Source: a virus. From it: a DNA stretch of 64,000 nt. Of the stretch, positions 1 to 64,000 are shown piece by piece. Below the pieces are notes generated by a model. That model made no database searches and was not told where the DNA came from. It saw only the letters and a list, made by a program, of their open reading frames with translations. Location: IMG/VR virus record IMGVR_UViG_3300037475_000032, positions 64,001 to 128,000 of that record; one strand, given 5' to 3'. Position numbers and translations under genes: made by a program. Numbering within the stretch: position 1 is the first letter of the stretch; every line of letters starts with the position of its first letter.

Positions 1-1049
1 AACACCTCGATCTCTCGGGCGGCTCGCTCCCACGCTTCGGTCTCCAGATCCGTTCCCTTGTAGATGCGGTCGATTCCCTCCTCCACAAGGCGGATAAACA
101 GTTCCGTAGCATCCTCATCGTCATTGTCTGTCCATGGACAGTCCTTGGGAATGAACGTAGGCATGTGCGGACGGTCAACTGTGGGGAGATGGGCGTCGGC
201 CTGCATCCCGATCTCCCAGGTGTTGGCAATCGCCTCATCCACCACGCTTTCAGGCAGATAGCTCAGGGCCTCGCGTACGGTGTCCTCGTCCTTGATGCAA
301 ACGGCTCCAGGAGGGTGATACTGCTTGCGTTCGTCTACCGGCGTGTAGATCGACTGCTTCGTCTGCCCCGCAAGGTACATGTCATGGTATTCGTACTGCC
401 ATGGGAAGGCGTAGTGTCCATCGTCGCCGTAGGTGATCCTGACTCCACGCTCTTGCGCAGCGTTCACTAGCAGTTCGTTGACCATCTGTGGCGTAATGGT
501 CGCGCCCTCGTTATCCCTATCCGACCATTGAGCATCCCCTGGATAGGTCGTGATCTCGACAGTGAAGTTGTCCCCCAGGTTGTCCAAGTACCAGTTCAGG
601 GGTCCTGTGTCGCCTTTCAGGAGTCCTTGAGGGACGAGACCTAGAGGACATGCGGAGGTGAACAGAATCCCCTCCTTGTACTTGATGATGTCCTCGTTCG
701 AGCATCGGCCTACCTGGTGGAACTTGGCTCGATCCGCCGTGGAGTTGACCAAGCGCCAGAGGTTACGCAGACCTTCGTCCGTCATCGCTAGAGCAATGAG
801 GTGGTGCTGATCGCGTTCCTTGGCCTTGAAGGTCTTGCCGATTTCAACGCCGTGATATAGCTCGGCCCCGAAGACGGGGTTAAGGTCACGCTTTCGCATG
901 GCCGTGTCAAAGTCGATGTGACCACTAACTACTCCGTGGTCGGTTAGGCCGCAGAACGGGCAACCAATCTCCAACATTCGGTCGCCAATCTCATCGACGG
1001 TGGACCATCCGTCGAGAGATGAGAACTCACTGTGTACGTGTAGGCTCAT
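1..1049 (-). CDS. dnaE: DNA polymerase III alpha subunit (N-terminal PHP domain; runs off the window)
   Basis: Absent from the ORF track. Manual translation from ATG 1049: MSLHVHSEFSSLDG..GLTDHG..GAELY..HLIALA..GLRNL..TSACPLG..DGHY, the DnaE PHP motifs. Confidence 0.93.
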   Translation of the reverse strand, partial: MSLHVHSEFSSLDGWSTVDEIGDRMLEIGCPFCGLTDHGVVSGHIDFDTAMRKRDLNPVFGAELYHGVEIGKTFKAKERDQHHLIALAMTDEGLRNLWRLVNSTADRAKFHQVGRCSNEDIIKYKEGILFTSACPLGLVPQGLLKGDTGPLNWYLDNLGDNFTVEITTYPGDAQWSDRDNEGATITPQMVNELLVNAAQERGVRITYGDDGHYAFPWQYEYHDMYLAGQTKQSIYTPVDERKQYHPPGAVCIKDEDTVREALSYLPESVVDEAIANTWEIGMQADAHLPTVDRPHMPTFIPKDCPWTDNDDEDATELFIRLVEEGIDRIYKGTDLETEAWERAAREIEV

Positions 1050-1122
1050 GTATGTCCTTGGAATTCTCAGTGGTCACAGCCCTGCCACCTTCGTCCCGCG
1101 TTATCTATTTGAGCTTCGGCTG

Positions 1123-1449
1123 TTAGTGATCGACCATCTTGATGCCGTAGTTTTGTCCCCTCTTGATGAACGTCCATCTCTCGGACACTACGCCATGGTT
1201 GATGGAACCACGCTGAATCAAATCTAGCAGGTCAGTCGAGAACATCGTGAACTCGTGACCCTCCTCATCCTTGAGGGTAAAGTACTTGGCGGATCGGCCG
1301 GATGTCAACCCATCGAAGGTAAGGGTCGCGGTGAAGGCGTAGTTGTCCCTCCACTCATCAGCGCCCCAGTAGGTATCTTCGCGTCCTACCCAATGAAGCT
1401 GACTACCTTGGCGGAAGGGAATCTTGTATTCACCGCTACTCTTTGGCAT
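1123..1449 (-). CDS. hypothetical phage protein
   Basis: MPKSSGEYK...FIKRGQNYGIK, overlaps the MTase stop. Confidence 0.7.
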   Translation of the reverse strand: MPKSSGEYKIPFRQGSQLHWVGREDTYWGADEWRDNYAFTATLTFDGLTSGRSAKYFTLKDEEGHEFTMFSTDLLDLIQRGSINHGVVSERWTFIKRGQNYGIKMVDH

Positions 1450-2653
1450 CCTCGGCCTCCTGCATACGTCTTTCTGAGATGTTGATGTAGTGATCGTCCA
1501 TCTCACATCCCACGAAGTTGTAGCCCTCCATGATAGCGGCTACTCCCGTCGTACCCGATCCCATGAAGAGATCTAGCACGATCCCATCGGGAGGAGTCAC
1601 AAGTCTCACCAACCACTGCATCAGACGGATGGGCTTGACGGTTGGATGGTCGTTATCGGCTCCCTTTTCCTTCTTCGTTGCCTTCGCGCAGAAGAAGAAC
1701 CTACTTGCCCCCCCGCTATCGGCATATGTGGAGTTGCCCTTGAATCCTCCGCCCCCGAACGATCCCCCTCCATACTGGAGACCTTGCTCCGCGTACTTCT
1801 CTCCGTAGTTGGTCTTCCAACCATTCCCTACATCACCACTCTGGAGATCCATGAGAGCTATCGGGCAACCTGCCGTACACTCATCCTCACAGTCCTCGTT
1901 ATGAGTAAGAGCCACGTTCGCGGGCCAACGCCCGGTCACCTCGGTTGTCTCGTAATCAGGACGCACTATCTGACCAAATCCCGACCACTGCTCTAGTCGG
2001 TTGATTCGGATGGTCTCGTTACCGATTCTACACTCATCGATGTTGATAGCTCCCGTGCCATGCGCTACGACATTGGCCGCCACTGTCCCCATGAGGGGCT
2101 TACGAGCCACTACGATGGGCTCCCAGCTAGGCTTCAAGGCCGTTCCCCAGCCATTCCACTTCTTAGCATCCTCTGTCTGGGGCTCGTAGGGACCAACTCG
2201 ATTGCCAGTTAGCTTCTCGCCGCCTTGCTTGTATTTCCCGTTCGGAAGGTGAGTGGATGCCGTAGGGATGGCTCGTCCACGATTGGGTCCTCCCTCCTTC
2301 TTGTCGATGGCAAGGGCGACGTTCTTGGACTTGGGGAATCCCTGTCCATGGACCCACATGAGGCAATCGCGGATCTCGAACCCTGCATCCTCGATGCCTG
2401 AGATAAGACGATGAAAGGTACGGGTGCCTCCGAAGGCCAGCATATGACCTCCGGGCTTGAGCACACGCAGGGCTTCTTTGCCCCACTCAGTACACCACTC
2501 CTGAAATGTCAATCCGTCACCATGGGAGTCCCAGGCGTGGCTCATGAATTCGATTGCGTAGGGCGGGTCACAGACGATGGAGTCAATGGAGCTATCCTCC
2601 ATCTCCTTCATCGAGTCTATGCAGTCGCCTTGGAATACGACCCACTCACCCAT
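1436..2653 (-). CDS. N4C/N6A DNA methyltransferase (beta class)
   Basis: DPPY, HPTVKP, LDLFMGSGTTG. Confidence 0.95.
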   Translation of the reverse strand: MGEWVVFQGDCIDSMKEMEDSSIDSIVCDPPYAIEFMSHAWDSHGDGLTFQEWCTEWGKEALRVLKPGGHMLAFGGTRTFHRLISGIEDAGFEIRDCLMWVHGQGFPKSKNVALAIDKKEGGPNRGRAIPTASTHLPNGKYKQGGEKLTGNRVGPYEPQTEDAKKWNGWGTALKPSWEPIVVARKPLMGTVAANVVAHGTGAINIDECRIGNETIRINRLEQWSGFGQIVRPDYETTEVTGRWPANVALTHNEDCEDECTAGCPIALMDLQSGDVGNGWKTNYGEKYAEQGLQYGGGSFGGGGFKGNSTYADSGGASRFFFCAKATKKEKGADNDHPTVKPIRLMQWLVRLVTPPDGIVLDLFMGSGTTGVAAIMEGYNFVGCEMDDHYINISERRMQEAEDAKE

Positions 2654-3104
2654 ACAGTGTTCGCCTCGCCTCTCCAGCTAGTTGATCCGCTAGGTCGTTG
2701 TAGTGGCTATCCAGGTGACCCTTCACCCAGACCCACTCCACATACTCGTGCAGATCTGCGGCCTCCTGTAGGTCATCCCACAGGTCCAGATTCTTCTTGC
2801 GAGCATACGCGCCCGTGAACCCTCTACCGACAATCTCGCTGTCACAGTAAACGAGGACTTGGCATGGACCAAGGGCCTCCGCAAGGGAGATTAGTCCCTC
2901 GATCCATGCCTGCATCTCCATTCGATTGTTCGTGGTTTCAGCGACGGCTCCACTGCCCGTCTCCTGACCTCCATAACAATCGATGGCTACCCACGCCCAA
3001 CCTCCGGTCTCATCCTTGTAGTAGGATGATCCATCAGTGAACAGGGCAATCCCTTTGTCAGCGTTGAGGTTCACGGCTAGTTGGGCGGCCCGAAGACCGC
3101 CCAA
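2646..3104 (-). CDS. rnhA: ribonuclease HI
   Basis: FTDGS, TTNNRME, YCDS, WVKGH, NDLADQLA. Confidence 0.93.
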   Translation of the reverse strand: MGGLRAAQLAVNLNADKGIALFTDGSSYYKDETGGWAWVAIDCYGGQETGSGAVAETTNNRMEMQAWIEGLISLAEALGPCQVLVYCDSEIVGRGFTGAYARKKNLDLWDDLQEAADLHEYVEWVWVKGHLDSHYNDLADQLAGEARRTLYG

Positions 3105-3110
3105 TCGCGC

Positions 3111-4244
3111 CTACTCGGTCTCTGCCGCCTTATCTGCTCGCTGCTTGGCGGCCTTCTCGCGGAGGGCGGCGAGTCTCACCTTTGCAGGGGACTCACTGGT
3201 GACCTCCTCATCCTTCGGCTTTGCTTTCGAGGCTGTTTTCCTCGTGCTTTTCGCACGAGTCTTCGGCTTCTCCTCGGGCTCTGGAGCGTCGTCATCGCCG
3301 CCCTCGGGCTCGGCAGGATCGTCTCCTGCGTCATCGTCAGCGTCCTTGCTGCGACGCTGCGACGGTCGAGCCTTGCGCTCAGTGGTTTTCTTGTCGCCCT
3401 TCTTGTTCTTCTTGCGCTTGTTACCGAACTTGTCCATGGACTCGTCAACGCCCTCGAACAACTCCTCGTAACGCTCCTCGTCCACAAGCTCCGTGATGCG
3501 CTTCTCCAAGAGAAGCGAACCGACGTGCTGTGCGGCCTCCAACGGCTCAAGGTCGGAGATTTCCTCCACTACCTTGTCGATGTCATCGAGGTAGTTGATT
3601 CCCTCAAGGAACTCGATGAAGTTGGAGAGATCGATCTCCTGGTCCACGTACCCGACTACCGTGTACGAGGTGTTCTGGTCCTTGCCGATACGGGTGATCT
3701 TCAAGGCCGTCTCGTGGATCGGTGCCTCGTCAGCGTCGTATGACTTCACAACGTTGAAGAAGTTGTACGGGGACTGTGCCACGATACCCACAACGGGGGT
3801 CGTGACCTCTTCCACCTCTCCGGTGTCCTCGCCGTCGTCATCGAAGACCTTGCGCTCGAACGTCTTGGTAGCGACCTCGAAGCCTCGTGGCCTCTTGCGT
3901 CCACCTACAAGCTCAAGCGTGGGCTCCAGTTCAACTGCGACTGCGAAGTCCGTCACTCGGATTGTGGCATCCCAGACCTTCTCGAACTTGTCGGCCTTCT
4001 CACCGAAGTACGGATCTGTCTTGGCGACGACCGTCTCGGGGAAGCCTCCCTCGGTCGGGATGAAGGGGACGACATCGAACTGCGGGATGTCATCGATTGG
4101 GTTGAGGAACAGGAGGTAACGTGCTTCCTTGTCGTCCTTCCAGAAGATGGACGGAAGGAATGGCTTGAACGATCCTCCCTGGCGGTTCTCGTTGGCGTCG
4201 ATAGCTTCCTGAATCGCATCAGCGCCGCGTCGGATTTCTCCCAT
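3111..4244 (-). CDS. putative single-stranded DNA-binding protein
   Basis: Replication context, KITRIGKDQNTSY motif, charged disordered tail; start chosen from RBS. Confidence 0.5.
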   Translation of the reverse strand: MGEIRRGADAIQEAIDANENRQGGSFKPFLPSIFWKDDKEARYLLFLNPIDDIPQFDVVPFIPTEGGFPETVVAKTDPYFGEKADKFEKVWDATIRVTDFAVAVELEPTLELVGGRKRPRGFEVATKTFERKVFDDDGEDTGEVEEVTTPVVGIVAQSPYNFFNVVKSYDADEAPIHETALKITRIGKDQNTSYTVVGYVDQEIDLSNFIEFLEGINYLDDIDKVVEEISDLEPLEAAQHVGSLLLEKRITELVDEERYEELFEGVDESMDKFGNKRKKNKKGDKKTTERKARPSQRRSKDADDDAGDDPAEPEGGDDDAPEPEEKPKTRAKSTRKTASKAKPKDEEVTSESPAKVRLAALREKAAKQRADKAAETE

Positions 4245-4363
4245 GTTCATTTCCTTGTTCGTTTTGTCGGGGCTATTTCTCGGCCATTCATTGGCCGTTC
4301 CAGCCCATTCACTTGTGAGCATAGCAACCTTCACCCTTTCTTCAAGGGGGTCGGGTTAACTTT

Positions 4364-4516
4364 TTACTCGGGTCGCAAGACCTTGGCACGATCCTCGTCA
4401 CTGAGGCTCTTTGCGCTGGTCTTGCCGATGCGATGCAGGTTGGACTCAATGCGCTGATGCTCCTCAGGTGAAAGCACCTGTGCAGACTCAACGCCCTGTG
4501 TCTTCGTGAATCCCAT
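4364..4516 (-). CDS. small hypothetical protein
   Basis: MGFTKTQGVES...RPE*, 50 aa, fills the operon gap. Confidence 0.55.
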   Translation of the reverse strand: MGFTKTQGVESAQVLSPEEHQRIESNLHRIGKTSAKSLSDEDRAKVLRPE

Positions 4517-4533
4517 CTCTTATTACCTGACGG

Positions 4534-4767
4534 CTAGCAGATGTTTTCTGGCCTCGTGTAGTACGGTGGCCTGACGGTCGGAACCGGGTCCCCAAACGGG
4601 ATTCGTTCGCCTGGTTGAGGGAACGGATGATTCGGGTATGGTGGATGCGGAGGATGGTAGGGGCACACGGGCGGGAACAACGGTGCTCCACAGACCGGAC
4701 AGAACCTCGGCGGATGAAGGCCGTGCCATGGGAAAGAGTGGGTACAATGGTGGGTATGAACTTGCAT
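4534..4767 (-). CDS. Pro-rich small protein with CxxC
   Basis: Coupled to the primase stop. Confidence 0.5.
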   Translation of the reverse strand: MQVHTHHCTHSFPWHGLHPPRFCPVCGAPLFPPVCPYHPPHPPYPNHPFPQPGERIPFGDPVPTVRPPYYTRPENIC

Positions 4768-5861
4768 TACAACACCTCCGGTGTCTCGGCTAGGGCCAAG
4801 TGGCTCCTGATCGCTCGATAGGTCCCTTCGCCCTTGTGGTACTTCTCGTCTACGAAGTCACCAAGGTCTGATCCGGCCTTTCCTGGGACAGGTGGCAAGA
4901 TCTTTACCTCGATGTAGTTCTCCAAGTATTCCGTAGCGGTTTTGACAAAGTTCTCGCCTACGGAGTCGTTGTCGGGTGCCAGAATAACGCCCTGCTGGAG
5001 CCTGCGTAGGAGCCTTAGCTGAGGCTCCTTGATGCCCCCTCCGAAGTACGAGATAGCCGGGATGCCGTAGCGGGCCAGTAGCAGAACCGTGACGACGGAC
5101 TCCACGATCACGACCGGCTCTGAGGCTTCCTCGGCCTTGTCGAAGTTGAAGACTGTATCGGACTTAGGGAAGTCGCTCGTGTTCGTGTACTTGGCAAGCC
5201 ACTTCGGCGTATCGGTGTGGGCGGCATCCCAGTTCATCCAGCGATGCTGCCAGCCAACCAAACGACCTCTCCAGTAGTGTGGGAAGATGGCGGTCGGGCC
5301 GTAGTAGTCCTCGTCCTCCTTGATTGGTTGCCCGTCACGCATCTTGATGGGAGCAGGCTTCATCGCCACATTGGCGAAGCGCAGGTTGTACTCGGCAATG
5401 ATCTCGTCGTTTAGGCCACGGGTGTAGAACCAGTCAATCGGGTCATCGAACTTGTCAAGCACACGCTCGTTGAAGTAGGGCATCTTGGTCGCCCTACGCT
5501 CCGTGTCCTGCAACATCTCCATGAAGTCGTCCACGAACTCGGCATCGGAGCGCATGTCGCCCATGGCGAACTGACGAAGCCACTCAGTAGCCTCGTCCAC
5601 GTTCATGTCGAACTTCTCCATCGTCAGGGAGAGGAAGTTGCCTCCGCCACACACCCAACAGTTGTACACTCGTTCCTCACGATGGATGGCGAACTTGCCG
5701 GTTGTGTCCCCGTGCTTATGCTGTCCCCATAGGTCAGGACACTGACCGACATCGTTGTGGCCCTTGCGTTCCGTGGGCTCGAAGTCGATGGCCGTCTCGA
5801 AGGCGTCAACATCGATCTGATCCTTGAATTCGCTGTAGCGGTGCTTAGCCATCGTCCTCAT
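4767..5861 (-). CDS. DNA primase (Zn finger + TOPRIM)
   Basis: C..H..YNCWVCGGG; KYTN; VIVES; APDNDSVG. Confidence 0.9.
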   Translation of the reverse strand: MRTMAKHRYSEFKDQIDVDAFETAIDFEPTERKGHNDVGQCPDLWGQHKHGDTTGKFAIHREERVYNCWVCGGGNFLSLTMEKFDMNVDEATEWLRQFAMGDMRSDAEFVDDFMEMLQDTERRATKMPYFNERVLDKFDDPIDWFYTRGLNDEIIAEYNLRFANVAMKPAPIKMRDGQPIKEDEDYYGPTAIFPHYWRGRLVGWQHRWMNWDAAHTDTPKWLAKYTNTSDFPKSDTVFNFDKAEEASEPVVIVESVVTVLLLARYGIPAISYFGGGIKEPQLRLLRRLQQGVILAPDNDSVGENFVKTATEYLENYIEVKILPPVPGKAGSDLGDFVDEKYHKGEGTYRAIRSHLALAETPEVL

Positions 5862-6013
5862 CCTCTTCTATGCAGTCGGGATGGAAGAGACGAACCAAAC
5901 CAGTCTCGCCCTTGACCAACCAGAATTCGGAACCCATCGGCTCTCCACACGGGCACGGCGCAGCAAGTTCGGGATTGGCAAGCCAAGGCGGTATGACTGG
6001 GTTGACACCATCA

Positions 6014-7252
6014 TCACTCATCATCTATACGTCCGTTGATATTGAAGCTGCACCCACGGGAGAGATCGACTGCCATCTCCCAGGAGGCGAACATCGAATT
6101 ACGTGAGATGAGTGTACCCAACTCCACGACGCTTGATCGTCTCATGTCCTTGCTCGCCCACATGCCAAGCGCCAGCGTGGCCGTCTCCTCAATGGCGGAT
6201 GACCCCTTGGCCTGCTGAATCACCGGCATCTCGTCACAGAACATGGCGGAGCGGTTGAACTGGTGGGCGATGCAGATAGGTCCGTCGTCAGAGAGATTGC
6301 GGGCACGGTTAAGGACGCCCCAGTACTGGCCGGGATCGTTTAGCTCACCAAGAGCACGTCCATTCTCACCCTCCACGTACTGCAACTGATCGATGAAGAC
6401 GATATCGGCTCCGGCGTCACGAGCTTTGCCAACAAGATGGTCAATGGATCGCTCACCCTCGGGTGGCTTGACGATCTTGTACATACCCATTCCATCTATC
6501 AGTTCCGATGCCTCCTTGATGCGTCCCCACTCGTCATCGGTGATGCGGTTGCGGAGGTAGTGCCACCACGGCACGTTCGCCAAGAGGCAACGCAGGCGCA
6601 TATCAGATTCCTCGGCTGGTAGCTCTAGTGAGTCCAGGTAGGCGCAAGCTCCGTTTTCGACATTCGAGACCAAGCCCTGGAGCATGAACCAGGACTTGTA
6701 TGTCTTGGGCGGGGCCACCATGAAGGTAAGACCTCTCTGTCCAAAGAAGTAGTCATCGACCTCCGGGAAACCGAAGCTGTGGCCCGGTCCTTGGAGCACC
6801 TTCTGGTCATATCGGTGACGGGCGCGCTGGAAGTCCCCGGTGCCGTACATTTCACCATGGCGGCTGAGCAGTGCCGCAAGCTCACGACCCTCCTTGATGA
6901 GCATATTGGGGATCTGAGCCGGGTCCTTCTTGTACTGCTCTCCAATATCCCTCAGAGCCTTGCGTCCCTGACCCTTCATGTAGCGGTCACGCAGGCGGTC
7001 TAGAAGGTCTCCTATGGCTGTCAGAGGCTCTGATAGTTCAAGGTCGAACTCCTCGGCAAGCACGGATGCAGTCGCAGGCTTACCTTCCCTACGGATGTGC
7101 TGATCCTGCCAGTGGAAGATCTCACGAATGTCATCATCGTTGATGAGATCGGGACTGATCCCCTCGCCACGAATCACGACCCACGACTCGGGGTCGGAGA
7201 GATGAGACAGAAGCTCCTCGTCTAGATCAAGTGCGTAAACGTCTTCTGCCAT
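6014..7252 (-). CDS. DnaB-like replicative helicase
   Basis: SLE, VFIDQLQY, AHQFNR, KGSSAIEE; variant Walker A APPKTYKS. Confidence 0.88.
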   Translation of the reverse strand: MAEDVYALDLDEELLSHLSDPESWVVIRGEGISPDLINDDDIREIFHWQDQHIRREGKPATASVLAEEFDLELSEPLTAIGDLLDRLRDRYMKGQGRKALRDIGEQYKKDPAQIPNMLIKEGRELAALLSRHGEMYGTGDFQRARHRYDQKVLQGPGHSFGFPEVDDYFFGQRGLTFMVAPPKTYKSWFMLQGLVSNVENGACAYLDSLELPAEESDMRLRCLLANVPWWHYLRNRITDDEWGRIKEASELIDGMGMYKIVKPPEGERSIDHLVGKARDAGADIVFIDQLQYVEGENGRALGELNDPGQYWGVLNRARNLSDDGPICIAHQFNRSAMFCDEMPVIQQAKGSSAIEETATLALGMWASKDMRRSSVVELGTLISRNSMFASWEMAVDLSRGCSFNINGRIDDE

Positions 7253-7253
7253 G

Positions 7254-7517
7254 TCATCCGTTTATGTCGGGTCCGTCGTACCTTGCGTATTCGTTATCTC
7301 TGACTAGCCTATCAAGCGCCAGTCTCACATCATCGGCGGGGTCCAAGTAGGTTCCGCAACCGTCGCAGCATGGGTCCTCGCCCTCGCAAGGCTCACCCTC
7401 ATTACCTTCGCTGTAAAGTTCCTCGTCTCTGTCCCAGCACGTCACCTCGAAGGGCTTGTTGAAGACTTCACAGGTGATTGAAGGACATGCGTAATCAATG
7501 ATCTGGCTCATCGTCAA
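7254..7517 (-). CDS. hypothetical Cys-rich protein
   Basis: ORF in operon. Confidence 0.55.
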   Translation of the reverse strand: MTMSQIIDYACPSITCEVFNKPFEVTCWDRDEELYSEGNEGEPCEGEDPCCDGCGTYLDPADDVRLALDRLVRDNEYARYDGPDING

Positions 7518-8103
7518 CCTCCTCGGTTAGCCACTCTCTGGTAGCAGGGTCAAGCTCACCATCGACTTCCTCCGCTCCCTCTATCAGAGTGGGAGTGCAA
7601 TCCACTCTCTTGGGCTTCACGGGCCTGAGCCTTAGGTTACCATGCTCGTCAGCGATTAGCTCCGCTGTCTCAGTTCCCTGCTCATCCGCCCACTCGGCGT
7701 CCTCAGGAAGATCGAGCATGGGAACTGCACGAGTGACGATCTCACCTTCGACCGTGACCTCATCCACGACGGTTGCCTCGATGGAATCTGGATGCAGGGT
7801 GATGTCAACGCCGTCCGCATAGACCTTGTAGCCACCGGCAGGCTCCACGCCTTTCATCTTGTACTTGATGAGCAGCCTGCGAGCATCCACGAAGTTTGGA
7901 TCGGGCGAGCGAAGGATGCGCAAGCAGCGCTGATATGCGACTACGAGGTTGAGGGCCTTCTCCAAGTCCTCGACTAGCTGAGCCTGGATCTTCTTCAAGT
8001 TCTCCGACTCCCCGTACTTCTCATAGAGCAGTCGGCGTAGGGCCGCAATCTCGTCCTCTCGGGGCATCGGAACGGTGCTCAGCGGAAACTCGATCTCGCT
8101 CAT
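7495..8103 (-). CDS. hypothetical protein
   Basis: Translationally coupled ORF. Confidence 0.7.
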   Translation of the reverse strand: MSEIEFPLSTVPMPREDEIAALRRLLYEKYGESENLKKIQAQLVEDLEKALNLVVAYQRCLRILRSPDPNFVDARRLLIKYKMKGVEPAGGYKVYADGVDITLHPDSIEATVVDEVTVEGEIVTRAVPMLDLPEDAEWADEQGTETAELIADEHGNLRLRPVKPKRVDCTPTLIEGAEEVDGELDPATREWLTEEVDDEPDH

Positions 8104-8957
8104 GTGATTGGTCTCCTCTGGCCGTTCTCGGCCAACTCGGTATTCAGGTCCCAGATGCCTTCGCGTCGAGCGTCGTTACCCACAATCCCGATATGGGACT
8201 GCTTGGCTGCGAGCAGTGAGTAAGTGCGTTCGTAGTGATCGTCTAGCTCGGAAGGCTCTAGGTTGGAGGTAATGATGGTCACGCGACCGTAGTTGGTCCT
8301 GTAGCGAACCAACTCCTCAAACTTGGAGGCAAAGAGCCCGTGCTGAGCGGACGAGATCGGTTGCACGACCTCATCGAGAACTAGCATGGTGCTGTTCTTC
8401 AAGCGGTCTTCCATGCGCGCACGATCCTCATACGGAGATTCGTACAGCGACATGATGTCTCGGAAGTTGATGTAGAAGACCGACTCCCCACGCTTCACCA
8501 AGTCACGGGCTACGCGCGTGGCAAGGAAGGTCTTGCCGGTTCCCTGTGTCTTCGAGTAGTACCCCAAGCCAAGCCCGTAGACCCTGTTGTCATCCCAGTG
8601 TTCCAGGTACTTGGTCGTGTCGTCCCATGCTTGTGGGTCCCCATAGTAGTCCTCGGGGTCGAGACGCATGTACTCCTCGGGGATATGGGCTAGGAGGTAG
8701 TGACGAAAGAGGTTAACCTGACCCTCGCAGTCACAGACCTCAATGCCGTCGCGTCCCTCAAAGGTGCTCTCGGCCCACTCGTGGATGCCGGGTGCTACTT
8801 CTATCGGCTTCGCCCCACAGGTGGGGCAACGATGACTACTCCCCTGAGGACTCCTCTGGAGCAGTATCTCCACTTCCTCGAACTGCTGATTCGTCAGTCT
8901 CGGAAGTCTCAGCTTGGTCTCTGATCGCTTTGACAACTTCGGTGGCGTACTTGACAT
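8100..8957 (-). CDS. DnaC/IstB-like AAA+ ATPase (helicase loader)
   Basis: Zn ribbon, QGTGKT, LVLDEV, TIITSN. Confidence 0.88.
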   Translation of the reverse strand: MSSTPPKLSKRSETKLRLPRLTNQQFEEVEILLQRSPQGSSHRCPTCGAKPIEVAPGIHEWAESTFEGRDGIEVCDCEGQVNLFRHYLLAHIPEEYMRLDPEDYYGDPQAWDDTTKYLEHWDDNRVYGLGLGYYSKTQGTGKTFLATRVARDLVKRGESVFYINFRDIMSLYESPYEDRARMEDRLKNSTMLVLDEVVQPISSAQHGLFASKFEELVRYRTNYGRVTIITSNLEPSELDDHYERTYSLLAAKQSHIGIVGNDARREGIWDLNTELAENGQRRPIT

Positions 8958-9495
8958 TCTCTCTATCCGTGCCTCTCAGGGGGAGTGCTGACTTGAAGTG
9001 ACCTTCAAGGATCTCAGGGACCTTACGGTCGATCACTGTATCATACGAACGGCCCTTCTCCAGGAGGGTCTTTCCGTCGTATGGAAGGTACAGGAGAATG
9101 TCATAGTCGAAGATGACCGTCTCCAACATTCCGAGCGCTGTCATGGCTGTGCGAGCGCGCACGAACTCGTCTATGTCATCCTGATTTATAGACGCCTCGT
9201 TGGCCTTGATCGCTGCGTAACAGATGGTCTCGTACATCGTGCCACAGGTAATGACGTTGTTACCCTTGGCTTCGGCCGCTTGCTCCAAGGTCCAACGGTG
9301 AAACAAGATCTGGTAGTTCTGCGCGTAGGTAGCGAAGTACCCGTAGGCGTACCCGGTCTGCTTTTCGAGCTTGGGAACGTAGTCATCCACGACCGTAGGA
9401 GGCTTGTCGAAGACGTGCTGGCCTAGTCCGTACGCTAGCTTGCGGGCGAACTTGCTCTTGCCTGCTCCGGGTGCTCCTATTACGCCGATCTTCAT
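8836..9495 (-). CDS. P-loop nucleotide kinase-like protein
   Basis: IGVIGAPGAGKS. Confidence 0.7.
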   Translation of the reverse strand: MKIGVIGAPGAGKSKFARKLAYGLGQHVFDKPPTVVDDYVPKLEKQTGYAYGYFATYAQNYQILFHRWTLEQAAEAKGNNVITCGTMYETICYAAIKANEASINQDDIDEFVRARTAMTALGMLETVIFDYDILLYLPYDGKTLLEKGRSYDTVIDRKVPEILEGHFKSALPLRGTDRENVKYATEVVKAIRDQAETSETDESAVRGSGDTAPEESSGE

Positions 9496-9773
9496 TGGGT
9501 GTTCTCTCTTTCGATCATGCTGATGAGGGTCATGGTAGCGCAGACCAAATCGTATCGTCTCTTACCTATACGACCTCCTCTATAAGCCTTCGACGCGATC
9601 TCGGTCACGTCATCGATCCCCAGCCTCCTATCCCCCGATGGATCTCGGGGGATGGTGACGAACCCTCCACGATCCCACTTACGCAGGGTGACTGGACTCT
9701 TGCCTAGCAGGCGTCCCAGGTCAGTGATCGTGAAGTGAAAACGCCAGTTCTTGGGGTCGGTTGTCGTTCGCAT
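9492..9773 (-). CDS. MerR-like HTH DNA-binding protein
   Basis: FTITDLGRLLGKSPVTLRKWDRGG..R..SGDR. Confidence 0.8.
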   Translation of the reverse strand: MRTTTDPKNWRFHFTITDLGRLLGKSPVTLRKWDRGGFVTIPRDPSGDRRLGIDDVTEIASKAYRGGRIGKRRYDLVCATMTLISMIERENTQ

Positions 9774-10445
9774 CTAGCTGTCATCCTCAAGCTCCTCGGG
9801 CTTGGCGTCACGAGGGGCCTCCAGGCGTAGTGTCACGGGTGCCGGGACGAGGTAAGGCTGCATCTTTGCCATATCGGCATCAGACATTTCCTCAGGATCG
9901 ATGAGTACCCTCGGCCAGTCAGTACCCGACTGCTTGACCTCAACCCATCCCATCATCGTGGGGTAGTCGATGTCCGCAAACTCACAGAACTCTTGCAGTA
10001 GCTCCAAGTCCTTGTACGGGACTGGACGTGAAATCCTCTCCCATAGCTCAGGATCGTCGGCCTTCAACGCATCGTCGTCCAAGGATGGATTGCCCTGGAT
10101 GGCATTGCGTTGGTACACCCTGCCGTCTTCCTTGTTGACGTAGACGAACTTCTTGAGAGACGGGTCCTCTTCAAGCTGAACCTTCTCGTCATCATCGACG
10201 GAGACTACGCGCCAGCCGGGATACCACTTGGCAGCCCAGGTTTCAACGAGATCCCTTTGTCCGCCAAGGGTCCTCGGTATCCCCACACTTCTCTGCGCCA
10301 GAATTCCCTCCTCCAACGCCTTAGTCGCTGCCTCAAAGAACTCACCTCTCGATGTGTCTAGGTCTTTCTTGGCTGTCTTGTTGACCTCATGGTTGATACC
10401 CAGGTCAAGGGTAATCTCAATCAGGCTTCTGTCTTGGTCGCTCAT
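9774..10445 (-). CDS. hypothetical protein
   Basis: 223-aa coupled ORF. Confidence 0.75.
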   Translation of the reverse strand: MSDQDRSLIEITLDLGINHEVNKTAKKDLDTSRGEFFEAATKALEEGILAQRSVGIPRTLGGQRDLVETWAAKWYPGWRVVSVDDDEKVQLEEDPSLKKFVYVNKEDGRVYQRNAIQGNPSLDDDALKADDPELWERISRPVPYKDLELLQEFCEFADIDYPTMMGWVEVKQSGTDWPRVLIDPEEMSDADMAKMQPYLVPAPVTLRLEAPRDAKPEELEDDS

Positions 10446-10765
10446 GCGTATTCAGTCGTTCTAGTAGTTGTGGAGCCGCATCGAGGGCATATCATGTCCC
10501 TCTCTTGCTCAGGGGTCTGTTGCTCAGGGCCACCTTTTGAGTCCCATCGACAGAGATTGTCGAACGCTTCTTGGATGTGTCGGCAGTGTCCTCGATATTC
10601 GTAGCCCTTGCAGTCGCATATGAAGTCATCGATCCCGTCCGTGGGGAGAGGAACCATGACCTGATGAATCACACCAGGTTCAGACTCCGACTCCAAATCG
10701 ACAGTCCACCAGGGTAGCGCAGATTCGCACTTCTGAACATGAACGAGATCCATCCAGGCGATCAT
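10442..10765 (-). CDS. SWIM zinc-finger protein
   Basis: CDCKGYEYRGHCRH plus CPRCG. Confidence 0.75.
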   Translation of the reverse strand: MIAWMDLVHVQKCESALPWWTVDLESESEPGVIHQVMVPLPTDGIDDFICDCKGYEYRGHCRHIQEAFDNLCRWDSKGGPEQQTPEQERDMICPRCGSTTTRTTEYA

Positions 10766-11091
10766 AGCACACCTCGTCAGCCTACCCGTGCGTGCGCCAT
10801 TTTCCCTTCCGAGTCTTCCTGACCGAGTATTCGATCCGAATACTTTCAGTGTGAGTGTGTGGTCGAGTCTTCCTACCACTCCTGCCTGATACTCCTTTCC
10901 CTTCTCTATCAATAATCAGCCGACACGCGCGCAGGCGCGTATAGCATAACCACACGGATTCTTCAAGTCCCCAGTATTCACCGATTCACTGTTATACTTG
11001 CGGCAAGCGAGCAACCCAGCTTCGCACTTAGCGGTCGTGGTGGGCGACCTATAACTCCTACTGAGCAAACTACGTCAATGAAGGATGGTCC

Positions 11092-12804
11092 ATGGAGGCA
11101 GCGTCACTACCCGTCGAATCGGGTCCCGAGCAGTACGAGTTGAGCCCGATAATCGCCGATGGAGACGCAATGAGCCAATGGGCGTTCAAGCAGTACACGG
11201 ACAAGTACTCTTGGAAGGACGAGGCTGGAGAACCTACTGAGATCTGGCCCGACACCGCTTATCGAGTCGTCAGAAACGTCCTTGGAGCGCTTGGATACAC
11301 GGATTCTCACCCTGACTTCCAAGCCTTGCTCCGTCTTATCACGCAACGCAAGTTTATCCCCGGTGGGCGCTACTTGGCCTCTGCCGGGCGTCAGATTCAC
11401 CAGACCAACAACTGCTTCCTCTACCGCTGTGAGGACTCAAGGGAGGGTTGGGCGGACCTAGTTCGCAAGTCCATTATGGGACTCTCATCCGGTGGTGGCA
11501 TCGGAGTCGTGTACAGCGATGTTCGTGAGAACGGATCGCTCATCAAGAAGACCGGAGGTGTAGCCACTGGCCCACTCTCCCCGGCGAACATGGTTAACGA
11601 GGTTGCACGCCACGTCATGCAGGGCGGTCATCGTCGTTCGGCCATCTGGGGTGGCCTTCATTGGGATCACCCAGATGTCTTCGACTGGATCAAGGCCAAG
11701 GACTGGAGCGAGGAGATTAAGGCAGCCAAGGCCAAGGACTTCAATGCACCGGCTCCCATGGACATGACCAACATCTCGGTCATTCTCGACTCGGAGTTTT
11801 TCTTCGCGTACCAGGAGAGGGCACACCCGAAGCACGATTGGGCCATGAGGGTCTATTGGGCCACGGTCAGGAGCATGATCTCCAACGGAGAGCCCGGATT
11901 CAGCGTGGATATCGGTCAGAACGCCCGTGAGAACTTGCGAAACGCCTGCACAGAGATCACCAGTGAGGATGATTCGGATGTCTGCAACTTGGGCTCCATC
12001 AACATGGCCCGTATCGAGAACAAGGACGAGTTTAAACAGGCTGTGAGGCTAGGGATGCTGTTCCTTATCGCCGGAACCGTCTACTCGGACGTGCCGCACG
12101 ACGAGGTACGCTTGACAAGAGAGAAGAATCGTCGTACAGGACTCGGCCTGATGGGCGTACATGAGTGGCTTCTAACCCGTGGATACCGCTACGAGATGAG
12201 CGACGAGCTAGCCGACTGGCTTGACATCTACAAGAACGATAGCGACCATCATGCCGAGCAGATCGCCAAGCAACACAACCTCTCCGTGCCGGTCAAGAAG
12301 CGAGCCATCGCCCCCAATGGCACTATTGGGATCATCGGCGAAACGACGACATCGGCAGAGCCGATCTTCTGTGTTGCCTACAAGCGTCGCTTCATCGACA
12401 ACGACCGCAAGTGGCGCTACCAGTACGTCATCGACCCCACCGCCCATCGCCTCATCACGGAGAAGGGCGTGCATCCTGACGACATCGAGGACGCCTACTC
12501 GCTCAGCTACAACGTCGAGCGACGCATCAGCTTCCAGGCCGACTTGCAGGACTACATCGATCACGGCATCTCGTCTACAATCAACCTTCCCTACCCAATC
12601 GTGGATGAGCAAGAGGTCAAGGACTTCGGGCTCACGCTCATGAAGTACCTGCCCCGCTTGCGTGGGATCACCTGCTACCCCGATGGAGCCCGTTCAGGAC
12701 AGCCACTAGAAGCGGTCCCGTACGACATCGCCAAGGACCACACGGGGGTCACGCTAGACGAGGATCGAGACCAGGCTTGTGCTTCCGGCGCTTGTGGTGT
12801 ATAG
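11092..12804 (+). CDS. nrdJ: class II (AdoCbl-dependent) ribonucleotide reductase
   Basis: PGGR, NNCF, GGGIG, NACTEI, CNLGSIN, IAPNGT, C-terminal CASGAC; no beta-subunit gene nearby. Confidence 0.88.
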   Translation: MEAASLPVESGPEQYELSPIIADGDAMSQWAFKQYTDKYSWKDEAGEPTEIWPDTAYRVVRNVLGALGYTDSHPDFQALLRLITQRKFIPGGRYLASAGRQIHQTNNCFLYRCEDSREGWADLVRKSIMGLSSGGGIGVVYSDVRENGSLIKKTGGVATGPLSPANMVNEVARHVMQGGHRRSAIWGGLHWDHPDVFDWIKAKDWSEEIKAAKAKDFNAPAPMDMTNISVILDSEFFFAYQERAHPKHDWAMRVYWATVRSMISNGEPGFSVDIGQNARENLRNACTEITSEDDSDVCNLGSINMARIENKDEFKQAVRLGMLFLIAGTVYSDVPHDEVRLTREKNRRTGLGLMGVHEWLLTRGYRYEMSDELADWLDIYKNDSDHHAEQIAKQHNLSVPVKKRAIAPNGTIGIIGETTTSAEPIFCVAYKRRFIDNDRKWRYQYVIDPTAHRLITEKGVHPDDIEDAYSLSYNVERRISFQADLQDYIDHGISSTINLPYPIVDEQEVKDFGLTLMKYLPRLRGITCYPDGARSGQPLEAVPYDIAKDHTGVTLDEDRDQACASGACGV

Positions 12805-12812
12805 TACCGGGA

Positions 12813-13199
12813 ATGATCCAGAACTTCGTTGACTGCTTCATCAAGGAGCAGAAGAAACTATTCGTAGACTACCATCCGGGCTCCTACGAGGCAATCGTAG
12901 AAGAGGTCATCAAGGCCATTAACCCGGACAGCGACTACGATCTGCCCGACCCTTCCCGCATCCACACGATTGATGACGGGGACTACCAGGGCACGCTTGT
13001 CTTCGTCATCGGGGCAGGTGGCTACCAGCCGCACCGCTACTGGGCTACGTCGGTTAGCTATGGCTCGTGCGGAGGCTGCGATACCCTCCAGGGCATCAGG
13101 GACGAGGGGCACACGGAAGATGGAGCGCCGACTGAGAGTCAGACGGCTGATTACCAGACCTTGGCCCTCCATCTCGTTCAGAGCTTGACGGAGATCTGA
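12813..13199 (+). CDS. hypothetical phage protein
   Basis: DDGDYQG..YGSCGGCD. Confidence 0.75.
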   Translation: MIQNFVDCFIKEQKKLFVDYHPGSYEAIVEEVIKAINPDSDYDLPDPSRIHTIDDGDYQGTLVFVIGAGGYQPHRYWATSVSYGSCGGCDTLQGIRDEGHTEDGAPTESQTADYQTLALHLVQSLTEI

Positions 13200-13200
13200 A

Positions 13201-13569
13201 ATGCCCCCCCGCGAGGCAACTAAGCTCTGGCACGATGACGTGCGCCCTGCACCGGAGGGTTGGCGCTGGGCTCAGACCAACCAAGAGGCGCAGCACATAC
13301 TCGAATCCTTCGATGTCGTGGAGTGCTCCCTTGACCACGATCTAGGGGCACCTCTCGGCAACATCTTCGTGGCCGGACACTCCCCGGAGGGCACCGGCTA
13401 CGATCTTGTGCGCTGGATGATCGAGAACAATCAGGTCCCGGCCAAGGTCACGATCCATTCGTGGAGCTACGATGGCGCACGCCGCATGGCGAGGGCCTTG
13501 GAGGACGCCGGACACGCTCCTGTGGTCGCCCCGTACGAGGTTCCCCGAGAGATGAACTGGATCAGATAG
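13201..13569 (+). CDS. cyclic-phosphate-processing receiver domain protein
   Basis: LWHDDVRPAPEGW, SLDHDLG, GTGYD, IHS. Confidence 0.85.
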   Translation: MPPREATKLWHDDVRPAPEGWRWAQTNQEAQHILESFDVVECSLDHDLGAPLGNIFVAGHSPEGTGYDLVRWMIENNQVPAKVTIHSWSYDGARRMARALEDAGHAPVVAPYEVPREMNWIR

Positions 13570-13580
13570 AATGGCCTTGT

Positions 13581-14399
13581 ATGGATCGGCCTTCCCAATA
13601 CCAGCGCTACCTCCAGTCTGAGCACTGGAGGGGCACGAAGGAAGCCTTCTGGAGCCAAGTTGAGAGGGCTTGTGAGGTATGTGGGAGCGAACATCAGCTA
13701 GAGGTGCATCACTGCTCCTACGCAAGGATCGGACGCGAGGAGTGGGGAGATCTAGTCGCTCTCTGTCGCCGCTGCCACGAGGCCGTCCATAGGCTCATTG
13801 AGAATGGTCAGGCCGAGCTTGAGAACGCTCATCTAGTACTCGATGGAGAAACGCCTGCATCGCCCCTGAGGATGCGTGGGAGGGTTAGGAGGGGCGATGT
13901 CTTGCAGGCCGACTCGGCAAAGCGACCCTTCGCGGCCAGTAGCGTCCCGCTCTTTGTCGAAGATGGCAAGACCTACACAGTCTCGGACCTAGACCACATC
14001 GCCACGCACATGCTCTGGATGCAGGGTGTTGGGGAGCACCGAATCCTCTTTACTCGTGCGCAGTGGAGGAACCGACTGACACCTGAGCTATTCGCCTCCG
14101 GGGACGTGATGGCCCCAGATCCCTCCTACACCTACGACCGCCATCACAACAGCATCGCGGGCATGTACAACCGCACCCATCCCGAAGGCCGTCAGTGGAA
14201 TAGTGAGGAGGAACGCAAAGAGTCGGGGCGCTCCTTCTACCGCAACACCAAAGTCACGGAGCATCGCGCTGTCGGCAAGTTCGTTTCGTCCTCGGCCCCA
14301 ACAATCACGAGGAACCTCACTAAACCGCTCTCCAAGCTAGAGATTGCCCTGATGGAGGCTGAGGAGAGGCGCGCAAAGAAAATCTTGAAGGCGGGGTAG
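13581..14399 (+). CDS. HNH endonuclease domain fused to an unknown domain
   Basis: YLQSEHW..CEVCG..VHHCSY..LVALCRRCH. Confidence 0.75.
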   Translation: MDRPSQYQRYLQSEHWRGTKEAFWSQVERACEVCGSEHQLEVHHCSYARIGREEWGDLVALCRRCHEAVHRLIENGQAELENAHLVLDGETPASPLRMRGRVRRGDVLQADSAKRPFAASSVPLFVEDGKTYTVSDLDHIATHMLWMQGVGEHRILFTRAQWRNRLTPELFASGDVMAPDPSYTYDRHHNSIAGMYNRTHPEGRQWNSEEERKESGRSFYRNTKVTEHRAVGKFVSSSAPTITRNLTKPLSKLEIALMEAEERRAKKILKAG

Positions 14400-14413
14400 T
14401 ATTTTGCTATCCT
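14385..14413 (+). promoter_or_regulatory. sigma70-type promoter of the RNA array
   Basis: TTGAAG-N17-TATCCT. Confidence 0.55.
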
Positions 14414-14533
14414 TCCGTGGCGTAGGATATGAAGCACTTATGCAGAGCTATTTTGGACACCTGAATATCGAAGCAAAGGCTGGTTCGCCAGTCTCATAGC
14501 TCCTGGTCCCATATCACCACGATAGGTCCCAGG

Positions 14534-14573
14534 AGCCCTCCGAGAAAGATTTCTCAGGAGGGCTTCAACTTTT
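14534..14573 (+). terminator. terminator-like hairpin in the array leader (possible attenuator)
   Basis: AGCCCTCC-GAGAA..TTCTC-GGAGGGCT followed by TCAACTTTT. Confidence 0.6.
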
Positions 14574-14645
14574 CAGGAGAGTGTGGTAGAGTCTCGAACG
14601 AAGCGGTCAGGCAGAGCCGCTAACATAGAAATCGCCAGCCAAGAT

Positions 14646-14718
14646 GCCCTTGTAGCCCAACGGACAAGGCACTCGCCTTCTAAGCGAGCGATTGGGGGTT
14701 CGATTCCCTCCAAGGGCG
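14646..14718 (+). tRNA. tRNA-Arg(TCT)
   Basis: cloverleaf, CTCGC ctTCTaa GCGAG. Confidence 0.93.
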
Positions 14719-14899
14719 CTACCGGCTTTACTCCCACCGGACATACTCAACGGGAGTGCGCAGGGTAAAAACCTACGTTGGCAGCGGTAACCATACCGCA
14801 ATGCGGGGATGTGCTCCCGTGGCCCCTAAGCCTAACAGCCGGGGTCTAGTTGCCACAGTCGAGGTCGCGCCCGGAAAAGTAGTGTCCTGCGTTCAACAT

Positions 14900-14983
14900 G
14901 CGTGTCAGGTGACTATCGGTTTGTCTCAGCGGGCTGTAACCCCGTGGCCTCTGGCTTGGAAGGTTCGACTCCTTCGGCACGCA
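14900..14983 (+). tRNA. tRNA-Tyr(GTA), atypical D arm
   Basis: ctGTAac, variable arm, TTCGA. Confidence 0.8.
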
Positions 14984-14987
14984 CTCT

Positions 14988-15070
14988 GCGCAAATGATGG
15001 AATGGTAGACATGCTGTCTTGAGGAGGCAGTGCCCTAACGGGCGTGAGGGTTCGACTCCCTCTTTGCGCA
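14988..15070 (+). tRNA. tRNA-Leu(GAG)
   Basis: cloverleaf, long variable arm. Confidence 0.92.
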
Positions 15071-15074
15071 TCAT

Positions 15075-15156
15075 GCCGAAGTGATGGAATGGTAGACGTG
15101 CCACGCTTAGAACGTGGTGCCCTTGTGGCGTGCGGGTTCGACTCCCGCCTTCGGCA
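15075..15156 (+). tRNA. tRNA-Leu(TAG)
   Basis: CCACG ctTAGaa CGTGG. Confidence 0.93.
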
Positions 15157-15158
15157 CT

Positions 15159-15231
15159 TGCAGTAAGGTGGTCTGGATGACCATTTGTGGCTCATATCCA
15201 CAAGAGGAGAGTTCGATTCTCTCTGCTGCTA
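15159..15231 (+). tRNA. tRNA(CAT) Met, atypical
   Basis: TGTGG ctCATat CCACA; 1:72 mismatch. Confidence 0.75.
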
Positions 15232-15234
15232 TAC

Positions 15235-15316
15235 GTCTCTGTGGTGGAACTGGCAGACACGCACGGTTCAAACCCGTGTGCCATTTGGCGTGAGGGTTCG
15301 ACTCCCTCCAGGGACA
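15235..15316 (+). tRNA. tRNA-Leu(CAA)
   Basis: CACGG ttCAAac CCGTG. Confidence 0.93.
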
Positions 15317-15326
15317 TGTAGTACGA

Positions 15327-15399
15327 GGGGCTATAGCTCAGTTGGGAGAGCATCGCGCTGGCAGTGCGAGGGTCAGGGGTTCGAGTCCCCTTAGCTCCA
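15327..15399 (+). tRNA. tRNA-Ala(GGC)
   Basis: G3:U70, ctGGCag. Confidence 0.95.
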
Positions 15400-15499
15400 T
15401 CGTCGCTTCCGGGTTGCCCGTGCCAGCGGGGACCGGACAAACACACTCCCTGGCAGGAGTGGAACAATACGGCCACAAGTGCCGGGCGGATGAAGTTTA

Positions 15500-15573
15500 C
15501 AGAACGTGGCGCAGCTTGGTAGCGTGCTCCCTTGGGGTGGGAGAGGTCGCGGGTTCAAATCCCGCCGTTCTGA
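15500..15573 (+). tRNA. tRNA-Pro(GGG)
   Basis: cloverleaf. Confidence 0.93.
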
Positions 15574-15577
15574 CTGA

Positions 15578-15648
15578 CGGGGACAAGTGTTATGGCCGCA
15601 CGGGGCGTTTGGGGCGCTCTAGTCAGAGTTCGATTCTCTGGTCCCCGA
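15578..15648 (+). tRNA. tRNA-Pro(TGG)
   Basis: cloverleaf. Confidence 0.88.
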
Positions 15649-15746
15649 TAGCGTTGATGGTAAGTCGTGTCTAGGTGACAGGTGCCGGATCACCACTCAT
15701 TGAGTGCCGGAACAACATCGAGTCAACCGTCGCGGTCAACGCATAG

Positions 15747-15820
15747 CAGGATATGGCGCAGTCTGGTAGCGCGCTCCCCTCGGACGGGAGAGGTCGGAGG
15801 TTCGAATCCTCTTATCCTGA
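15747..15820 (+). tRNA. tRNA-Pro(CGG)
   Basis: cloverleaf. Confidence 0.93.
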
Positions 15821-15921
15821 TAGTCGGAAACCCTCGCGCAAGGGCGTATTGGAAGGGAGTCATGACCCCGAAGACATCGGAAGTAGCGGACAAAGGTACG
15901 CCTACCCGGTGCGGCTAACAT

Positions 15922-15993
15922 GCCTACATGGTGTAAGTGGTATCATCCTGACCTGGTACGTCAGTGTCCCGAGTTCGATTCTCGGTGTAGGCT
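15922..15993 (+). tRNA. tRNA-Thr(GGT)
   Basis: CTGAC ctGGTac GTCAG. Confidence 0.9.
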
Positions 15994-15994
15994 T

Positions 15995-16186
15995 ATGGTA
16001 TGCAAGAGTGGAAAGAGAACATATCCCTCGAAGCGGCAAGCTGCTAAGCGAGCCGTGAATCTCAGCATCCAGGAAGGGAAGGGTCTTTGGCCGTACAAGT
16101 GCCCGGAATGTCCCGATTGGCACTTGACATCGAAACGGCCGTCGAAGCGCTCTTACAAGTGCCGCGATGGGACCCGCAACCGATAG
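15995..16186 (+). CDS. small Zn-binding phage protein
   Basis: MVCKSGKRTY..YKCPECPDWHLTS. Confidence 0.7.
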   Translation: MVCKSGKRTYPSKRQAAKRAVNLSIQEGKGLWPYKCPECPDWHLTSKRPSKRSYKCRDGTRNR

Positions 16187-16189
16187 CTT

Positions 16190-16261
16190 GCCTGCTAGGT
16201 GTTTACGGTGGCACACTTCACTCGTAATGAAGAGGACGGGGCTCGAATCCCCGAGTGGGCT
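16190..16261 (+). tRNA. tRNA-Thr(CGT)
   Basis: CTTCA ctCGTaa TGAAG. Confidence 0.85.
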
Positions 16262-16266
16262 TAGAT

Positions 16267-16335
16267 GGGGTGTAGGTCATGGTGACCAATCGGATTCCAA
16301 ACCCGAAGGCGAGCGTTCGATTCGTTCACGCCCCG
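16267..16335 (+). tRNA. tRNA-Trp(CCA)
   Basis: ttCCAaa loop, TTCGA. Confidence 0.85.
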
Positions 16336-16445
16336 CTCGACGTGCTGCAAGCGACGGCTTGTAGAGTTGTGGTGCTGTAGTCGAAGGCACGCGCCAGCAA
16401 CAATGCTGCCCGTGGACAGGCTTAAAACCTCTCTCGCGGGCTTTT

Positions 16446-16519
16446 GGTTCCTTAGCTCAGTTGGTTAGAGCGCCGCCCTGTCAAGGCGGAGGTCACGGGT
16501 TCGAGTCCCGCAGGGACCG
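16446..16519 (+). tRNA. tRNA-Asp(GTC)
   Basis: canonical cloverleaf. Confidence 0.95.
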
Positions 16520-16525
16520 CTTCAT

Positions 16526-16597
16526 GCGTTCGTATGGTTAGTGGTAGACCCTCCGACTTTTAATCGGAAAGCTGGGGTTCGATTCCCCACGAACGCA
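16526..16597 (+). tRNA. tRNA-Lys(TTT)
   Basis: TCCGA ctTTTaa TCGGA. Confidence 0.9.
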
Positions 16598-16767
16598 CTA
16601 GACGTGGTGACCGTCTAAGAAGGTGTAGGCCCTTGTTAGGGTTGAACCTCGTAAACTCACCACCGCCCGGTTCCCTACACCGGCAAAGGCACGGTAGGGC
16701 GTGTCATGACAATAGAGGGGTTCACGTTCCCGTCAGGGAGTCGTGCTTCGTCTCGGCGGTTCTACTT

Positions 16768-16842
16768 AGACCCTTAGCTTAGATGGCCTAAAGCGTCGGT
16801 TTTACACACCGAAGATCCTGGGTTCGAAACCCAGAGGGTCTA
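16768..16842 (+). tRNA. tRNA-Val(TAC)
   Basis: cloverleaf. Confidence 0.92.
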
Positions 16843-16883
16843 CTTGCGTCAGGTTCTTTTCCTCCTTTCTTCCTGACGCTTTT

Positions 16884-16955
16884 GGGCGACTAGCTCATTG
16901 GGAGAGCGCCTGCGTGACATGCAGGAGGTACGGGGTTCGATCCCCCGGCCGCCCA
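16884..16955 (+). tRNA. tRNA-Val(GAC)
   Basis: cloverleaf. Confidence 0.92.
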
Positions 16956-16966
16956 CTGTAGTACAT

Positions 16967-17389
16967 GGGCCTGACAGGCTTCGACTTCATGAGAGGCTGT
17001 TGGCGTCATGCAGCGGTATGGACACACCTTAAGGTCCAACGTCATAATCGGCAACGATACAGACACGCTAGCAATCCCGGCATCGTTCCTTGCAGGTGAG
17101 CAGATGGCTCCTGCGGAGGTTCACGTCGGAGGCGCAGCACTCGCACTGGTTTAGACCCCAGTGCCGGGTTTCTCACACTCCCTGTGAACAGAAAGTGTGA
17201 GTGGTGCATCAGTGCAAGCTCGTACCGTAGTAATGCAGGATGGTAGCCCCGCGCGTTTTCCTAGTTTCCCGATATGAACTAGGTGGTGGAAAAGATGGCG
17301 GCAAGCCCGTCGTCCCCGGTAGTGAAAGCTGCTAGACAATGACCCAAAGAAGCGCATGGAACACGAGGGTTCGATTCCCTCCAGGTCCA
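16967..17389 (+). ncRNA. ssrA: tmRNA
   Basis: 5' GGGCCTGACAGGCTTCGAC, 3' GAGGGTTCGATTCCCTCCAGGTCCA with G3:U70; tag ORF 17050-17154 ending AALALV*. Confidence 0.93.
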
Positions 17390-17393
17390 CTAT

Positions 17394-17465
17394 CTCCTTA
17401 TAGTCCAATGGATAAGACGACCGCCTCCTAAGCGGTAGATTCAGGTTCGACTCCTGATGGGGAGA
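17394..17465 (+). tRNA. tRNA-Arg(CCT)
   Basis: cloverleaf. Confidence 0.93.
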
Positions 17466-17565
17466 CTCTTGTAGCGCCCTAGCCATTGCGAAGGGCTCGG
17501 TTGCGGGGAACGGACAGATAATCTCGCTTCCAAGTGGTCTGTCACTTGTGGTGTCTATGAGAAAT

Positions 17566-17653
17566 GGAAAGACGGCAACGGCTGGCGACGCAGCTTCCCT
17601 GCTAAGGAAGTGGTCCTTCATTGGGCCTATGGGTTCGATCCCCATTCTTTCCG
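17566..17653 (+). tRNA. tRNA-Ser(GCT)
   Basis: long variable arm, G73. Confidence 0.88.
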
Positions 17654-17805
17654 CTCAATCTTGGTCGTAGGCTATTCCCTACCACAGCTAGAGTTCGAAC
17701 TGGCAAGGGGAGTAAGACGATAGCCCCGCTGCGGAGCGGATCAGCCCGGATCTCGTGCCTACACAAAACGGACAGTAAGTAGCCGGGGCCTACCAAGATG
17801 TTCAT

Positions 17806-17877
17806 TCTCCTGTGGCGCAATGGCAGCGCGGCAGCCTGTTAAGCTGACGGTTGAAGGTTCGAGTCCTTCCGGGAGAG
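17806..17877 (+). tRNA. tRNA-Asn(GTT)
   Basis: cloverleaf. Confidence 0.93.
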
Positions 17878-17879
17878 CT

Positions 17880-18233
17880 ATGGTTCGTAACTGTAAGAAG
17901 CACGGAGAGGTGAGACATCGATCTCGCGGAAAGCGAGGTTGGCGTTGTACTCTCTGCGCCAACGAATCAGTCTCGAACAGTCGCAGAAAGATCAAGCGTA
18001 TCCTTGTGGAAGAACACGGAAGCGCTTGCAAGATCTGTGGCTACAATCGTTGTATCGCGGCCCTTCACTTTCATCATGTCGATCCAGAGACTAAGAGCTT
18101 TGGGGTCGCGGCAGGAGGAAGTGCAAGGTCGCTCAAGAGAGCACGCGAAGAGGCCGCCAAGTGCGTCCTTTTGTGCTCGAACTGCCACGCCGAGATAGAG
18201 GCTGGCATTACGTCCCTGTGGCCGAATGGTTAG
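17880..18233 (+). CDS. HNH endonuclease
   Basis: CKICGY..ALHFHHVDP..KCVLLCSNCH; 3' end overlaps tRNA-Cys. Confidence 0.88.
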   Translation: MVRNCKKHGEVRHRSRGKRGWRCTLCANESVSNSRRKIKRILVEEHGSACKICGYNRCIAALHFHHVDPETKSFGVAAGGSARSLKRAREEAAKCVLLCSNCHAEIEAGITSLWPNG

Positions 18234-18282
18234 GTACGCGGCTGCAACCCGTGGTATGCAGGTTCGACTCCTGTCAGGGACT
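18212..18282 (+). tRNA. tRNA-Cys(GCA)
   Basis: cloverleaf, U73. Confidence 0.92.
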
Positions 18283-18326
18283 TGCAGGTAGCGGCGTCTG
18301 CCTGAGATGGCTCAACGCCGCGCTTT

Positions 18327-18412
18327 GGAAGGTGACCGGCATGGACGAGGACACCGCCTTGAAAGCGGCTGGGGACTAACCGCCCTCAAGGGTTCGATTC
18401 CCTTACCTTCCG
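18327..18412 (+). tRNA. tRNA-Ser(TGA)
   Basis: long variable arm. Confidence 0.88.
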
Positions 18413-18443
18413 CTCCTATCCCCGCAAAGCAAAGGATTGTATC

Positions 18444-18857
18444 TTGAGAGCAGTCATGTACCTCTTTGCCAACAAAGGGCTCGGCATGTCGTCGGGCAAG
18501 ATGTCGGCACAAGTGGCCCACGCAGCGGTCGAGGCATTTCACATCAGCGATCCCGAGTTGGTTGCTCAGTGGTACGTCGGCGGCCATTACTGCAAGTACG
18601 TGATGGCAGCGGAGGATGAAGTTCACCTTCACACCATCAAGTACTACCTGGAGCAGCGGGGCTTCAAGACGAAGCTCATTGTCGATGAGGGTCACACGGA
18701 GATCCGTCCTCATACGGCTACGGCTCTGGGTGTCGAGATCGTGGACAAGGATGACGCTCATGTCGCTGCCACGTTCGGAGACTTCAAGATCTACCGCGAT
18801 CCTCCAGTGCGTCCTAAACCGGATAAGCTGAGGCGTCGTAGGTGGTATCACTCATAG
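18444..18857 (+). CDS. peptidyl-tRNA hydrolase, Pth2 type
   Basis: LGMSSGKMSAQVAHAAV, IVDEGHTEI, TALG. Confidence 0.9.
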   Translation: MRAVMYLFANKGLGMSSGKMSAQVAHAAVEAFHISDPELVAQWYVGGHYCKYVMAAEDEVHLHTIKYYLEQRGFKTKLIVDEGHTEIRPHTATALGVEIVDKDDAHVAATFGDFKIYRDPPVRPKPDKLRRRRWYHS

Positions 18858-18882
18858 CAGTCAAGTCAAGGAGAAAAGAACA

Positions 18883-19086
18883 GTGGCACTACTCGCAAGA
18901 CAGGACAACACCCCCCCCGCACTCGCCGCTGAGCTAGATGCTCACAAGCAGCGCTATCAGGCGGGCCGCGCATCGGTCATCGAGCGTGGGACTCAGAGGG
19001 TCGCCCAGATCAAGCACCTCCAGAAGGAGCTTGAGGCTGAGGCTTCCGCCCATCAAGCTGTGTTGGAGCAAGCACACCAGTCGTAA
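18883..19086 (+). CDS. small coiled-coil protein
   Basis: AAGGAG RBS. Confidence 0.65.
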   Translation: MALLARQDNTPPALAAELDAHKQRYQAGRASVIERGTQRVAQIKHLQKELEAEASAHQAVLEQAHQS

Positions 19087-19104
19087 GACAGCAAGGGAGT
19101 CGTC

Positions 19105-19320
19105 GTGTTTACCGAAGACGAGATAAAGGCATTGGTCGCGCACGCTGTACACATGGCACGCACGACGACTCCTGGAAATGTCTGCAATGAGGCAGTCGTA
19201 CAGCAGGTCATGAAGGAAGAGTTCGTGCCCGGACAGGGATGGAAGTCCAAGTACTTCACATCCGATGAGCGCCCGGAGACGGACTTGATCGATCTTTGGC
19301 TCTCAGAGCCACGTATCTAG
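19105..19320 (+). CDS. hypothetical protein
   Basis: GGGAG RBS. Confidence 0.6.
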   Translation: MFTEDEIKALVAHAVHMARTTTPGNVCNEAVVQQVMKEEFVPGQGWKSKYFTSDERPETDLIDLWLSEPRI

Positions 19321-19407
19321 GAAGGTACGCGAATGGTTAGCACGCTGCTTGGAAAGCAGTTGGTCGTTTAAACGCACGGCTTGTGGGTTCGAGTCCCATG
19401 CCTTCCG
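19320..19407 (+). tRNA. tRNA-Ser(GGA)
   Basis: long variable arm. Confidence 0.88.
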
Positions 19408-19411
19408 CTCT

Positions 19412-19496
19412 GGATAGTACGCGAATGGAAAGCAGCCTGCCTCGAAAACAGGTGTAGGGTGAAAGTCCTTTCTGGGTTCGAGTCCCAGGCTATCCG
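19412..19496 (+). tRNA. tRNA-Ser(CGA)
   Basis: long variable arm. Confidence 0.88.
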
Positions 19497-19499
19497 TAA

Positions 19500-19571
19500 G
19501 GCGATTTAGCTCACTGGTAGAGCGGCACGCTGAAAACGTGCGCGTACCGAGTTCGATTCTCGGAATCGCCA
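19500..19571 (+). tRNA. tRNA-Phe(GAA)
   Basis: cloverleaf. Confidence 0.93.
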
Positions 19572-19594
19572 TCCATCCTGGTCCATAATAGGTG

Positions 19595-20077
19595 ATGCAA
19601 CCAGGAGATTTCATCCTTTGTCACCGTAAGGGGATCGTCAGCAGTATCATCCGTCTTGGTGAGCGCATACGCTTCCGTTCGGGTGACAGATGGTCCCACG
19701 TCGCCATCGTGGAGAACGATGAATGGATCATCGAGGCTCTGACGAAAGGCGTAGTGCGTTCACACATCTCAGTCTATGACAAGACCGAGAAGCTGCTTGT
19801 CAGCAGCGGCCTAGATGAGCACGACCGCCCGCAGGCTGTCGCCTTCGCTCAAAGCTGTGTGGGGCAGAAATACGGATGGCTCATCATCTTCGGAATCGCT
19901 CTGCGCTTCCTCACTCCGGGTCGAGGTCTTTGGTTCGGCTCAGATGGCAGTGAGATTTGCAGTGGCCTTGTGGCCCAGGCGTTGGTGCGTGGCCCGAAGA
20001 TCTTCAAGGTCAACCCTGCTAGCATCACTCCAGCGGAGTTGGCGGAAGAATACGCTGTACCGCACAAGAGCAAGTAG
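19595..20077 (+). CDS. permuted papain-like (YiiX/YebB, NlpC/P60) amidase
   Basis: QPGDFIL, WSHVAI, GQKY, ICSGLV. Confidence 0.85.
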   Translation: MQPGDFILCHRKGIVSSIIRLGERIRFRSGDRWSHVAIVENDEWIIEALTKGVVRSHISVYDKTEKLLVSSGLDEHDRPQAVAFAQSCVGQKYGWLIIFGIALRFLTPGRGLWFGSDGSEICSGLVAQALVRGPKIFKVNPASITPAELAEEYAVPHKSK

Positions 20078-20150
20078 GGGTTGGTAGCTCAACTGGCAGA
20101 GCAGGGGCCTCTTAAGCCCAAGGTTGAGGGTTCGATTCCCTCCCAACCCA
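20078..20150 (+). tRNA. tRNA-Lys(CTT)
   Basis: cloverleaf. Confidence 0.93.
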
Positions 20151-20155
20151 CTCAT

Positions 20156-20227
20156 AGGAACATGGTGAAATGGTAATCACGACTCTCTGATACGGAGTTA
20201 TTCTGGGTTCGATTCCCAGTGTTCCTA
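20156..20227 (+). tRNA. tRNA-Ile(GAT)
   Basis: cloverleaf. Confidence 0.92.
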
Positions 20228-20233
20228 CTGCAT

Positions 20234-20304
20234 GGCCCGGTCGTCCATGGGTAGGACCGTTGTTTCTCAGGCAACAAAACAGGGTTCGAGTCCCTGTCGG
20301 GCTA
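20234..20304 (+). tRNA. tRNA-Glu(CTC)
   Basis: cloverleaf. Confidence 0.9.
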
Positions 20305-20462
20305 CTACTAATCAACCTCCTTGGAGGTAGATACAGGTCGGAGGTTCAGGTTGTCGCGCGCAGCCATCACGATCTCTGACCGGCCCGTGGATTCCCGTAT
20401 GAGGTGAGGTAAAATCTCACTGTGCCGTAACGGGATGGTGGAGGAAGCGACGGCGATTACGA

Positions 20463-20536
20463 CGCGGAGTGGAGCAGTCTGGAAGCTCGCTTGGCCCATA
20501 ACCAAGAGGTCGGGGGTTCGAATCCCTCCTCCGCTA
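20463..20536 (+). tRNA. tRNA-fMet(CAT)
   Basis: CGCGGAGTGGAGCAG, C1:72 mismatch. Confidence 0.9.
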
Positions 20537-20600
20537 TACGGATGAAAACATGCACATGTACCCACTTCATGTGTACGTTTTCCTCCAATGATGTGTACAT

Positions 20601-20674
20601 TGCTCGTTAGGGGAATTGGCAGACCCGCTCGGCTCTGAACCGAGAGTATCCAGGTTCGACCCCTGGACGAGCAG
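20601..20674 (+). tRNA. tRNA-Gln(CTG)
   Basis: U1-A72, ctCTGaa. Confidence 0.92.
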
Positions 20675-20680
20675 CTTCTT

Positions 20681-20752
20681 TCCGGGATCGTACAATCGGC
20701 AGTACGGCGGACTCTGAATCCGCAAATCGAGGTTCGAGCCCTTGTCCCGGAG
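20681..20752 (+). tRNA. tRNA-Gln(CTG)
   Basis: U1-A72, ctCTGaa. Confidence 0.92.
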
Positions 20753-20847
20753 CTAATACAGCGTCACCGTTGGGTGACCGGAGGTCCGTCAGATGGCGGC
20801 CGTACGGGTGAGCGCTACCGCTTTCGGGTGAGAGTCCCGACTTACAT

Positions 20848-20942
20848 GCGTCTGTAGCTGAATGGTAGAGTCGGCCTCAAAAACCGGCCACAGCACTGGG
20901 TTTTCACCCCAGCGGATGCGGGTTCAAGTCCCGTCAGGCGCA
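20848..20942 (+). tRNA. tRNA-Glu(TTC) with about 20-nt D-loop insertion
   Basis: CTGGG ttTTCac CCCAG; 95 nt. Confidence 0.8.
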
Positions 20943-20947
20943 CTCAT

Positions 20948-21022
20948 TGGGGAATAGAATATGCTGGTATGTTCGCCTGACTTTGAATCAGGAGGCCGTG
21001 GGTTCGATTCCTACTTCCCCAG
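20948..21022 (+). tRNA. tRNA-Gln(TTG)
   Basis: cloverleaf. Confidence 0.9.
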
Positions 21023-21026
21023 CTTT

Positions 21027-21129
21027 GCCCTTGTGGCGGAATCGGCATACGCATCCGGCTTAAACCCGGCCACGCGAGCTTCCTCTCAACAAGGTCTCGC
21101 ACTTGAGGGTTCGACTCCCTCCAAGGGCA
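21027..21129 (+). tRNA. tRNA-Leu(TAA), oversized variable arm
   Basis: ctTAAac; 103 nt. Confidence 0.85.
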
Positions 21130-21207
21130 CTTCGCCCCAGATCCGCCTCTGCTCGATACTGCGACGGCAGTGAGTATGCGCCTGGGGCCACGAATGTAGT
21201 GAACCAT

Positions 21208-21280
21208 GGCGTGGTTCGTATATCGGTCAATACTCCAGGTTGTGAACCTGGCAAGATGGGTTCGATTCCCATACCTCGCC
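21208..21280 (+). tRNA. tRNA-His(GTG)
   Basis: encoded G-1, C73. Confidence 0.9.
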
Positions 21281-21282
21281 CT

Positions 21283-21356
21283 GTGAGCGATCCCGAAGTG
21301 GTCGAGGGTCCGGGTTGTGATTCCGGCGTAGGCGAGTTCGAGTCTCGTCGCTCACC
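21283..21356 (+). tRNA. tRNA-His(GTG)
   Basis: cloverleaf, C73, no encoded G-1. Confidence 0.88.
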
Positions 21357-21385
21357 CTTTTCTTCGTGCTCCTCATCCGTAATGG

Positions 21386-21724
21386 ATGATGTTCCGCAAA
21401 GGCAATACGGTCCCACTCAGAGAGTACTTCGAGGCTCTACGTGTTGCCGACCAACGAGCCCTCCAGATCAAGGAGGTAGCGGACAAGGATGCACTCAGGC
21501 TGGCTCGTGAGATCCAGACGTACAAGGACGAGAAGGCTAACGAGCTACGCAGTCAGATCGAGCGAGAACAAGGCGAACGTGCCACCAAGAAGGAACTGCA
21601 AGATCTGGCAGACCGCATCCAGGAGGAACGCCACACGGGCGGTCTCGATACACGCACATTGGTCGTTAGCATAGTCCTGATTCTTGTGGGTATAGCTGCG
21701 ATCATCGGGCCACATATTCACTAA
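21386..21724 (+). CDS. coiled-coil protein with C-terminal TM helix
   Basis: LVVSIVLILVGIAAII. Confidence 0.7.
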   Translation: MMFRKGNTVPLREYFEALRVADQRALQIKEVADKDALRLAREIQTYKDEKANELRSQIEREQGERATKKELQDLADRIQEERHTGGLDTRTLVVSIVLILVGIAAIIGPHIH

Positions 21725-21728
21725 CTTT

Positions 21729-21802
21729 GCTCCTCTGGTGTAACGGTTAGCACAACTGGTCTTATAAGCAGTCAGGTCGGGGTTCAAATCCTCGGGGGAG
21801 TA
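21729..21802 (+). tRNA. tRNA-Ile(TAT), bulged anticodon stem
   Basis: ACTG(G)T ctTATaa GCAGT. Confidence 0.75.
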
Positions 21803-21814
21803 CTTGCAGCATAC

Positions 21815-21889
21815 GGGTGTGTACCAAATGTTGGCTTTGGAACTGGCTCTTAACCAGAGTACACGCAGGTTCGATTCCTGTCACGCCCA
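21815..21889 (+). tRNA. tRNA-Lys(CTT), atypical
   Basis: CTGG ctCTTaa CCAG. Confidence 0.8.
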
Positions 21890-21890
21890 T

Positions 21891-22025
21891 GGGTGGTCCG
21901 CGAGGACATTGCGGGTTCGAGTCCCGTCATGGACACAACGCCGTTACCTGTGTGTACAGCAGGTGCGCTCGATTCTAGATAGAGCGAGGCCAAGTGCTCG
22001 TGTATGCTAACTGGTAAAGCAGCCC
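21891..22025 (+). ncRNA. circularly permuted tRNA-like RNA (YrlA-like topology)
   Basis: Variable arm, T arm and acceptor 3' strand precede the acceptor 5' strand and D arm. Confidence 0.6.
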
Positions 22026-22033
22026 TAACGCTT

Positions 22034-22108
22034 GTCGCCATCGTCTAGCCTGGTTCAGGACGCGGCCCTCTCACGGCCGAAACACGGGTTCAAATCCCGT
22101 TGGCGGTA
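22034..22108 (+). tRNA. tRNA-Glu(CTC)
   Basis: cloverleaf. Confidence 0.93.
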
Positions 22109-22135
22109 CTTGCTCAGATGTGGTATCCTACCGCC

Positions 22136-22771
22136 ATGAGTCGCGCTAGACCATGGAGGGATCAGGAGACCGGACAAACCCACTGGTTTGACTACCGTTC
22201 TTCCTCCGCCACAGTCGAGCAACTTGAGATCTTGGCCGATGCAGAGGGTCTTGATCTTGACGACCTACTTGACGAGGGCCTGTCGCAAAGGCAGGTGTTG
22301 TTTCGGCTACATGCCGTCACTAACCTCATCCCGGAGAGAGTCCTGGAGCGCAGGCAAGAACGCCTCGAACGCTCCCAGGTCGAACCGATCTGCCGGATAT
22401 GCAGCTTGTACGGATGGGAGTGCGAGGGTAAGATCACTCGTCACCATTTCGTGCCAAGGTGGCTCATGCGAGAGCTTGATAGCTACCAGACCTACGCCGC
22501 GAAGGCGAGGTGTACCATCCCCGTGTGTGTCGGTCGCCACCGCGATCTTCACTACAGGGAAAGTGATATTGACAAGAGCATCGTTCCGTACCTAACGGCT
22601 GAGGAGAAGGAGCTAGCACGCATCCTACTCCAAGAGCTAAAGGACGAGCGTCCAACGATCTACGAGTTGATCGGCGGCGGAAGTACTGCGAGCTACGAGT
22701 ACCAGCTTGTCCGAGACTTTAGGCGAGGAGGTTTCGAGTCAGTGACACATGGAGAAATTGAAGGTCCATAG
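22136..22771 (+). CDS. HNH-like hypothetical protein
   Basis: CRIC..ITRHH..PVCVGRHRDLH; TATCCT-N6-ATG leaderless start. Confidence 0.65.
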   Translation: MSRARPWRDQETGQTHWFDYRSSSATVEQLEILADAEGLDLDDLLDEGLSQRQVLFRLHAVTNLIPERVLERRQERLERSQVEPICRICSLYGWECEGKITRHHFVPRWLMRELDSYQTYAAKARCTIPVCVGRHRDLHYRESDIDKSIVPYLTAEEKELARILLQELKDERPTIYELIGGGSTASYEYQLVRDFRRGGFESVTHGEIEGP

Positions 22772-22811
22772 CCTTACGCCGTGAGTGAGGGCGAAAATAC
22801 TCACTCAGCTA

Positions 22812-22884
22812 CTCCTCGTGGTCCAGTGGATAAGACGCTGCCCTGCGAAGGCGGAGATCGGAGGTTCGAGTCCTCCCGAGGAGA
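22812..22884 (+). tRNA. tRNA-Arg(GCG)
   Basis: CTGCC ctGCGaa GGCGG. Confidence 0.9.
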
Positions 22885-22887
22885 CTA

Positions 22888-22959
22888 GATGCGGTGGCCC
22901 AAGTGAGAGGCAGCCCGACAAGGGAAGAGTTGCCGGAATCCAAACCCGGCTCGCATCTG
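22888..22959 (+). ncRNA. tRNA-like RNA with collapsed anticodon arm
   Basis: AGATGCGG/TCGCATCT stem, D-like arm, CCC gacaa GGG, GCCGG/CCGGC arm. Confidence 0.5.
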
Positions 22960-22973
22960 CTATTGTAGTTCTT

Positions 22974-23047
22974 GCCCATATCGCCTAACGGACATGGCAC
23001 CAGTCTTCGAAACTGGCACAATCCGGGTTCGACTCCCGGTGTGGGCG
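22974..23047 (+). tRNA. tRNA-Arg(TCG)
   Basis: cloverleaf. Confidence 0.92.
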
Positions 23048-23302
23048 CTAGGAAGGTAGCTCCTTCCCAGAGGGACGAGAGAAGTCCGCGACAACCAAGA
23101 TGGACTGTGAGGGAGTTGCGGGGTAAGGTTCGCTACCGGCTTACATCTGGGCTATTCAGTCAACGCACCAGAGGGCCAAAGGGTAGGTCCCATCTCTTCG
23201 TTCCTTGTCTTTAGGCTCCTGCCGCTGACCTGAAAAGGCGGGAGTAGGTCAGAAGGCCCACGGTGCGCTACCAGCACTGCGATGTTCGCCCGTGGGACCC
23301 TT

Positions 23303-23374
23303 GGGGTAGTCGTATAACGGCGATTACAGCAGCTTGCCATGTTGCAGACGGGGGTTCGACTCCCCTCTACCCCT
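23303..23374 (+). tRNA. tRNA-Gly(GCC)
   Basis: ttGCCat, U73. Confidence 0.9.
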
Positions 23375-23498
23375 CTTCGCCGCAGGCGATGGTGAGCGCA
23401 GTCAGGAGTGAGCACGCAGCAGCAAGTTAGTACGGTACAGTACGGTTGGGGACTCATAAACCCTATACTTGCGGCGCACGTCCGCACGTACTAATCAC

Positions 23499-23572
23499 GC
23501 ACTTGTAGCTCAGATGGTAAGAGCACTGGCTTGAAACCCCAGGTGTCGGAGAGTCGAAACCTCCCAAGTGCA
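23499..23572 (+). tRNA. tRNA-Phe(GAA), atypical T arm
   Basis: cloverleaf. Confidence 0.85.
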
Positions 23573-23863
23573 TGTAGTAGACGGCCGCTGTCCCTAGACT
23601 GGGGATAGAGGAAGTTCGGGACATCCTGGCCTGGGAAACTGGGTCGCTTCCGTAACCAGGAGGCATAGACAACTGACGTGTGGCGGGAGCCCTTGGCGCT
23701 TGAACCGAGCACGGTTGGTGAGGATGCAATCTCAAGCAGCGAAACCTAAGGGCTCTGCCTATGGTCATAGCGGGTTGGGAGCAGCGTGGGGATAACACCC
23801 TATACGCCACGCGCGAGCGTGAGAAAGATGGTCGTCCTAGACAGAATCCCGGCTACAGCTACA
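23573..23863 (+). ncRNA. rnpB: RNase P RNA (compact)
   Basis: CR-I GAGGAAGTTCGGGAC and CR-V ACAGAATCCCGGCTA pair as P4; P1, P2 (GACGGCC/GGTCGTC), P3 and P5 (CATCCT/AGGATG-CAA) are present. Confidence 0.87.
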
Positions 23864-23867
23864 GTAT

Positions 23868-23939
23868 GCCTGCTAAGCATAAATGGTGATGCACTGGTCT
23901 TGTAAACCAGATAACTGGGTTCGATTCCCAGAGTAGGCT
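23868..23939 (+). tRNA. tRNA-Thr(TGT)
   Basis: cloverleaf. Confidence 0.92.
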
Positions 23940-23968
23940 TCTCGCTCCATCCCTCGACTTAAGAGGTG

Positions 23969-24457
23969 ATGAGTGACTTTCGTGTGATCCAAGGATGCCC
24001 GTGTAACCCTACACTGGCCCCGTACATCGCCATGGTCTCTGAGGAGATCAACGGTGTCGTCAACAGTATCTATCGTGGTGCTGATGCCGAGTCGATCCTT
24101 CGAGCACACGGACACCAGAGTCAGGCCCAACTCTACAACGGTTGGATTCACAGGTTGCCGGGATACCTTCCCGCTAACCCTCCTGGCCGAAGCACTCACG
24201 AGCTTCGCTCCGATGGAGTCGCTTACGCGGGTCCGGTAGGTCGCAAGCTCGATTGGTGGCAGCAGGGCTTCGACGTGAATGACGATCAGGTCAATCACTG
24301 GAAGTCCGCAGCACGCAGCCATGGATGGGTACTCTTTCAGCCGTACAACAGCGGCTCCGAGTTCCACCACCTCAACTTCCATCAGCCTCCGCATCCGCCG
24401 AGTCTGAGAACGAGATTGAGGATCATCAAGTTGCGAGCGACGCTGCCACGTCACTAA
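23969..24457 (+). CDS. M15-like Zn peptidoglycan peptidase
   Basis: QAQLY..ANPPGRSTHE..DV..EFHH. Confidence 0.7.
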   Translation: MSDFRVIQGCPCNPTLAPYIAMVSEEINGVVNSIYRGADAESILRAHGHQSQAQLYNGWIHRLPGYLPANPPGRSTHELRSDGVAYAGPVGRKLDWWQQGFDVNDDQVNHWKSAARSHGWVLFQPYNSGSEFHHLNFHQPPHPPSLRTRLRIIKLRATLPRH

Positions 24458-24461
24458 TCAT

Positions 24462-24533
24462 GGGGGATTAGTGCTAATGGGAACACGCTGCCCTTGCAAG
24501 GCAGAGTTACGGGTTCGACTCCCGTATCCTCCA
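24462..24533 (+). tRNA. tRNA-Ala(TGC)
   Basis: G3:U70. Confidence 0.93.
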
Positions 24534-24535
24534 CT

Positions 24536-24603
24536 GCGCACGTAGTCTAAGTAGGACGCCCGCCATGAGGCGGGTAGTGCAGGTCCGACCCCTGCCGTGT
24601 GCT
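24536..24603 (+). ncRNA. tRNA-like RNA with 4-6 nt anticodon loop
   Basis: GCGCACG/CGTGTGC-U, CCCGCC atga GGCGGG, T arm GCAGG tccgacc CCTGC. Confidence 0.65.
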
Positions 24604-24607
24604 CTAT

Positions 24608-24678
24608 GCGGGTATGGTCTAATGGTATGACAAGTGCCTTCCAAGCTCTTGATGCCGGTTCGATTCCGGCTATCCGCT
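24608..24678 (+). tRNA. tRNA-Gly(TCC)
   Basis: cloverleaf. Confidence 0.92.
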
Positions 24679-24784
24679 CTCTGTGAGCCCCAGACGCGCC
24701 ATCCGTGCGGGAATAGACGGCCGTCACCAATACCGGAATGTGTCTCGGGTGTAAACGACCATGAACACGGCGCTCATAGTACCC

Positions 24785-24856
24785 GGTTCCATAGTGAAAC
24801 GGCCATCACGCTAGCCTGTCACGCTGGAGGTAGGGGTTCGATTCCCCTTGGGACCG
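24785..24856 (+). tRNA. tRNA-Asp(GTC)
   Basis: cloverleaf. Confidence 0.92.
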
Positions 24857-25003
24857 CTTAGGCTATACAGACCGGGCACATCAGCCCGGACGCTGAGCTA
24901 ACTCTCGTCGTCCTTGCCATGTGCCGCACCCCGGATTAGGGAGTACATGGGCGTCGAGTTACACGAGTAGCCGATCATCCGTGCAAGCGGTAGGTGAAAG
25001 CCA

Positions 25004-25074
25004 CGCTCTCAGGCGATGGCAGCCAAACGGAGTCATAATCCGTCTAGGTGTGGGTTCGAGTCCCACGGGAGCGA
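25004..25074 (+). tRNA. tRNA(CAT) Met/Ile2, atypical
   Basis: ACGGA gtCATaa TCCGT. Confidence 0.8.
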
Positions 25075-25149
25075 CTAACAACCGGGCGCGATATCCTCGA
25101 CACAGGACTCTCATCTTAGTTTTCTTTGAGTCCTGGCGCGGAATAAGTG

Positions 25150-25782
25150 ATGGCATCAAATCGCTATTTCGCAGACATCTCCTCGAATAACTCGTTCTTC
25201 GACGCTGAGGACTACCGTCGCGGTGGTCATCTCCTCGTAGCGATCAAGGCTACGCAGGGAACAGGCTACGTTAACCCCGACTACAAGAGGTGGGTCCTCG
25301 ACGCCCACAACCACGGGCTCGTCGTCCTCCATTACCACTTCGCCACGACCAACGACCCCATCGCCGAGGCCAACCACTTCCTTTCCACCACGAGGAACTA
25401 CTTCGGCAAGAGAGATTCGCTTGTCCTCGACCTTGAGGTCACGGCTCAGGACAACCCCGGTCAGGGCTACACGCTCACCAACCCGGTGAACTACCGCAAG
25501 TGGTTCGACACGCAGCTATTCCGTCACGGCCACAAGTCGATCCTGTACAGCTACGCTGCCTACCTACGTCAGTACGGCGCAGGGCTCAGGCCGATCTCGA
25601 AGAAGATCTGGGTCGCCGACTACGAGACCCATCCTCAGGGCGGATGGTGGGGCAACTCGTGGGCCTGGCAGTTCACGGATGGTGAACACGGGCCGAAGCC
25701 GCACTCGTGCATGGGTGTCGGACGCTGCGATGTCTCGCAGGTCAATCCGGCTACCTATCTTCGCTTGCGTCTCGGTCGCTAA
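25150..25782 (+). CDS. GH25 muramidase (endolysin)
   Basis: DIS, KATQGTGYVNP, YHF, LDLE, WVADY, WQFT. Confidence 0.92.
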   Translation: MASNRYFADISSNNSFFDAEDYRRGGHLLVAIKATQGTGYVNPDYKRWVLDAHNHGLVVLHYHFATTNDPIAEANHFLSTTRNYFGKRDSLVLDLEVTAQDNPGQGYTLTNPVNYRKWFDTQLFRHGHKSILYSYAAYLRQYGAGLRPISKKIWVADYETHPQGGWWGNSWAWQFTDGEHGPKPHSCMGVGRCDVSQVNPATYLRLRLGR

Positions 25783-25824
25783 ATAGGTGGCGTGGAGACG
25801 CAATCCAACCTTCAAGGAGAACAC

Positions 25825-26202
25825 ATGGCAGAACCAGGAGCAGTAGCACCAACAGCCGCAGATCCGGCTATTCAGACCGCCGTCACAGACGTTGCGCAGG
25901 AGGTTCCTGCGGTCGTCAAGGACGTTGAGACCAAGAACGTCGCTGGCGTCGTATCAGCCGGTGAGTCCCTTTACTCGGAGCTTGCTCCGCTTGCCCCAAC
26001 CCTCCTACAGGAGGCCAAGGCTGGCTACAAGACAACCGAGTTCTGGGTCTTGATCGTATGGGAGGCCGCAACACAGACAGGAGCCTTGCATCTTCCGGGC
26101 ACCTGGGGCAAGCTCGTCGCCGGTATCGGCGGAGTCGCTTCCTACGTCCTCTCGCGTGGTCTTGCCAAGAGCGGCACACCGAACCAGACGCCTAGCGTCT
26201 AG
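25825..26202 (+). CDS. putative holin
   Basis: Follows the lysin; GYKTTEFW..YVLSRGLAK with TM segments. Confidence 0.65.
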   Translation: MAEPGAVAPTAADPAIQTAVTDVAQEVPAVVKDVETKNVAGVVSAGESLYSELAPLAPTLLQEAKAGYKTTEFWVLIVWEAATQTGALHLPGTWGKLVAGIGGVASYVLSRGLAKSGTPNQTPSV

Positions 26203-26225
26203 GCTCGACCAACAAGCGTTTAAAC

Positions 26226-26254
26226 GGGGAGCCTTCGGGCTCCCCTTTGCTTTT
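26226..26254 (+). terminator. intrinsic terminator
   Basis: GGGGAGCC TTCG GGCTCCCC TTTGCTTTT. Confidence 0.85.
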
Positions 26255-26283
26255 CAGAGCAGTGCTTGAAGGTAATCAGCGAC

Positions 26284-26889
26284 ATGGCAATGACTACCTC
26301 ATTCATGGGTCTGCGAGCCTGGAATCAGTTGCTCGATGATTATGACCACGATCAGCTAACTGACAACTGGGCCAAGATCGACAATCACGATCACACGCCC
26401 GGTCGAGGAGTACTGCTCACAACCGAGAGCATCGCCAATGCCTCGATCACGCTTCCGCAGATGGCTTCTGCCTCTCTCGGCCTAGCAGCCGGGACCTTCC
26501 TTGCCACCACCTCCACCACGGCGCTTACGGCCAACGTCGAAGCCAAGGTGGCCTTCACCTCCAAGACCTACGATGTGTCTAGCTGGTTTGATGTCGTCAC
26601 GAACGTCGGGCGCTACACACCGCTCACACAGGGCTACTACAGGCTGTCCTCTACGATCTTCACGACTTCCACCAATGTCCTGCGAGCCATCATCTACAAG
26701 AATGGCTCCCCGTACCTCTACGGGGCCTATGGGAGCACGGCTGGAGCCGTGGGCTCAGCCCAAGTCACGGGAATCGTCCACACCAACGGCACAACCGACT
26801 TCTTCGAAATCTTCGCCCTCAGTACAGCTACCACGGCTCTGACGGGTGCGCAGTGCTACTTTGCCGGTGAGTTGATCGGGCTCGGCTAA
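26284..26889 (+). CDS. tail fibre-like protein (C1q-like C-terminus)
   Basis: DYDHDQLTDNWAKIDNHDHTPGRG; GRYTP..GYY. Confidence 0.6.
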   Translation: MAMTTSFMGLRAWNQLLDDYDHDQLTDNWAKIDNHDHTPGRGVLLTTESIANASITLPQMASASLGLAAGTFLATTSTTALTANVEAKVAFTSKTYDVSSWFDVVTNVGRYTPLTQGYYRLSSTIFTTSTNVLRAIIYKNGSPYLYGAYGSTAGAVGSAQVTGIVHTNGTTDFFEIFALSTATTALTGAQCYFAGELIGLG

Positions 26890-27851
26890 TGCCTATCCTC
26901 ACTCCCAACATAGGACTAGAGGCATGGGATCTTGGAGGCGACGACTTCGACCACTCCCAGCTTGCCAACAACTGGGTCGCCATCGATAACCACGACCACA
27001 CCCCTGGCCGTGGTCTGCGCATCACGTCACCAGCTATCGAACCTCTGAACGTGCTGACAGAGCACATTCAGCTTCTCAACATCACTCAGCCTCTCCTCGC
27101 TACGCCCTCAGTGGGAACGGCTCAGTTGTTCCCTCACAGCGTCACGAGAGAAATCCTCGCCGACCCGGCTGTCTACACGGAAAACATCGCCAATCAGCAG
27201 GTCACGTACGAAAAGCTCGACCCGACAGTCCTGCCGCTCGGCACAGTCGTTCTCTGGTATCGCAAGTCTGGGATGACGAACCTTCCGGGCGGTGGCTGGG
27301 AGATCTGCGATGGACGTGCGTGGTCATCGATCACCAACAGCCTGGGGTACACGACCGGCAACATCCCGGACATGCGAGACTCCTTCGCCATCGGGGCCGA
27401 CATCAACGGCATCGTGGCACCTGGCATCGGGCAGGCAGGGGGAGCCAACGAACGCAACTTCGCTCACTCCCACGGCGTTAACCCTCACGCTCACTCCGTT
27501 CCGCCCCACCTGCACGGGATCGCAGCAGACGGCAACCACACGCACGGCTTTCTTGGCGAAGACAACAACTACCACCAGCTTGTCCAGCAGCTTGTCCGTG
27601 CCCCGATCTCCGAAGCCGAAGTGCGAGATGCCTTGTTCAACCCCGGCATCCACCTTGATCGTACGCACGAATCGGTCATTCAGGAACCATCCCCGCTCCA
27701 GTTCACAGGGCTTCACTCACACGGCGGAGCCACGGGTGCATCGGCCGAATTCGCCACCTCATCCAACGGGAGCAACACGGACACTCAGCTAGGCCCCGTG
27801 GACATGCGACCCCAGTACGTCTCGCTCCTTTACATCATGAGGGTCCGATAG
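26889..27851 (+). CDS. tail fibre / collar-domain protein
   Basis: PLGTVVLW..GWEICDG..PDMRD; HxH repeats; RPQYVSLLYIMR. Confidence 0.8.
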   Translation: MPILTPNIGLEAWDLGGDDFDHSQLANNWVAIDNHDHTPGRGLRITSPAIEPLNVLTEHIQLLNITQPLLATPSVGTAQLFPHSVTREILADPAVYTENIANQQVTYEKLDPTVLPLGTVVLWYRKSGMTNLPGGGWEICDGRAWSSITNSLGYTTGNIPDMRDSFAIGADINGIVAPGIGQAGGANERNFAHSHGVNPHAHSVPPHLHGIAADGNHTHGFLGEDNNYHQLVQQLVRAPISEAEVRDALFNPGIHLDRTHESVIQEPSPLQFTGLHSHGGATGASAEFATSSNGSNTDTQLGPVDMRPQYVSLLYIMRVR

Positions 27852-27944
27852 CACTAAATGTGACCTAACCCGTCAGGGAATAGGTGACATTGAAGCAGCC
27901 GGACAAGCGAAGGCTGCGCGTTAACCAACCATAAGGAAACATAG

Positions 27945-28865
27945 ATGCCTCCATTTCTACCCATCAGAGCCTTCAACCGCTCTCAGCGTCTTCGTATTGG
28001 TAACCAGCAGGTCACCAACAACGCTACGACCTACGTTGACCTTGGTCAGCTACCCGTCGCTCTAGGGCTTCACGCAACGACCGCCACCACAGGTGGTACG
28101 GGACTTGCCGAATCAACCCAGTACTTCTACGCCGTTACGGTTTGTGACGCTTACGGAGGCGAGACCCCGATCTCCGCCGTCGTCAACGTCACGACTGGAG
28201 CCGATCTCACAAGCGCCAACTCGCTCAACTGGATTCCGGTCACGGAGCAGTCAGGCAACTTCACGGCTACGGCTACCTCCTACAACGTCTACCGTGGAAC
28301 AGAAGAAGGCGTTCTCAAAAGGATCGCCTCCGGTGTCACGAACCACTTCTACACGGACACAGGCGTCAACTCGATCAAAAACCCCACCTTCTTGGGTGGC
28401 GGATCACCTCCGACGACCAACAACACCTACTACGCCGCTGAGACCAACCAGAGCGCTCGTAAGGATCTCTCTGCTCACTCGGCTATCGGTTCGTACTACA
28501 CCGTAGGTGGTCTCTCCAACTCCAACAGCGACACCGTTGTCAACAGCGGTGCTACGACAACGCCGACCAACTTGGTCATTGCCGTAGCCGCAGGTGAGTT
28601 GAAGGTGCGCAGCACGGGCGTCTTCATCCCGATTGCCGGTGGAAACACCACGCTTTCGGCCGCTTCGTCCACCGAAGATCGAACGGATCTCGTCTGGGTC
28701 AACGCTGCAACCGGAGCACAGGGCCACACGAGCGGTACTCCTGCTCCAGTTGGTCAGTCAGCACCTCCGGCTGTCCCGGCAGGTGACATTCCAGTCGCCG
28801 CATACCTCGTCGCTAAAAGCGCTACGGCCGCAGTTCTCGTTGCGGACTTGCGCCCACGTCCATAG
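27945..28865 (+). CDS. virion structural protein (FN3-like)
   Basis: YFYAVT..GET, SYNVYRGT, YTDTG; Thr-rich. Confidence 0.65.
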   Translation: MPPFLPIRAFNRSQRLRIGNQQVTNNATTYVDLGQLPVALGLHATTATTGGTGLAESTQYFYAVTVCDAYGGETPISAVVNVTTGADLTSANSLNWIPVTEQSGNFTATATSYNVYRGTEEGVLKRIASGVTNHFYTDTGVNSIKNPTFLGGGSPPTTNNTYYAAETNQSARKDLSAHSAIGSYYTVGGLSNSNSDTVVNSGATTTPTNLVIAVAAGELKVRSTGVFIPIAGGNTTLSAASSTEDRTDLVWVNAATGAQGHTSGTPAPVGQSAPPAVPAGDIPVAAYLVAKSATAAVLVADLRPRP

Positions 28866-28954
28866 TCACACCAACCAGGTAGAGTGGAGAGGTCCCATTT
28901 TTTGTGGGACCTCTTCGCGTTAAAGAGAGATAAGTCCTACCACAGGAGCCCAAG

Positions 28955-29413
28955 ATGAGTAATCAGCCCATGCCGACCATCACGTCACCTGACATGGAGG
29001 TCGATTCCGGGGTAGTCAAGACGCAGAAGCAGTTTTCTGACAACCTCACCCAAGACCTTACGGACGAAGAGATCCAGAAGTGTCTCCGCATCATCGTCCC
29101 GATTAAGACCAAGTGGGAAGGGCGCTTCGTTGCCCGCTTCACCCACAACGACAATCCCAGCGAAAAAGAGATTCACAAGTTCTTGGACGAGTTCGAGGAC
29201 GAGATCAAGACGAGCCTCGCTGAGCAGGTTAACGTGCTCGCCACGGTCGATACCACACCTCTGCTCCTGGGTGAACCTCCCGAGATCGAGTTCATCGGTG
29301 TGCTACCAGGACACTCTATGAACAAGTACGGATTCGACCACGAGAAGAAGACCTGGGAGGTTACCAAGGCGGCGCAGCTTGGCGAAGACTTCCTTGGACA
29401 GAAGGACGCATAA
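28955..29413 (+). CDS. hypothetical protein
   Basis: AGGAG RBS. Confidence 0.75.
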   Translation: MSNQPMPTITSPDMEVDSGVVKTQKQFSDNLTQDLTDEEIQKCLRIIVPIKTKWEGRFVARFTHNDNPSEKEIHKFLDEFEDEIKTSLAEQVNVLATVDTTPLLLGEPPEIEFIGVLPGHSMNKYGFDHEKKTWEVTKAAQLGEDFLGQKDA

Positions 29414-29721
29414 TGCAGTTCGGGACACGAGTCAAGCTCACGAATAAGGCGATTCTCAAGGAGATCGAAAAGATAGCCGATGACGACCAGGATGTGGATA
29501 CGAAAGTCCTCTGGATCGTCTATGTCGCTTGTCTCCATAACCTAGAGGGCGTCATTGCCGGATTGTGGCCTGAGACGGACGTAGAGGCTCCTCCTGGCAT
29601 CCTGGAGATCGTCTGGGATACCTCTGACCCCGAGTGGCGAGAGTACTTGAACAAGCGAGACGAGGAGACGGGCTATCGCCCCTATGGCTGGTTCGAGGAC
29701 GAGCTAGAAGTCATCGAGTAG
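29413..29721 (+). CDS. hypothetical protein
   Basis: Coupled ORF. Confidence 0.7.
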   Translation: MQFGTRVKLTNKAILKEIEKIADDDQDVDTKVLWIVYVACLHNLEGVIAGLWPETDVEAPPGILEIVWDTSDPEWREYLNKRDEETGYRPYGWFEDELEVIE

Positions 29722-31836
29722 ATGAGCCTCAACCTCCTCGATCAGGTAGAACAGACACTAGCGCCGACCAAGGTTGGCATAGTGGAGTTTGCCGAGTCTT
29801 CGGACTACTGCAACAAGCGTCTCTACCCCCGTCAGGCAACCCTTCTCAAGATCATCTTCTTGGAGGAGTTGACAGGGGCGGAGGAGGACGTTCTGGACTA
29901 CTGGATCGCCGGAGGCCGTAACGGTACTGAGATCACCATTTCACCCAACATCCGTGAGCGTATGCAGTACCTACGCGAAAACGGGTACTCGCACTTCCGC
30001 GAGGTTGATCTTGTGGGAGGCCGTCGTAGCTCCAAGGGATTCGTCACTGGACTCGCCATGGCTAAGGTCATGTGGGACTGCTTGCAGCTACAAGACCCAG
30101 GCGAGCACTACGGTATCGACCCCGAGAAGGATATCTACTTCTCATGCGTGGCTGGCTCGGAGCAGCAGGCCAAGGAGTTCCAGTACGCCGACCTTTCGAG
30201 CACGATTGAGACGTGTAGGGCCATGGAGCCCTACCTTGTGAAGTCGTTGGAGACCGAGATTCGAGTCGCCACGAGTACCGACCTTCGCAAGATCTCTCAA
30301 GCCAAGGCCCGAGGCAACCGCATCCAGAAGGATATCGCTCGCCTCAGGGGCAAGGCACTCGCCGCTAACGCCGGAACGCTTCGTGGATCAGCCACCATGG
30401 CTATCTGCATTGACGAGATGGCGCACATGATCCCCGGTGAGTCGAAGGCTGCCGCCGATCAGGTGTACAACGCTTCCGACCCGTCGCTTGACCAGTTCGG
30501 CCTTGACGGCATCATGTTCTGCAACTCGTCACCGTACACCAAGGTCGGGATGTTCTATGAGCGCTACCAGGCATCCCTCATTCCCTTCGACCCGAGCCGT
30601 CCGATTGACGAAGAGGTTGACCCGGAGGAAGGCGAGGTAGCCGCTAATGGCAACCCTCGAACCATGACTTTCCAGTACCCCTCATGGGCTCTATTCGAGG
30701 GCTACCAGTCGAGCAAACACGGCTTCAAGCGAGCCATCACCGTCTCCCCGGACTGGGACCCTGACGCCAAGACCGAGAGTGGCGAGTACGTCTGGAGTGA
30801 GCAAGACCAGAAGGCCATCCGTCAGGCCCGCTCCAAGGAGGCCGACAACCCCGAGACTTACAAGGTCGAGCGTAGGGGCAAGTTCGCTGAGGTAACGGAC
30901 GCCTTCCTCAACCCAACGATGGTGGATCGTATGTTCATGGGTACGCCGCACGAATGGGTCTACGAGACACCAGGCGATACGATCCCCAAGCTCCACTACA
31001 ACCCGCTACCGACCAACTGGGGACAGGGCGCTCTCAACACCTACCGCTACAAGTTCCACGTCGATCCATCGAGCACAACGGCTGGCTTCGGGTTTGCTAT
31101 TGGACACACGGAGATGTTCGACCGTTGGGATGGAGGGGTTGAGGAGCATGTCGTGTTCGACATCATCAAGCGCTGGAATCCCAAAGATTTCCCCGGAGGC
31201 GTCATCCGATGGGACCCGATCCTGGATGAAATCTTCTTCTACGCAGATCTTTTTAGACCGTTTGAGATCACCTTCGATCAGCACCAGTCGGCCGAGCCTA
31301 TTCAGCTACTCCAAGAGCGTTTGCAGGCTCGCAACATAGCCACGCGCGTTTACGAAAAGTTCGCCACCAATGAACTGAACTGGAAGCGTTGGGAGGTCTT
31401 CAAGACCGCCTTGTACCAGGGATTGGTCCATGGCCCATACGACACAGAGGATGCTCATTGGTGCGCTCAGGAGTTGAAGTTCTTGCAGCAGAACAGCACG
31501 AGCGGCAAGTTCCCTCGCGTCGATAGGCAGGAGATCGGCCCCGTCCAGACCAAGGATATGGCGGACTGCGTATCCGAGATCACCCATTCACTCATCGGGA
31601 ACCTGATGGTGAACCGCATGAGGGATCGCTTGTCGCAAGGTGCTCTGCTAGGTGGATCACCGGGCGGATACCGCATCGGTGGAGGCAATGGGCCGCCTGG
31701 AGGACCCGGACCTGTAGGCATCTCCGACTACTATTCGTCGCGCTCGAAGAAGGAGGCACGAGAGTACCAGAACCCATCTCGTGGGGTCGTGGGCGGAGGG
31801 CGCAACCGAATGGGCCGCAACAGGGCCAGATGGTAG
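29722..31836 (+). CDS. terminase large subunit
   Basis: LYPRQ, VGGRRSSKG, ICIDEMAH, NSSP, HVDPS, FDQHQS, KDMAD. Confidence 0.9.
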   Translation: MSLNLLDQVEQTLAPTKVGIVEFAESSDYCNKRLYPRQATLLKIIFLEELTGAEEDVLDYWIAGGRNGTEITISPNIRERMQYLRENGYSHFREVDLVGGRRSSKGFVTGLAMAKVMWDCLQLQDPGEHYGIDPEKDIYFSCVAGSEQQAKEFQYADLSSTIETCRAMEPYLVKSLETEIRVATSTDLRKISQAKARGNRIQKDIARLRGKALAANAGTLRGSATMAICIDEMAHMIPGESKAAADQVYNASDPSLDQFGLDGIMFCNSSPYTKVGMFYERYQASLIPFDPSRPIDEEVDPEEGEVAANGNPRTMTFQYPSWALFEGYQSSKHGFKRAITVSPDWDPDAKTESGEYVWSEQDQKAIRQARSKEADNPETYKVERRGKFAEVTDAFLNPTMVDRMFMGTPHEWVYETPGDTIPKLHYNPLPTNWGQGALNTYRYKFHVDPSSTTAGFGFAIGHTEMFDRWDGGVEEHVVFDIIKRWNPKDFPGGVIRWDPILDEIFFYADLFRPFEITFDQHQSAEPIQLLQERLQARNIATRVYEKFATNELNWKRWEVFKTALYQGLVHGPYDTEDAHWCAQELKFLQQNSTSGKFPRVDRQEIGPVQTKDMADCVSEITHSLIGNLMVNRMRDRLSQGALLGGSPGGYRIGGGNGPPGGPGPVGISDYYSSRSKKEAREYQNPSRGVVGGGRNRMGRNRARW

Positions 31837-31885
31837 TCGCACCTACCTACCTTTATTCGCTGCTCAAACTTGGAAGTAACAGGTG

Positions 31886-32890
31886 ATGACCGATCTAGTT
31901 CCCACATTCGTCCGCAAGGAGGGCATGGTCTATGCCATCCTTGAGGATCGAGTGATCGCAAGCGGGAAGGACTTCAACAAGGTGGAGAAGTCCGCCGTTG
32001 AGTATCTTGATGGACTCAAGACAACCCGCGCAGATCAGGAGAAGGAGAGCCGCCAGAAGGCTGCTACTCACATCGTTACCCCGAACGGGCTCAAGGGCGA
32101 GATCCTTGGGCGCACTGAGGGTATGTGGGGAGAGAAGGAGATCACGGTTCGCTTCGAGAACGGACGCATCGCCAAGTTCCAGGCACATGGCGGCAACGAC
32201 GACCAGATCCAGTACACAACTGAGGCCGCCGACGCACCGTCCAACCCAATCGAGGCGCTACAGCAGGAGCTTGATGCAGACTTCGGGCGCGACAAGGCTG
32301 CCCTTACCTCTCGCGTCGCTTCGCTCGACTCCATCATCTCAGAGGTCTCAAATCATCTCAGAGTCGGAGCCTCCTACACGGATGAGCAAGCTCTCTCGAA
32401 GATCGCTCTACAGGCTGAGCACGAGAAGGGTGAGGTTAACGACGCACTTGCTTACTTGGAGCAGGTTGACGCCGAGAACCTTGGCTACACACCTCCGGTC
32501 CACTCGGCTGTTGAGCAGGCAGAACTTGGACGTGCCAAGGGCGATAGCTGGCTTGACCATACGGTCCAGGCCATGATCGATGAGAGCGCAGGCATCGACT
32601 ACGACAAGATGCTTCGTGAGGAGCCGGGTCAGTTCGTCGCCAGTCTCGAAACAGGCACACTTGCCTCGCAGGGCGTCGTCAGCGAGCTTGCTCACTCACA
32701 CGTCATTGCCAAGACAGCTTCCTTCACAGGTGAGAATGTTGAGTCCTACCGTGATCTCTACGTCGCCGCCGTGGAGCAGGCCCGCAGAGCGGAGCTAGCG
32801 TCCCGTCAAGAGACAGCGAGGAAGGAGGCATCGGTGCAGGAGGATGACCTATCTGGCATCCCCGATGATGTCCTCTTCATGGGAAGGTAG
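31886..32890 (+). CDS. hypothetical virion-associated protein
   Basis: Between terminase and portal. Confidence 0.7.
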   Translation: MTDLVPTFVRKEGMVYAILEDRVIASGKDFNKVEKSAVEYLDGLKTTRADQEKESRQKAATHIVTPNGLKGEILGRTEGMWGEKEITVRFENGRIAKFQAHGGNDDQIQYTTEAADAPSNPIEALQQELDADFGRDKAALTSRVASLDSIISEVSNHLRVGASYTDEQALSKIALQAEHEKGEVNDALAYLEQVDAENLGYTPPVHSAVEQAELGRAKGDSWLDHTVQAMIDESAGIDYDKMLREEPGQFVASLETGTLASQGVVSELAHSHVIAKTASFTGENVESYRDLYVAAVEQARRAELASRQETARKEASVQEDDLSGIPDDVLFMGR

Positions 32891-32893
32891 AGC

Positions 32894-34933
32894 ATGAGCG
32901 ACTTTGGTGGAGTATTCGAGGTTCTTGCATCAGACGACTCACAGGCTCGTCTTGCATCCCGCAGAGCCCTCGTCCTTTCAGAATCACGCATCAACGAGCG
33001 TCTAGGCAGCTTCCTTGGCTCATCCAAGACCGCAGACGAGTTCGACGCTCGTCTCTCCTACGTCGAGGATGACTTCAAGGGGATCATTGCTGTAGCGTGT
33101 GAGGAGGTCGGCCACGGCAACGCCGAGGCCATCTACGCATCCCTCAAGGCTCATTACCGCCCAGCGGTACAAACTCGTACCGCTTCCGTGGTACACGAGG
33201 CCCGCAAGCCCAAGATGTGCCCGTACCACTCGGAGGTCGTGGACATCTCGCTTAGCGCCGGAGACCCGAAGGCCGGTTACGATGTCATGCAGTCACACGC
33301 ATGGGGCGGCAACCACTGCCAGGGTGACTGGGAGGGCAAGTGCAACTTCAAGCGCGAGATGGTCACTCAGTCATTCTGGGATGACCGCCAGAAGGCTCTT
33401 GATGACCAGAAGGCTGAGCGTCTACAGGCACAGCCCGATAACCCGGTCCCTGAGGGCGTTGATACGCCAACCGAGGACATCACCCCTTCCGAGTCCACGG
33501 AGCCTATTGGAGACGCCGGAGAGGGCTCTGATAGCAACGTTGTTGAGTTCCCCTCACCAGTGGATGGCGCACCCGACATCGAGGTGCCTATCGCTGTTGC
33601 TGCCTCCGTCCAGGATTGGCAGCGTCACGCAGGACTCATCAAGATGGCACTCACCCGCAAGGACTACAACCTGCTTGCCGGTGCCATCAAGAGTGCCCCC
33701 ATCAATAACCACGCCGAGGTTGCGGGGCACTTTGCCGATCATCTAGCCGACACCAACGAGCGCTTTGATCGTGACCGTTTCGTCAACGCCGCAACGCCTG
33801 AAAGCAGCGGAGAAAGCGGGGTCGAGTCCAAGGTGGCTGATGCCGCTCCTTCCCAGGAGAGCTTTCCGTGCCAGCAGTGCGGAACGACCGTAAGAGGCTT
33901 CCACGGGCAGGGAAACGGTGAGTGCCCTAACTGCGGCACCGCTCACCTCACAAACGGGCAGCGTGCCTCTAAGGACTACAACCCGTCTGACCAAAGCGAC
34001 GACTCCAACAAGAGCGTTCCATGCCCCGAGTGCGGAGGCGACGGCAAGACCAATGGCGGGAAGAAGTGCCCCCGCTGCAAGGGTCAGGGCCACGTCAACG
34101 ACTGGGGACCTAGCACCCTAGACGCCGTTAGCAGCCACACGGCTGTCATTGCCGGTGACAAGAAGTGGATACAGAAAGCCGTCAAGAAGCCGGGCGAGCT
34201 TCACAAGGATCTAGGCGTTCCTGAGGGAGAGAAGATTCCCGAGGAGAAGCTAGAGGAGGCCGAGCACAGTGACGACCCTAAGGTTCGTGAGCGTGCTCAG
34301 TTTGCCGAGAACGTCAAGGGCCTTGGAAAGGGCAAGAAGTCAGCGCTTGTTGAGCCAGCTAGTGGCAGCGGTGAGGATAATCTTACCGCGCATGAGCGCC
34401 AGTTGATTCAGGAAGGAAGGGCCAAGATCGGTCCAAATGGCATCTTCCAGTTGATAAACCCGGACATGCACACCCCTCCCGGCAAAGAGGCAAAGGTAGC
34501 TGATAACGGTAGCGGGAATACTGGCCTTGGTGGTCCTGAGCCTAAGATGGACAAGGCGCTCTGGACGCCCAAGAACGTTAAGAAGATCGAGGTCCCGAGC
34601 GACGAACATCCTACCAAGGAGAAGGACCCCATCCAGCCTATCAAGGCGGTTAACGATGATCCGCTTGAGGAGATCGGGGAGAAGACAACTGAGCGCGTGG
34701 ACCTGCCAGAGGCAGGCATCAACCTCGATGACTCTGGTTTCGCAGGCAACAACCAGGAGCAGGCACCCGGCACTAAGACGTGGACGGGCACCGATGGACT
34801 GGCCGATCCTGTTACCACACAGGCTTTCGCTAAGGCCGACGACGTAGACATTAACCCGCTTCGTCCGCTTCTCAATGACGGTATTGCCGGATTTGTTCCA
34901 GCATCGGTCATTGATCGTGTTACAGTAAGTTAG
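32894..34933 (+). CDS. multi-module (probable internal virion) protein with Zn ribbons
   Basis: CQQCG..CPNCG; CPECGGDG..CPRCKGQG; repeated [KRH]-x-A motifs. Confidence 0.7.
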   Translation: MSDFGGVFEVLASDDSQARLASRRALVLSESRINERLGSFLGSSKTADEFDARLSYVEDDFKGIIAVACEEVGHGNAEAIYASLKAHYRPAVQTRTASVVHEARKPKMCPYHSEVVDISLSAGDPKAGYDVMQSHAWGGNHCQGDWEGKCNFKREMVTQSFWDDRQKALDDQKAERLQAQPDNPVPEGVDTPTEDITPSESTEPIGDAGEGSDSNVVEFPSPVDGAPDIEVPIAVAASVQDWQRHAGLIKMALTRKDYNLLAGAIKSAPINNHAEVAGHFADHLADTNERFDRDRFVNAATPESSGESGVESKVADAAPSQESFPCQQCGTTVRGFHGQGNGECPNCGTAHLTNGQRASKDYNPSDQSDDSNKSVPCPECGGDGKTNGGKKCPRCKGQGHVNDWGPSTLDAVSSHTAVIAGDKKWIQKAVKKPGELHKDLGVPEGEKIPEEKLEEAEHSDDPKVRERAQFAENVKGLGKGKKSALVEPASGSGEDNLTAHERQLIQEGRAKIGPNGIFQLINPDMHTPPGKEAKVADNGSGNTGLGGPEPKMDKALWTPKNVKKIEVPSDEHPTKEKDPIQPIKAVNDDPLEEIGEKTTERVDLPEAGINLDDSGFAGNNQEQAPGTKTWTGTDGLADPVTTQAFAKADDVDINPLRPLLNDGIAGFVPASVIDRVTVS

Positions 34934-34969
34934 GTATGGCTCCTAGCTGGGAGCAATCAAGGAGAGTAG

Positions 34970-35236
34970 ATGAGCAGAGTTACCGATCTGATCCATCCAG
35001 ACGACATCCGCAACGGGCGTGTACGACCGCCCAATCACATTGCGAACGTCGTCCTTACTCGTTCACCCGCAAACGAGTACAACTACCTCAAGGAAAACTT
35101 CCCTGAGATCATTCCCTTCGTTGCCGAAGGTGAGGATATTCCACAGGATGTCGTGGAGGCCATGCTAGCCCGCCTTGAGGGCGATGAAAAGGACAACAAA
35201 GCCGCTTCAACCCAGTCAGTAAGTAGTGATGGCTAG
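34970..35236 (+). CDS. hypothetical protein
   Basis: AAGGAG RBS. Confidence 0.65.
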   Translation: MSRVTDLIHPDDIRNGRVRPPNHIANVVLTRSPANEYNYLKENFPEIIPFVAEGEDIPQDVVEAMLARLEGDEKDNKAASTQSVSSDG

Positions 35237-37835
35237 CTCAAGCTCACGACTAGACGCAGATCTCGCAAGGCTACGCCGCAACGGTCTAGTTTACACGCGC
35301 CATCCAGCCCGTGCGTCAAGCACGTACGAGGGTGCCGTCAAGGCATCACGCGACATGCACGAAGCCGCAGGTACGGATCTGCGCAACATGTCTATGCGCC
35401 TTGGCCGTCCGATCACGGAGGCTAACTACGACTCTCCTGAGGTGCAGCGCATCATGGGTGAGAACAACGCTCTCACTCAGGCGATGGGAAGCAAGCGCAT
35501 CGCCTACAAGAAGATGCAGCGTCAGTCGTCCTTGGCTCCGTCGTCACCGATGGGCGGCGATGTCTACAATGCCATCCCTCGCTTCTACGACCCGCTTGAG
35601 TACTGGGACCTAGCAGGTATCCCCTGGAACGTCGCGGACGAGGGACATCGCCACAAGCTCCATAAGTGGATGCGTCTCTACTACGCGACCCACTACCTTG
35701 TCCCAATCCTCATCGACATCTTTACCCGCTTCCCCCTCGTCGGGATGGAACTTGAGTGCAAGGACCCGAAGCTCAAGGAGATCTACGAGAACATCTTCCT
35801 CGACAACCTCAACTACGAAGACTTCCTCGTTGCCCTTGGGCGCGAGTTCTGGCTTTGTGGTGAGGCTTTCCCACTCGGCTCCTTTGACGAGGATTTGGGT
35901 GTCTGGGAGCACGAGGAGCTTATCAACCCCGAGGACGTTGTAATCAACAACTTTCCGCTGCTCAACACGCAGCAGTTGAAGATCGTCCCGCCCGACTATC
36001 TCCGCCGCATCGCTCAGACTAAGAGCCCTGCTCGTGAGTGGTACATGCTGCAAGAGAACTACGAGGAGTTGATCCCGTACCTTCTCAAGGGCGAGCACAT
36101 CCCGATCTCGCCAGTCATGTTCCGACAGGTCGGCAACAAGCTCAATCACTGGGACGACCACGGCACGCCGATTCTCCTTCGCGGTCTCCGCACGCTTCTC
36201 CACGAGGAGAAGCTACTAGCATCCCAGGACGCCATTGCCGAGCGTCTGTACAGCCCCTTCTTGCTCGCCAAGCTCGGCATCATGGACATGGGAGACGGGC
36301 TCCCGCCGTGGCTTCCCGGACCTGACGAGCTTGAGTCCGTACGTGACGATTTGGACATCGCTCTGTCGAGTGACTTCCGCGTCATGGTTCACCACTTCGG
36401 CCTTGACCTTACCTCCGTATTCGGGCGCGAGCAGATGCCTCGACTGGGAGACGATTTCGACCGCATCGAACGTCGTCTCATGCAGGTGTTTGGCGTTAAC
36501 CCCTCTCTGCTCTCGGCAGGCACCAACTCACAGCCCTATGCTAGCTCGGCGCTACAAGCCGAGTTCATGAACCAGATCCTTCGCACGTTCCAGAAGATGC
36601 TCAAGTTGCACTTTAAGGAACGTGCTCTTATCGTGGCCGAGGCACAGGGCCACCAGGAATACGAGCGCAAGGGTCAGACGCGCATCCCGGTCTTCGAGCG
36701 CATCGTTGTGTTCGATGAGGAAGGCAATAAGCAGATCAAGGAGGTTCCGAAGCTGCTTGTACCCGATCTCAAGTTTGCCACATTCGATCTTCGTGACGAG
36801 GCCACAGAGCGTCAGTTCCTCCAGTCACTACGCGGACTCGGAGTCCCGATTCCTGACGACAAGCTCATGGTCGGCATCGACTGGAAGATGAAGGATGTCA
36901 TCGAAGACTACAACCAGGAGCTTAAGACCAAGACCATCGCACAGCAGCGAGCCAAGATGGAGACCTACATTGCACTCACGGTGCAGGGTCTTCCGGTGCC
37001 GCTCGACTTGAAGGCAGAGTGCGAGTCCGTCCTTGTCCACGGCGCAGGAGCCGGTGGAGGTGCCCCACAGGGCGCTATGGAAGGCGGAGGCGGCATGGGC
37101 GGAGCACCGCCCCCAGGCGGAGGGGGAGCAGCCCCAGGAGGACCCCCTGGAGGCCCAGGAGGCGGTCCTGGGGGCTCACCTATCGTTATGCCTGGCGCAC
37201 CCCCTGGATTGGGCGGAGGACCCGGTACGGTGCCTCCAGGCGGAGGACCGCCCCCAATCACAGGTATGCAGCCTGGACCGGCTGGCACAGTACCACAAGT
37301 CTCGAACGAGAGACGACCAGGACTTACCTACAACACGAGCACATCTCGTGAGCGATTTGCTCCCAAGGAGGGAACAGCGCTTGCGGAGTTCATGGGCGAG
37401 CACCCGGACTTGGGTGTCCCGTTCACTGACTACGTGACCGACCATAACTCATCCGACCGTGATGCTGGAGAGATCGATCAGCTTGACCGTGACGAGATCG
37501 AGAGACTTCACTCGGAGTGGCCGGAGCACGCAGGCACCTACGCTCAGAGGGTTGCAGGTGAGATTGCGCAAAGAGTTTCCGCACTTGTAGAGGCAGAGAC
37601 AAGTGAAGCTGCTATAGTCGCCGACGAGGAGACAGACGATGGTGAATTCGTTCTTGGTGGTAACCAGGAACTAACAAAGGATGCAAGCGGTAATGAGATC
37701 ATCGTGGAGTCACCTCACAAGCGTCGAGTGAAGATCGAGGCAGAGTCGAAGAAGCGCTACTCAATAGTAGATCCACTAGCCCCTGAACTAGAAGAGGAAA
37801 CCGACAGTGAATCAGAATCAAAGCCTGCTAGATAA
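35229..37835 (+). CDS. probable portal protein with Gly/Pro-rich linker
   Basis: Near terminase; REFWLCGEAF, LINPED, GTPILLR, FGVNPSLL pattern typical of portals. Confidence 0.72.
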   Translation: MASSSSRLDADLARLRRNGLVYTRHPARASSTYEGAVKASRDMHEAAGTDLRNMSMRLGRPITEANYDSPEVQRIMGENNALTQAMGSKRIAYKKMQRQSSLAPSSPMGGDVYNAIPRFYDPLEYWDLAGIPWNVADEGHRHKLHKWMRLYYATHYLVPILIDIFTRFPLVGMELECKDPKLKEIYENIFLDNLNYEDFLVALGREFWLCGEAFPLGSFDEDLGVWEHEELINPEDVVINNFPLLNTQQLKIVPPDYLRRIAQTKSPAREWYMLQENYEELIPYLLKGEHIPISPVMFRQVGNKLNHWDDHGTPILLRGLRTLLHEEKLLASQDAIAERLYSPFLLAKLGIMDMGDGLPPWLPGPDELESVRDDLDIALSSDFRVMVHHFGLDLTSVFGREQMPRLGDDFDRIERRLMQVFGVNPSLLSAGTNSQPYASSALQAEFMNQILRTFQKMLKLHFKERALIVAEAQGHQEYERKGQTRIPVFERIVVFDEEGNKQIKEVPKLLVPDLKFATFDLRDEATERQFLQSLRGLGVPIPDDKLMVGIDWKMKDVIEDYNQELKTKTIAQQRAKMETYIALTVQGLPVPLDLKAECESVLVHGAGAGGGAPQGAMEGGGGMGGAPPPGGGGAAPGGPPGGPGGGPGGSPIVMPGAPPGLGGGPGTVPPGGGPPPITGMQPGPAGTVPQVSNERRPGLTYNTSTSRERFAPKEGTALAEFMGEHPDLGVPFTDYVTDHNSSDRDAGEIDQLDRDEIERLHSEWPEHAGTYAQRVAGEIAQRVSALVEAETSEAAIVADEETDDGEFVLGGNQELTKDASGNEIIVESPHKRRVKIEAESKKRYSIVDPLAPELEEETDSESESKPAR

Positions 37836-39120
37836 CGAGCCGATCTTCACCTTCGTCAAGGAGCAGATCGAGAATGGTGAAACCAACGTTTCGACTGCAA
37901 AGGCCGTCGAAGAGACCTTCGATTTTCCCACAACTGACGACTCGATCCGACGCTTCCGTGCTCGCCACGGTCTAGGGATTCCGACGAAGGACAAGGCAGG
38001 TGTGAAGGTAGAAGGGGACGAGGCGGTTGTTACTACACCAGCACGTCCCTACCCTCACATGGATGACCCGGACACCATGCTCCGTGAGCGTGGCCTTGAC
38101 CCGGAGAAGTGGAGCATCGAGGGCGCGACCGTTAACGAGTGGGATGGGCCGCAGTCGGGAGGTACGACCGTTACCTACCACCAGGCCAAGCTAGTACTCA
38201 AGCGCAAGAAGCCTGAGTGCAGCGTTCTTCCGGCACGCTCAGAGGGATGGGTTGCGCCTAAGCGTACCCCACGCGATCCGGGCAAGCCGCAGTTGATCGT
38301 CGTCACGGGCGACCAGCAGGCACCCTTCCATGACGAGGCCCTACACGCGGCCTTCTGCTCGTGGCTCGCTGAGAACCAGCCCGACCAGGGCGTCTTGCTC
38401 GGAGACACCATTGACCTGCCCGATATCTCCCGTCACCGTCTTGACCCCGAGAACACCGCCATCGTCAACGAGTGCATCCAGTCGGGATACGATGTCATCC
38501 GTGACTACGTGACATCCTCTGCGGATACCGAGTGGCAGATGCTTGAAGGTAACCACGACGAGCGCCTACGCAACATCCTTCTCGACAAGCCGAGTGTGCG
38601 TCCCCTCTACGGGGTCAAGCAGGCTGATACGGCTGAGGAAGACGGCGTACCCGTCCTTGCTGTGCCTCACTTGCTCCGCTTGGACGAGCTTGGAGTGAAG
38701 CACGTTAGCCCGCAAGGAGCTTACGACCTTGGACAGATTAACCTTGGGAACAAGCTCGCAGTACGACACGGCTGGATCGCCCGTCAGGGCAGCGGGGTAT
38801 CGGCGCTGGCAACCCTGGAGCACTTGGGGTACAGTGTCATCGTCGGCCACACTCATCGTCAGTCGATCATCTACAAGACGACTCACGACATCGACGGTGC
38901 AATCACGACCCTCACCGCTGCCGAAGCAGGGTGCATGTGTCGAGTCAACCAACAGCCGAATTCGGATGGTCGCAAGTGGCCGAACTTCACTCCGTTGCCT
39001 GATTGGCAGCAGGGATTCTCCACCGTGACTCTTCACCCGAATGGCTTCTTCCGAATCGAGAACGCAACCTTTGTAAATGGATCGCTCCTTTGGCGCGATC
39101 AGTGCTACACCGCCCGATAG
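37807..39120 (+). CDS. calcineurin-like metallophosphoesterase
   Basis: GDQQAPFHD, LGDTID, GNHDER, RHG, GHTHR. Confidence 0.88.
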   Translation: MNQNQSLLDNEPIFTFVKEQIENGETNVSTAKAVEETFDFPTTDDSIRRFRARHGLGIPTKDKAGVKVEGDEAVVTTPARPYPHMDDPDTMLRERGLDPEKWSIEGATVNEWDGPQSGGTTVTYHQAKLVLKRKKPECSVLPARSEGWVAPKRTPRDPGKPQLIVVTGDQQAPFHDEALHAAFCSWLAENQPDQGVLLGDTIDLPDISRHRLDPENTAIVNECIQSGYDVIRDYVTSSADTEWQMLEGNHDERLRNILLDKPSVRPLYGVKQADTAEEDGVPVLAVPHLLRLDELGVKHVSPQGAYDLGQINLGNKLAVRHGWIARQGSGVSALATLEHLGYSVIVGHTHRQSIIYKTTHDIDGAITTLTAAEAGCMCRVNQQPNSDGRKWPNFTPLPDWQQGFSTVTLHPNGFFRIENATFVNGSLLWRDQCYTAR

Positions 39121-39129
39121 GAGGGTGAC

Positions 39130-39327
39130 ATGGAAGACAAATCAACCAAGCCAAAGAAGCGTCGTCGCAATCAGCAGACGTATCGACACAAGACGAACGC
39201 TGTACATGTGACCCTCTATGACCCGCACGGGGAGACTGTGCCTGCTACCGTCAGGCACAAGGCTGAACAGGCAATCCTCGACATCGCCCTATCCAACAAC
39301 CTTCTCATCAACATCGCCACAACGTAG
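39130..39327 (+). CDS. hypothetical protein
   Basis: GGAGG RBS. Confidence 0.65.
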   Translation: MEDKSTKPKKRRRNQQTYRHKTNAVHVTLYDPHGETVPATVRHKAEQAILDIALSNNLLINIATT

Positions 39328-39401
39328 TCAAGTGACCCGTACAGAGAAATGGTTGGATCGCCTTGGTGCGGTCCTCCGTTTCATACTCAGGAAGTGAAGT
39401 C

Positions 39402-39575
39402 ATGGCAACAGTAAGGCTCTCGGATCGAGAGACACCAAAGAGGGCTCCGAAGTGGTGCAAACGATGTGGACGTAAGCACAATCGCTTCGAGCCCTGTGGG
39501 CTAGTGGAGATCACTCGCACCGCCAAGAGCGGTCGTGAGGTGACACGCCTAGCTCTCCCAGCACAGGAGGCATAG
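39402..39575 (+). CDS. small Zn-binding protein
   Basis: CKRCGRKH..C. Confidence 0.55.
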   Translation: MATVRLSDRETPKRAPKWCKRCGRKHNRFEPCGLVEITRTAKSGREVTRLALPAQEA

Positions 39576-40226
39576 ATGCAACTCATCGGAATCAACGGCT
39601 TCATGGGGTCGGGGAAGGACACGACCTACGGCTTCATCGCCAAGCACCACAGGGGCGCTTTGCGCGTGGCCTTCGCCGACAAGCTCAAGAGTATCGCGGC
39701 TCTGGCTATCGGATTCGATCCAGAGATCGACACACAGGGACTTGTCGATCTCATGAACGAGTGCAAGGAATCCTGGGACTTCGAGGTCACCAAGAGGCTT
39801 GCCACGATGCCGGGCGAGCAGGCGTGCATGGAAGTTACGCACTTCACCGGCCGTCAGTACCTCCAGTGGCTAGGAGCCAATGCCCGAGTCGTGTTCGGAG
39901 ACACCTTCTGGATCGATCAGGTACTCCCTCAGCCCTACGAGGTCTGGAAGGATCATCGTAAAAGCATCGACAACGACCGTGTACTGAGGGAACGCTACCC
40001 CGACACGGACCTTGTAGTCGTGACGGACGTGCGCTACCCTAACGAGGCGGAGCGCGTGCAGCAGCTTGGGGGAAGGGTCTGGGAGGTTGTGAGACCAGGG
40101 CTCACTAGCGATGGTCATAGCTCCGAGATCCCTCTGCCAAGGGAGCTAGTTGATACAGTGATTCAGAACGATGGAAGCCTGGCGGAACTGTCCGCTACGG
40201 TCAAGGAGGCGTTGGAGAATGGCTAG
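39576..40226 (+). CDS. deoxynucleoside monophosphate kinase
   Basis: IGINGFMGSGKDT, FADKLK, LQWLG, TDVRYPNE, HSSE. Confidence 0.9.
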   Translation: MQLIGINGFMGSGKDTTYGFIAKHHRGALRVAFADKLKSIAALAIGFDPEIDTQGLVDLMNECKESWDFEVTKRLATMPGEQACMEVTHFTGRQYLQWLGANARVVFGDTFWIDQVLPQPYEVWKDHRKSIDNDRVLRERYPDTDLVVVTDVRYPNEAERVQQLGGRVWEVVRPGLTSDGHSSEIPLPRELVDTVIQNDGSLAELSATVKEALENG

Positions 40227-40983
40227 AGAGGCACTACAGCTTGTTAGCAGGGCCGATATCACGGAACCGATTCCTCAGCCGCAGGCTGCTCCAAAGCTCA
40301 GGCTCGTGCCGTCGTCGGGCCACGATGGGAAGGCCAAGTTCGCTATCGACATTGATAGCATCCTCTACGACTTCTCGACTCCGGCTCGTGAGGCGTTCTT
40401 GAAGCTCTCGGAAACGACGGGAGACAGGGGCCTGCTTCGTGGCACGTACATCTCATGGGTCGAGTGGCGCACGCCAGCGGATGTCTGTGGCCTTGAGACA
40501 TGGATGGAGGTCATCTCCATGTGCCATGCCCCGGAGGTCATCTTGCGTCAGAAGCCCTTTGCGGGCGCAGTCGATACCCTCCAGGCATTGGTCAGCGAGG
40601 GCTACGATCTCATGTACTGCTCGAACCGCAATGAGGAAGCAGCAGACGCGACCCGTCAGTGGCTCCAGCAGGAGGGCTTCCCTCTTGGCGACCACGTTGA
40701 AGTGAGATGCACGATGGAGGACAAGTGCTCGTACCTGGCCGAGTGCCAGTACATCATCGATGATCGTCCCAAGACCCTCATTGACTTCATCCATTCACCC
40801 AACTGGGACCAGGCGAAGGGCGAGCGCAAGGGCCTGTCGATCATGTACGAGTACAACCGTGCTCTGACCGACATCCCGAACATCTTCCTTTCACCCACAT
40901 GGGCGGGATTGGCCGGATGGTTGGTCCGCAAGGGCTTCCTCCCCACGCCGCCACACACTGCATTGGAGACACATGCCGGATAG
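40219..40983 (+). CDS. HAD 5'(3')-nucleotidase-like protein
   Basis: IDIDSILYDF, SNR, IIDDRP, YN. Confidence 0.8.
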   Translation: MAREALQLVSRADITEPIPQPQAAPKLRLVPSSGHDGKAKFAIDIDSILYDFSTPAREAFLKLSETTGDRGLLRGTYISWVEWRTPADVCGLETWMEVISMCHAPEVILRQKPFAGAVDTLQALVSEGYDLMYCSNRNEEAADATRQWLQQEGFPLGDHVEVRCTMEDKCSYLAECQYIIDDRPKTLIDFIHSPNWDQAKGERKGLSIMYEYNRALTDIPNIFLSPTWAGLAGWLVRKGFLPTPPHTALETHAG

Positions 40984-41212
40984 CGATACCCCTAACCCCA
41001 ACCTAGAGACGATCCCAGTCCTCGTACCTCACTTGGAGACGCTTCTCTCCACTTTGGAAAGAGCGCTCAACAAGAGCATGGCCGAGGATTTGGTCGAACA
41101 CTACAGGACCCAGCGAGGACGTAACCCTCAGCAGTCCGCTATCACCACTGCACTCGACAAGGCAGTCCAGCGCGTAGCCGGATACCTGGGAGTCCAAGAG
41201 GATTATGAGTGA
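40973..41212 (+). CDS. hypothetical protein
   Basis: Coupled ORF. Confidence 0.6.
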   Translation: MPDSDTPNPNLETIPVLVPHLETLLSTLERALNKSMAEDLVEHYRTQRGRNPQQSAITTALDKAVQRVAGYLGVQEDYE

Positions 41213-41552
41213 CTTTCCGGCTGATAGCCATTTCTCTCAGGCTATAGAGGCAGAGAGAAGGGCGCATCCTCTCCAAGTTGTTCACCCATCTGAGGCTCCG
41301 CGTGATCCTTACGACGATCAGATCAAGGTCGGGCGCACGGAGCTTGAAAGCTGGTACAACGAGGTGAATGATCTGGTCCGCAGGTTGGGTGTGAGCACCA
41401 GCACAGGCTCACAGCAGCCCCGTAGGGACTCCCAGAAGCGCGCACAAAGGGCTTCGAGCAGCCAAGGAGGGGGAAGGGCCTCTATGGACACGACGGAGCT
41501 TCACGAGCGCCTGACGGATCACCGTAACGCCCTCTACCGCTATCTCCACTAG
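41205..41552 (+). CDS. hypothetical protein
   Basis: Coupled ORF. Confidence 0.6.
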   Translation: MSDFPADSHFSQAIEAERRAHPLQVVHPSEAPRDPYDDQIKVGRTELESWYNEVNDLVRRLGVSTSTGSQQPRRDSQKRAQRASSSQGGGRASMDTTELHERLTDHRNALYRYLH

Positions 41553-41569
41553 GCTGCTATCCTACCCGC

Positions 41570-42043
41570 ATGGCAGCGAAGCTATTCATCCTCGTAGGCG
41601 TCCCCGGATGCGGCAAGAGCACATGGGCCAGAAGGGTCCTTGGTGGCGTGCATGTAAGCAGCGATGAAATCCGTCAGGAGCTATTCGGAGACGAGTACAA
41701 CGCCAAGCAGAACCAGCAGGTCTTCGAGCGTTTCTACAAGGAAATCGACAAGTTCCTCCTGACCGGCATCAACGTCATCGCCGATGCTACCAACCTGAAC
41801 AGCTTCGCTCGCACTGAGCTACGTCGCATCGCCGACATAGTAGGGTGCGAGACTCACTTGTTCTTCTTCACCAACGTTGAGCAGGCGCTTCTTCGCAACG
41901 CCGAGAGAGACGGGGAGCAGCATGGTTCCAAACGAGTCCCCAACGAGGGCATGACGCTCATGCTGGAGAAGTACGAACTTGCGAGACGCGATATCCCACT
42001 GGAGTCGTACAACTCTGTCACCTACATAGGAAGCGTGTCATGA
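41570..42043 (+). CDS. polynucleotide kinase-like P-loop protein
   Basis: GVPGCGKST, SSDEIR, DATN, RNAER..VP. Confidence 0.85.
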   Translation: MAAKLFILVGVPGCGKSTWARRVLGGVHVSSDEIRQELFGDEYNAKQNQQVFERFYKEIDKFLLTGINVIADATNLNSFARTELRRIADIVGCETHLFFFTNVEQALLRNAERDGEQHGSKRVPNEGMTLMLEKYELARRDIPLESYNSVTYIGSVS

Positions 42044-42348
42044 ACCCACAGCAGCCGAGCCTCAGTGAAAACCTCATCCACGCCCTAGAAGGACTCCCCA
42101 AGTTCGCTCTCAGCTATGTCGTGGGCTTCATCGTCATCGCTATCACCGATGTCATCGTGACGAGCTTGGCGGTAGGGTGCGTATTCCTTGGTATGCTCAC
42201 GAGCCCCTTGGTGGCTCTCACAGCCTTCTTCCTCATCTACGCTGTCATTCGCACGCTCAATGGGGTCGGTAACTCAATCAGCAGTGCTGGTAACATGGTG
42301 GCACAGGCCCACTTGCAGGGCGGGTTGCAGCAGACTTCCCACCAGTAG
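42040..42348 (+). CDS. membrane protein
   Basis: Two hydrophobic segments. Confidence 0.65.
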   Translation: MNPQQPSLSENLIHALEGLPKFALSYVVGFIVIAITDVIVTSLAVGCVFLGMLTSPLVALTAFFLIYAVIRTLNGVGNSISSAGNMVAQAHLQGGLQQTSHQ

Positions 42349-42404
42349 CAAGCCCGTAATGGGTGAAAGGTACTCCGCTTATTTGACAGAAAGACAGACA
42401 TGAC

Positions 42405-43040
42405 ATGCCCCCCCGAATTCCAGACAACACCCGAGTCAAGCTGCGAGATGGAATCAATCCCGAACTCTACGATGGATTTGGGCTTGCAGGGAACGAGGGA
42501 TGGATTAGGAAGCACCAGGGCGACCGCTACGGGCCGGAACAGGTGTTCATCCAATGGGACAAGGACCATTGGTCCTACAACGGGGCACAGGATAAGTGGA
42601 CGTGGGAGGATCACTTCGACATAGTTGAGGAACCAATGACTGACCAGACACCAACCAGACAAGAGCAGTTGAAGGACTTGATGGGAGCCTTCACGGATTC
42701 TCTCCTAGAGATCGTGGGAGAGGGTGAGCCGACCCCTGCTCAGACCGATGTGCCGCCAGCCCCCGAGGCAGGACAGGAGCAGGCACCTTCCTACGGCGAC
42801 ATCCTCAAGTCCGCCATCAAGGCCAGTGCCGACGCTGAGTCGTTCTTCGTGATTGCTATTCGCAAGGACGACGATGAGGGTGTCATCTACCCGCTCGTCT
42901 ACCACGCTTCACAGACGCCCGAGGCCAGCCTGATTGCGCAGCTACAGCTATCGCACGTAGCTTCCAGCTTCCATGCAAAGCTCATCGGCGAGGCTCTACA
43001 GGCTGTTAGTGAGCCCGGCGAGGACGAGAGTGGCGACTAG
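42405..43040 (+). CDS. hypothetical protein
   Basis: 211-aa ORF. Confidence 0.7.
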   Translation: MPPRIPDNTRVKLRDGINPELYDGFGLAGNEGWIRKHQGDRYGPEQVFIQWDKDHWSYNGAQDKWTWEDHFDIVEEPMTDQTPTRQEQLKDLMGAFTDSLLEIVGEGEPTPAQTDVPPAPEAGQEQAPSYGDILKSAIKASADAESFFVIAIRKDDDEGVIYPLVYHASQTPEASLIAQLQLSHVASSFHAKLIGEALQAVSEPGEDESGD

Positions 43041-43189
43041 ATGGCTTGCAGCATCACGCTTACAGACAAGGCGTCCTTCCGCACTTGTGACGACGGGCAT
43101 GTTCACTGCACTCGCTGTGGACGCATCGCTCGTAGGTTTCGCAAGGGCCTGACCTGCGGCTTTGGCTGCAAGCCTCCTAAGAGGTAGAG

Positions 43190-43408
43190 ATGAGCGAGCG
43201 TAAGGCAGGTGATATCTGCGAGACTTGCTTGCCCCGATGGAAGCACCGCAAGGTGCCTGGCAAGAAGCTCGTTGAGCTACCAACCCCCACGGAGCTAGGG
43301 TTGAAGGTAGTGGTCTGCCCGTACTGCGATGGCTCGGTCATCGTTGCGTTCGCCAACAAGCCCGATAACAAGTTCATTCCCGAGCCTGAGCCGGATGAGG
43401 ACGAGTAG
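43190..43408 (+). CDS. Zn-ribbon protein
   Basis: CETC..CPYCDG. Confidence 0.65.
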   Translation: MSERKAGDICETCLPRWKHRKVPGKKLVELPTPTELGLKVVVCPYCDGSVIVAFANKPDNKFIPEPEPDEDE

Positions 43409-44203
43409 ATGAACTTGACGATCCAAGACGGTCAGCTAGCCAATAGCCCCCAGGAGGGTGAAGCTCTGCGATACGCCGGATACGTCAAGTGCTCTACGCC
43501 GAACTGCAACTTCTTCATCAGCCCACAGTCTGAGCAAGCTATACTGGAGCACAATGGTTACTACACCTGCCCGAAGTGCCAGCGATCCTATGACCTACAG
43601 CAGAACCTACCGTGGCACGGAGCCCCCGAAGAGAGTGGGAACTTCGCCCTTGGTAGGGGGGGTGGAGGAACCCGCATTGGCCTAGACATGACTGAACAAG
43701 CTCAGATCGGCGAGGATCTAATCCGCGACCAGAAAGAGCTACCCGGCTACGGCCAGATCATTTGGTGGCACGAGGGAGCAGCCAACACGCCATCACCTCT
43801 CGATGGTGCGACTCGTGACTGGGGCATCGAGGTCAAGACGCTCGGCTACGACGCCATGCACCACCGCTTCATCCCTGGCCGTGAACAGGAGAAGGAAGCG
43901 AAGAACAACCAGGCGGCGGAAATGGGACTCAAGGGAATCCTTGGAGTCCTTGTGCTGCTTGACTATCGCCGCTCCATGGCAGACATCTATGTCAAGGAGA
44001 TGCCCCTCCAGACGTGGCTCAACAACCAGGGCAAGCCACAGACGGGAGTTGCCGCTTTTCGCAAGAATACGGCAACTCATTTGCTTGAGGAAATCCCCTT
44101 CAAGAACCCGTTCATGGACCCCTCCAACCCTTCACCTGGACCGGCGCAAGAGCACGCCTCACCCTTCGCCCAAGCAGAGCAACAGGAGCCAGTTCCCTTC
44201 TAG
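43409..44203 (+). CDS. Zn ribbon + PD-(D/E)xK nuclease-like protein
   Basis: GE..PLDG..IEVKT. Confidence 0.55.
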   Translation: MNLTIQDGQLANSPQEGEALRYAGYVKCSTPNCNFFISPQSEQAILEHNGYYTCPKCQRSYDLQQNLPWHGAPEESGNFALGRGGGGTRIGLDMTEQAQIGEDLIRDQKELPGYGQIIWWHEGAANTPSPLDGATRDWGIEVKTLGYDAMHHRFIPGREQEKEAKNNQAAEMGLKGILGVLVLLDYRRSMADIYVKEMPLQTWLNNQGKPQTGVAAFRKNTATHLLEEIPFKNPFMDPSNPSPGPAQEHASPFAQAEQQEPVPF

Positions 44204-44209
44204 GGAGTA

Positions 44210-47200
44210 ATGTATATGTGGGACCCGAACAGCATCAGTCAGGATCAGTTGCACGAATACCGCAACGCCGCTGAATCGGCATGGGGCGATGACACACGTC
44301 ATCCTGACTTCGTAGGGCACCCAGACCCAAGTGCGGGCCAGTGCTACGTCACGTCCAAGTGGCTCACGGGCGAGCTTGGCGGTCATGTTGGGTTGAAGAA
44401 TGGTCATTACTTCTGGGTCTCACCGGACAAGAGCCACGTCATTGATCTGACCGGCGATCAGTTCTCTAGTCCACCACCTTCGGGCAGGATGAACTTCCTG
44501 GACGGCCAGCCCGTGGATTCAGAGGACGAAGCCTATGAGCCCGAGACACGCGGATGGCGACCAGGACCCATCATGTTCAAGCGTGCTAATCACCCGCTCT
44601 ACAAGGGATTCAGGATCAAGGCCGATCCTCAGCCTCCGCAGGATCAGAGAGATTGGGAAGACCTGGAACAGTCACCTCGCATCAACGACCGTCTCCAGCG
44701 CTTCACTCGTCGTGCGAACGCTGCTCTCACCAATCCCACGAGTCGCACAGCCGATCTCATGGGAATCGGGAACCCGATGAGTGAACCGCAGGCAGAAGAG
44801 GATCTGAACCAGCGTTACCTTCACGATACAATGAGTGATCTGCAAATGACGCAGGAACCAATCGACCGAGAGTACAAGTTCTTCTATGGACACGGACAAC
44901 TACACGTATCACCCGTTCATTCTCACGACGAACTCCGAGATCACTCTGGGACATCCCCTGACGAGAACGGACCAATCGCCGTGGGTTACGTTCATGTTCA
45001 CGGAGGAGATGCTGTTTGGTCTATTGAGACTAACGTTGCCGCTCGCGGACTCGTTCGCGTCCTTAAGGACTACAGCAAGACTGTGGGTTGGAAATGGAAC
45101 GGAGTGGTTGGAGGCGACGGAGCACCCATCCATGATGACTTCGGCGCTACGAAGTCTATGTGGTACAAGGCCAACGCTGATGGAGAGGTACAGATCGCAG
45201 ATGGACCTTTCCGAGGAGCCTCCCGCATCGACATCGTTGGCAGGACCGCCCATTATGCTCGATCCGCGTCTACCAGCAGTTATGGCGATGCTCTCAGAGA
45301 ATGGGCCGACGACTTCGGATACCGCCTAGCCGAGTACCCAGGCGGCACGGACATGACCGACCGCACAAAGAACTGGGAGGACTTGGAGCTTCACAACAAC
45401 TCCGACCCCGAATGGGACCCGGAGAAGGCATACGACGGAGCGCCTATTGGTCCTCTCACATGCGGCACATGCGGCTTCGAGGCACCTGACTTCAATACCC
45501 TCATCCTCCATCGCAGACTGCACGAGGGAGAGGACGAAGACCGCATCCAGGATGGTCACTTCCCGACGCTCAACGACCGTGACGATACGCTACCGCTTAG
45601 GCGCAGGAACGTCAACCCTACGGCGTCACCTCTTGCCTCTTTCCGCGAAGCATCAGTGGTGGATGGCTTCGACCTGTACGCGAGCCTGTGGGGATACGAC
45701 CGTGACGAGGGATTGCGCTTCTACGGTGGTTACCTGAATGGTCAACTTCTCGGCTACGGGGTCGTGCGTCCCGGCGATGATGGAGCCGAGGTCGTCATGA
45801 TCCACTCATCCATCCCCAACGTCGGCATCGGTACGGTACTCGCTGAGAAGATCAAGCAGCACTACCCGGTTCTGACCACGCACGCCGATAGTCCCGAGGG
45901 CGAACGCCTTGCCAAGCGCATGGGGATGGTCAATGTCGAGGGTCAGCTATACAAGTGGGCCGCAGGCGAAGAACCGAAGGACATGATCCAGGCCCCCGTC
46001 CCGTTTATCTACGACATCCAGCAAGACCACATCACCACGGGTCATCCGGGCATGAAGACATCGGACATCATGGGCCAGTTCACGCCCGGTGGTATAGTTG
46101 AGGGCTACTACGAGCCGGGCGGCAAGGTGGTCATCAACACGTCCACCAACATGCCGTACAGCACGTACCACATGATGCAGCTATGGTATTGGACGCACCC
46201 ACAAATGCAAATCGTCGGCCTTGAACTAGAAGACCAGCAGGGCAAGAGGCAGAAGCTAGCGGCTACTGAGATCGGCCCCTACCTCAAGACGCTCGTGGGA
46301 ACCGACGCCGCTGCATGGAACGCCTACCAGGCGCTACGCAATGCAGGCGGGAAGGTCTATGCCGTAGGTGGCGCAGTACGCGATGCTCTGCTTGGCAAGG
46401 ACCCCAAGGATATTGACCTGATGGTCTCCGGCGTTCCGCCCGAGCAGGTCTCTCATGTCCTTGAACAGCTTCCTGGCCGCGTAGACTTGACTGGTAAGCG
46501 CTTCGGTGTCTACCGCTACAAGACAAAGGGTCAAGAGGTCGAGATTGCTCTGCCACGCGAGGACACCTACGATGGTGAGCGTCGCGGTCAGGGCAAGATC
46601 ACCGTTGATCCTAGCCTTCCGGTTGAGGATGACCTAAGGCGTCGTGACTTTACTGTCAACAGCATGGCCGTGGATCTTGACACAGGTAAGCTCATCGACC
46701 CATACGGAGGCGAGAAGGATGCCGAGTCCCACACGCTTAGAACCACTCACCCTTCGTCCTTCGAGGAGGACCCAACTCGCCTTGTACGTGCGCTTGTGGC
46801 TTCTTCCCGCCACGGTCTGGTTCCAGACGAGAGGACCCGTCAGGAGATGGCAGAGAACGCATCGCGCCTCGACCGTGAGTCCCCCGATGCCCTTAAGCAG
46901 CAGCTAGACAAGCTGCTTGAAAGCCCCAATCCGGCAGGGGCACTCAGACTAGCCCATGACACAGGTGTCCTGCGTCATCTATTCCCTGAGGTCGATGCGA
47001 ACTTCGACTACGATCAGAACAACACGCATCACTCATACTCGCTGGGTGAGCACTCACTGAACGTGCTCGACAACGCGAGTCGTCTGACTACGGACCCAGA
47101 TCTTCGTCTCGCTGCCCTGCTCCACGATCAGGGCAAGCCGGACTCGGCATGGGTAGACCCGGAGAAGGGCACGACTCACTACTACGAAAAGTTCATCGAC

Positions 47201-47701
47201 GGCCAGCCTGTAGGAGCCGATCACGCACAGGTGGGAGCCGACATGGCCGAGAAGCGCCTGCGCGAGACCTACAACTTCCCGGTGGCTCGCATCCGTCGTG
47301 TGCGTGAACTGATTGAACACCACATGTTCCCGGCCTTCTCGTCACCCAAGGGCGCACGCAAGTTCCTCAACCGTGTAGGCGACCACGCTGACGATCTCCT
47401 TACGCTGCGCGAAGCCGACATGACCGGCAAGGGGCAGAGCGAGGAGGAAGTCGCTGAAAGGACCAGCGCCGATAGGATGCGCAATCTCGTGGAGCAGGCC
47501 CGTCAGGCAGGCGCACCCACAGATCAGTCGTCCCTCAGTCTCAACGGCAACGACATTGTTGGCATGGGAGTGAAGCCCGGACCACAGGTCGGGCAGATCC
47601 TCCGCCAGTTGACCAATGATGTGGTTGAGGAACCGCAGTTGAACGACAGAGACGCCCTCACTCAGCGAGCACAGGAGTACATCAATGCACTTCCAGCATA
47701 G
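44210..47701 (+). CDS. multidomain protein: YunG-like, GNAT-like, CCA-adding enzyme (class II NTase) + HD
   Basis: GQCYVTS..HYF..IDLTGDQF; GIGT; VGGAVRD..KDID, DLRRRDFTVN, FEEDPTRLVR, LLHDQGK. Confidence 0.9.
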   Translation: MYMWDPNSISQDQLHEYRNAAESAWGDDTRHPDFVGHPDPSAGQCYVTSKWLTGELGGHVGLKNGHYFWVSPDKSHVIDLTGDQFSSPPPSGRMNFLDGQPVDSEDEAYEPETRGWRPGPIMFKRANHPLYKGFRIKADPQPPQDQRDWEDLEQSPRINDRLQRFTRRANAALTNPTSRTADLMGIGNPMSEPQAEEDLNQRYLHDTMSDLQMTQEPIDREYKFFYGHGQLHVSPVHSHDELRDHSGTSPDENGPIAVGYVHVHGGDAVWSIETNVAARGLVRVLKDYSKTVGWKWNGVVGGDGAPIHDDFGATKSMWYKANADGEVQIADGPFRGASRIDIVGRTAHYARSASTSSYGDALREWADDFGYRLAEYPGGTDMTDRTKNWEDLELHNNSDPEWDPEKAYDGAPIGPLTCGTCGFEAPDFNTLILHRRLHEGEDEDRIQDGHFPTLNDRDDTLPLRRRNVNPTASPLASFREASVVDGFDLYASLWGYDRDEGLRFYGGYLNGQLLGYGVVRPGDDGAEVVMIHSSIPNVGIGTVLAEKIKQHYPVLTTHADSPEGERLAKRMGMVNVEGQLYKWAAGEEPKDMIQAPVPFIYDIQQDHITTGHPGMKTSDIMGQFTPGGIVEGYYEPGGKVVINTSTNMPYSTYHMMQLWYWTHPQMQIVGLELEDQQGKRQKLAATEIGPYLKTLVGTDAAAWNAYQALRNAGGKVYAVGGAVRDALLGKDPKDIDLMVSGVPPEQVSHVLEQLPGRVDLTGKRFGVYRYKTKGQEVEIALPREDTYDGERRGQGKITVDPSLPVEDDLRRRDFTVNSMAVDLDTGKLIDPYGGEKDAESHTLRTTHPSSFEEDPTRLVRALVASSRHGLVPDERTRQEMAENASRLDRESPDALKQQLDKLLESPNPAGALRLAHDTGVLRHLFPEVDANFDYDQNNTHHSYSLGEHSLNVLDNASRLTTDPDLRLAALLHDQGKPDSAWVDPEKGTTHYYEKFIDGQPVGADHAQVGADMAEKRLRETYNFPVARIRRVRELIEHHMFPAFSSPKGARKFLNRVGDHADDLLTLREADMTGKGQSEEEVAERTSADRMRNLVEQARQAGAPTDQSSLSLNGNDIVGMGVKPGPQVGQILRQLTNDVVEEPQLNDRDALTQRAQEYINALPA

Positions 47702-47718
47702 ACCACTCGACACGCCGG

Positions 47719-47919
47719 ATGTGGATAAAGATGACAGACCAAAGAAGTGAGCCTATCCTAATTCCTCGTCCGCTCAAGCCGGACGTTCTCTGCTTTGGTA
47801 TCAAGCGAGCCGGACAGACAGTCATCTTCTACAACGAGGATCGTGAGATCCCCGACGCACCCCATCCTGACACGATCCCCAAGTTGCCTCAGAGCATCTT
47901 CATCATGGAGAACGAATGA
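47719..47919 (+). CDS. hypothetical protein
   Basis: Short ORF in operon. Confidence 0.5.
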   Translation: MWIKMTDQRSEPILIPRPLKPDVLCFGIKRAGQTVIFYNEDREIPDAPHPDTIPKLPQSIFIMENE

Positions 47920-48113
47920 TGCCCAAGCTGGAGTTTCACGATTACATCGCTATGTGCGAAGATCCAGAGACGGGTCAGAAAGCCACTTTTCGCTTCCGAG
48001 CAAGCTCAGATGCACACGCCGATAGGGAGGCTCGTGATGGCTGGTTTGGCCTTCTAGCACCGCCTCCTAAGGAGCGCTGGGAAGCATTGAAGGTAGACGT
48101 AGCTAGGGTGTAA
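47916..48113 (+). CDS. hypothetical protein
   Basis: Coupled ORF. Confidence 0.55.
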   Translation: MMPKLEFHDYIAMCEDPETGQKATFRFRASSDAHADREARDGWFGLLAPPPKERWEALKVDVARV

Positions 48114-48121
48114 TACGTGCA

Positions 48122-49231
48122 ATGCCTGTCGCAAATATCCTCGATCCGATCCACGATACCCTAGACGCCCGTGTGTGGGATGATCCGGGCGCAGACAAGC
48201 CCGTATTGAAGCCCAAGCACCTCCACTGGATCAAGAAGACGATCTACGATGCGCTTGAAAAGGCGGGCTACACGGATGTCGAGAAGTGGCTGCATCTCGT
48301 ACTGACCGGTTCGCTTACAACGTACCAGTATTCGGACGAGTCCGACTGTGACGTTTCACTCTTTGTGGACACGAAGGTCTTCCCCGAGTGGTCGAGGGCA
48401 GAGATGATCGGCGTCATGGTAGGAGAGGTCGATGGGACCACGCTACCGGGCACACCTCACCCGATGCAGAACTTCGTTGTGCCCTCACACATCAAGCCCC
48501 ATGACCTTTACAAGAAGGGCTTGCGCTCAGGCTACGACCTAGATACCCAGACGTGGGTCGAGCCGCCTGAGCATGATCGTGTCCATGACGTAGAGGCTGA
48601 GGAGAACGGCTTCTATGCCTACGCACTCCAGATGGCTGACAAGATGGAGCGCCTGTTGAAGTACGAGCCCGAGAAGGCAGCCGAGTTCTGGCACGCGATC
48701 CACAATCGCCGCAGGCGCGACATGGCATCAGGCAAGGGTGACTTCGCTGAGTCGAACATCGTCTACAAGTTTCTTGCCAATCGAGGTCTATTCCCGGCCA
48801 TCTCGGAGGCCACAGGCGAGTACATCGCACATAAGCTAGGAGCTAATAGTGACCCTTCTATTAGCCCTGAGCTAATGCAGACACATGTCCTCTACAACCC
48901 GTTCAATCCCGAGAAGTTTCATCCTCCCGCTCCAGGGCACGAAAAGTCCATGCCGTGGGTCTATGACCCTGATACCAAGACCGTTCACCTTGGTCCTCCG
49001 CGAGCATACCACTGGGAGTTGATCGAAAGAACACCGGAGCTACGAGGGCAGTATGAAGGAGCATGGACGAAGCCCGCTATGGGACAGGCGGGGAATATCC
49101 ATGGGGCGATGTCGTGGCCCGGCCGTAACACTGACTTCATGGGTGAGCAGGTTGACCCCGAGACCAAGAGATCTATCAATCAAGCACTAGGCGCACCCGA
49201 AGAAGATGAGCACGAGTGGAACTTCGCGTAA
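48122..49231 (+). CDS. Pol-beta superfamily nucleotidyltransferase
   Basis: LTGSLTTYQYSDESDCDV; SNIVYKFL. Confidence 0.8.
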   Translation: MPVANILDPIHDTLDARVWDDPGADKPVLKPKHLHWIKKTIYDALEKAGYTDVEKWLHLVLTGSLTTYQYSDESDCDVSLFVDTKVFPEWSRAEMIGVMVGEVDGTTLPGTPHPMQNFVVPSHIKPHDLYKKGLRSGYDLDTQTWVEPPEHDRVHDVEAEENGFYAYALQMADKMERLLKYEPEKAAEFWHAIHNRRRRDMASGKGDFAESNIVYKFLANRGLFPAISEATGEYIAHKLGANSDPSISPELMQTHVLYNPFNPEKFHPPAPGHEKSMPWVYDPDTKTVHLGPPRAYHWELIERTPELRGQYEGAWTKPAMGQAGNIHGAMSWPGRNTDFMGEQVDPETKRSINQALGAPEEDEHEWNFA

Positions 49232-49670
49232 GCGTAAGGGCGTTCTCTTTATAGAACTGCCTGAGGCTCCCGATGCTCCGCCCGGTACTTGCCGTTGGTG
49301 CGGAGCTACGCTTGTGGGGAAGCGAGCCGTCAGTCGTCGCTACTGCTACCCAGATCGTGAGGGGCGCAATTGCGTCAAAGAGTTCCGTGACTCGATGACG
49401 TGGAATCCCCGCCAAGCTCTACGCATCAAGGCGTTTAAACAGGGAGAGCGTGTCCTACGCTGCATCGACTGTGGATTCGTTGTGGAGGAACTGCACAGAG
49501 GCTCTAGGGCTCGCGTCATTGTCATGCCATGGGAAGCCGATCACGAGATTCCGCTGTGGGATGGAGGCGAACACACGGTAGCTAATCTGCGCGTGCGTTG
49601 TGTCCCCGACCATCGTGCAAAGACCAACCGTGAGAACGCCATCCGTCGTGCTAAGATGGCTGGCACATGA
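49206..49670 (+). CDS. HNH endonuclease
   Basis: CRWCG..WEADHEIPLWDGGEHTVANLRVRC..H. Confidence 0.85.
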   Translation: MSTSGTSRKRKGVLFIELPEAPDAPPGTCRWCGATLVGKRAVSRRYCYPDREGRNCVKEFRDSMTWNPRQALRIKAFKQGERVLRCIDCGFVVEELHRGSRARVIVMPWEADHEIPLWDGGEHTVANLRVRCVPDHRAKTNRENAIRRAKMAGT

Positions 49671-50122
49671 ACTACTACGCCGCCCGTCAGAGACTCGATA
49701 ACCAGCGCTACGACTACACGCGCATGAACGATGGAGTAGCCCATCCCGAAGGCTACTGTCGAGAGAAGGTCATCTGCCCTGAGCAGATAGGCGATACCTT
49801 CCTCATCGCCAATCCATGCTCTGAGGAATGTCCCACCTGCCACGGCAAGCAGCGTATCCCTAACCCCGACTACTGTGGTAGCCATGACACGGCCGAGCAG
49901 GCGGAAATCTGCTTCGCCGCGTATATCCTTGACCAGGGCACTAAGCCTGTCGCTTATGGTGACTGGACAGGATGTGAGATCTGCGACGCACCTACCAAGG
50001 ACGGCATCATGGCCGTTCATCCATTGGGCCAGATGATGGCTCTATGCGATACCCACCGCACTGGCGCTGTCTTCGCGGCTCATTCGCCCGAGAAGGTCGG
50101 AGAGATCGCAGCGAGTTGGTAA
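49667..50122 (+). CDS. Cys-rich hypothetical protein
   Basis: Coupled ORF. Confidence 0.65.
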   Translation: MNYYAARQRLDNQRYDYTRMNDGVAHPEGYCREKVICPEQIGDTFLIANPCSEECPTCHGKQRIPNPDYCGSHDTAEQAEICFAAYILDQGTKPVAYGDWTGCEICDAPTKDGIMAVHPLGQMMALCDTHRTGAVFAAHSPEKVGEIAASW

Positions 50123-50679
50123 TGAGCGACCTTCCAACAGAGACAACTCTGCTTCACGGCGGGGAGGACACATACGAGCAGCGTGGAGGTGAGAGCTTCC
50201 GTCGCTGCTCTTACTGTGGTGGTGTGCATCCCCTTGACCTACTCAAGGCACGCGACGAAGGCAAGATCGGTAAAGTGGATCGTTCCGTAGATTGGAAGTA
50301 CGGATGGCCGCACAAGATCTACGTGGACGTGGATGGCTCATATGCCAAGTTCTACAATATCCATACGCTTGAGCCTAATCTGAGTGACGAGGAGCGCAAG
50401 AAGCTATTCGAATTCGTTGGCTACTCCTTCTCCATGGAGGGCACAAAGATCAAGTGGAAGCGCTGGGTCTACGATACCCCACCGGCACAGCCCACGAAGG
50501 TCTTCCCACCTCTTGCTCAAGCCTTCCTCAACGTACCCGTGACGTTCAACTTCGATCACAACCCACGCGGGGAAGTCATCGACGCTCGTGAAGAAGATGG
50601 TGGAATCCATGTCACCATGAGGATGGATGATGGCACGATCTTCAATGCCTCTGTCGGCAACCTAATCTACGAGGATTGA
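50122..50679 (+). CDS. hypothetical protein
   Basis: CSYCGGVHP..DWKYGWPHK. Confidence 0.7.
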   Translation: MSDLPTETTLLHGGEDTYEQRGGESFRRCSYCGGVHPLDLLKARDEGKIGKVDRSVDWKYGWPHKIYVDVDGSYAKFYNIHTLEPNLSDEERKKLFEFVGYSFSMEGTKIKWKRWVYDTPPAQPTKVFPPLAQAFLNVPVTFNFDHNPRGEVIDAREEDGGIHVTMRMDDGTIFNASVGNLIYED

Positions 50680-51197
50680 TGTTCAAGTACGCAGGTGTAG
50701 GCTCGCGGTCAACACCTCCCGAGATCCTGAAAGCGATGGATCTCTTTGCTAATGCCATCGCTAGAGACTCGCTCCTTCGCACGGGCGCAGCCGAGGGAGC
50801 AGATCAAGCCTTCGAGTTCGGAGCCGTACTTGGTGGTGGCCGAGTCGAGATTTACCTGCCTTGGAAGGGCTTCAACGGTCGTCAGGATGGCGAGATCGTG
50901 GAGCCCGGTAAGGATGCGCTCGAACTGGCTGAGTACTATCATCCGAACTGGAAGGCGCTCAAGCAGGGCGCACGCAAGCTCATGGCCCGCAACGGCTATC
51001 AGGTGCTCGGACCCAACCTCTATGATCCGGTCGAGATGGTCGTGTGCTGGACGCCGGATGGCTCTTTGGATGGCAAAGGCTCCAAGGTCGGAGGCACGGG
51101 GCAGGCGCTACGCATCGCTGACGACTACGAGATCCCAGTCCTCAATCTCCAGCGCCCCGATCACCTGGCTGAGATCGAATCCTTCTTCGAGTCTTGA
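50679..51197 (+). CDS. SLOG/DprA-like nucleotide-binding protein
   Basis: YAGVGSR, GAAEGAD, ARN, GGTGQA, IPVLNL. Confidence 0.8.
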   Translation: MFKYAGVGSRSTPPEILKAMDLFANAIARDSLLRTGAAEGADQAFEFGAVLGGGRVEIYLPWKGFNGRQDGEIVEPGKDALELAEYYHPNWKALKQGARKLMARNGYQVLGPNLYDPVEMVVCWTPDGSLDGKGSKVGGTGQALRIADDYEIPVLNLQRPDHLAEIESFFES

Positions 51198-51222
51198 CAT
51201 ACGCTACGGCATAGGCTAGACT
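51194..51222 (+). promoter_or_regulatory. early promoter
   Basis: TTGACA-N17-TAGACT with ATAGGC just upstream of the -10. Confidence 0.75.
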
Positions 51223-51230
51223 TCCTTCCC

Positions 51231-51683
51231 ATGAACAGAGTCACGATCACCTCCCTTCACGTCGATGCACGCGGAGCTATCCCCTTCATCAAGGCCCTGC
51301 GGGAAACCGCCGACATCCCCTTGAAGACTGCCAAGGATGCCTACGACGGACTCAAGGAGGGTACGCCCTTCACGTTCGACTCGCCGCTCAATCAGGTGCT
51401 CATCACTCGCCAACTGCGGCACTACTGCGATATCTCCTTTGGCGGCGCACGGCGGATAGACCAAGCCATCGCTGCTCTCCACGCCCTCAATCACACAGCG
51501 GTCGAAACCGACATGGACTCCGATCCAGAGGGCTTCCGCATTGCTCGTGAGCTTCAACTGATCGAGGGCGTCAATCCTGTCCCGACGAGAGTGGGCGATG
51601 CAGTGCTCATGTTCTTGGGGATGGCCTTCGACAACTTCAATCCCACAAGAAACGGAGCGCAAGATGGACGCGACGCAGCTTGA
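51231..51683 (+). CDS. protein with L7/L12 CTD-like motif
   Basis: IPFIKALRETADIPLKTAKDAYD. Confidence 0.55.
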   Translation: MNRVTITSLHVDARGAIPFIKALRETADIPLKTAKDAYDGLKEGTPFTFDSPLNQVLITRQLRHYCDISFGGARRIDQAIAALHALNHTAVETDMDSDPEGFRIARELQLIEGVNPVPTRVGDAVLMFLGMAFDNFNPTRNGAQDGRDAA

Positions 51684-52389
51684 GGACTACCAGGTACGCG
51701 ACGTGGAGAAGCTGATTGGTCTCTTCACGGCCAAGGACCCTCGCAGCCTGGAGCAGATCATCGCCGACGACACCGAATACGAAGACCACAAGATCGAGAA
51801 GGTGTCGCCCTCCGGGGAGAACGCCTTCGAGCTTGGTTTCGATGGCTCGTGGGTGAGCTTCTTCACCTTCCCCGATGGCGAGTGCCCCCCCGCAGTCGGG
51901 GATGCGCTCAGGATCTACGGCTCGTTCGGGCATAGGCGTCACGGCTTTGCCATCAACGGCAAGGTCATTCACTACGAGACCCCATGGGAGCAGTTCGCTG
52001 AGCGAATCACGATGCTGGCGGGCTTCGACCGTAAGCACCGTGAGCACCTTGAAGCGGAGCGCACGGACATGGCGGTCTGGTACGACCTTCTCGAAGGTCC
52101 CTTCAAGGCTCGCATCGACCGTATGCGTGAGTCGAAGCCTGACTTCGACGTTGACGGCGGGAGCTATGAGATGTACCCGGTCCTCATGGCTCAGCGCATC
52201 GCCGCATGGGTCAAGGAGCAGCCGGAGGGCTTGCCCCTGGAGATCATCAAGGGCTTCCGTGACCTGCCCTACGAGGAGCAGGCCAAGGTCATTCACGCTG
52301 GCGAGGAGGACAAGTACGGGATCAGCGGCCACCAGTTCGACTTCGCTTGCGCAATAGCTCGCGCACATTGCGAAGGCGAGGACATCTAG
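51664..52389 (+). CDS. hypothetical protein
   Basis: 241-aa ORF. Confidence 0.7.
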   Translation: MDATQLEDYQVRDVEKLIGLFTAKDPRSLEQIIADDTEYEDHKIEKVSPSGENAFELGFDGSWVSFFTFPDGECPPAVGDALRIYGSFGHRRHGFAINGKVIHYETPWEQFAERITMLAGFDRKHREHLEAERTDMAVWYDLLEGPFKARIDRMRESKPDFDVDGGSYEMYPVLMAQRIAAWVKEQPEGLPLEIIKGFRDLPYEEQAKVIHAGEEDKYGISGHQFDFACAIARAHCEGEDI

Positions 52390-52421
52390 TCAACCATAAA
52401 ATCTGTTACGATAGGAGCATC

Positions 52422-52766
52422 ATGCCGAAGTTGATGACCACAGACGAGCAGGGCAACGAGTACGAGATCGGCACTGTCGAGCGGGTGCATCTCGGCTACG
52501 AGGACCACGGGCTCTTTGCCTTCGGGGTTAACTTCAAGTTCGAGGGCTCAGGACAGGGCACCGGCTTGTACGGTCTGCCCGAGGACGCTCCGTCGTCCAT
52601 CCGTCTCATCAAGCGCGTGACGGATGTCATTGGTCCGATCACGGAGGCGAAAGGCAAGAAGGTGTTCGCTATTCGCGCAGCAGGAGACCGCTTCGGCAAG
52701 ATCATCGGCATTGCCCCGCTGGAGGGCGAGCCCGTCTTCTTCGAGGACATCTTCAAGGACGCCTGA
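52422..52766 (+). CDS. hypothetical protein
   Basis: LGYEDHG motif. Confidence 0.7.
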   Translation: MPKLMTTDEQGNEYEIGTVERVHLGYEDHGLFAFGVNFKFEGSGQGTGLYGLPEDAPSSIRLIKRVTDVIGPITEAKGKKVFAIRAAGDRFGKIIGIAPLEGEPVFFEDIFKDA

Positions 52767-53028
52767 TGCTCTGGCTGGAAAACTTCTTCCTGGCACTCGT
52801 CGGCAAGCAGAGGATCGAGTGCCCGCGATGTCATGGTAAGGGCACCAATGGTCGTGGTGATTGGTGCTGGCCGTGCAAGGGAAGCGGAACGCAGGTAATC
52901 CCTAGAAAGGACCCCTCACTTCGATGACTTCACTACGCCAACAAGCGCGAGAAGATGCCCGTCGCAGCCGTATCTCCCAGGAGAGAAGGCGTAGGCGGGC
53001 CTATAAACCCACAACAAGGAGAACCGCA

Positions 53029-53247
53029 ATGCCATTCAAGATCGCTGGCATGGTTGGTGGAGGGGTCGTTGGAGTCCTCTTCTTCATCGCCATCGTCTGG
53101 TTCATCAGTGCCCTCTTCTGGGGGGGCGTCACGTTCCTCATCTGGAACGATGCAGGTCTGTATCACGTATTCCACGGCGCAGGTACGCTCAACTACTTCT
53201 GGCAGTCCGTAGGGATTGGAGCAGGTCTCAGTCTCGTGCTGGGCTAG
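53029..53247 (+). CDS. small membrane protein
   Basis: AAGGAG RBS; hydrophobic. Confidence 0.65.
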   Translation: MPFKIAGMVGGGVVGVLFFIAIVWFISALFWGGVTFLIWNDAGLYHVFHGAGTLNYFWQSVGIGAGLSLVLG

Positions 53248-53251
53248 CTTC

Positions 53252-53449
53252 GTGAATGGTCGGAACAAGGGTCTACGAAAGATCATCAAGGAACTGGAAG
53301 CCCAAGGGTGGAGAGTAGAGAAGGGTCCGCACTGGAAGCTATTCTCCCCTAACGGCAAGTCAATCGTGGTGGTCTCTTCGTCCCCAAAGAGCACTGAGAC
53401 GCACAAGGTTCGAGCGGATTGCGTGAGAGCCGGAGCAGTCTTCAACTGA
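53252..53449 (+). CDS. HicA-like mRNA interferase fold protein
   Basis: RKIIKELEAQGWRVEKGPHWKLFSPNG. Confidence 0.65.
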   Translation: MNGRNKGLRKIIKELEAQGWRVEKGPHWKLFSPNGKSIVVVSSSPKSTETHKVRADCVRAGAVFN

Positions 53450-53451
53450 GC

Positions 53452-53477
53452 CAACGGCACCTTTCGGGGTGCCGTTG
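53452..53477 (+). terminator. hairpin/terminator
   Basis: CAACGGCACC TTTCGG GGTGCCGTTG. Confidence 0.6.
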
Positions 53478-53493
53478 CTACGAGGTAATAGAT

Positions 53494-54699
53494 GTGAAGA
53501 TCGTTGCTACACAAGACCACGAGTCATGGTTCGTGGATTACGTGCGAGAGGCACTTGCGGAGGCTCCAGCAGAGTTGCCGCCCAAGGAGCAGACCTTTGG
53601 TCACGTCACGGCACGCTGGCATGTCTGCGAGCCTGGAATCGCTCACATCGCCGTCGAGGGCGGCACGGTCGATGATCGTCTCCTAGTAGAGACAGTTGTC
53701 CGCAGTCAACTTGAGGGTCATGGGTTTAAACAGGCAGCCTACACGCTCTCGTGGGACCTGGGAGACAAGAAGCTCGTGAAGGAAGCCACCTGGGACGACA
53801 TCATGGCGAAGGCCAAGCGTCTCATCCAGTCGGGCGATGTCCAGATCTTGCGCAACGGCTACAACATCATCGTGGGTCAGGTGCAGGGTGACCACGGCAC
53901 TTACCAGACCGAGATCAGCCGTGACGATCCTAACTCGCAGGCGATCACGCTCTGGCAGTGTGAATGTCCGTGGGATCAGTTCGCGTGGCAGCGTACAAGG
54001 CAGTGGAAGAAGTATGAGGGACGTGTGTGCTCGCACGTTCTCGCTACCTACTGGCAGGCTCAGACCATGCCGTTGGACGAAGACAGCGAACCAGGCCAGA
54101 GCCCCGAAGCACCGCAAGGCCCACCAGGCACGGTGGCTCCAGGCGCATCCGTTCCACCAGAAGGCTCAGAAGCCTTCAACCCCAACATGAAGGCGGATCA
54201 GGCTGCACCTGGCAGCATGGCCCCCACGCCTCCACCAGGACAGGCACCAGAACCACCGGATCTACTCCCGCCCTACCAGATGAATCCGGCCACTCAGCCT
54301 GCCACCAATCCCGTCTCTGTGCCGGGCCAGAAGCCTCAGACACCGCTCAACCCTGTCCAGTATCCTGGCGGCACGTTCTCGTCCATTCACACCTCTGAGC
54401 AAGAGTTTGTCAACGGCATGATGGTGTCGAACAAGCAGGAAGACGTAGGGACACTCGTCGGGCGCTCACCAGAACATGGCGCAGGCAACCAGGCCAGCAT
54501 CCCGCAGAACAGCGTGGGTGAGGTACTTGGAGTCGATCCAACTACCGGAATGGTGAATGTCTACTTCGCAGGCCCGCAGGCAGAAGCGGGCAAGATGGAA
54601 CCGCATGGCATCGTCGGCTGGTTCTTCCCACAGGAACTAGCCGTGCGTGGGGATGTGAGGGCACCAGGCCCAGCCATCCAGCGCCGTCGTGCGCTATAG
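53494..54699 (+). CDS. SWIM-finger multi-module protein
   Basis: CECPW..CSH; Pro-rich linker; KQA/KEA motifs. Confidence 0.7.
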   Translation: MKIVATQDHESWFVDYVREALAEAPAELPPKEQTFGHVTARWHVCEPGIAHIAVEGGTVDDRLLVETVVRSQLEGHGFKQAAYTLSWDLGDKKLVKEATWDDIMAKAKRLIQSGDVQILRNGYNIIVGQVQGDHGTYQTEISRDDPNSQAITLWQCECPWDQFAWQRTRQWKKYEGRVCSHVLATYWQAQTMPLDEDSEPGQSPEAPQGPPGTVAPGASVPPEGSEAFNPNMKADQAAPGSMAPTPPPGQAPEPPDLLPPYQMNPATQPATNPVSVPGQKPQTPLNPVQYPGGTFSSIHTSEQEFVNGMMVSNKQEDVGTLVGRSPEHGAGNQASIPQNSVGEVLGVDPTTGMVNVYFAGPQAEAGKMEPHGIVGWFFPQELAVRGDVRAPGPAIQRRRAL

Positions 54700-54706
54700 T
54701 GACAGG

Positions 54707-54985
54707 ATGCCTTACAAGACTCCGCTCTTGAGTAACCGCTGCGAGGTCAATGGCAAAGAGCTTCCTCCCGGTATCGGTGTAGATGTTGACCAGATGATGG
54801 AGAGGCTAGAGATCCCCATTGGCCCTGTTACGAGCATCCGAGGACCCGAGATCATCTACACCGCCTACTACCGTTATCAGGACTGTGACGGCGGCTGGCA
54901 CAAATCGAATAGACGTGTTCGCCCTGGCTCAACCGTCAAACTCTACAGCTATGATGGCGAGAAGGAGTACGTTGTTCAGGTCTAG
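54707..54985 (+). CDS. hypothetical protein
   Basis: TATAGT-N6-ATG. Confidence 0.55.
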   Translation: MPYKTPLLSNRCEVNGKELPPGIGVDVDQMMERLEIPIGPVTSIRGPEIIYTAYYRYQDCDGGWHKSNRRVRPGSTVKLYSYDGEKEYVVQV

Positions 54986-55001
54986 CGAACCGTAATAGGC
55001 G

Positions 55002-55451
55002 ATGGCCTTTACGAATATCGAAGTCACCGGCACCTTCAAGGGTCCGAGCAATGAAGCTCTTACGGGCCGAGTGACAGCCACGCTCTCGACGCCTATCCAG
55101 AACGGCACCACGAGCGTCACGCCTACCAAGATCGTAGGCAACGTCACCAATGGCACGCTGAGCATGAAACTGGCTGCCAACAACGATCCTGCGACGCTAC
55201 CCACAGGATCGTTCTACACGTTCCGTGTCGAACTGCAACGAACCGAAGCACGCGAATTCAAGGCCGTCGTAGAATACAACGTGGCCGAAGGCAAGGTGGA
55301 CATCTCGAAGCTGTATGAAAGCAGCGGCTTCATCGGGAAGAAAGTCCGCCCGCAGATCTCCGTCTCACCCACGCTCCAGGAACTATCCGAAGTGCTCGTT
55401 GATCTCGGCTTGGTCGAACAAGTGCAGAAGCCCTTCGCCCGAGACCTGTAG
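55002..55451 (+). CDS. putative structural (beta-rich) protein
   Basis: Thr-rich; late-type upstream motif. Confidence 0.6.
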   Translation: MAFTNIEVTGTFKGPSNEALTGRVTATLSTPIQNGTTSVTPTKIVGNVTNGTLSMKLAANNDPATLPTGSFYTFRVELQRTEAREFKAVVEYNVAEGKVDISKLYESSGFIGKKVRPQISVSPTLQELSEVLVDLGLVEQVQKPFARDL

Positions 55452-55532
55452 CCATGTGGAGGGAGTTGAAGTACTGGCTCCAATGGGGAACCCATAGTGG
55501 ACACAGACGCCGCCGATTGCTAGGATGCTGGC

Positions 55533-55847
55533 ATGAGCTACGAGGGCGTCATTGATGCGTCTCCCTACGACATAGGCTGGGAGGACATCCGCAGGGACTT
55601 CATGATCCGAGGCTATATCAGCTTCGGGATCACGGACTACCGCTCAGTCATCATGCCAACGATGACGAACGATGTCTACATTCGTCACGCTCAGCGAGCC
55701 GAGGAACTGCTACGCATCTTCCATCGCCGCCCCTCGTGGCGTACGTTCATCCGTCTGCTTCGAGAGGCGTTCCTATCTGGGTTTGAGGATAGTCGCGGCA
55801 GTCGGGACAGATACACCCACGGGCGAGCCGTTGGATCTGCCGGTTGA
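55533..55847 (+). CDS. hypothetical protein
   Basis: TAGGAT-N6-ATG. Confidence 0.5.
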   Translation: MSYEGVIDASPYDIGWEDIRRDFMIRGYISFGITDYRSVIMPTMTNDVYIRHAQRAEELLRIFHRRPSWRTFIRLLREAFLSGFEDSRGSRDRYTHGRAVGSAG

Positions 55848-55877
55848 GTCGCCAGCGCTTGAAGATCGTGATGGGAT

Positions 55878-56135
55878 TCATGGGCGAAGCACGGCTCCTG
55901 AGAGATTGGCACCACGCAGGTCAGCCCCTCGTAGGTTGGCCTTCGCCAGTTCGTGGAAGGCACGCTGCCAGCGCTCATCGAGCGGAGGCGGCACATAGCT
56001 TGCGTTTTCCTTACGCACCCGACGATTGTGCGGGTACTGGCGAATCCGTCGTATGGGCTCGTAGATGACTAGGGCCATGCCTACGTCGTAGCCGATGATG
56101 GCTCCTATGAGGGTCCAAGTAATGTTCATGCTCAT
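55878..56135 (-). CDS. small TM protein with 3-4 pentapeptide repeats
   Basis: ANLRGADLRGANLSGA; has its own divergent promoter. Confidence 0.55.
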   Translation of the reverse strand: MSMNITWTLIGAIIGYDVGMALVIYEPIRRIRQYPHNRRVRKENASYVPPPLDERWQRAFHELAKANLRGADLRGANLSGAVLRP

Positions 56136-56141
56136 AGCATA

Positions 56142-56206
56142 GCCTATGTTGCGACCTAAGTCAAGCAAAGAAAAGTCTTGACATAGGCTACATGAGGGTA
56201 TATACT
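56142..56206. promoter_or_regulatory. divergent early promoters
   Basis: + TTGACA(56178)-N17-TATACT; minus strand TTGACT..ATAGGCTATGCT. Confidence 0.75.
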
Positions 56207-56213
56207 TCATCCC

Positions 56214-56444
56214 ATGACACGCAAAGACTACAACGCACTGGCCGAGATGGTCCGTACAACACGGACGCACTACCAGGGCGCAAAGCCGAAGGCCAAGGTC
56301 AGCAAGGACATCAAGGAGCTTGTGAAGGGTGCTTGCACCGATGCCGTTGACCACATGGCTCGTGAGATCGCCAACATCTGCGAAGCCGACAACCCGCACT
56401 TCGACCGTGACCGCTTCATGATCGCCTGTGGGGTGCCGCGATGA
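56214..56444 (+). CDS. hypothetical protein (TRKDY..FDRDRF family)
   Basis: Leaderless after promoter. Confidence 0.75.
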   Translation: MTRKDYNALAEMVRTTRTHYQGAKPKAKVSKDIKELVKGACTDAVDHMAREIANICEADNPHFDRDRFMIACGVPR

Positions 56445-56806
56445 ACCAGCGCTATCTCATCTGGCCCGTCGAGGATGGCTACGTGGTGCGCGACACCGTA
56501 CGTGACCATGAAGTCGTCTCGGAGTCGCTGCCCCGCCGAGAAGCACAGGCGGAGGCTCGTCGCATGAACAACGAGACCGATCCCGAGGTCACTATTCCTC
56601 GTGTGCGTGGAGCGAAGTGGCTCCGCGAGGCCAAGTACATCGACAACGCCCTCAAGCGCGAGGTCGTGCGAGTCATCGAACTGTGCAAAGAGGAGTTCCC
56701 GGATGAGCCAATCATGATCCGGCCAGCCTCATACATCGGCCCTGACGACGACAGCCGTGTGGTAGTCTGCTACGGGCTCGGTCAGCGAATCTTTAGGAGC
56801 GTGTGA
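56441..56806 (+). CDS. hypothetical protein
   Basis: Coupled ORF. Confidence 0.65.
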   Translation: MNQRYLIWPVEDGYVVRDTVRDHEVVSESLPRREAQAEARRMNNETDPEVTIPRVRGAKWLREAKYIDNALKREVVRVIELCKEEFPDEPIMIRPASYIGPDDDSRVVVCYGLGQRIFRSV

Positions 56807-56988
56807 TGAAGCTCGTGCTGACTCGAAAGAAGGAGATCGATGTCGTGGAAGACGCGCTAGTCCACTTTCTTGGCGGCGCGACTAACCGAGAGCTAAGCGA
56901 ATGGCTCGGATGGAAAGCGGCAGAGATCAATGCGGCCAATGAGGTCGTCAGCAAGATCAACTCTCAACGTCTACAGGAGACATCATGA
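56803..56988 (+). CDS. hypothetical protein
   Basis: Coupled ORF. Confidence 0.6.
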   Translation: MMKLVLTRKKEIDVVEDALVHFLGGATNRELSEWLGWKAAEINAANEVVSKINSQRLQETS

Positions 56989-57509
56989 TTTACACAGACC
57001 AACAGATCGATGTCCTTCTGGAGAAGGCCAACGAAATAGGCTTCAACACGGCACTCGGCATCGTGCGCTCGTTCGATGAGGACGTGCAGGAGAAGTACAA
57101 GGACGCATTGCGTCAGGCGATGCGCGAAATCCTGGAGCTTCTTCCCGATGCTGAGCCGCAAGCTGAGGAGAGCGTCGTCTATGGCGTGCTCTGCCAGCCG
57201 TGGTGGGAAAGCGAGCGAGGCTGGGGTCAGCGCCCCGATGGTTTCACACTCCATGCTTCCTTCGAGGACCACAAGCGCTTCACGGAAGACCACTGGAAGA
57301 AGCAGAAGGCGTACTTCGCCGAGCGTGGTCTGCCCGAGGGTCATGTCCCTGACGCCTACACCTTCGCCAGCGGCGACCCATTCGTGGTCGAAGTGGACGA
57401 GGAGACCTACAGGGCCGTCACCGATCCCGCTGTTGCGGGCATCTGGGGACAGGGCAACAAAGCGCCTGAGAAGGCGAACCGTCGAGACCTGGAACTGGGG
57501 CCGAACTAG
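56985..57509 (+). CDS. hypothetical phage protein
   Basis: WWESERGWGQRPDG. Confidence 0.75.
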   Translation: MIYTDQQIDVLLEKANEIGFNTALGIVRSFDEDVQEKYKDALRQAMREILELLPDAEPQAEESVVYGVLCQPWWESERGWGQRPDGFTLHASFEDHKRFTEDHWKKQKAYFAERGLPEGHVPDAYTFASGDPFVVEVDEETYRAVTDPAVAGIWGQGNKAPEKANRRDLELGPN

Positions 57510-57687
57510 CCGTGACACGACAGCAGGACATCGAGAAGCACATGCAGGAATCTGGCGAAGCGAGCGAAGACCAGGAATGGCAGGAGTACTACCACAGGGT
57601 TCGCTCCCGCAAGTGTACCTGCGATTTGCTGGAGCCGTACGGTCACGTCACTTGTCCAAGCTGCAATGAGTCGATTGGAGACTTCCT

Positions 57688-58164
57688 ATGAGCAACATCA
57701 CACTCACTTCCGGCGACTTGTTCGCATCGAGGGCTCAGACGCTTGTGAACGCCACCAACTGTCAGGGTGTTATGGGCGCTGGGATCGCAAGAGCGTTCAA
57801 GGAACGCTTTCCCACCATGTTCGAGGACTACCAGCGGGCATGTGAGGCCGGAGAGCACACGGCCACGCAGCCACACTTCTGGCGCAACCCTGGCGACAAG
57901 CCTCCGTGGATGAGCTACGAACGACAGAGCGTGCTCAACATCGCCAGCACACCGCACATGGGCGATACGCCGAAGCTCAGCCTCATCGCCGTCAACCTCG
58001 TATGGATCGTGGAGAACTACGAGGAGGTCGGGATCAGGTCGCTGGCGGTTCCGGCGCTCGGATGCGGGATCGGCGGGGGCGACTGGAGTTTGATGAAGCC
58101 CCTGCTCGTCAACTTCTTGAGCCTCATCGACATCCCCGTAGAGATCTACGAGCCACAGTCTTGA
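57688..58164 (+). CDS. macrodomain ADP-ribosyl glycohydrolase (DarG/TARG1-like)
   Basis: GDLF, VNATNCQGVMGAGIA, LAVPALGCGIGGGDW. Confidence 0.9.
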   Translation: MSNITLTSGDLFASRAQTLVNATNCQGVMGAGIARAFKERFPTMFEDYQRACEAGEHTATQPHFWRNPGDKPPWMSYERQSVLNIASTPHMGDTPKLSLIAVNLVWIVENYEEVGIRSLAVPALGCGIGGGDWSLMKPLLVNFLSLIDIPVEIYEPQS

Positions 58165-58189
58165 CATAGGTCGAAGGATAGGCTACACT
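58161..58189 (+). promoter_or_regulatory. early promoter
   Basis: TTGACA-N17-TACACT with ATAGGC. Confidence 0.8.
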
Positions 58190-58292
58190 ACCGCACACCA
58201 CTTTGCCGATTCCCATGCCGAGCTAGCCGCCCGGCAAGGGAATCGGCAGATATCCCAACAATCTGCCACACGATTTCAAGGAGCTAACCAAA

Positions 58293-59108
58293 GTGATCCA
58301 GATTCACCACATCAATGGCAGCGTGCTATTCACTGCCGAGAACGCACGGGACGTGCGAGAGGCCGTGGAAGAGGCACGCAGGGTAGGCGCTAACCTCGAA
58401 GGCGCTTACCTCCGAGGCGCTAACCTCGAAGGCGCTAACCTCCGAGGCGCTTACCTCGAAGGCGCTAACCTCCGAGGCGCTTACCTCCGAGGCGCTAACC
58501 TCGAAGGCGCTAACCTCGAAGGCGCTTACCTCCGAGGCGCTAACCTCGAAGGCGCTTACCTCCGAGGCGCTTACCTCCGAGGCGCTTACCTCCGAGGCGC
58601 TAACCTCGAAGGCGCTAACCTCCGAGGCGCTTACCTCGAAGGCGCTTACCTCCGAGGCGCTAACCTCGAAGGCGCTAACCTCCGAGGCGCTAACCTCGAA
58701 GGCGCTAACCTCGAAGGCGCTAACGGGGCAAATCCCTATCTCATCAACGATCTGCTCATGCTGCACGATCAGGTCGGGAAGATCAGGGCCTACAAGCTGG
58801 TCAACGAGGCAGCGGAGGGTCCGACGTACGGTGGCATCAAGTACGAGAAGGGCAAGGAGTACTCCGTCGATGGCGCAGACACGGACGTAGATGTCCTGTG
58901 TGGCGCTGGCATCAACGTGGCGACGTTGCCTTGGTGCATGAAAGAATGGCGAGAGGGCTTCCGCATCCTCGTCATCGAGTTCACGGCCAAGGACATCGCA
59001 GCCATCCCCACGGCCAGCGATGGCAAGTTCCGTCTGCATCGCTGCAAGGTCGTGGGTGAGAAGGACTTGAAGGAGATCGGTCTCGTCCCGGAGATCGAGA
59101 AGGCGTAA
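58293..59108 (+). CDS. pentapeptide repeat protein with C-terminal globular domain
   Basis: About 22 A[NY]L[ER]G repeats. Confidence 0.92.
   Translation: MIQIHHINGSVLFTAENARDVREAVEEARRVGANLEGAYLRGANLEGANLRGAYLEGANLRGAYLRGANLEGANLEGAYLRGANLEGAYLRGAYLRGAYLRGANLEGANLRGAYLEGAYLRGANLEGANLRGANLEGANLEGANGANPYLINDLLMLHDQVGKIRAYKLVNEAAEGPTYGGIKYEKGKEYSVDGADTDVDVLCGAGINVATLPWCMKEWREGFRILVIEFTAKDIAAIPTASDGKFRLHRCKVVGEKDLKEIGLVPEIEKA
58386..58724 (+). repeat. 15-bp tandem repeat (about 22 copies)
   Basis: GGCGCT[A/T]ACCTC[GA/CG]A. Confidence 0.95.
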
Positions 59109-59114
59109 GCCACC

Positions 59115-59369
59115 ATGGTCTTCCACCGCATCGACACCATACGCTATCGCGTCCTTGATGATGAGGACGGGAAGCTCCTTGGCACCGTCAACAAGGAAAC
59201 ATTCAGGACGTACCCTGATGGCCTTGAGGGCGATGTCAAGGAGGGGTGCTTCTGGTTGGCGCACAGTCGGGGATACGTTCAGGTCCCTGGCAAGTTCGCC
59301 AGCCGGAAGGCAGCGGCGGAAGCGTTGATCGATAGTCAGACGAAACCAGCGGCCAAGCTAGCTGCTTGA
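59115..59369 (+). CDS. hypothetical protein
   Basis: 84-aa ORF. Confidence 0.65.
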   Translation: MVFHRIDTIRYRVLDDEDGKLLGTVNKETFRTYPDGLEGDVKEGCFWLAHSRGYVQVPGKFASRKAAAEALIDSQTKPAAKLAA

Positions 59370-59394
59370 CATTGGTCTCGACATAGGCTACACT
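59366..59394 (+). promoter_or_regulatory. early promoter
   Basis: TTGACA-N17-TACACT with ATAGGC. Confidence 0.8.
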
Positions 59395-59429
59395 ATCGGT
59401 ACAACGAACTTCAAGGAGCCCCAAACCCC

Positions 59430-61382
59430 ATGATTCCCTCTGTAGCAGAAGACATCAACGTGGAGAGCACCGTGACTGGCGAGAAGATCGCCATGTCGCT
59501 GGACGAGAACAGTCTCGCTCACCTCATGACGGTGCTGACCAACCTGTACTCCGACCCCGAGATGGCGGTACTGCGTGAGTACAGCACGAACGCCCGTGAC
59601 TCCCACATCGAGGCGGGCACCACGCGGCCCATCGAGGTCACGTTGCCTTCGGTCCTCAATCCCTTCCTGCACATCAAGGACTTCGGCATCGGCTTGAACG
59701 AATCTGACATCGCCGAGATCTACAGCAAGTACGGCGCGAGCACCAAGCGTGAGACCAACGAACAGACGGGCGTCCTTGGCCTTGGCTGCAAGAGCGGCCT
59801 GACCTACAGCCCACAGTTCTCGCTCGTCGGCATCAAGGAGGGTACACGCACGATGGTCAGCATTGCGCGTGACGAGGATGGCACGGGCTCGATGACGATT
59901 GTCGAAAGCTCGCCCACCGATGAGCCCAACGGCGTCGAGGTCATCATCCCTGTGCGTCGCTACAACAACCTCGAAGACAAGTCCCGTGACTTGTTCCGCT
60001 TCTGGGAGCCGGGCACAGTGCTCGTCAACGGCGAGGAACCAGAACGCATCGAGGGCACGAAGGTCTCGGATACCATGCTTATCGCCGAGCGTCTGCACAC
60101 GGACTACATCGTCATGGGCGGTGTCCCTTACCCCGTGTCGCTCAACACTCCGCTGGCGGGCAAGTACAAGCTCGTGGTCTTCGCTGAGATCGGTGATATC
60201 AACTTCACGCCTAGCCGCGAGGACTTGCAGCAGACCAAGCGCACAAAGGACTTCATTGCCCTGGCCCAGGAGCGCTTCGTCTCGCAGGTACAGGGAGCGA
60301 TTCAGCGTGATATCGATGGTGCTGAAAGCCCTCGTGCCGCCTTCTACACGGCCATCAAATGGCGCGATGCACTTCCGCACCTCAAGATGGACATGACCTA
60401 CAAGCAGCAGGAAATCCCGCTGGAGTTCGTTGCTCCCGAAGGCAAGAAGATCGTGGTCAGTAACCGCAACAGCGATGTGTTGAGCCGACACAGCAAGCAC
60501 ACCACGCTTGCGGCTGGCACGTTCATCAATGGCCTGCTCGTCTACGGCTACAACATGACGAACTTCACGGCCAGTCACAAGAAGAAGCTCAAGAAGTTCG
60601 CGGAAGAAGCGGGCATCAACGCCGAACACTTCATCCTCAGCGAGGACCGCATCGAATCTGTGTGGCTCGATCCGGCCAGCATGGTGGAGTGGGAGGCCAT
60701 TCGTGCCATCAAGCTCGACAATCACGGCAGAGCCGGGGGGGCAGGTCGAGTCAAGGGCTCGTACGACATGTGGGAGCAAGGCACGTTCCGCAACGAGGTC
60801 CCGGCCGAGGAGATCGATGGCGAACTGCCCTTGTTCTACTTCACCACACACGACTTCAAGGTTGTGGGTCGCAACGCTACTCGCAACGGCGATGCTGTGC
60901 GCCTTGTCACCAAGCACTTCCCTGACTGCACAGTGGTCCTCATGGGAGCCAACCGCACATCGAAGTTCTGCCGCGACTTCCCGAGCGCCAAGTCCATTCA
61001 GCAGGTGCTTCGTGAGACCTATGAGAGGATCGCGGACGAAATCGATCCCAAGTACATCAAGGCGTACAAGCTGGACGGCGCAAGTTCGTACGGTCGTCCT
61101 CTCAGTCGCCTGGACGCTTCGTTGATCGATGACCCCGACCTGGCCGAATCAGTGCGTCTGTCGGACATGACGGGTGTCGAAGGCGCAGTAGAACCACTGC
61201 GCGAGTTCAGCGGCTTGATGCAATACGTCGGGATATCTGATAGACTCCAGTATGACTTCGAGCACGACCCGCTCGACAACTACCCACTGCTATCCAACTG
61301 CAACTTCCGTAACGAAGTCCCGTCTCACCTTTACCTATACGTCAACGCCGTCTACGCGGCATCCCAAGCAGAAAAGGAGTAG
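59430..61382 (+). CDS. rIIA-like protein (GHKL ATPase)
   Basis: LYSD..VLREYSTNARDSH, DFGIG, STKR..GVLGLGCKS, FTPSREDL. Confidence 0.88.
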   Translation: MIPSVAEDINVESTVTGEKIAMSLDENSLAHLMTVLTNLYSDPEMAVLREYSTNARDSHIEAGTTRPIEVTLPSVLNPFLHIKDFGIGLNESDIAEIYSKYGASTKRETNEQTGVLGLGCKSGLTYSPQFSLVGIKEGTRTMVSIARDEDGTGSMTIVESSPTDEPNGVEVIIPVRRYNNLEDKSRDLFRFWEPGTVLVNGEEPERIEGTKVSDTMLIAERLHTDYIVMGGVPYPVSLNTPLAGKYKLVVFAEIGDINFTPSREDLQQTKRTKDFIALAQERFVSQVQGAIQRDIDGAESPRAAFYTAIKWRDALPHLKMDMTYKQQEIPLEFVAPEGKKIVVSNRNSDVLSRHSKHTTLAAGTFINGLLVYGYNMTNFTASHKKKLKKFAEEAGINAEHFILSEDRIESVWLDPASMVEWEAIRAIKLDNHGRAGGAGRVKGSYDMWEQGTFRNEVPAEEIDGELPLFYFTTHDFKVVGRNATRNGDAVRLVTKHFPDCTVVLMGANRTSKFCRDFPSAKSIQQVLRETYERIADEIDPKYIKAYKLDGASSYGRPLSRLDASLIDDPDLAESVRLSDMTGVEGAVEPLREFSGLMQYVGISDRLQYDFEHDPLDNYPLLSNCNFRNEVPSHLYLYVNAVYAASQAEKE

Positions 61383-61389
61383 GACCATC

Positions 61390-62520
61390 ATGGCCCAGAC
61401 AGCAAGCCCACTCGATCAGAACGCGAAGGTCTTTGCGTTCGTCAAGGCTGCGCTTGAGAGGGGCGATGGTCCCTCCGTAGTTGCAGCAGCCGTAGAGGAC
61501 AAGTACGGCATCACCACGACCAAGGACTCGATCCGCAGGTTCCGTGAGCGTCACGGCATCGCATCGGTCAAGAAGACCACCAAGGCCACGCCAAAGGCGA
61601 AGGCATCAAAGCCCAAGCCCGTGAAGGCCGCCTTCCAATACTCGATCATCGAGCAGGACGGCGAGCAGTGCATCACGGTCTTCGCTCCTGGCGAGACGCC
61701 GAAGGTGGCGGACTCGTCGCACCCCAACTTCTCTACGATGGTGGAGAAGGCCAAGGCGGGCGACATCGACGTGCTCGATCTCTTCGACGTGGAGAGGGTC
61801 ATCCGCGAGAACTTCACACGACTCTCTGAGCGCGTGTTGGTCCGCGACGGCCGTATCTACTTCGACGGCAACGAGTTGGACAACGCGATCACAGAGCACA
61901 TCCTTCGCTTCCTCGATGAAGGTGGCGCAGATGGCGACTGGAGCCCGCTCGTGAACTTCCTGGAGAAGATCCAGGACAACCCCATCGAGCACTCACGCGA
62001 GCAGCTTTACCGCTGGCTCGCATCGCACAAGTTCTCGATCACCCACGAGGGCGACATCGTTGCCTACAAGGGTGTGAAGCGCAACAGTGATGAGGACGCG
62101 GAGCACGAGTTCCAGAGCGTCTACGGTGGTCACGCCATCGTGGATGAGGTCGAGGTGCATGGCGAGGTGCCGCAGTCTATCGGCTCCGTCGTGGAAATGC
62201 CTCGTACCGAGGTGGCTCACAACCCACGCGAGGCGTGCTCCAGTGGTCTGCACGTCGCCACGTTCAGCTACGCCAAGGGATGGGGCGAGGTGGTCCTTGA
62301 GGTCCACGTCAACCCGCGTGACATCGTGTCCGTGCCAAACGGCGAGGCAGAAAAGGCCCGTACGTGCCGCTACTACGTCGAGGATGTCGTGACGGCTCCT
62401 TACGAGGCCGCCATCGTCCTCGACACCACGCCTGCGCCAGTCCCGGCGCAGGATGACGACGAGTGCCTGCACTGCGCGTGCTTCGACGCAGGCGACCAGT
62501 GCTGCGTGTGCGGTGCGTAA
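61390..62520 (+). CDS. rIIB-like protein
   Basis: Follows rIIA; PLVNFLEK..NP..EQLY, AYKGV, CSSGLHV, VNPRDIVSVP. Confidence 0.88.
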   Translation: MAQTASPLDQNAKVFAFVKAALERGDGPSVVAAAVEDKYGITTTKDSIRRFRERHGIASVKKTTKATPKAKASKPKPVKAAFQYSIIEQDGEQCITVFAPGETPKVADSSHPNFSTMVEKAKAGDIDVLDLFDVERVIRENFTRLSERVLVRDGRIYFDGNELDNAITEHILRFLDEGGADGDWSPLVNFLEKIQDNPIEHSREQLYRWLASHKFSITHEGDIVAYKGVKRNSDEDAEHEFQSVYGGHAIVDEVEVHGEVPQSIGSVVEMPRTEVAHNPREACSSGLHVATFSYAKGWGEVVLEVHVNPRDIVSVPNGEAEKARTCRYYVEDVVTAPYEAAIVLDTTPAPVPAQDDDECLHCACFDAGDQCCVCGA

Positions 62521-62680
62521 ATGGAACACACGATTGCACATCTCAGGCGCGATGTAGAGCGTGAGCGCGCAAGGGCAGACTTCTTGGAGGCTGCCCTGCG
62601 CAACTACGCTGAGCACGCCTGGAATGATCTCAAGCGCACGTTGGCAATCGACTATCCACGAGCACTACCAACAACTAACG

Positions 62681-62932
62681 ATGACTAACGAAGACACCAA
62701 CATCCTGGACGAGTTCCCCGCTCACATGGGCCGCACTCCTATCTATCCGTGGGACGAGTGGACCGATGGTCAGATCAGGGAGCTTGTTCAGGGTGAGGAC
62801 TTCTACTCGGAGGCCACGTCGTTTCGCACGCTCATCCATCGGACAGCGCGTAGACGTGGGCTCAAGGCCAAGACTCGCATCAGCGACGACAAGAAAAGCG
62901 TGATCGTTGCCTTCTACAAGGAGCAGTCATGA
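62681..62932 (+). CDS. small DNA-binding-like phage protein
   Basis: GR.PIYPWDEWTDG..GEDF. Confidence 0.65.
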   Translation: MTNEDTNILDEFPAHMGRTPIYPWDEWTDGQIRELVQGEDFYSEATSFRTLIHRTARRRGLKAKTRISDDKKSVIVAFYKEQS

Positions 62933-63372
62933 CAGACTCAAAGCCCTGTGGTGATTGCTCCCATGATCTAGACCGGCACAGCGCCCAGGAAGGCATGTGC
63001 TTGGATTGCGAGTGCCATGGTTGGAGCGCTGAGGCGACTCGTGACTGGAAGATCGACAGCGGTGTGATAGTTGAGCGCATGGAGGGCTATCGCTGGGTCG
63101 AGGTCATCCGCTTCGGTGAGGCGTATATCAGGCAGATCAGCGATATCCCTGACCGAGGCCAATGCTTTGAATTGCGCATCCCTGCCATTCATCCCCGCAC
63201 GCACAAATGGACGGACGAAGACGGAGATCGCAACTACGTCCGCAAGGAAATGGAGTGCGGTAGACTTGACATCCATCGCGGTTGGCCTACTGTGGTAGGC
63301 TACATTCAGGATGAGGATACTGGCTCCTACCACAAGGAGCGTTGGAGCCTATACGAAGAGGACAAGACATGA
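62929..63372 (+). CDS. hypothetical protein
   Basis: Coupled ORF. Confidence 0.65.
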   Translation: MTDSKPCGDCSHDLDRHSAQEGMCLDCECHGWSAEATRDWKIDSGVIVERMEGYRWVEVIRFGEAYIRQISDIPDRGQCFELRIPAIHPRTHKWTDEDGDRNYVRKEMECGRLDIHRGWPTVVGYIQDEDTGSYHKERWSLYEEDKT

Positions 63373-63740
63373 GCTACGACCTATACGACTTCAAGGAAAG
63401 CCTCCAGATCGCTGGAGTAGAGGCCACACGAGTTGAGCACTGCTCGCTCGGCTTCGGTGACTCGCCCGAGGGCTATGGCTCATGGGAGGGCGGCTTCGTC
63501 TGTCATACACGTAGCGGCAAGCCGTGGATCTTCGTCTTCGGTTGGTGCGACACGACCGGCTGGGGATGTCAGGACGGTGCGTACGTCCACGAGTTCGATC
63601 ACGAGCCCACGCGCGAGGAGATCAGAGAGGCATGGGGCAAGGAGTTGTACTCCAGTGAACGCCTTGAGAACATGCTCCTGCTCGCCGACGAGGACCCCAT
63701 CGACATCAACCGCTACCTGCGAGGCGAAACCAATGCCTGA
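63369..63740 (+). CDS. hypothetical phage protein
   Basis: GWCDTTGWGCQ. Confidence 0.7.
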   Translation: MSYDLYDFKESLQIAGVEATRVEHCSLGFGDSPEGYGSWEGGFVCHTRSGKPWIFVFGWCDTTGWGCQDGAYVHEFDHEPTREEIREAWGKELYSSERLENMLLLADEDPIDINRYLRGETNA

Positions 63741-63972
63741 GGTCACGGTCATCGACGGTCGCTGTGGCGACGACTTGTGCGAATACAAGGGCTCTTACTT
63801 CGTGGCCGTGCGTTGTGGTAACTGTGGCCTTGAGGGTGAGCTTCATTGCACCAAGGGTCACGAGGCATGGCGCACAGCGAAATGGGAGGAGTGCCCGCGT
63901 TGCTCCTGTGACAGCTTGAACGCAGGCGACTATCTCCGCGATGGCGAGGATGGTGAGCCCGATGAGGACTGA
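63733..63972 (+). CDS. Cys-rich small protein
   Basis: CGNCG..CPRC. Confidence 0.55.
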   Translation: MPEVTVIDGRCGDDLCEYKGSYFVAVRCGNCGLEGELHCTKGHEAWRTAKWEECPRCSCDSLNAGDYLRDGEDGEPDED

Positions 63973-64000
63973 CGGCCGCGTAGAGCTATTGGCGACTGCC

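Follow-up and report, generated by a model that had tools for sequence, protein, structure and literature searches.

The tRNA cluster of phage T4 is accompanied by PNK and RNA ligase 1; T4 has ligases, while it depends on its host for both RNase P and the CCA enzyme. T4 tRNA precursors are processed by RNase P (PMC11143913). The cluster C1 mycobacteriophages (Bixzunavirus, TinyTim; PMC1475703, PMC5966550, PMC10264068) have myovirus-type genomes of ca. 155 kb. In TinyTim, a co-oriented array of ca. 30 tRNAs comes with a tmRNA and a gene annotated as peptidyl-tRNA hydrolase; the tRNA genes are mostly CCA-less but keep C74. Our searches of TinyTim found neither an RNase P RNA match nor a CCA-enzyme homologue. 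A virus-encoded RNase P-like RNA has been described in camelpox virus, a eukaryotic virus that has no tRNA array; this RNA resembles RNase P RNA only in part of its structure and was inactive (PMC3001073). Our literature search yielded no publication that reports a phage RNase P RNA.

Here, we analyzed a 64,000-nt stretch (the window) of a complete IMG/VR phage genome of 160,765 bp with direct terminal repeats. This genome encodes terminase, portal, and RIIA/B proteins, and its portal protein shares 40% identity with the portals of Bixzunavirus, Gordonia, and Rhodococcus phages. The phage is a distant relative of the cluster C mycobacteriophages, shares the genome type and approximate size of cluster C1, and is a lytic soil phage, probably with an actinobacterial host. 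Since CCA-less tRNAs, an RNase P RNA, a tmRNA, Pth2, and a CCA enzyme are all encoded, the phage brings much of the tRNA-maturation machinery.

Table 1 Positions of the tRNA array, the RNase P RNA elements, and the associated genes in the window.
Feature	Position	Strand	Remarks
cREC_REC (cyclic-phosphate processing receiver) protein	13201..13569	+	Just upstream of array; PF20274 E 1e-23
tRNA array	14646..25075	+	49 co-oriented tRNA(-like) genes, all 20 amino acids
tmRNA, divergent	16967..17392	+	RF00023 44.3 bits vs cut-off 47, E 2e-16
tmRNA tag frame	17050-17154		Implied by Rfam alignment
HNH homing-endonuclease-like ORF	17820..18233	+	In array; PHROG 2255 E 2e-30; start codon uncertain
Pth2-type peptidyl-tRNA hydrolase	18444..18857	+	PF01981 E 2e-20
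tRNA(-like) gene	20848-20942	+	Rfam
tRNA-Leu(UAA)	21027-21130	+	31-nt insertion
Array-embedded 223-aa protein	22100..22771	+	Conserved; CxxC..HH..CxxC..H motif
tRNA(-like) gene	23499-23572	+	Rfam
RNase P RNA homologue, 295 nt	23573..23867	+	RF00010 (class A) sub-threshold match
P1	23573-78/23858-63		
P2	23580-86/23830-36		
P3	23588-23608		
CR-I and P4 5′ strand	23608-21		
P5	23622-26/23722-26		
Replacement of canonical specificity domain, ca. 95 nt	23627..23721	+	Left unaligned by cmscan
Hairpin A	23628-45		GAAA loop
Hairpin B	23646-64		
Hairpin C	23687-99		Variable; insertion site in relatives
J5/15 GCAA	23726-29		Part of GGAUGCAA at 23722-29
L15 GGU	within 23770-83		Motif pairing with tRNA 3′ end; CGGGUUGGGA
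P18	23808-21		CACGC-GCGA-GCGUG, GNRA-type loop GCGA
J18/2	23822-29		
CR-V and P4 3′ strand	23840-55		
Metallophosphoesterase	37807..39120	+	Adjoins portal gene; PHROG 20266/221
HAD-superfamily phosphatase-like protein	40171..40983	+	Weak HAD Pfam matches; PHROG 415 'polynucleotide kinase' E 1e-7
P-loop kinase, like polynucleotide kinase domain	41570..42043	+	AAA_33 E 4e-22; PHROG 505 'polynucleotide kinase' E 4e-21
Multidomain protein, 1163 aa	44210..47701	+	CCA-adding enzyme is the C-terminal third
YunG/papain-like domain	residues 14-88		
Domain without assigned family	residues about 218-376		
C2H2-like zinc finger	residues 410-441		
GNAT fold	residues 466-587		
Conserved domain without assigned family	residues about 590-712		
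Class II CCA-adding enzyme with HD domain	residues 716-1152, nt 46355-47665	+	

The tRNA array with tmRNA and Pth2

A first-pass annotation of the window had described about 48 CCA-less tRNAs for all 20 amino acids in one co-oriented array that also holds a tmRNA and Pth2, and each of these points was borne out. ARAGORN detected 46 tRNAs and the tmRNA, all on the + strand. tRNA-Leu(UAA) was gained once introns were permitted, and Rfam supplied two further tRNA(-like) genes; the total of 49 combines these three sets of calls. None of the 41 full-length RF00005 matches has an encoded CCA. In these cleanly modelled tRNAs, N73 is followed by CU (28 of 41) or U (13 of 41), giving the trailer rule N73-(C)U, whereas the TinyTim trailers read N73-C-G. 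The leader consensus is CAU, with U at −1 in 28/41. The array is larger than that of TinyTim, and its gene order is kept in related phages.

The tmRNA and Pth2 were both judged real, although the former scored below the RF00023 cut-off. The tRNA-like domain of the tmRNA aligned with high posterior probability and the pseudoknots aligned poorly. The implied tag is GNDTDTLAIPASFL...AALALV*, and that of a related phage (G004) is related and partly the same (GNDDTLAIPASFL...LALA*). The 3′ end of the tmRNA reads ...CCA/CUA, CUA continuing where CCA would stand. Pth2 scored 73.5 bits against PF01981 (cut-off 23) and covered profile positions 2-114 of 115; the NCBIfam Pth2 match (E 5e-19) was under the equivalog cut-off, and the G004 array holds a copy with 69% identity. 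However, CCA-less tRNAs, a tmRNA, and a peptidyl-tRNA hydrolase do not by themselves imply the 'tRNA factory' of the first-pass annotation because TinyTim has them without an RNase P RNA or a CCA enzyme.

The 223-aa protein embedded in the array is probably a His-Me finger nuclease. Paralogous copies of the HNH homing-endonuclease-like ORF are found in related arrays.

CCA-adding enzyme fusion and candidate end-healing genes

Residues 716-1152 of the 1163-aa protein hold the PolyA_pol head, RNA-binding (PolyA_pol_RNAbd), HD, and tRNA_NucTran2_2 domains. The head, neck, HD, and tail order and the class II motifs are shared with HD-bearing CCA-adding/repair enzymes (E. coli Cca; actinobacterial TIGR02692), and the GGxVRD, DxD, RRD, and EDxxR motifs align with the Thermotoga maritima CCA enzyme. 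In the structural comparison, CCA-adding enzymes ranked first (T. maritima, E 2e-29), and E. coli poly(A) polymerase came behind them with 3e-18. The top NCBIfam match was the actinobacterial CCA transferase TIGR02692 (21-459 of 466 positions), and the CCA, pcnB, and A-adding models scored 218, 122, and 75 bits, respectively, each under its equivalog cut-off (218 vs 439 for CCA). Thus the domain, proposed earlier as a CCA-adding enzyme with HD, is nearer to the actinobacterial CCA-adding enzymes than to poly(A) polymerase. Unlike E. coli Cca and TIGR02692, it is fused behind ca. 715 residues that hold the YunG/papain-like domain, the zinc finger, the GNAT fold, and two domains without assigned family. 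This layout is common to 34 of the 37 long relatives and was not seen among 50,697 deposited phage records. A survey of co-occurrence, suggested with the original proposal, found both the fusion and the RNase P RNA in G001 and G004 and neither in TinyTim, Skog, or Finch.

The first-pass annotation had also listed a PNK-like kinase, a phosphoesterase, a HAD phosphatase, and a cyclic-phosphate receiver, and had proposed that the phage supplies end-healing. All four genes were located as described; the case for end-healing rests on a kinase/HAD pair that resembles a split PNK and on the HD domain. Like T4, the phage has a tRNA cluster including CCA-less members and encodes a PNK-like kinase and a phosphatase; unlike T4, it encodes an RNase P RNA and a CCA enzyme itself, and RtcB, Rnl1-type, and Rnl2-type RNA ligases were searched for in its genome and not found. 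With respect to T4-type healing and sealing (5′ kinase, 3′ phosphatase, and RNA ligase), the genome has kinase-like and HAD-like genes only. Phage-encoded tRNA end-healing is therefore weakly indicated.

There is nearly an even chance that the kinase, HAD phosphatase, metallophosphoesterase, and cREC protein serve nucleotide/DNA metabolism or unrelated roles and form no end-healing pathway. In addition to the missing ligases, a gene for a dNMP kinase, an enzyme of nucleotide metabolism, lies between the kinase and HAD genes, the weak HAD matches include nucleotidases, and the genes sit outside the array amid head and packaging genes. On the other hand, both the kinase and the HAD protein have matches among phage 'polynucleotide kinase' families, the kinase also matches the kinase region of bacterial Pnkp (E 1e-11), the cREC_REC domain was described from RNA-repair contexts, and sealing could fall to a host ligase.

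An RNase P RNA homologue inside the array

The window was also said to encode its own RNase P RNA. The candidate fits exactly into the gap that separates a tRNA-Phe-like gene from tRNA-Thr(UGU). Its RF00010 match (23569-23870) spans the full model with 38.6 bits and E 1e-10, under the gathering score of 100, and the cmscan alignment includes CR-I, CR-IV, CR-V, and J5/15. P1–P5, P15/L15 GGU, P18, and the CR-I/IV/V motifs are kept. P4 with a bulged U is formed by GAGGAAGUUCGGGA paired to UCCCGGCUA (CR-I/CR-V), and J3/4 GAGGAA and J2/4 ACAGAA are both found. Folding of the RNA gave an MFE z-score of −2.4. The P1-P2-P3 stack, P4 with the bulged U, P5 followed by J5/15 GCAA, L15 GGU, the P18 GNRA hairpin, J18/2, and J2/4 are shared with bacterial class A RNase P RNA (E. 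coli M1 RNA/rnpB; RF00010).

In contrast to the bacterial class A RNA, the 295-nt phage RNA is encoded inside its own substrate array and without a cognate rnpA; no rnpA homologue (PF00825) was found in the phage genome. Canonical P7-P14 with CR-II and CR-III, the specificity domain responsible for reading the elbow of the tRNA, is replaced by ca. 95 nt with three short hairpins between the P5 strands. These hairpins covary among four clade members, and the region has a 40-nt insertion in one relative (L024) and a 106-nt replacement in RNA-library contigs.

In two related complete phage genomes, the RNase P RNA lies at the same place, directly upstream of tRNA-Thr(UGU), with 46 and 57 bits. 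The RF00010 scores of relatives were 46, 57, and 52 bits, and one phage contig reached 174 bits, above the Rfam cut-off. Compensatory substitutions among clade members were found in P2, P3, P5, and P15. Ten homologues were found in IMG/VR, all amid tRNA genes. P1, P2, and P3 are formed from unrelated sequences in all 11 phage RNase P RNAs, and cognate strands out-pair non-cognate ones (P2, p = 4e-5; P1, p = 2e-4). P4 exists as two coordinated variants, the alternative AAAGUCCGGA/UCCGGCUUA being found in relatives, and GAUGCAA and GGU are retained in the homologues. A copy from a close relative was also found in RNA-library contigs of three soil studies, contigs that cannot show RNA ends or levels. 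Judged by synteny, covariation, and catalytic-core motifs, the 295-nt RNA is a genuine, conserved RNase P RNA homologue. The earlier claim of an RNase P RNA holds to this extent, whereas the score is below the gathering threshold, the specificity domain is non-canonical, and the protein gene is absent.

Proposed processing route and its purpose

We consider it fairly probable that the class-A-derived RNase P RNA and the CCA enzyme, the phage's own maturation parts, act on the CCA-less tRNAs of the array. We infer the following catalysis, protein partner, and order of steps. A dense, operon-like array of ca. 50 CCA-less tRNAs and the tmRNA would be transcribed by the phage, and the RNase P RNA would be freed from the transcript via processing of the abutting tRNAs on both sides. 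Because the phage genome lacks rnpA, activity would require either a host protein or an RNA that works unaided; most likely the RNA would partner host RnpA. The two would cleave the uniform CAU leaders, and where the array is tightly packed, leader cleavage alone may suffice to part neighbouring tRNAs. Host nucleases would trim the (C)U trailers, and the actinobacterial-type CCA-adding enzyme with its HD domain would then complete the 3′ ends; it could also rebuild damaged CCA tails. The tmRNA and Pth2 would supply ribosome rescue and tRNA recycling.

Both 5′ maturation by the phage RNase P RNA, as the RNA subunit only, and CCA addition by the phage enzyme are plausible. Of the 'factory' originally proposed, the RNase P RNA homologue, the CCA-type nucleotidyltransferase, the tmRNA, and Pth2 stand; RNase P is reduced to its RNA subunit and end-healing to a set without a ligase. 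The RNase P RNA and the CCA enzyme are not strictly required because TinyTim runs a similar array without either.

As benefits to the phage, we infer throughput, host independence, or escape from tRNA-directed immunity as candidates. Published studies make a counter-defence purpose plausible: phage tRNAs can evade anticodon nucleases as well as retron effectors (PMC10264068, PMC11555353), and there are immune systems that clip CCA tails, for which no viral answer is known (PMC12851939). The same parts could instead provide capacity and autonomy, handling ca. 50 extra precursors, adapting codon usage, and sustaining translation after host shut-off or host RNA decay. We regard this purpose as a real possibility, short of an even chance. 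It agrees with the completeness of the tRNA set for all 20 amino acids, the array order conserved among relatives, and the large arrays of related cultured phages without a known defence link, and no anti-defence gene was identified beside the array. The two purposes can coexist.

The RNase P-like RNA might fold and not cut, acting as a decoy or sponge that skews tRNA maturation to phage needs, for instance through titration of host RnpA or competition for pre-tRNAs. This is unlikely. The catalytic core is what diverged phages keep (P4 bulged U, J3/4, J5/15, L15 GGU, J18/2, and J2/4), an RnpA sponge would not need every element of it, and the homologues grade into the fully canonical 174-bit RNase P RNA of another phage array; these points weigh against the replaced specificity domain, the low Rfam score, and the lack of rnpA, which a decoy would fit. 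The camelpox RNA (PMC3001073) is a precedent for a viral RNase P-like RNA that lacks activity, but the phage RNA, unlike it, retains the full bacterial catalytic core. That the 295-nt element matches by chance, or that it is what remains of a captured host rnpB in decay, as the sub-threshold score and the large internal region unlike the family model might suggest, is highly improbable given the synteny and compensatory changes in three diverged genomes, the helices conserved across ten phage homologues, and the E-value of the match.

Phage RNase P RNA homologue

RNase P is generally viewed as a housekeeping ribozyme universal to cells. Within the tRNA array of this phage, the bacterial class A RNase P RNA model (RF00010) aligned across its whole length (38.6 bits, E 1e-10; cut-off, 100 bits). 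The aligned part is the catalytic domain, comprising P1–P3, GAGGAAGUUCGGG (CR-I), GCAA (J5/15), CGGGU (L15), AGAAAGAUGG (J18/2), and GACAGAAUCCCGGCUA (CR-V), and the specificity domain was skipped. Since the element exactly fills the gap between a tRNA-Phe-like gene and tRNA-Thr(UGU), processing of its neighbors would release an RNA of 295 nt. Its minimum free energy (MFE) z-score was −2.4.

The same element was found directly upstream of tRNA-Thr(UGU) in two related complete phage genomes, G001 (46.2 bits) and G004 (56.9 bits), and no RNase P RNA was found in the outgroup phages TinyTim, Skog, or Finch. Among the RNAs of this phage, G001, G004, and a further clade member (locus L024), compensatory substitutions were observed in P2, P3, P5, and P15 and in two hairpins of the replaced domain. 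A motif scan of IMG/VR yielded more homologues, all among tRNA genes. In all 11 phage RNAs P1, P2, and P3 are formed by unrelated sequences. Covariation across this set was counted by a script and not by a covariance model, and complementarity was greater between cognate strands than between non-cognate ones (p = 4e-5 for P2 and 2e-4 for P1). P4 occurs in two coordinated versions. One homologue (locus L018) scored 173.9 bits, above the Rfam cut-off, so that the phage RNAs grade from canonical to strongly reduced; another homologue matched the archaeal model. Thus, although the score in the window falls below the cut-off, the RNase P RNA reported by the first-pass annotation stands as a homologue on synteny, covariation, and core motifs, and the element is very probably genuine and selectively maintained.

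A copy from a close relative was present in contigs of three soil metatranscriptome studies, which attests to presence in RNA libraries and not to ends or levels. In this copy, hairpin C is the site of a 106-nt replacement, where L024 has a 40-nt insertion. RNA-library coverage of the array was patchy, the parts without coverage being uninformative either way; word depth was higher over the pieces with the tmRNA and the RNase P RNA, a weak hint at most. A search of the phage genome for the protein subunit gave no RnpA match. Judged from sequence, it appears moderately likely that the phage RNA is an active subunit working on phage pre-tRNAs.

The window spans bases 64001-128000 of a 160,765-bp IMG/VR virus record, whose direct terminal repeats show that the genome is complete. 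G+C content is 57.6%, and soil metagenomes are the source of the DNA. Genes for a large terminase, a portal protein, RIIA/RIIB, a DnaB-like helicase, and a GH25 lysin are present. The portal shares ca. 40% identity with its counterparts in cluster C mycobacteriophages (Bixzunavirus) and in the phages Skog (Gordonia) and Finch (Rhodococcus). Given these relatives and a CCA enzyme that fits the actinobacterial model best, the host is likely an actinobacterium. When the array was compared with 50,697 phage records by megablast, the only matches were to single tRNAs, and no near-identical phage emerged. The 163-aa ORF downstream of the RNase P RNA found no relatives when used as a query to reach related phages, and it is not kept beside the RNase P RNA in G001 or G004, which were reached via the CCA fusion and the portal.

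Positions of the features discussed, in window coordinates
Feature	Position	Strand	Remarks
HNH homing-endonuclease-like gene	13461-14399		just before array
tRNA array with tmRNA	14646-25075	+	
Spacers of ca. 100 nt	15411-15484, 15649-15746, 16337-16445		
HNH homing-endonuclease-like gene	17820-18233		inside array
161-aa ORF	19592-20077		inside array
Class II tRNA-like gene, 95 nt	20848-20942	+	counterparts in relatives' arrays, L042:12789-12883 and L043:13711-13805
Better-folding spacers	21130-21208, 23049-23302, 24858-25003		MFE z −2.9, −2.6, −3.6
Odd tRNAs	21729-21803, 24536-24604	+	
223-aa protein	22100-22771		inside array
Second tRNA-Phe(GAA)-like gene	23499-23572	+	odd tRNA
RNase P RNA homologue	23573-23867	+	RF00010 alignment, 23569-23870; tRNA-Thr(UGU) starts 23868
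163-aa ORF	23966-24457		
HAD protein	40171-40983		
Kinase	41570-42043		
CCA fusion, 1163 aa	44210-47701	+	
N-terminal modules of CCA fusion	44210-46354	+	residues 1-715; YunG/papain-like Cys-His-Asp, zinc finger, GNAT, two further domains; order confirmed

tRNA array, tmRNA, and Pth2

ARAGORN identified 46 tRNAs and a tmRNA, all on the + strand, and added a tRNA-Leu(UAA) with a 31-nt insertion once introns were allowed. With two further tRNA-like genes from Rfam (20848-20942 and 23499-23572), the array holds 49 tRNA(-like) genes covering all 20 amino acids. Among the 41 tRNAs with a full-length match to the tRNA model (RF00005), none has an encoded CCA; N73 is followed by CU in 28 and by U in 13. 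Their leader consensus is CAU, with U at position −1 in 28 of the 41. The N73-(C)U rule also holds for the arrays of G001 and G004, whereas trailers in TinyTim, a cluster C1 mycobacteriophage, are N73-C-G. The trailer rule and the CAU-favoring leaders look like a lineage-specific processing signal. A scan for promoters and terminators across the array found no more sites than in shuffled sequence.

The tmRNA scored 44.3 bits against a cut-off of 47; its tRNA-like domain aligns well, and its end, UCCA, is followed by CUA. Read in the frame that follows from the Rfam alignment, the tag is GNDTDTLAIPASFLAGEQMAPAEVHVGGAALALV*. It resembles the G004 tag GNDDTLAIPASFL...THLALA*, with the frame in part common to both; this tag is preferred to the tag given by ARAGORN (ASSYRSNAGW*), which is probably wrong. 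Pth2 is a clear member of PF01981, and the G004 array contains a copy that is 69% identical to it. The first-pass description of a co-oriented array of about 48 tRNAs for all 20 amino acids, lacking encoded CCA and containing tmRNA and Pth2, was thus borne out. The TinyTim array likewise has a tmRNA (73.5 bits), an annotated peptidyl-tRNA hydrolase, and mostly CCA-less tRNAs; therefore, these three features were already known in this phage group.

Several array members are unusual. The 95-nt class II tRNA-like gene, missed by ARAGORN, is kept in all three clade phages, and its acceptor, T, and variable arms covary; its 31-39 pair is mismatched, and its anticodon appears to be CAU in G004 but CAA in the other two phages. 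Three further tRNAs depart from the norm. In two of them the size of the anticodon loop is unusual, with 2-nt 'anticodons' according to ARAGORN, and the third, a second tRNA-Phe(GAA)-like gene that immediately precedes the RNase P RNA, has a non-canonical T loop. Three spacers of ca. 100 nt are absent from RNA-library contigs of relatives, in which the flanking tRNAs are joined directly, so they are insertions varying between strains. Most spacers of the array have unremarkable MFE z-scores, no better than those of shuffled sequence, the exceptions being the three better-folding spacers of the table.

CCA-adding enzyme fusion and end-healing genes

The CCA-adding enzyme with an HD domain expected in the window was identified in residues 716-1152 of a 1163-aa protein. 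This region contains the head, neck, HD, and tail domains; its best alignments are to solved CCA-adding enzymes, and motifs A, B, and D are retained. The actinobacterial CCA transferase model is covered over its whole length with 218 bits, under its equivalog cut-off. The predicted fold of the N-terminal 715 residues shows several confident domains: residues 466-587 adopt a GNAT fold (Z 14.0, rmsd 2.2 Å, 117 aligned), residues 410-441 are C2H2 zinc finger-like, and residues 14-88 match YunG weakly with conserved Cys, His, and Asp residues. The N-terminal part had no match in deposited phages, its first 700 residues had no PDB sequence relatives except at the zinc-finger-like stretch, and residues 585-712 obtained nothing from Protein Atlas. 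Foldseek matches of this part to gelsolin were spurious (TM 0.10), and GNAT was the one domain to receive an assignment. An exhaustive search found 131 relatives, 34 of the 37 long ones having the CCA/HD module. The fusion is present in G001 and G004 and absent from TinyTim, Skog, and Finch; hence, CCA enzyme and RNase P RNA occur together in 3/3 clade genomes and are both absent in 3/3 outgroup phages, a small sample of related genomes.

The proposal of RNA end-healing fared less well. All the protein domains named in the first-pass annotation were found, the kinase and the HAD protein each matching phage 'polynucleotide kinase' families and the kinase also the bacterial Pnkp kinase region. 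However, the gene beside this pair encodes a dNMP kinase, and searches of the phage genome for RtcB, RNA_ligase, and T4 Rnl1 gave no match. An end-healing role for the pair, with the HD domain included, is possible, but the case is weak.

Proposed tRNA maturation and further candidate genes

Under the proposed mechanism, the phage RNase P RNA would be an active ribozyme. RNase P cleavage at tRNA-Thr would generate its 3′ end, while processing of the 3′ side of the tRNA before it would generate its 5′ end, and the self-freed RNA would then dissect the phage's own array. The strict uniformity of the leaders (CAU) and trailers (N73-(C)U) may be an adaptation to an enzyme poor in specificity-domain elements, in which the CU of the trailer takes the place of CC opposite the conserved GG of L15. 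With the phage CCA/HD enzyme, the tRNA supply would become host-independent, and CCA tails clipped by, for example, Cas12a3 could be rebuilt. We put forward this joint reading tentatively and regard it as somewhat doubtful in its entirety.

Published work shows that phage tRNAs can evade both anticodon nucleases and retron effectors (PMC10264068, PMC11555353). Cas12a3 clips CCA tails, a form of immunity to which, as the authors state, viruses have no known countermeasure (PMC12851939); the phage CCA/HD enzyme is an obvious candidate answer. The same genes are also explained by throughput and host independence. As for the maturation pathway itself, the combination of an RNase P RNA with a CCA-adding/HD enzyme suggests that maturation of both tRNA ends can come under phage control, which bears directly on recently described immunity that cuts anticodon loops or CCA tails. 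Searching the literature for RNase P RNAs of phages or other viruses, we found nothing beyond the inactive RNase P-like RNA of camelpox. If active, the phage copy, lying among its substrates and lacking a canonical specificity domain, would be the first functional viral RNase P and a natural experiment in the minimal RNA needed for pre-tRNA recognition.

The GNAT-CCA fusion family and a nuclease-like protein embedded in the array are further candidates for tRNA-directed functions. The latter, a 223-aa protein, is encoded within the tRNA array of each of the three clade phages, with ca. 50% identity among them, and has >185 clusters of relatives, no Pfam or PHROG family, and invariant CxxC...HH...CxxC...H motifs. 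Its structure model is confident (pLDDT 87); Foldseek found no PDB match at E ≤ 0.001, and VIA-align gave Z ≤ 4.3 only, with HNH/His-Me nucleases enriched in the top rows. The protein is thus a possible array-associated nuclease. Separately, the two HNH homing-endonuclease-like genes have paralogous copies in related arrays, and the 161-aa ORF has a match to PHROG 1128 and a weak one to YaeF, a family of permuted papain-like enzymes.

Follow-up and report, generated by a model that had tools for sequence, protein, structure and literature searches.

Phage tRNA clusters are commonly interpreted as codon-usage or anti-defence kits. The tRNA gene cluster of T4 also encodes, on the same strand as the tRNAs, RNAC and RNAD, also named species 1 and species 2, which come from a shared precursor and are processed by RNase P. 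In mitochondrial transcripts and at MALAT1/mascRNA, tRNAs or tRNA-like structures set the ends of neighbouring RNAs through cuts by RNase P and RNase Z. RNAC and RNAD have been described as RNAs of yet unknown function (PMC9697503). In gut phages with CCA-less tRNAs and a CCA-adding enzyme of their own, HDV-like theta ribozymes trim the tRNA 3' trailers (Kienbeck et al. 2024, PMC10879173).

In the window analyzed here, 64,000 nucleotides from the complete 160,765-bp genome of a soil phage, 50 tRNA genes form an array together with a tmRNA and an RNase P-like RNA (23569-23870), all on the plus strand, as are the spacers and other array elements described below. A PTH2 gene would be co-transcribed with the array. 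Genes for tRNA were called with ARAGORN and Rfam, with Rfam alone adding 20848-20942, 21027-21130, and 23499-23572. The initial annotation held that most gaps between these genes are very short, and that fifteen longer ones contain more than ten structured RNAs of no known family. By our calls, all fifteen are true gaps separating plus-strand tRNA genes, and many of the remaining gaps are just 1-10 nt. The absence of a known family was likewise upheld. Rfam 15 at its gathering threshold found tRNAs alone and no spacer family, and a permissive run (E<=10 over 14000-26000) matched none of the fifteen to any family.

The spacer RNAs are new RNA families of an already known kind. Like RNAC and RNAD, they lie among phage tRNA genes and are read from the same strand, a likeness of position; unlike the T4 pair, those of the present phage are several and different, and one is predicted to be pseudoknotted. 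They adjoin CCA-less phage tRNAs, as theta ribozymes do, but no HDV-like fold begins at any tRNA 3' end here. In contrast to the mitochondrial and MALAT1/mascRNA cases, the products punctuated by tRNAs would be small structured phage RNAs. Identity with Y RNA or YrlA was rejected, as the complete genome gave no match to PF05731 (Ro60/TROVE) while controls matched. RF02553 found nothing in the spacers, its sole weak match (22.3 bits, E 0.58, 19465-19526) overlapping tRNA-Ser and tRNA-Phe, and the spacers, unlike Y RNA-like RNAs, are not copies of one family.

For comparison we used syntenic arrays from about 15 related phage contigs (L-numbers below), and single-sequence fold z-scores were computed against dinucleotide-shuffled controls. 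The closing stems and internal helices that the initial annotation saw in the spacers are upheld only in part. Folded singly, most spacers behave like their shuffles, whereas comparative data support structure for some, and it is from these data, rather than from single-sequence folds, that the case for structured spacers is made. Five spacers covary in 4-8 phages, another four are supported by 2-3 lineages or by structure-sparing substitutions, and six have no such support. A figure of more than ten structured RNAs is therefore too high; about nine is a fair count, and five a firm one. Spacers with support sit at the same positions in relatives, on the tRNA strand, with compensatory changes. 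Their alignment-shuffle z-scores range from -2.5 to -7.0, in a setting where several families have only 3-4 sequences and related sequences may outscore shuffles without structure. In six stretches, comparison with L025, a near-identical relative, shows substitutions that leave the predicted fold intact.

Strong support, from compensatory sequence changes in several phages, applies to the candidate RNAs at 14720-14899, 17467-17565, 17655-17805, 21131-21208, and 24858-25003. The first (S1, about 150 nt) lies between tRNA-Arg(UCU) and tRNA-Tyr and has a predicted multi-helix fold. Its seven members form two subtypes (the window, L025, L031, L005, L063, L185, and L186), with two-sided changes in 11-12 pairs and three complementary versions of the closing stem; the alignment-shuffle z is -3.7, and the L025 substitution test gives p=0.007. 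At 17467-17565, between tRNA-Arg(CCU) and tRNA-Ser(GCU), S9 is shared by the window, L025, L005, and L031. Here 97% of cells are paired, compared with about 42% in slid controls, two-sided changes occur in 6 pairs, and none of 500 shuffles reaches the score (alignment z -5.3; single-sequence fold z -0.9). L022 and L023 lack S9 and have a 3-nt spacer in its place. The next gap, from tRNA-Ser(GCU) to tRNA-Asn, holds S10 (17655-17805; the window, L025, L033, and L005), in which 12 of 28 pairs show two-sided changes, including those of the closing stem and two hairpins, with an alignment z of -6.2. The sequence AACGGACAG is common to S10 and S9. A long conserved hairpin at 21131-21208, found in the window, L025, L008, and L033, has 100% of cells paired, two-sided changes in 6 pairs, an SCI of 1.03, and z-scores of -7.0 for the alignment and -3.8 for the single sequence.

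Outside the range of the initial annotation, a putative structured leader (14414-14645) precedes the first tRNA. It has a fold z of -3.88, with none of 200 shuffles as good, and 16 of 21 substitutions relative to L025 fall in loops (p=0.007); its only homologue is in L025, apart from a weak match in L002. Immediately before it, a pattern search found a promoter-like site at 14385-14413 (TTGAAG, 14 nt, TGCTATCCT), whose layout recurs in relatives just ahead of the S1-type RNA.

Moderate support, again read from sequence alignments, comes from 2-3 lineages or from structure-sparing substitutions and extends to 15400-15499, 16337-16445, 20306-20462, and 20754-20847. The first, between tRNA-Ala(GGC) and tRNA-Pro(GGG), is predicted to form a four-way junction in the window, L025 (70% identical), and L031. 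Changes on both sides affect 11 of its 28 pairs, none of 500 shuffles reaches its score, and the L025 substitution test gives p=0.002, with a single-sequence z of -1.1. Two complementary loops, GCCAG and CUGGC, co-vary to GCUAG and CUAGC in L025. The neighbouring tRNA-Ala has an anticodon loop identical to one of the loops, CUGGCAG. Such a loop on a cloverleaf-like junction is what might be expected if the spacers were decayed tRNA genes, or non-canonical tRNAs missed by gene finders, and that reading also draws on the length of many spacers, near 100 nt, and on a clear tRNA 3' half in 21890-22033 (similarity z 6.5). We nevertheless regard it as improbable. The RF00005 covariance model has no match in the listed spacers at E<=10, relaxed ARAGORN settings (80% threshold, introns allowed) yield scattered low-scoring calls that overlap real tRNAs, and in alignments to 49 tRNAs the spacers score at shuffle level except for 21890-22033, with 16599 and 20306 reaching z 3.4. 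Decayed tRNAs are thus largely ruled out for the listed spacers.

The candidate RNA at 16337-16445, between tRNA-Trp and tRNA-Asp (fold z -2.5; alignment z -2.5), consists of three hairpins, with UUUU after the third. It is kept in L025 (96%) and L027 (86% over 86 nt), and pairing in the 3' hairpin survives the changes; a metatranscriptome contig in which 16335-16444 is missing shows that not all relatives carry it. The spacer at 20306-20462, from tRNA-Glu(CUC) to an initiator-like tRNA-Met, is shared by the window, L025, and L026 and shows two-sided changes in 7 pairs (alignment z -2.9); all 8 of 8 substitutions relative to L025 spare the structure (p=0.03). Support is moderate to weak for the predicted four-hairpin spacer at 20754-20847, for which L025 is the sole comparison: of nine substitutions, 6 keep pairs and 0 break them (p=0.002), and the single-sequence z is -0.78.

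The remaining six spacers are unsupported, with no sign of function, and are best explained as lineage-specific filler or recent insertions. A 98-nt insert at 15649-15746 (fold z -2.2) is specific to the window; a homologue search of the fetched relative loci found none, L025, a relative 90-95% identical, has 5 nt instead, and one metatranscriptome contig joins across the site. The spacer at 15821-15921 (fold z -0.18) is replaced in L025, and a partial match in L063 lies at another position (SCI 0.25, z +0.65). At 16599-16767 (fold z -1.5) there is a conserved core of 40-70 nt, but the evidence for structure is weak. The L027 match spans query positions 55-124 only (alignment z -2.45), the L025 substitution test gives p=0.19, and no reading frame is conserved. 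The long spacer at 23049-23302 (fold z -1.33) is 66% identical to its L025 counterpart, with conservation limited to the last 94 nt, and has no open frame; contigs from RNA libraries that continue into the RNase P-like RNA contain it. At 23376-23498 (fold z -0.2), substitutions relative to L025 show no bias towards preserving the structure (p=0.35), and 24680-24784 (fold z -1.29) has no homologue among the fetched relative loci.

Presence and absence also differ among genomes 90-95% identical at 16844-16883, 17879-18211, and 19572-20077, as at 15649-15746, and in L008 and L033 the 21131 hairpin occupies another gap, between tRNA-Pro(CGG) and tRNA-Thr(GGU). Such patterns would suit small selfish or mobile insertions piling up between tRNA genes, yet an all-against-all comparison found no repeat family common to the listed spacers, and most of the supported RNAs are strictly syntenic in distant relatives and show compensatory evolution, so that we rate this origin very unlikely.

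We consider it probable that at least five, and likely about nine, of the long spacers are distinct small structured RNA genes that share a transcript with the tRNAs and are presumably freed as stable RNAs by tRNA-end processing. The array would be a single long plus-strand transcription unit, with additional internal promoters in some relatives, in which tRNAs serve as punctuation between small RNA genes. An endonuclease cut just 3' of the tRNA discriminator base would give the 5' end of each spacer RNA, and a cut by RNase P at +1 of the next tRNA, possibly involving the RNase P-like RNA of the phage, would give its 3' end. Once freed, the RNAs would be shielded by their closing stems and pseudoknots. 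The tRNA flanks are uniform: almost all discriminator bases are followed directly by U, CAU or UU immediately precedes most tRNAs, and the edges of the spacer RNAs match these signals. The promoter that relatives carry right before S1 also favours this reading. The suggestion that the array acts as an expression cassette for RNAs other than tRNAs thus fits five to nine spacers, by conserved position, compensatory changes, strand, and tRNA-end edges, but not the six of fifteen that lack support.

Contigs from two soil metatranscriptome studies cover parts of the array and some spacers, giving coverage rather than RNA ends. Their depth is about 190-250 for the tmRNA, 37-48 for the RNase P-like region and neighbouring spacers, and 6-14 for ORFs, an inequality not expected from uniform DNA carry-over. 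Because the spacer RNAs would be co-transcribed with tRNAs, tmRNA, the RNase P-like RNA, and the PTH2 gene, our best guess for their role is in phage takeover of tRNA supply and translation. In this soil phage and its relatives, the same transcription unit would carry varied, evolutionarily maintained folded RNAs that have no library name. RNAC and RNAD of T4 have been a puzzle for 50 years, one that now extends to a whole lineage, and the covarying alignments make the phages' need for such RNAs a testable question.

It is also possible, though we doubt it, that the conserved spacers act purely in cis and tune the maturation of neighbouring tRNAs, whether by leading the transcript, insulating the folding of its parts, blocking exonucleases, forming pause or terminator hairpins, or guiding processing, and have no separate task as RNAs. 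The RNA at 24858-25003 (S_end) always adjoins the same odd tRNA(CAU). Directly upstream of the S1-type RNA in L025, L031, L005, L063, and L002 is a promoter with the layout TTGACA-N14-TGnTAnnnT, and hairpins at 16337-16445, 16844-16883, and 18283-18326 end in just 3-4 U directly before a tRNA. Against a purely local role, terminator-like sites (a G+C-rich hairpin followed by at least 5 U) number 6 where 8.9 are expected, with none on the plus strand in the listed spacers, and a consensus scan found no enrichment of promoter-like sites. Many array tRNAs mature with spacers of 1-5 nt. L035 has a full array with spacers of 3-6 nt, nearly spacer-free. The displaced 21131 hairpin also speaks against action in cis, as do elaborate folds that differ from spacer to spacer and include pseudoknots and invariant loops. 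The reading as small RNA genes has points against it too: the L035 array makes the spacer RNAs dispensable for tRNA production, and several spacers are gained or lost even among near-identical genomes.

S_end, which abuts tRNA(CAU) at 25004, has a fold z of -3.1 and a predicted pseudoknot in which helix P4 crosses P1. A model (R1) built on four phages recovered four others with E-values of 4e-13 to 2.5e-6. Paired cells amount to 99.5%, compared with 26-50% in slid controls, 12 of 18 pairs are changed on both sides, and none of 500 shuffles reaches the score. The initial annotation had raised self-cleavage, and the interleaved helices of S_end, together with CCA-less tRNAs like those of the theta-ribozyme gut phages (PMC10879173), would be in keeping with ribozymes of the HDV-like theta type in some spacers. 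This reading is highly unlikely. We took as HDV-like a nested double pseudoknot (P1, P2, 3-bp P3, P1.1, catalytic C) starting about 5 nt or less from a tRNA 3' end. A loose descriptor gave 29 matches, compared with 18-40 in shuffles, and none began 6 nt or less from the 3' end of a tRNA; no Rfam ribozyme family matches, and the helix order of S_end is incompatible with the HDV layout. Identity with theta ribozymes was accordingly rejected.

In S_end the loop CGCACCCCGGAUnAGGGA is invariant and the 3' end, ...GAAAGCCA, is conserved, with an invariant ...GCCA that stops exactly at +1 of the next tRNA. It is conceivable, if rather unlikely, that S_end represents a new pseudoknotted viral RNA class built around the CGCACCCCGGAUnAGGGA-loop module, ending in GCCA after an RNase P cut and either mimicking a tRNA or sensing a bound protein or small molecule so as to gate the supply of tRNA(CAU). 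In L040, L047, L049, and L051 the module was found with no tRNA nearby, and in L042, L044, and L045 it adjoins tRNAs. This hairpin module, with its invariant loop and covarying stems, recurs in unrelated viral contigs, and S_end, which contains it, is the RNA that most merits structural and biochemical work.

The initial annotation saw more than ten structured RNAs of no known family in fifteen non-coding spacers of a tRNA array. The window belongs to a complete virus record of 160,765 bp with terminal repeats, and the array spans 14646-25075 on the plus strand. It contains 47 tRNAs detected by ARAGORN and another three that Rfam adds (20848-20942, 21027-21130, and 23499-23572), together with a tmRNA (16967-17390, plus strand), a class A-like RNase P RNA (23569-23870, plus strand), a PTH2 gene (18444-18857), and open reading frames at 19592-20077 (161 residues), 21386-21724, 22100-22771, and 23966-24457. 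The RNase P match is weak (38.6 bits, E-value 3e-9) but covers the whole model over 302 nt, and the RNA is kept in related arrays L002, L005, L023, L025, L027, and L033. All fifteen spacers are true inter-tRNA gaps, and a search against 4,227 Rfam families matched none of them, even at E-values up to 10.

The closing stems and internal helices described for these spacers hold up in part. Single-sequence folding covered twelve of the fifteen (all except 14720-14899, 17655-17805, and 20306-20462). Four stand out from dinucleotide shuffles, namely 15649-15746 (z = -2.2), 16337-16445 (z = -2.5), 21131-21208 (z = -3.8), and 24858-25003 (z = -3.1), while the other eight are no better than shuffles (z from -0.2 to -1.5). 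Because most spacers fold like shuffled sequence, stems spotted by eye are not evidence in themselves. Relatives of the array were fetched with the mid-array PTH2 gene as a handle; loci L002, L005, L008, L022, and L023 come from IMG/VR and metagenomes, L025, L026, L027, L031/L032, L033, L035, and L036 from exact protein look-ups, and L063 from a whole relative genome. Across these homologous arrays, pairs that change on both sides occur in the spacers designated S_end (24858-25003), S1 (14720-14899), S9 (17467-17565), and S10 (17655-17805), and in a hairpin at 21131-21208. Shuffling of alignment columns gives z-scores from -3.7 to -7.0 for these five, and the comparison argues strongly that they are structured RNAs. 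Four further spacers have moderate support and six have none, leaving a set that is real but smaller than claimed. The RNAs of this set belong to new structured families, of a general kind already known; some of the RNAs may already stand in the csRNA catalogue of PMC10690425.

A covariance model of S_end, trained on the window, L063, L033, and L022, recovers the full element in L002, L023, L008, and L036 (E-values 4e-13 to 2.5e-6), each time with the same short-D-arm tRNA(CAU) immediately following. In the alignment 99.5% of cells are paired, and 12 of 18 pairs show changes on both sides; none of 500 shuffles reaches the observed score, and slid alignments pair only 26-50%. Stem P1, CUUGC/GCAAG, has the variants UUAG/UUAA and UAUC/GAUA. 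It is crossed by P4, (G/C)CC with GG(U/G), and S_end is therefore predicted to be a pseudoknot. P2 is a covarying stem of 7-8 bp bearing the invariant loop CGCACCCCGGAUnAGGGA. Alignment variants suggest an additional pairing, ACUC(N)/(N)GAGU, and the 3' terminus is a conserved ...GAAAGCCA at tRNA +1. In the window the loop (CGGAUUA) is perfectly complementary to UAAUCCG in the anticodon arm of the tRNA downstream; we rejected this match as coincidence, because the tRNA arm varies among relatives while the loop is invariant.

The S_end hairpin module, with covarying stems, is found in unrelated viral contigs as well. It adjoins tRNAs in contigs L042, L044, and L045; no tRNAs were found near it in L040, L047, L049, or L051, and Rfam gave no matches on the other viral contigs that bear it. 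The hairpin motif has at least 120 matches in bacterial genomes, about the number we estimate to be expected by chance, and only two of these carry the flanking stem, as compared with 14 of 16 in viral contigs. One of the two, in a Solirubrobacterales metagenome-assembled genome (L128:7390-7417, minus strand), could be a prophage copy or a hint at the host.

S1 has seven members in two subtypes, with 11-12 pairs changing on both sides, and its closing stem occurs in three versions, each mutually complementary. Relatives carry a TTGACA-N14-TGnTAnnnT promoter immediately before S1; the sole site of this type in the window is at 14385. S9 is present in four phages, and five pairs of its central helix change on both sides; a pattern scan for further homologues gave four new matches, all unrelated. 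S10, likewise in four phages, shows changes on both sides in 12 of 28 pairs. The 8-mer AACGGACAG, common to S9 and S10, was rejected as a shared motif since it occurs at chance frequency in the window. The hairpin at 21131-21208 is fully paired in four phages (SCI 1.03), and occupies a different slot in L008 and L033.

Moderate support, again from comparison of homologues, attaches to 15400-15499, 20306-20462, 16337-16445, and 20754-20847 as candidate RNAs. In the first, window and L025 are only 70% identical and a predicted four-way junction is kept. Both partners differ in 11 of its 28 pairs, a substitution test gives p = 0.002, and two complementary loops co-vary; a loop identical to the anticodon loop of the adjoining tRNA-Ala is a lead rather than a finding. 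Spacer 20306-20462 is conserved in L026, and 16337-16445 in L027, where its U-tailed 3' hairpin still pairs. At 20754-20847, none of nine substitutions relative to L025 breaks a pair. Of the six spacers without support, 15649-15746 is an insert specific to the window, 15821-15921 lacks structural support, and conservation in 16599-16767 is limited to a short core. No structural signal was found at 23049-23302 or 23376-23498, and a homologue of 24680-24784 is absent from every fetched locus.

Several other identities were considered for the spacers. Decayed tRNAs were ruled out; tRNA finding at relaxed settings or with introns allowed gave only noise in the spacers. Y RNAs were ruled out in a genome without a Ro60 gene; an RtcB gene is also absent. 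HDV-like theta ribozymes were rejected, with descriptor matches at chance level and none from Rfam. Copies of a single repeat or family were rejected as well: when 153 spacers from 11 arrays were compared with one another by blastn, only syntenic pairs emerged. No conserved reading frame occurs in 16599-16767 or 23049-23302. The unlisted 196-nt gap 15994-16189, between tRNA-Thr(GGU) and tRNA-Thr(CGU), is a small protein gene rather than an RNA; its single frame (15995-16186, plus strand), conserved in L025 and L005, encodes a predicted basic protein of 63 residues with C...CPxC spacing. Only one stretch, the unlisted 21890-22033 (plus strand), right after tRNA-Lys, does resemble a tRNA, specifically the 95-nt one at 20848. 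This remnant retains a variable arm, a T arm, and the 3' strand of the acceptor; of its 19 substitutions relative to L025, ten keep pairs and one breaks one. The tRNA-model matches at 20848-20942 (95 nt) and 21027-21130 (103-104 nt), both on the plus strand, carry inserts, and ARAGORN places a 31-nt intron in tRNA-Leu(UAA), 22 nt of which are missing in L025.

Relatives mostly keep the tRNA order, and their spacers are far more variable; L035 has the same array with spacers of just 3-6 nt. A near-identity search of public phages returned only a tRNA-Asp match. L025, 90-95% identical to the window in DNA, is without 15649-15746, 16844-16883, 17879-18211, and most of 19572-20077, and has unrelated sequence at 15821-15921. 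Metatranscriptome contigs join across 15649-15746 and 16335-16444. Gene-sized inserts missing in L025 are 17879-18211, 19572-20077, and 21358-21728, and in relative genome G001 the homologue of the 161-residue frame 19592-20077 is not part of a tRNA array. Identity between the window (14646-23560) and L025 is mosaic, many tRNAs being 100% identical and others of the same anticodon only 60-85% (Trp, Asn, Cys, Ala, and Arg(UCG)), which suggests that single tRNA genes have been swapped through recombination.

Across 14646-25075, the base following the tRNA discriminator is nearly always U, the triplet ahead of a tRNA is mostly CAU or one ending in UU, and nearly all tRNAs lack an encoded CCA. These flanking bases are likely processing signals of this phage lineage. 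Their uniformity suggests that an endonuclease cuts once after each tRNA and RNase P ahead of the next; the two cuts would release every spacer as an RNA with defined ends, and S_end alone would keep a ...GCCA 3' end. Two soil metatranscriptome studies yielded contigs with relatives of the array at very uneven depth, highest for the tmRNA (about 190-250 in two runs, in contigs of a variant strain), followed by the RNase P-like RNA (about 37-48) together with spacers 23059-23498. Such unevenness fits RNA rather than DNA carry-over, but contigs do not reveal RNA ends, and parts of the array without cover are uninformative. The closest precedent is RNAC and RNAD of phage T4, which are encoded in the T4 tRNA gene cluster. 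Their function is still unknown (PMC9697503).

A scan for sigma-70 and terminator consensus sites showed no enrichment. The promoter-like site at 14385 is followed by a highly structured 232-nt leader up to the first tRNA (site and leader together 14385-14645, plus strand; leader fold z = -3.9), in which L025 substitutions are concentrated in loops. At the other end, the motif CCGGGCGCGA (25076-25095), directly after tRNA(CAU) and before a GH25 lysin gene, is conserved in six related arrays.

What the first reader, a model, noticed from the sequence alone, without database searches (positions are those of the whole stretch)
21891..22025. Circularly permuted tRNA mimic lacking an anticodon loop
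Order seen: GGGT (anticodon 3' strand), variable arm GTCC-GCGA-GGAC, T arm GCGGG-TTCGAGT-CCCGT, acceptor 3' strand CATGGACAC, a linker of about 55 nt with two hairpins (ACCTG/CAGGT, GCTC/GAGC), acceptor 5' strand GTGCTCGTG, D arm TGCT-AACTGGTAA-AGCA, then GCCC. A class II tRNA elbow is rebuilt with the halves swapped. Bacterial YrlA Y RNAs have a similar topology, but no Ro-binding stem or Ro60 gene is evident. It could be a decoy for RNase P, synthetases or toxins, or a permuted tRNA gene. The acceptor pairing has one mismatch and two G:U pairs.
Basis: partly seen in the sequence, partly recalled or inferred. Interest (0 to 1): 0.78.

Follow-up and report, generated by a model that had tools for sequence, protein, structure and literature searches.

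The report
Ro-less inside-out tRNA mimic RNA
Between two ordinary tRNA genes of a 161-kb soil phage lies a gene for a small RNA folded like a tRNA turned inside out (closed acceptor end, no anticodon loop); it is the tRNA-like half of a bacterial Y RNA (YrlA) without the part that binds the Ro60 protein, in a phage that has no Ro60 gene.

Summary
Window 21890-22033 lies between tRNA-Lys(CUU) and tRNA-Glu(CUC). The acceptor stem is capped by a 57-nt two-hairpin junction.

It is not debris of two tRNAs. Related uncultured phages carry the same kind of module beside tRNA-Glu(CUC): L017 in the same slot with the same length, and L015 and L001 just downstream. The helices are kept through compensatory changes. 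Acceptor cells pair 25/28 in register, against 8-14 when slid.

The architecture is that of YrlA. One relative carries a Ro60 (TROVE) gene and a canonical YrlA in the same tRNA array. This complete phage has no TROVE, DUF2828 or RtcB gene. The element has no terminal Ro-binding helix and no CGAA motif. It also cannot regenerate an anticodon loop, so a permuted tRNA gene is rejected.

Best reading: a Ro-independent YrlA-type tRNA mimic, released by tRNA-processing enzymes and acting through its tRNA elbow as a decoy or tether. The partner is unknown.

It is a new variant of a known kind. This scan has reported similar permuted tRNA mimics in other phages, mostly beside Ro60-like genes. The module is absent from most relatives, and there are no expression data.

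The parts
21815..21889 (+). tRNA-Lys(CUU). Its 3' processing defines the 5' end of the element.
   Evidence: ARAGORN; Rfam tRNA 44.3 bits.
21891..21894 (+). Closing stem, 5' strand (GGGU). It is the analogue of the 3' strand of the anticodon stem plus position 44.
   Evidence: MFE pairs it with 22022-22025. It covaries in relatives: GGG/CCC, CGG/CCG, GGGG/CCCC.
21896..21907 (+). V (variable-arm) hairpin GUCC-GCGA-GGAC with a GNRA loop.
   Evidence: YrlA RNAs have a V stem-loop upstream of T (PMC4201824).
21911..21927 (+). T arm GCGGG-UUCGAGU-CCCGU.
   Evidence: The 22-mer formed with the next 5 nt is identical in two Ro60-linked phage YrlAs, L003 and L005.
21928..21936 (+). Acceptor stem, 3' strand (CAUGGAC plus AC extension). 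No CCA is encoded.
   Evidence: register control.
21937..21993 (+). Cap on the acceptor stem: a 3x3 internal loop, the GCC/GGC helix, and a three-way junction with a 7-bp hairpin (21945-21965) and a 5-bp hairpin (21966-21986).
   Evidence: MFE. L017 has a two-hairpin cap of similar size in the same place.
21994..22002 (+). Acceptor stem, 5' strand (GU extension plus GCUCGUG).
22003..22021 (+). U8 A9, then D arm UGCU-AACUGGUAA-AGCA.
   Evidence: By my reading of the two sequences, 22 of 28 bases match the L015 module over the stretch from U8 to 7 nt past the D arm.
22022..22025 (+). Closing stem, 3' strand (GCCC).
22026..22033 (+). Single-stranded 3' tail UAACGCUU, ending where RNase P would cut tRNA-Glu. 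CCCUAACG is shared with the canonical YrlA of relative G004.
   Evidence: Sequence.
22034..22109 (+). tRNA-Glu(CUC), the conserved neighbour of the module in all relatives that have it.

Best explanation
The element is a free-standing YrlA-type tRNA mimic.

Production (inferred): it is transcribed as part of the phage's long tRNA operon. It is set free as an RNA of about 144 nt by the enzymes that trim its neighbours. Cleavage after the discriminator of tRNA-Lys gives its 5' end, and RNase P cleavage at tRNA-Glu gives its 3' end.

Fold (shown): it folds as a tRNA L-shape in which T loop and D loop can form the elbow. The acceptor end is closed by a two-hairpin cap. The anticodon stem is reduced to 3-4 pairs and is open.

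What it lacks (shown): an anticodon loop, a CCA end, a Ro60-binding helix and a CGAA motif.

Family (shown): it belongs to a small family of such modules kept next to tRNA-Glu(CUC) in a clade of uncultured 145-170 kb phages. These are distantly related to cluster C mycobacteriophages.

Origin (inferred): it is related to, or descended from, the YrlA that sits beside Ro60 in one member of that clade.

Function (inferred): the tRNA-like domain alone is the working part. It occupies a protein or ribozyme that recognises the tRNA elbow and acceptor helix, as a decoy or tether. It cannot itself be decoded, charged or cut in an anticodon loop. Candidate partners are RNase P, PNPase, tRNA-modifying enzymes, or a tRNA-targeting host nuclease.
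For: Fold: the unconstrained MFE gives exactly the permuted cloverleaf.

Not part of any tRNA.

Recurrence:
- L017 has a 144-nt spacer in the same slot, with a T arm, an 8-bp acceptor with a two-hairpin cap, a D arm and a 9-bp closing helix.
- L015 and L001 carry short forms just after tRNA-Glu(CUC).
- L015 has a 9-bp acceptor hairpin capped by GAAA.

Covariation in the hand-anchored table: 74/80 cells paired, and 14/20 pairs show changes on both sides. The acceptor strands sit at fixed offsets from the T and D stems. They pair 25/28 in register against 8-14 when slid by 1-4 nt (binomial P about 2e-8). Module cores are 37-63% identical. The working tRNA-Glu orthologues of the same phages are 49-70% identical.

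Link to YrlA:
- A model built from own plus L015 finds the canonical YrlA next to the TROVE gene of relative G004 as the next-best match in the seven arrays fetched (23.5 bits, E 2e-4).
- The T arm plus CAUGG 22-mer is identical in the Ro60-linked YrlAs L003 and L005.

No partner genes: no TROVE, DUF2828 or RtcB in this complete genome. tblastn with G004's Ro60 finds nothing. G006, which carries L017, is complete and also lacks TROVE.

Transcription: no promoter-like or terminator-like site flanks the element.

Literature:
- YrlA is a permuted tRNA with a closed acceptor, and its effector is expected to be an elbow-binding tRNA protein (10.1101/312249).
- M. smegmatis YrlA is cut by RNase P and receives CCA (PMC4201824).
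- Phage Y-like RNAs bind host PNPase in EMSA without Ro60 (PMC12135203).
Against: - There are no transcript, processing or binding data.
- The module is absent from most relatives. L047 has Lys(CUU)-15 nt-Glu(CUC). L022, L043 and L045 have 3-10 nt there. So it is dispensable.
- L018's copy has lost acceptor pairing.
- The T loops of L015 (AUCGUUC) and L017 (UGCAAUU) are not canonical, so strict elbow mimicry is not conserved across the family.
- The closing stem here is only 3 G-C pairs plus one G.U.
- Fold energy is ordinary (z +0.37).
- The covariance model from own plus L015 does not recover L017 as a full-length match. Its homology rests on position, size, architecture and short junction motifs.
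- My pair table was anchored by hand on the structure, which favours it.
- The closest relatives (95%, 80% and 71% identical neighbouring protein) could not be fetched.
Confidence: 0.6

Rival explanations
1. Evolutionary relic. The array once held a Ro60 gene with YrlA RNAs, as in relative G004. Ro60 and the Ro-binding helix were lost, and the tRNA-like stump is decaying without function.
For: G004 has TROVE plus YrlA in the same array. The module is missing in most relatives and is degenerate in L018. The array holds other tRNA-like oddities. T loops are non-canonical in L015 and L017.
Against: The helices are kept by compensatory changes at a divergence where even functional tRNA-Glu is only 49-70% identical. 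G004 keeps a handle-less module beside tRNA-Glu in addition to its canonical YrlA, so the handle-less form is not simply what remains after Ro60 loss. The own copy keeps all tRNA tertiary-contact bases.
Confidence: 0.2
2. RNase P substrate that becomes a two-piece tRNA-like RNA. As in M. smegmatis YrlA, RNase P cuts 5' of the 7-bp acceptor strand at 21996. The cap is trimmed back and the phage CCA-adding enzyme adds CCA. The result is a split, anticodon-less tRNA body that might be charged or might bind CCA-end readers.
For: All four modules have an acceptor stem in exact 7-bp register. [quoted passage not shown] The phage encodes a tRNA nucleotidyltransferase domain.
Against: Positions -1 and -2 are paired with 73 and 74 here and in L015, which usually disfavours RNase P cleavage (general knowledge). 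L015 closes the stem with a stable GAAA tetraloop. No amino-acid identity elements are conserved: G3.U70 occurs only in L017.
Confidence: 0.12
3. A true Y RNA that works in trans with the host's own Rsr/Ro60.
For: Actinobacterial hosts such as M. smegmatis encode Rsr (PMC4201824). The phage's terminase is related to actinophage terminases. The V hairpin 5' strand reads GGUCCG, six of the seven bases of the vertebrate Ro-contact motif GGUCCGA quoted in PMC4201824.
Against: There is no terminal helix beyond 4 bp, because flanking tRNAs abut the element. No CGAA or GNCGAAN0-1G motif occurs in the element or within 300 nt. GGUCCG is sequestered in its own hairpin and is not conserved in L017, L015 or L001.
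Confidence: 0.07
4. A circularly permuted tRNA gene whose halves are joined into a working tRNA, as in Cyanidioschyzon merolae.
For: The 3' half precedes the 5' half, and the acceptor strands pair.
Against: Joining 22033 to 21890 gives CCC + UAACGCUUU + GGG. That is a 3-bp stem with a 9-nt loop, 15 nt where 17 are needed. There is no RtcB ligase in the genome. Bacteria lack the splicing endonuclease that processes such genes (general knowledge). Relatives close the same position with unrelated helices of different length.
Confidence: 0.02

Closest known systems
YrlA (Y RNA-like A; Rfam RF02553), the tRNA-mimicking Y RNA bound by bacterial and mycobacteriophage Ro60/Rsr (Chen et al. 2014, PMC4201824; Wang et al. 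2018, 10.1101/312249)
   Same: - Same order of parts: closing stem, V hairpin, T arm, closed acceptor stem-loop, D arm.
- Same tRNA tertiary-contact bases, including the A15:U48 alternative of the Levitt pair.
- The T arm plus CAUGG is identical to Ro60-linked phage YrlAs.
- It is encoded among tRNA genes.
- A long acceptor arm is also reported for some cyanobacterial YrlAs.
   Different: - No Ro-binding helix formed by the RNA ends and no GNCGAAN0-1G motif.
- No Ro60 (TROVE) or DUF2828 gene in the complete genome.
- The D stem is UGCU/AGCA instead of the conserved GCUC/GAGC.
- The acceptor stem carries a 57-nt two-hairpin three-way junction.
- It scores 15.7 bits against a gathering score of 69.
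Circularly permuted tRNA genes of Cyanidioschyzon merolae and other algae
   Same: The 3' half (T arm, acceptor 3' strand) is encoded upstream of the 5' half (acceptor 5' strand, D arm), with an intervening sequence between the acceptor strands.
   Different: No anticodon loop can be regenerated. No BHB motif, splicing endonuclease or ligase is available. No CCA-ready processing is evident.
Two-piece (permuted) tmRNA of alpha-proteobacteria and cyanobacteria
   Same: The T arm and acceptor 3' strand precede a spacer, which is followed by the acceptor 5' strand and a D-like element.
   Different: There is no tag reading frame and there are no pseudoknots. Only 12 nt follow the D arm. The phage already has a standard one-piece tmRNA at 16967-17390.
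Handle-bearing tRNA mimics beside DUF2828 Ro60-like genes in phages
   Same: Permuted or tRNA-shaped RNAs inside phage tRNA clusters.
   Different: There is no DUF2828 gene here and no unpaired ACAGC(A/G)A handle. The only ACAGC (21956) lies inside a hairpin and reads ACAGCAG.

Membership tests
YrlA (RF02553) | tRNA-like module in the order V, T arm, closed acceptor stem-loop, D arm, closed by a stem at the anticodon-stem position | tested here: met
   MFE fold. The cmscan alignment places the T arm, acceptor stem and D arm on the model.
YrlA (RF02553) | Bases for tRNA tertiary contacts (U8, A14, 15:48 pair, G18 G19, T-loop UUCRA) | tested here: met
   Read from the sequence: U8, A14, A15 with U48, GG in the D loop, UUCGAGU.
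YrlA (RF02553) | Helix formed by the 5' and 3' ends carrying the GNCGAAN0-1G (CGAA) Ro60-binding motif | tested here: not met
   Only 4 pairs form before the flanking tRNAs begin. There is no CGAA in the element and no GNCGAAN0-1G within 300 nt.
YrlA (RF02553) | Encoded within about 4 kb of a Ro60/Rsr gene on the same strand | tested here: not met
   No TROVE or DUF2828 in the complete 160,765-bp genome. tblastn with a relative's Ro60 finds nothing below E = 1.
YrlA (RF02553) | Rfam gathering score (69 bits) | tested here: not met
   It scores 15.7 bits, below four dimeric-tRNA junction hits in the same genome. The genuine YrlA next to Ro gp239 of phage Pio also reaches only 36.1 bits, so the threshold is strict for phage members.
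YrlA (RF02553) | Physical binding to Rsr/Ro60 | not testable with these tools
   Needs EMSA or co-immunoprecipitation.
Permuted tRNA gene | 3' half upstream of 5' half with pairing acceptor strands | tested here: met
Permuted tRNA gene | Joined ends rebuild a 5-bp anticodon stem and a 7-nt loop | tested here: not met
   CCC + 9 nt + GGG: 15 nt where 17 are needed, with 3 pairs.
Permuted tRNA gene | Ligase or splicing machinery available | tested here: inconclusive
   No RtcB in the phage. The host is unknown.
Canonical tRNA | Detected by ARAGORN or Rfam RF00005 | tested here: not met
   There is no tRNA call or RF00005 match inside 21890-22033, even at E up to 10.
Two-piece tmRNA | Tag reading frame and pseudoknots downstream of the D-like element | tested here: not met
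   Twelve nt separate the D arm from tRNA-Glu. ARAGORN finds one standard tmRNA elsewhere.

The most novel reading that the evidence does not exclude
The tRNA-like domain of Y RNAs is a functional unit on its own. Phages keep handle-less, Ro60-independent copies of it in their tRNA operons. tRNA-processing enzymes excise these copies. They then act as uncleavable and undecodable decoys or tethers for a tRNA-elbow-binding factor, either a host tRNA-targeting defence nuclease or an RNA-decay or processing enzyme such as PNPase or RNase P. If so, this minimal RNA would be a clean bait for the still unknown effector of the YrlA tRNA domain.
Probability: 0.3. Interest if true: 0.75.

Novelty: new variant of a known kind. 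Interest (0 to 1): 0.5.

Why it matters
YrlA RNAs have been known since 2014 as tRNA mimics tied to Ro60. What their tRNA-like domain binds is still unknown (PMC4201824; 10.1101/312249).

Here the tRNA-like domain stands alone. It has no Ro60 handle and no Ro60 gene. It lies in a complete phage genome, and related phages keep similar modules whose helices are preserved by compensatory changes. That argues the domain has a Ro60-independent job.

It also offers a minimal natural construct for pull-downs to find the partner. In addition, it adds to the picture of phage tRNA operons as sources of tRNA-shaped non-coding RNAs, alongside spare tRNAs.

Tried and rejected
- Rfam YrlA match as evidence: rejected. 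The 15.7-bit hit is weaker than four hits in the same genome that span junctions of adjacent tRNAs, the false-positive class that Chen et al. warn about.
- Parent tRNA: blastn-short of each half and of the linker against all tRNAs of this and related arrays found only generic T-arm similarity.
- Close relatives:
  - Exact-pattern scans of IMG/VR for the D-arm half found nothing.
  - A degenerate D-arm pattern found only ordinary long tRNAs.
  - GenBank phages gave only tRNA-level DNA matches outside the element, and tblastn with the neighbouring protein found nothing.
  - GTDB genomes have one weak partial hit.
- Covariance model R1 (own plus L015) did not recover L017 as a full-length match. 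MAFFT could not align the 3' halves of all members, nor place acceptor 5' strands in common columns for a core-only model. I therefore counted pairs with my own anchored script instead of the count of structure pairs.
- ACAGCAA 'handle' of DUF2828-linked RNAs (earlier notes): not present.
- A second candidate in G007 with a 104-nt insert turned out to fold differently. A long helix uses the supposed D arm.
- The neighbouring 211-aa protein as a known RNA-binding partner: no Pfam, PHROG or PDB sequence match, and no Foldseek match at E <= 0.001. Only weak HNH-nuclease fold similarity was found (Z 3.1-3.8).

Full report
CONTEXT

The window is bases 64001-128000 of a 160,765-bp IMG/VR virus record with direct terminal repeats, rated 100% complete. 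Window 14.6-25.1 kb is one co-oriented array. ARAGORN finds 46 tRNAs and a tmRNA there, and Rfam adds three tRNAs that ARAGORN misses. The large terminase (29722-31836) is 33-36% identical to those of Rhodococcus phage E3, Gordonia phages and cluster C mycobacteriophages. This group is known for tRNA arrays, tmRNA and a Ro60 gene. No cultured phage has the neighbouring 211-aa protein.

THE OBSERVATION

The element fills the 144 nt between tRNA-Lys(CUU), which ends at 21889, and tRNA-Glu(CUC), which starts at 22034. RNAfold without constraints returns the following:
- a closing stem, GGGU/GCCC;
- a V hairpin with a GCGA loop;
- a T arm, GCGGG-UUCGAGU-CCCGU;
- a 9-position acceptor helix with one C.A mismatch;
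- UA at positions 8-9;
- a D arm, UGCU-AACUGGUAA-AGCA.

The stretch between the acceptor strands forms a 3x3 internal loop, a GCC/GGC helix and two hairpins.

The fold is not unusually stable (z +0.37). No tRNA model matches the stretch even at E up to 10.

A structure-only search for this architecture hits 2% of shuffles. With tRNA-specific bases also required, it is the only module in the window and in the phage's tRNA array whose T and D arms both lie outside annotated tRNAs.

THE RFAM YrlA HIT IS NOT EVIDENCE

The element aligns end to end with the YrlA model at 15.7 bits, against a gathering score of 69. Four hits in the same genome score higher, and they span junctions of neighbouring tRNAs. 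Chen et al. describe this false-positive class. The real YrlA upstream of the Ro gene gp239 of phage Pio also reaches only 36 bits.

RELATIVES

The 211-aa protein just downstream (22136-22771) has about 300 homologues. An alignment of 32 of them (A1) fetched 8 viral and 13 metagenome loci at 46-60% identity. All carry syntenic tRNA arrays...His, Ile(UAU), [Lys], Glu(CUC), this protein, Arg, Lys, Arg, Gly....

The spacers next to tRNA-Glu(CUC) were then read:
- L017 has a 144-nt spacer in the same slot. It reads GGGAG-AGGUC-GCAGG-UGCAAUU-CCUGU-CAUGUCA, then 60 nt, then UGGCGUG-UA and a D arm. Its MFE shows the T arm, an 8-bp acceptor helix capped by two hairpins, and a 9-bp closing helix (z -1.7).
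- L015 has a short form just after tRNA-Glu. It consists of CGG-U, a T arm, a 9-position acceptor hairpin capped by GAAA, UA, the D arm UGCC-AAUUGGGAG-AGCA, and G-CCG. By my reading, 22 of 28 bases match the element here over the stretch from U8 to 7 nt past the D arm.
- L001 (the same contig as L021) has another short form there.
- L018 has a copy whose acceptor pairing is lost.
- Most other relatives have only 3-15 nt at that place, for example L047 with Lys(CUU)-15 nt-Glu(CUC).
- A further free-standing module follows tRNA-Leu(CAA) in G007.

COVARIATION

I anchored own, L017, L015 and L001 on their T and D hairpins. In that table 74 of 80 cells form standard pairs, and 14 of 20 pairs show changes on both sides.

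The acceptor strands were not chosen by me. They sit directly after the T stem and 2 nt before the D stem. They pair in 25 of 28 cells in register, against 8-14 when slid by 1-4 nt (P about 2e-8).

The closing stem reads GGG/CCC, GGGG/CCCC, CGG/CCG and AAA/UUC.

Module cores are 37-63% identical. The orthologous tRNA-Glu genes are 49-70% identical. The module therefore evolves a little faster than a working tRNA but keeps its helices.

The halves pair, and they are not remnants of two tRNAs. There is also no room for the missing halves, because intact tRNAs abut both ends.

RELATION TO Ro60 AND YrlA

The complete genome has no TROVE, no DUF2828 and no RtcB. tblastn with a relative's Ro60 finds nothing. 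G005, G006 (which carries L017), G007 and G009 also lack TROVE.

G004, the phage of L015, encodes a 486-aa TROVE protein inside its tRNA array. Directly upstream of that gene lie a canonical YrlA and a second T-arm RNA. That YrlA shares GGG...CCCUAACG with the element here. It is the next-best hit of the model built from own plus L015 (23.5 bits).

Two unrelated IMG/VR phages that share the exact 22-mer (T arm plus CAUGG) carry it in YrlAs beside TROVE genes.

The element is therefore of YrlA kind, but it fails two defining features of the family. It has no terminal Ro-binding helix and no CGAA motif, and there is no Ro60 gene. G004 keeps a handle-less module beside tRNA-Glu in addition to its canonical YrlA. 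This suggests the handle-less form is a type of its own, not merely what remains after Ro60 loss.

MECHANISM

Shown: the fold, the recurrence, the compensatory changes, and the absence of Ro60, of the Ro-binding handle, of an anticodon loop and of CCA.

Inferred:
- The element is co-transcribed with the array, since no promoter-like or terminator-like sites flank it.
- It is released by the enzymes that process the flanking tRNAs.
- It acts through the tRNA elbow.

The literature expects the YrlA effector to be an elbow-binding tRNA protein. [quoted passage not shown] It also reports phage Y-like RNAs binding host PNPase without Ro60.

I therefore favour a decoy or tether for a tRNA-recognising factor. 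A variant is that RNase P opens the cap and the phage CCA-adding enzyme finishes a two-piece RNA. Pairing of positions -1 and -2 with 73 and 74 argues against that variant.

A permuted tRNA gene is rejected. The joined ends give 3 pairs and a 9-nt loop.

VERDICT

This is a real, selected, YrlA-type tRNA mimic without a Ro60 module. It is a new variant of a known kind. This scan has already reported comparable permuted tRNA mimics in other phages, mostly beside Ro60-like genes. This one differs in lacking both the gene and the handle.

The weak points are patchy distribution among relatives, non-canonical T loops in two members, a hand-anchored alignment, no access to the closest relatives, and no expression data.

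Noticed in passing
window 22136-22771 (+): A 211-aa protein with a CxxC...HH...CxC..HRDLH motif. It lies between tRNA-Glu(CUC) and tRNA-Arg in every relative found, and has about 300 homologues at 46-95% identity. It has no Pfam, PHROG or PDB sequence match. The AlphaFold model has pLDDT 88. Only weak fold similarity of residues 83-211 to HNH/His-Me nucleases was found (Z 3.1-3.8). It is a stable resident of the tRNA array, unlike a roaming homing endonuclease. In L015, L001 and L018 the tRNA-like module lies in its leader.
   Followed up: partly
window 44210-47701 (+): A 1163-aa ORF whose residues 714-1139 are a tRNA nucleotidyltransferase (CCA-adding) domain (PF01743, phrog_2244). The N-terminal 700 residues are unassigned. 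Going by ARAGORN's gene ends, CCA does not seem to be encoded in the array's tRNAs.
   Followed up: partly
L023:1468-1780 (G004 contig 32488-32800), and the TROVE ORF after it: A relative of this phage carries a Ro60 (TROVE, 486 aa) gene inside its tRNA array. It is preceded by a canonical YrlA and a second T-arm RNA, and both share the motif GUUACUUCGG.
   Followed up: partly
window 21133-21208: A stem, GCCCCAG...CUGGGGC, enclosing about 45 nt and followed by CACGAAUG. It lies between tRNA-Leu(UAA) and tRNA-His, the slot where relative G004 has YrlA, a second RNA and the Ro60 gene. It may be a remnant of that locus or another structured RNA.
   Followed up: partly
window 22886-22973: An 88-nt gap between tRNA-Arg(GCG) and tRNA-Arg(UCG), with no tRNA call. 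In most relatives tRNA-Lys(CUU) sits there. It is probably an altered or decayed tRNA-Lys.
   Followed up: no
window 20848-20942, 21027-21129, 23499-23572: Rfam tRNA matches (52-60 bits) that ARAGORN misses. The first two are 95 and 103 nt long. The second reads as tRNA-Leu(UAA) with a very long variable arm.
   Followed up: no
L027:508-600 (-) = G007: Another free-standing permuted tRNA-like module, directly after tRNA-Leu(CAA). It has 7/7 acceptor pairs, an 11-nt loop, a canonical T loop and D loop, and a 5-bp closing stem. It lies in a complete phage genome without TROVE.
   Followed up: partly
window 21942-21951 and L027:262-462 (-): The 10-mer CGUUACCUGU in the acceptor cap is shared with a larger structured element downstream of the G007 module. 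In both it is the 5' strand of a helix. Chance expectation is about 0.006.
   Followed up: partly
window 21895-21900: The 5' strand of the V hairpin reads GGUCCG, six of the seven bases of the vertebrate Ro60-contact motif GGUCCGA. It is not conserved in the related modules, and chance expectation is about 3%. Unexplained.
   Followed up: no
L003:1589-2370 (-): An unrelated 95.6-kb IMG/VR phage carries three tandem YrlA-like modules next to its TROVE gene.
   Followed up: no
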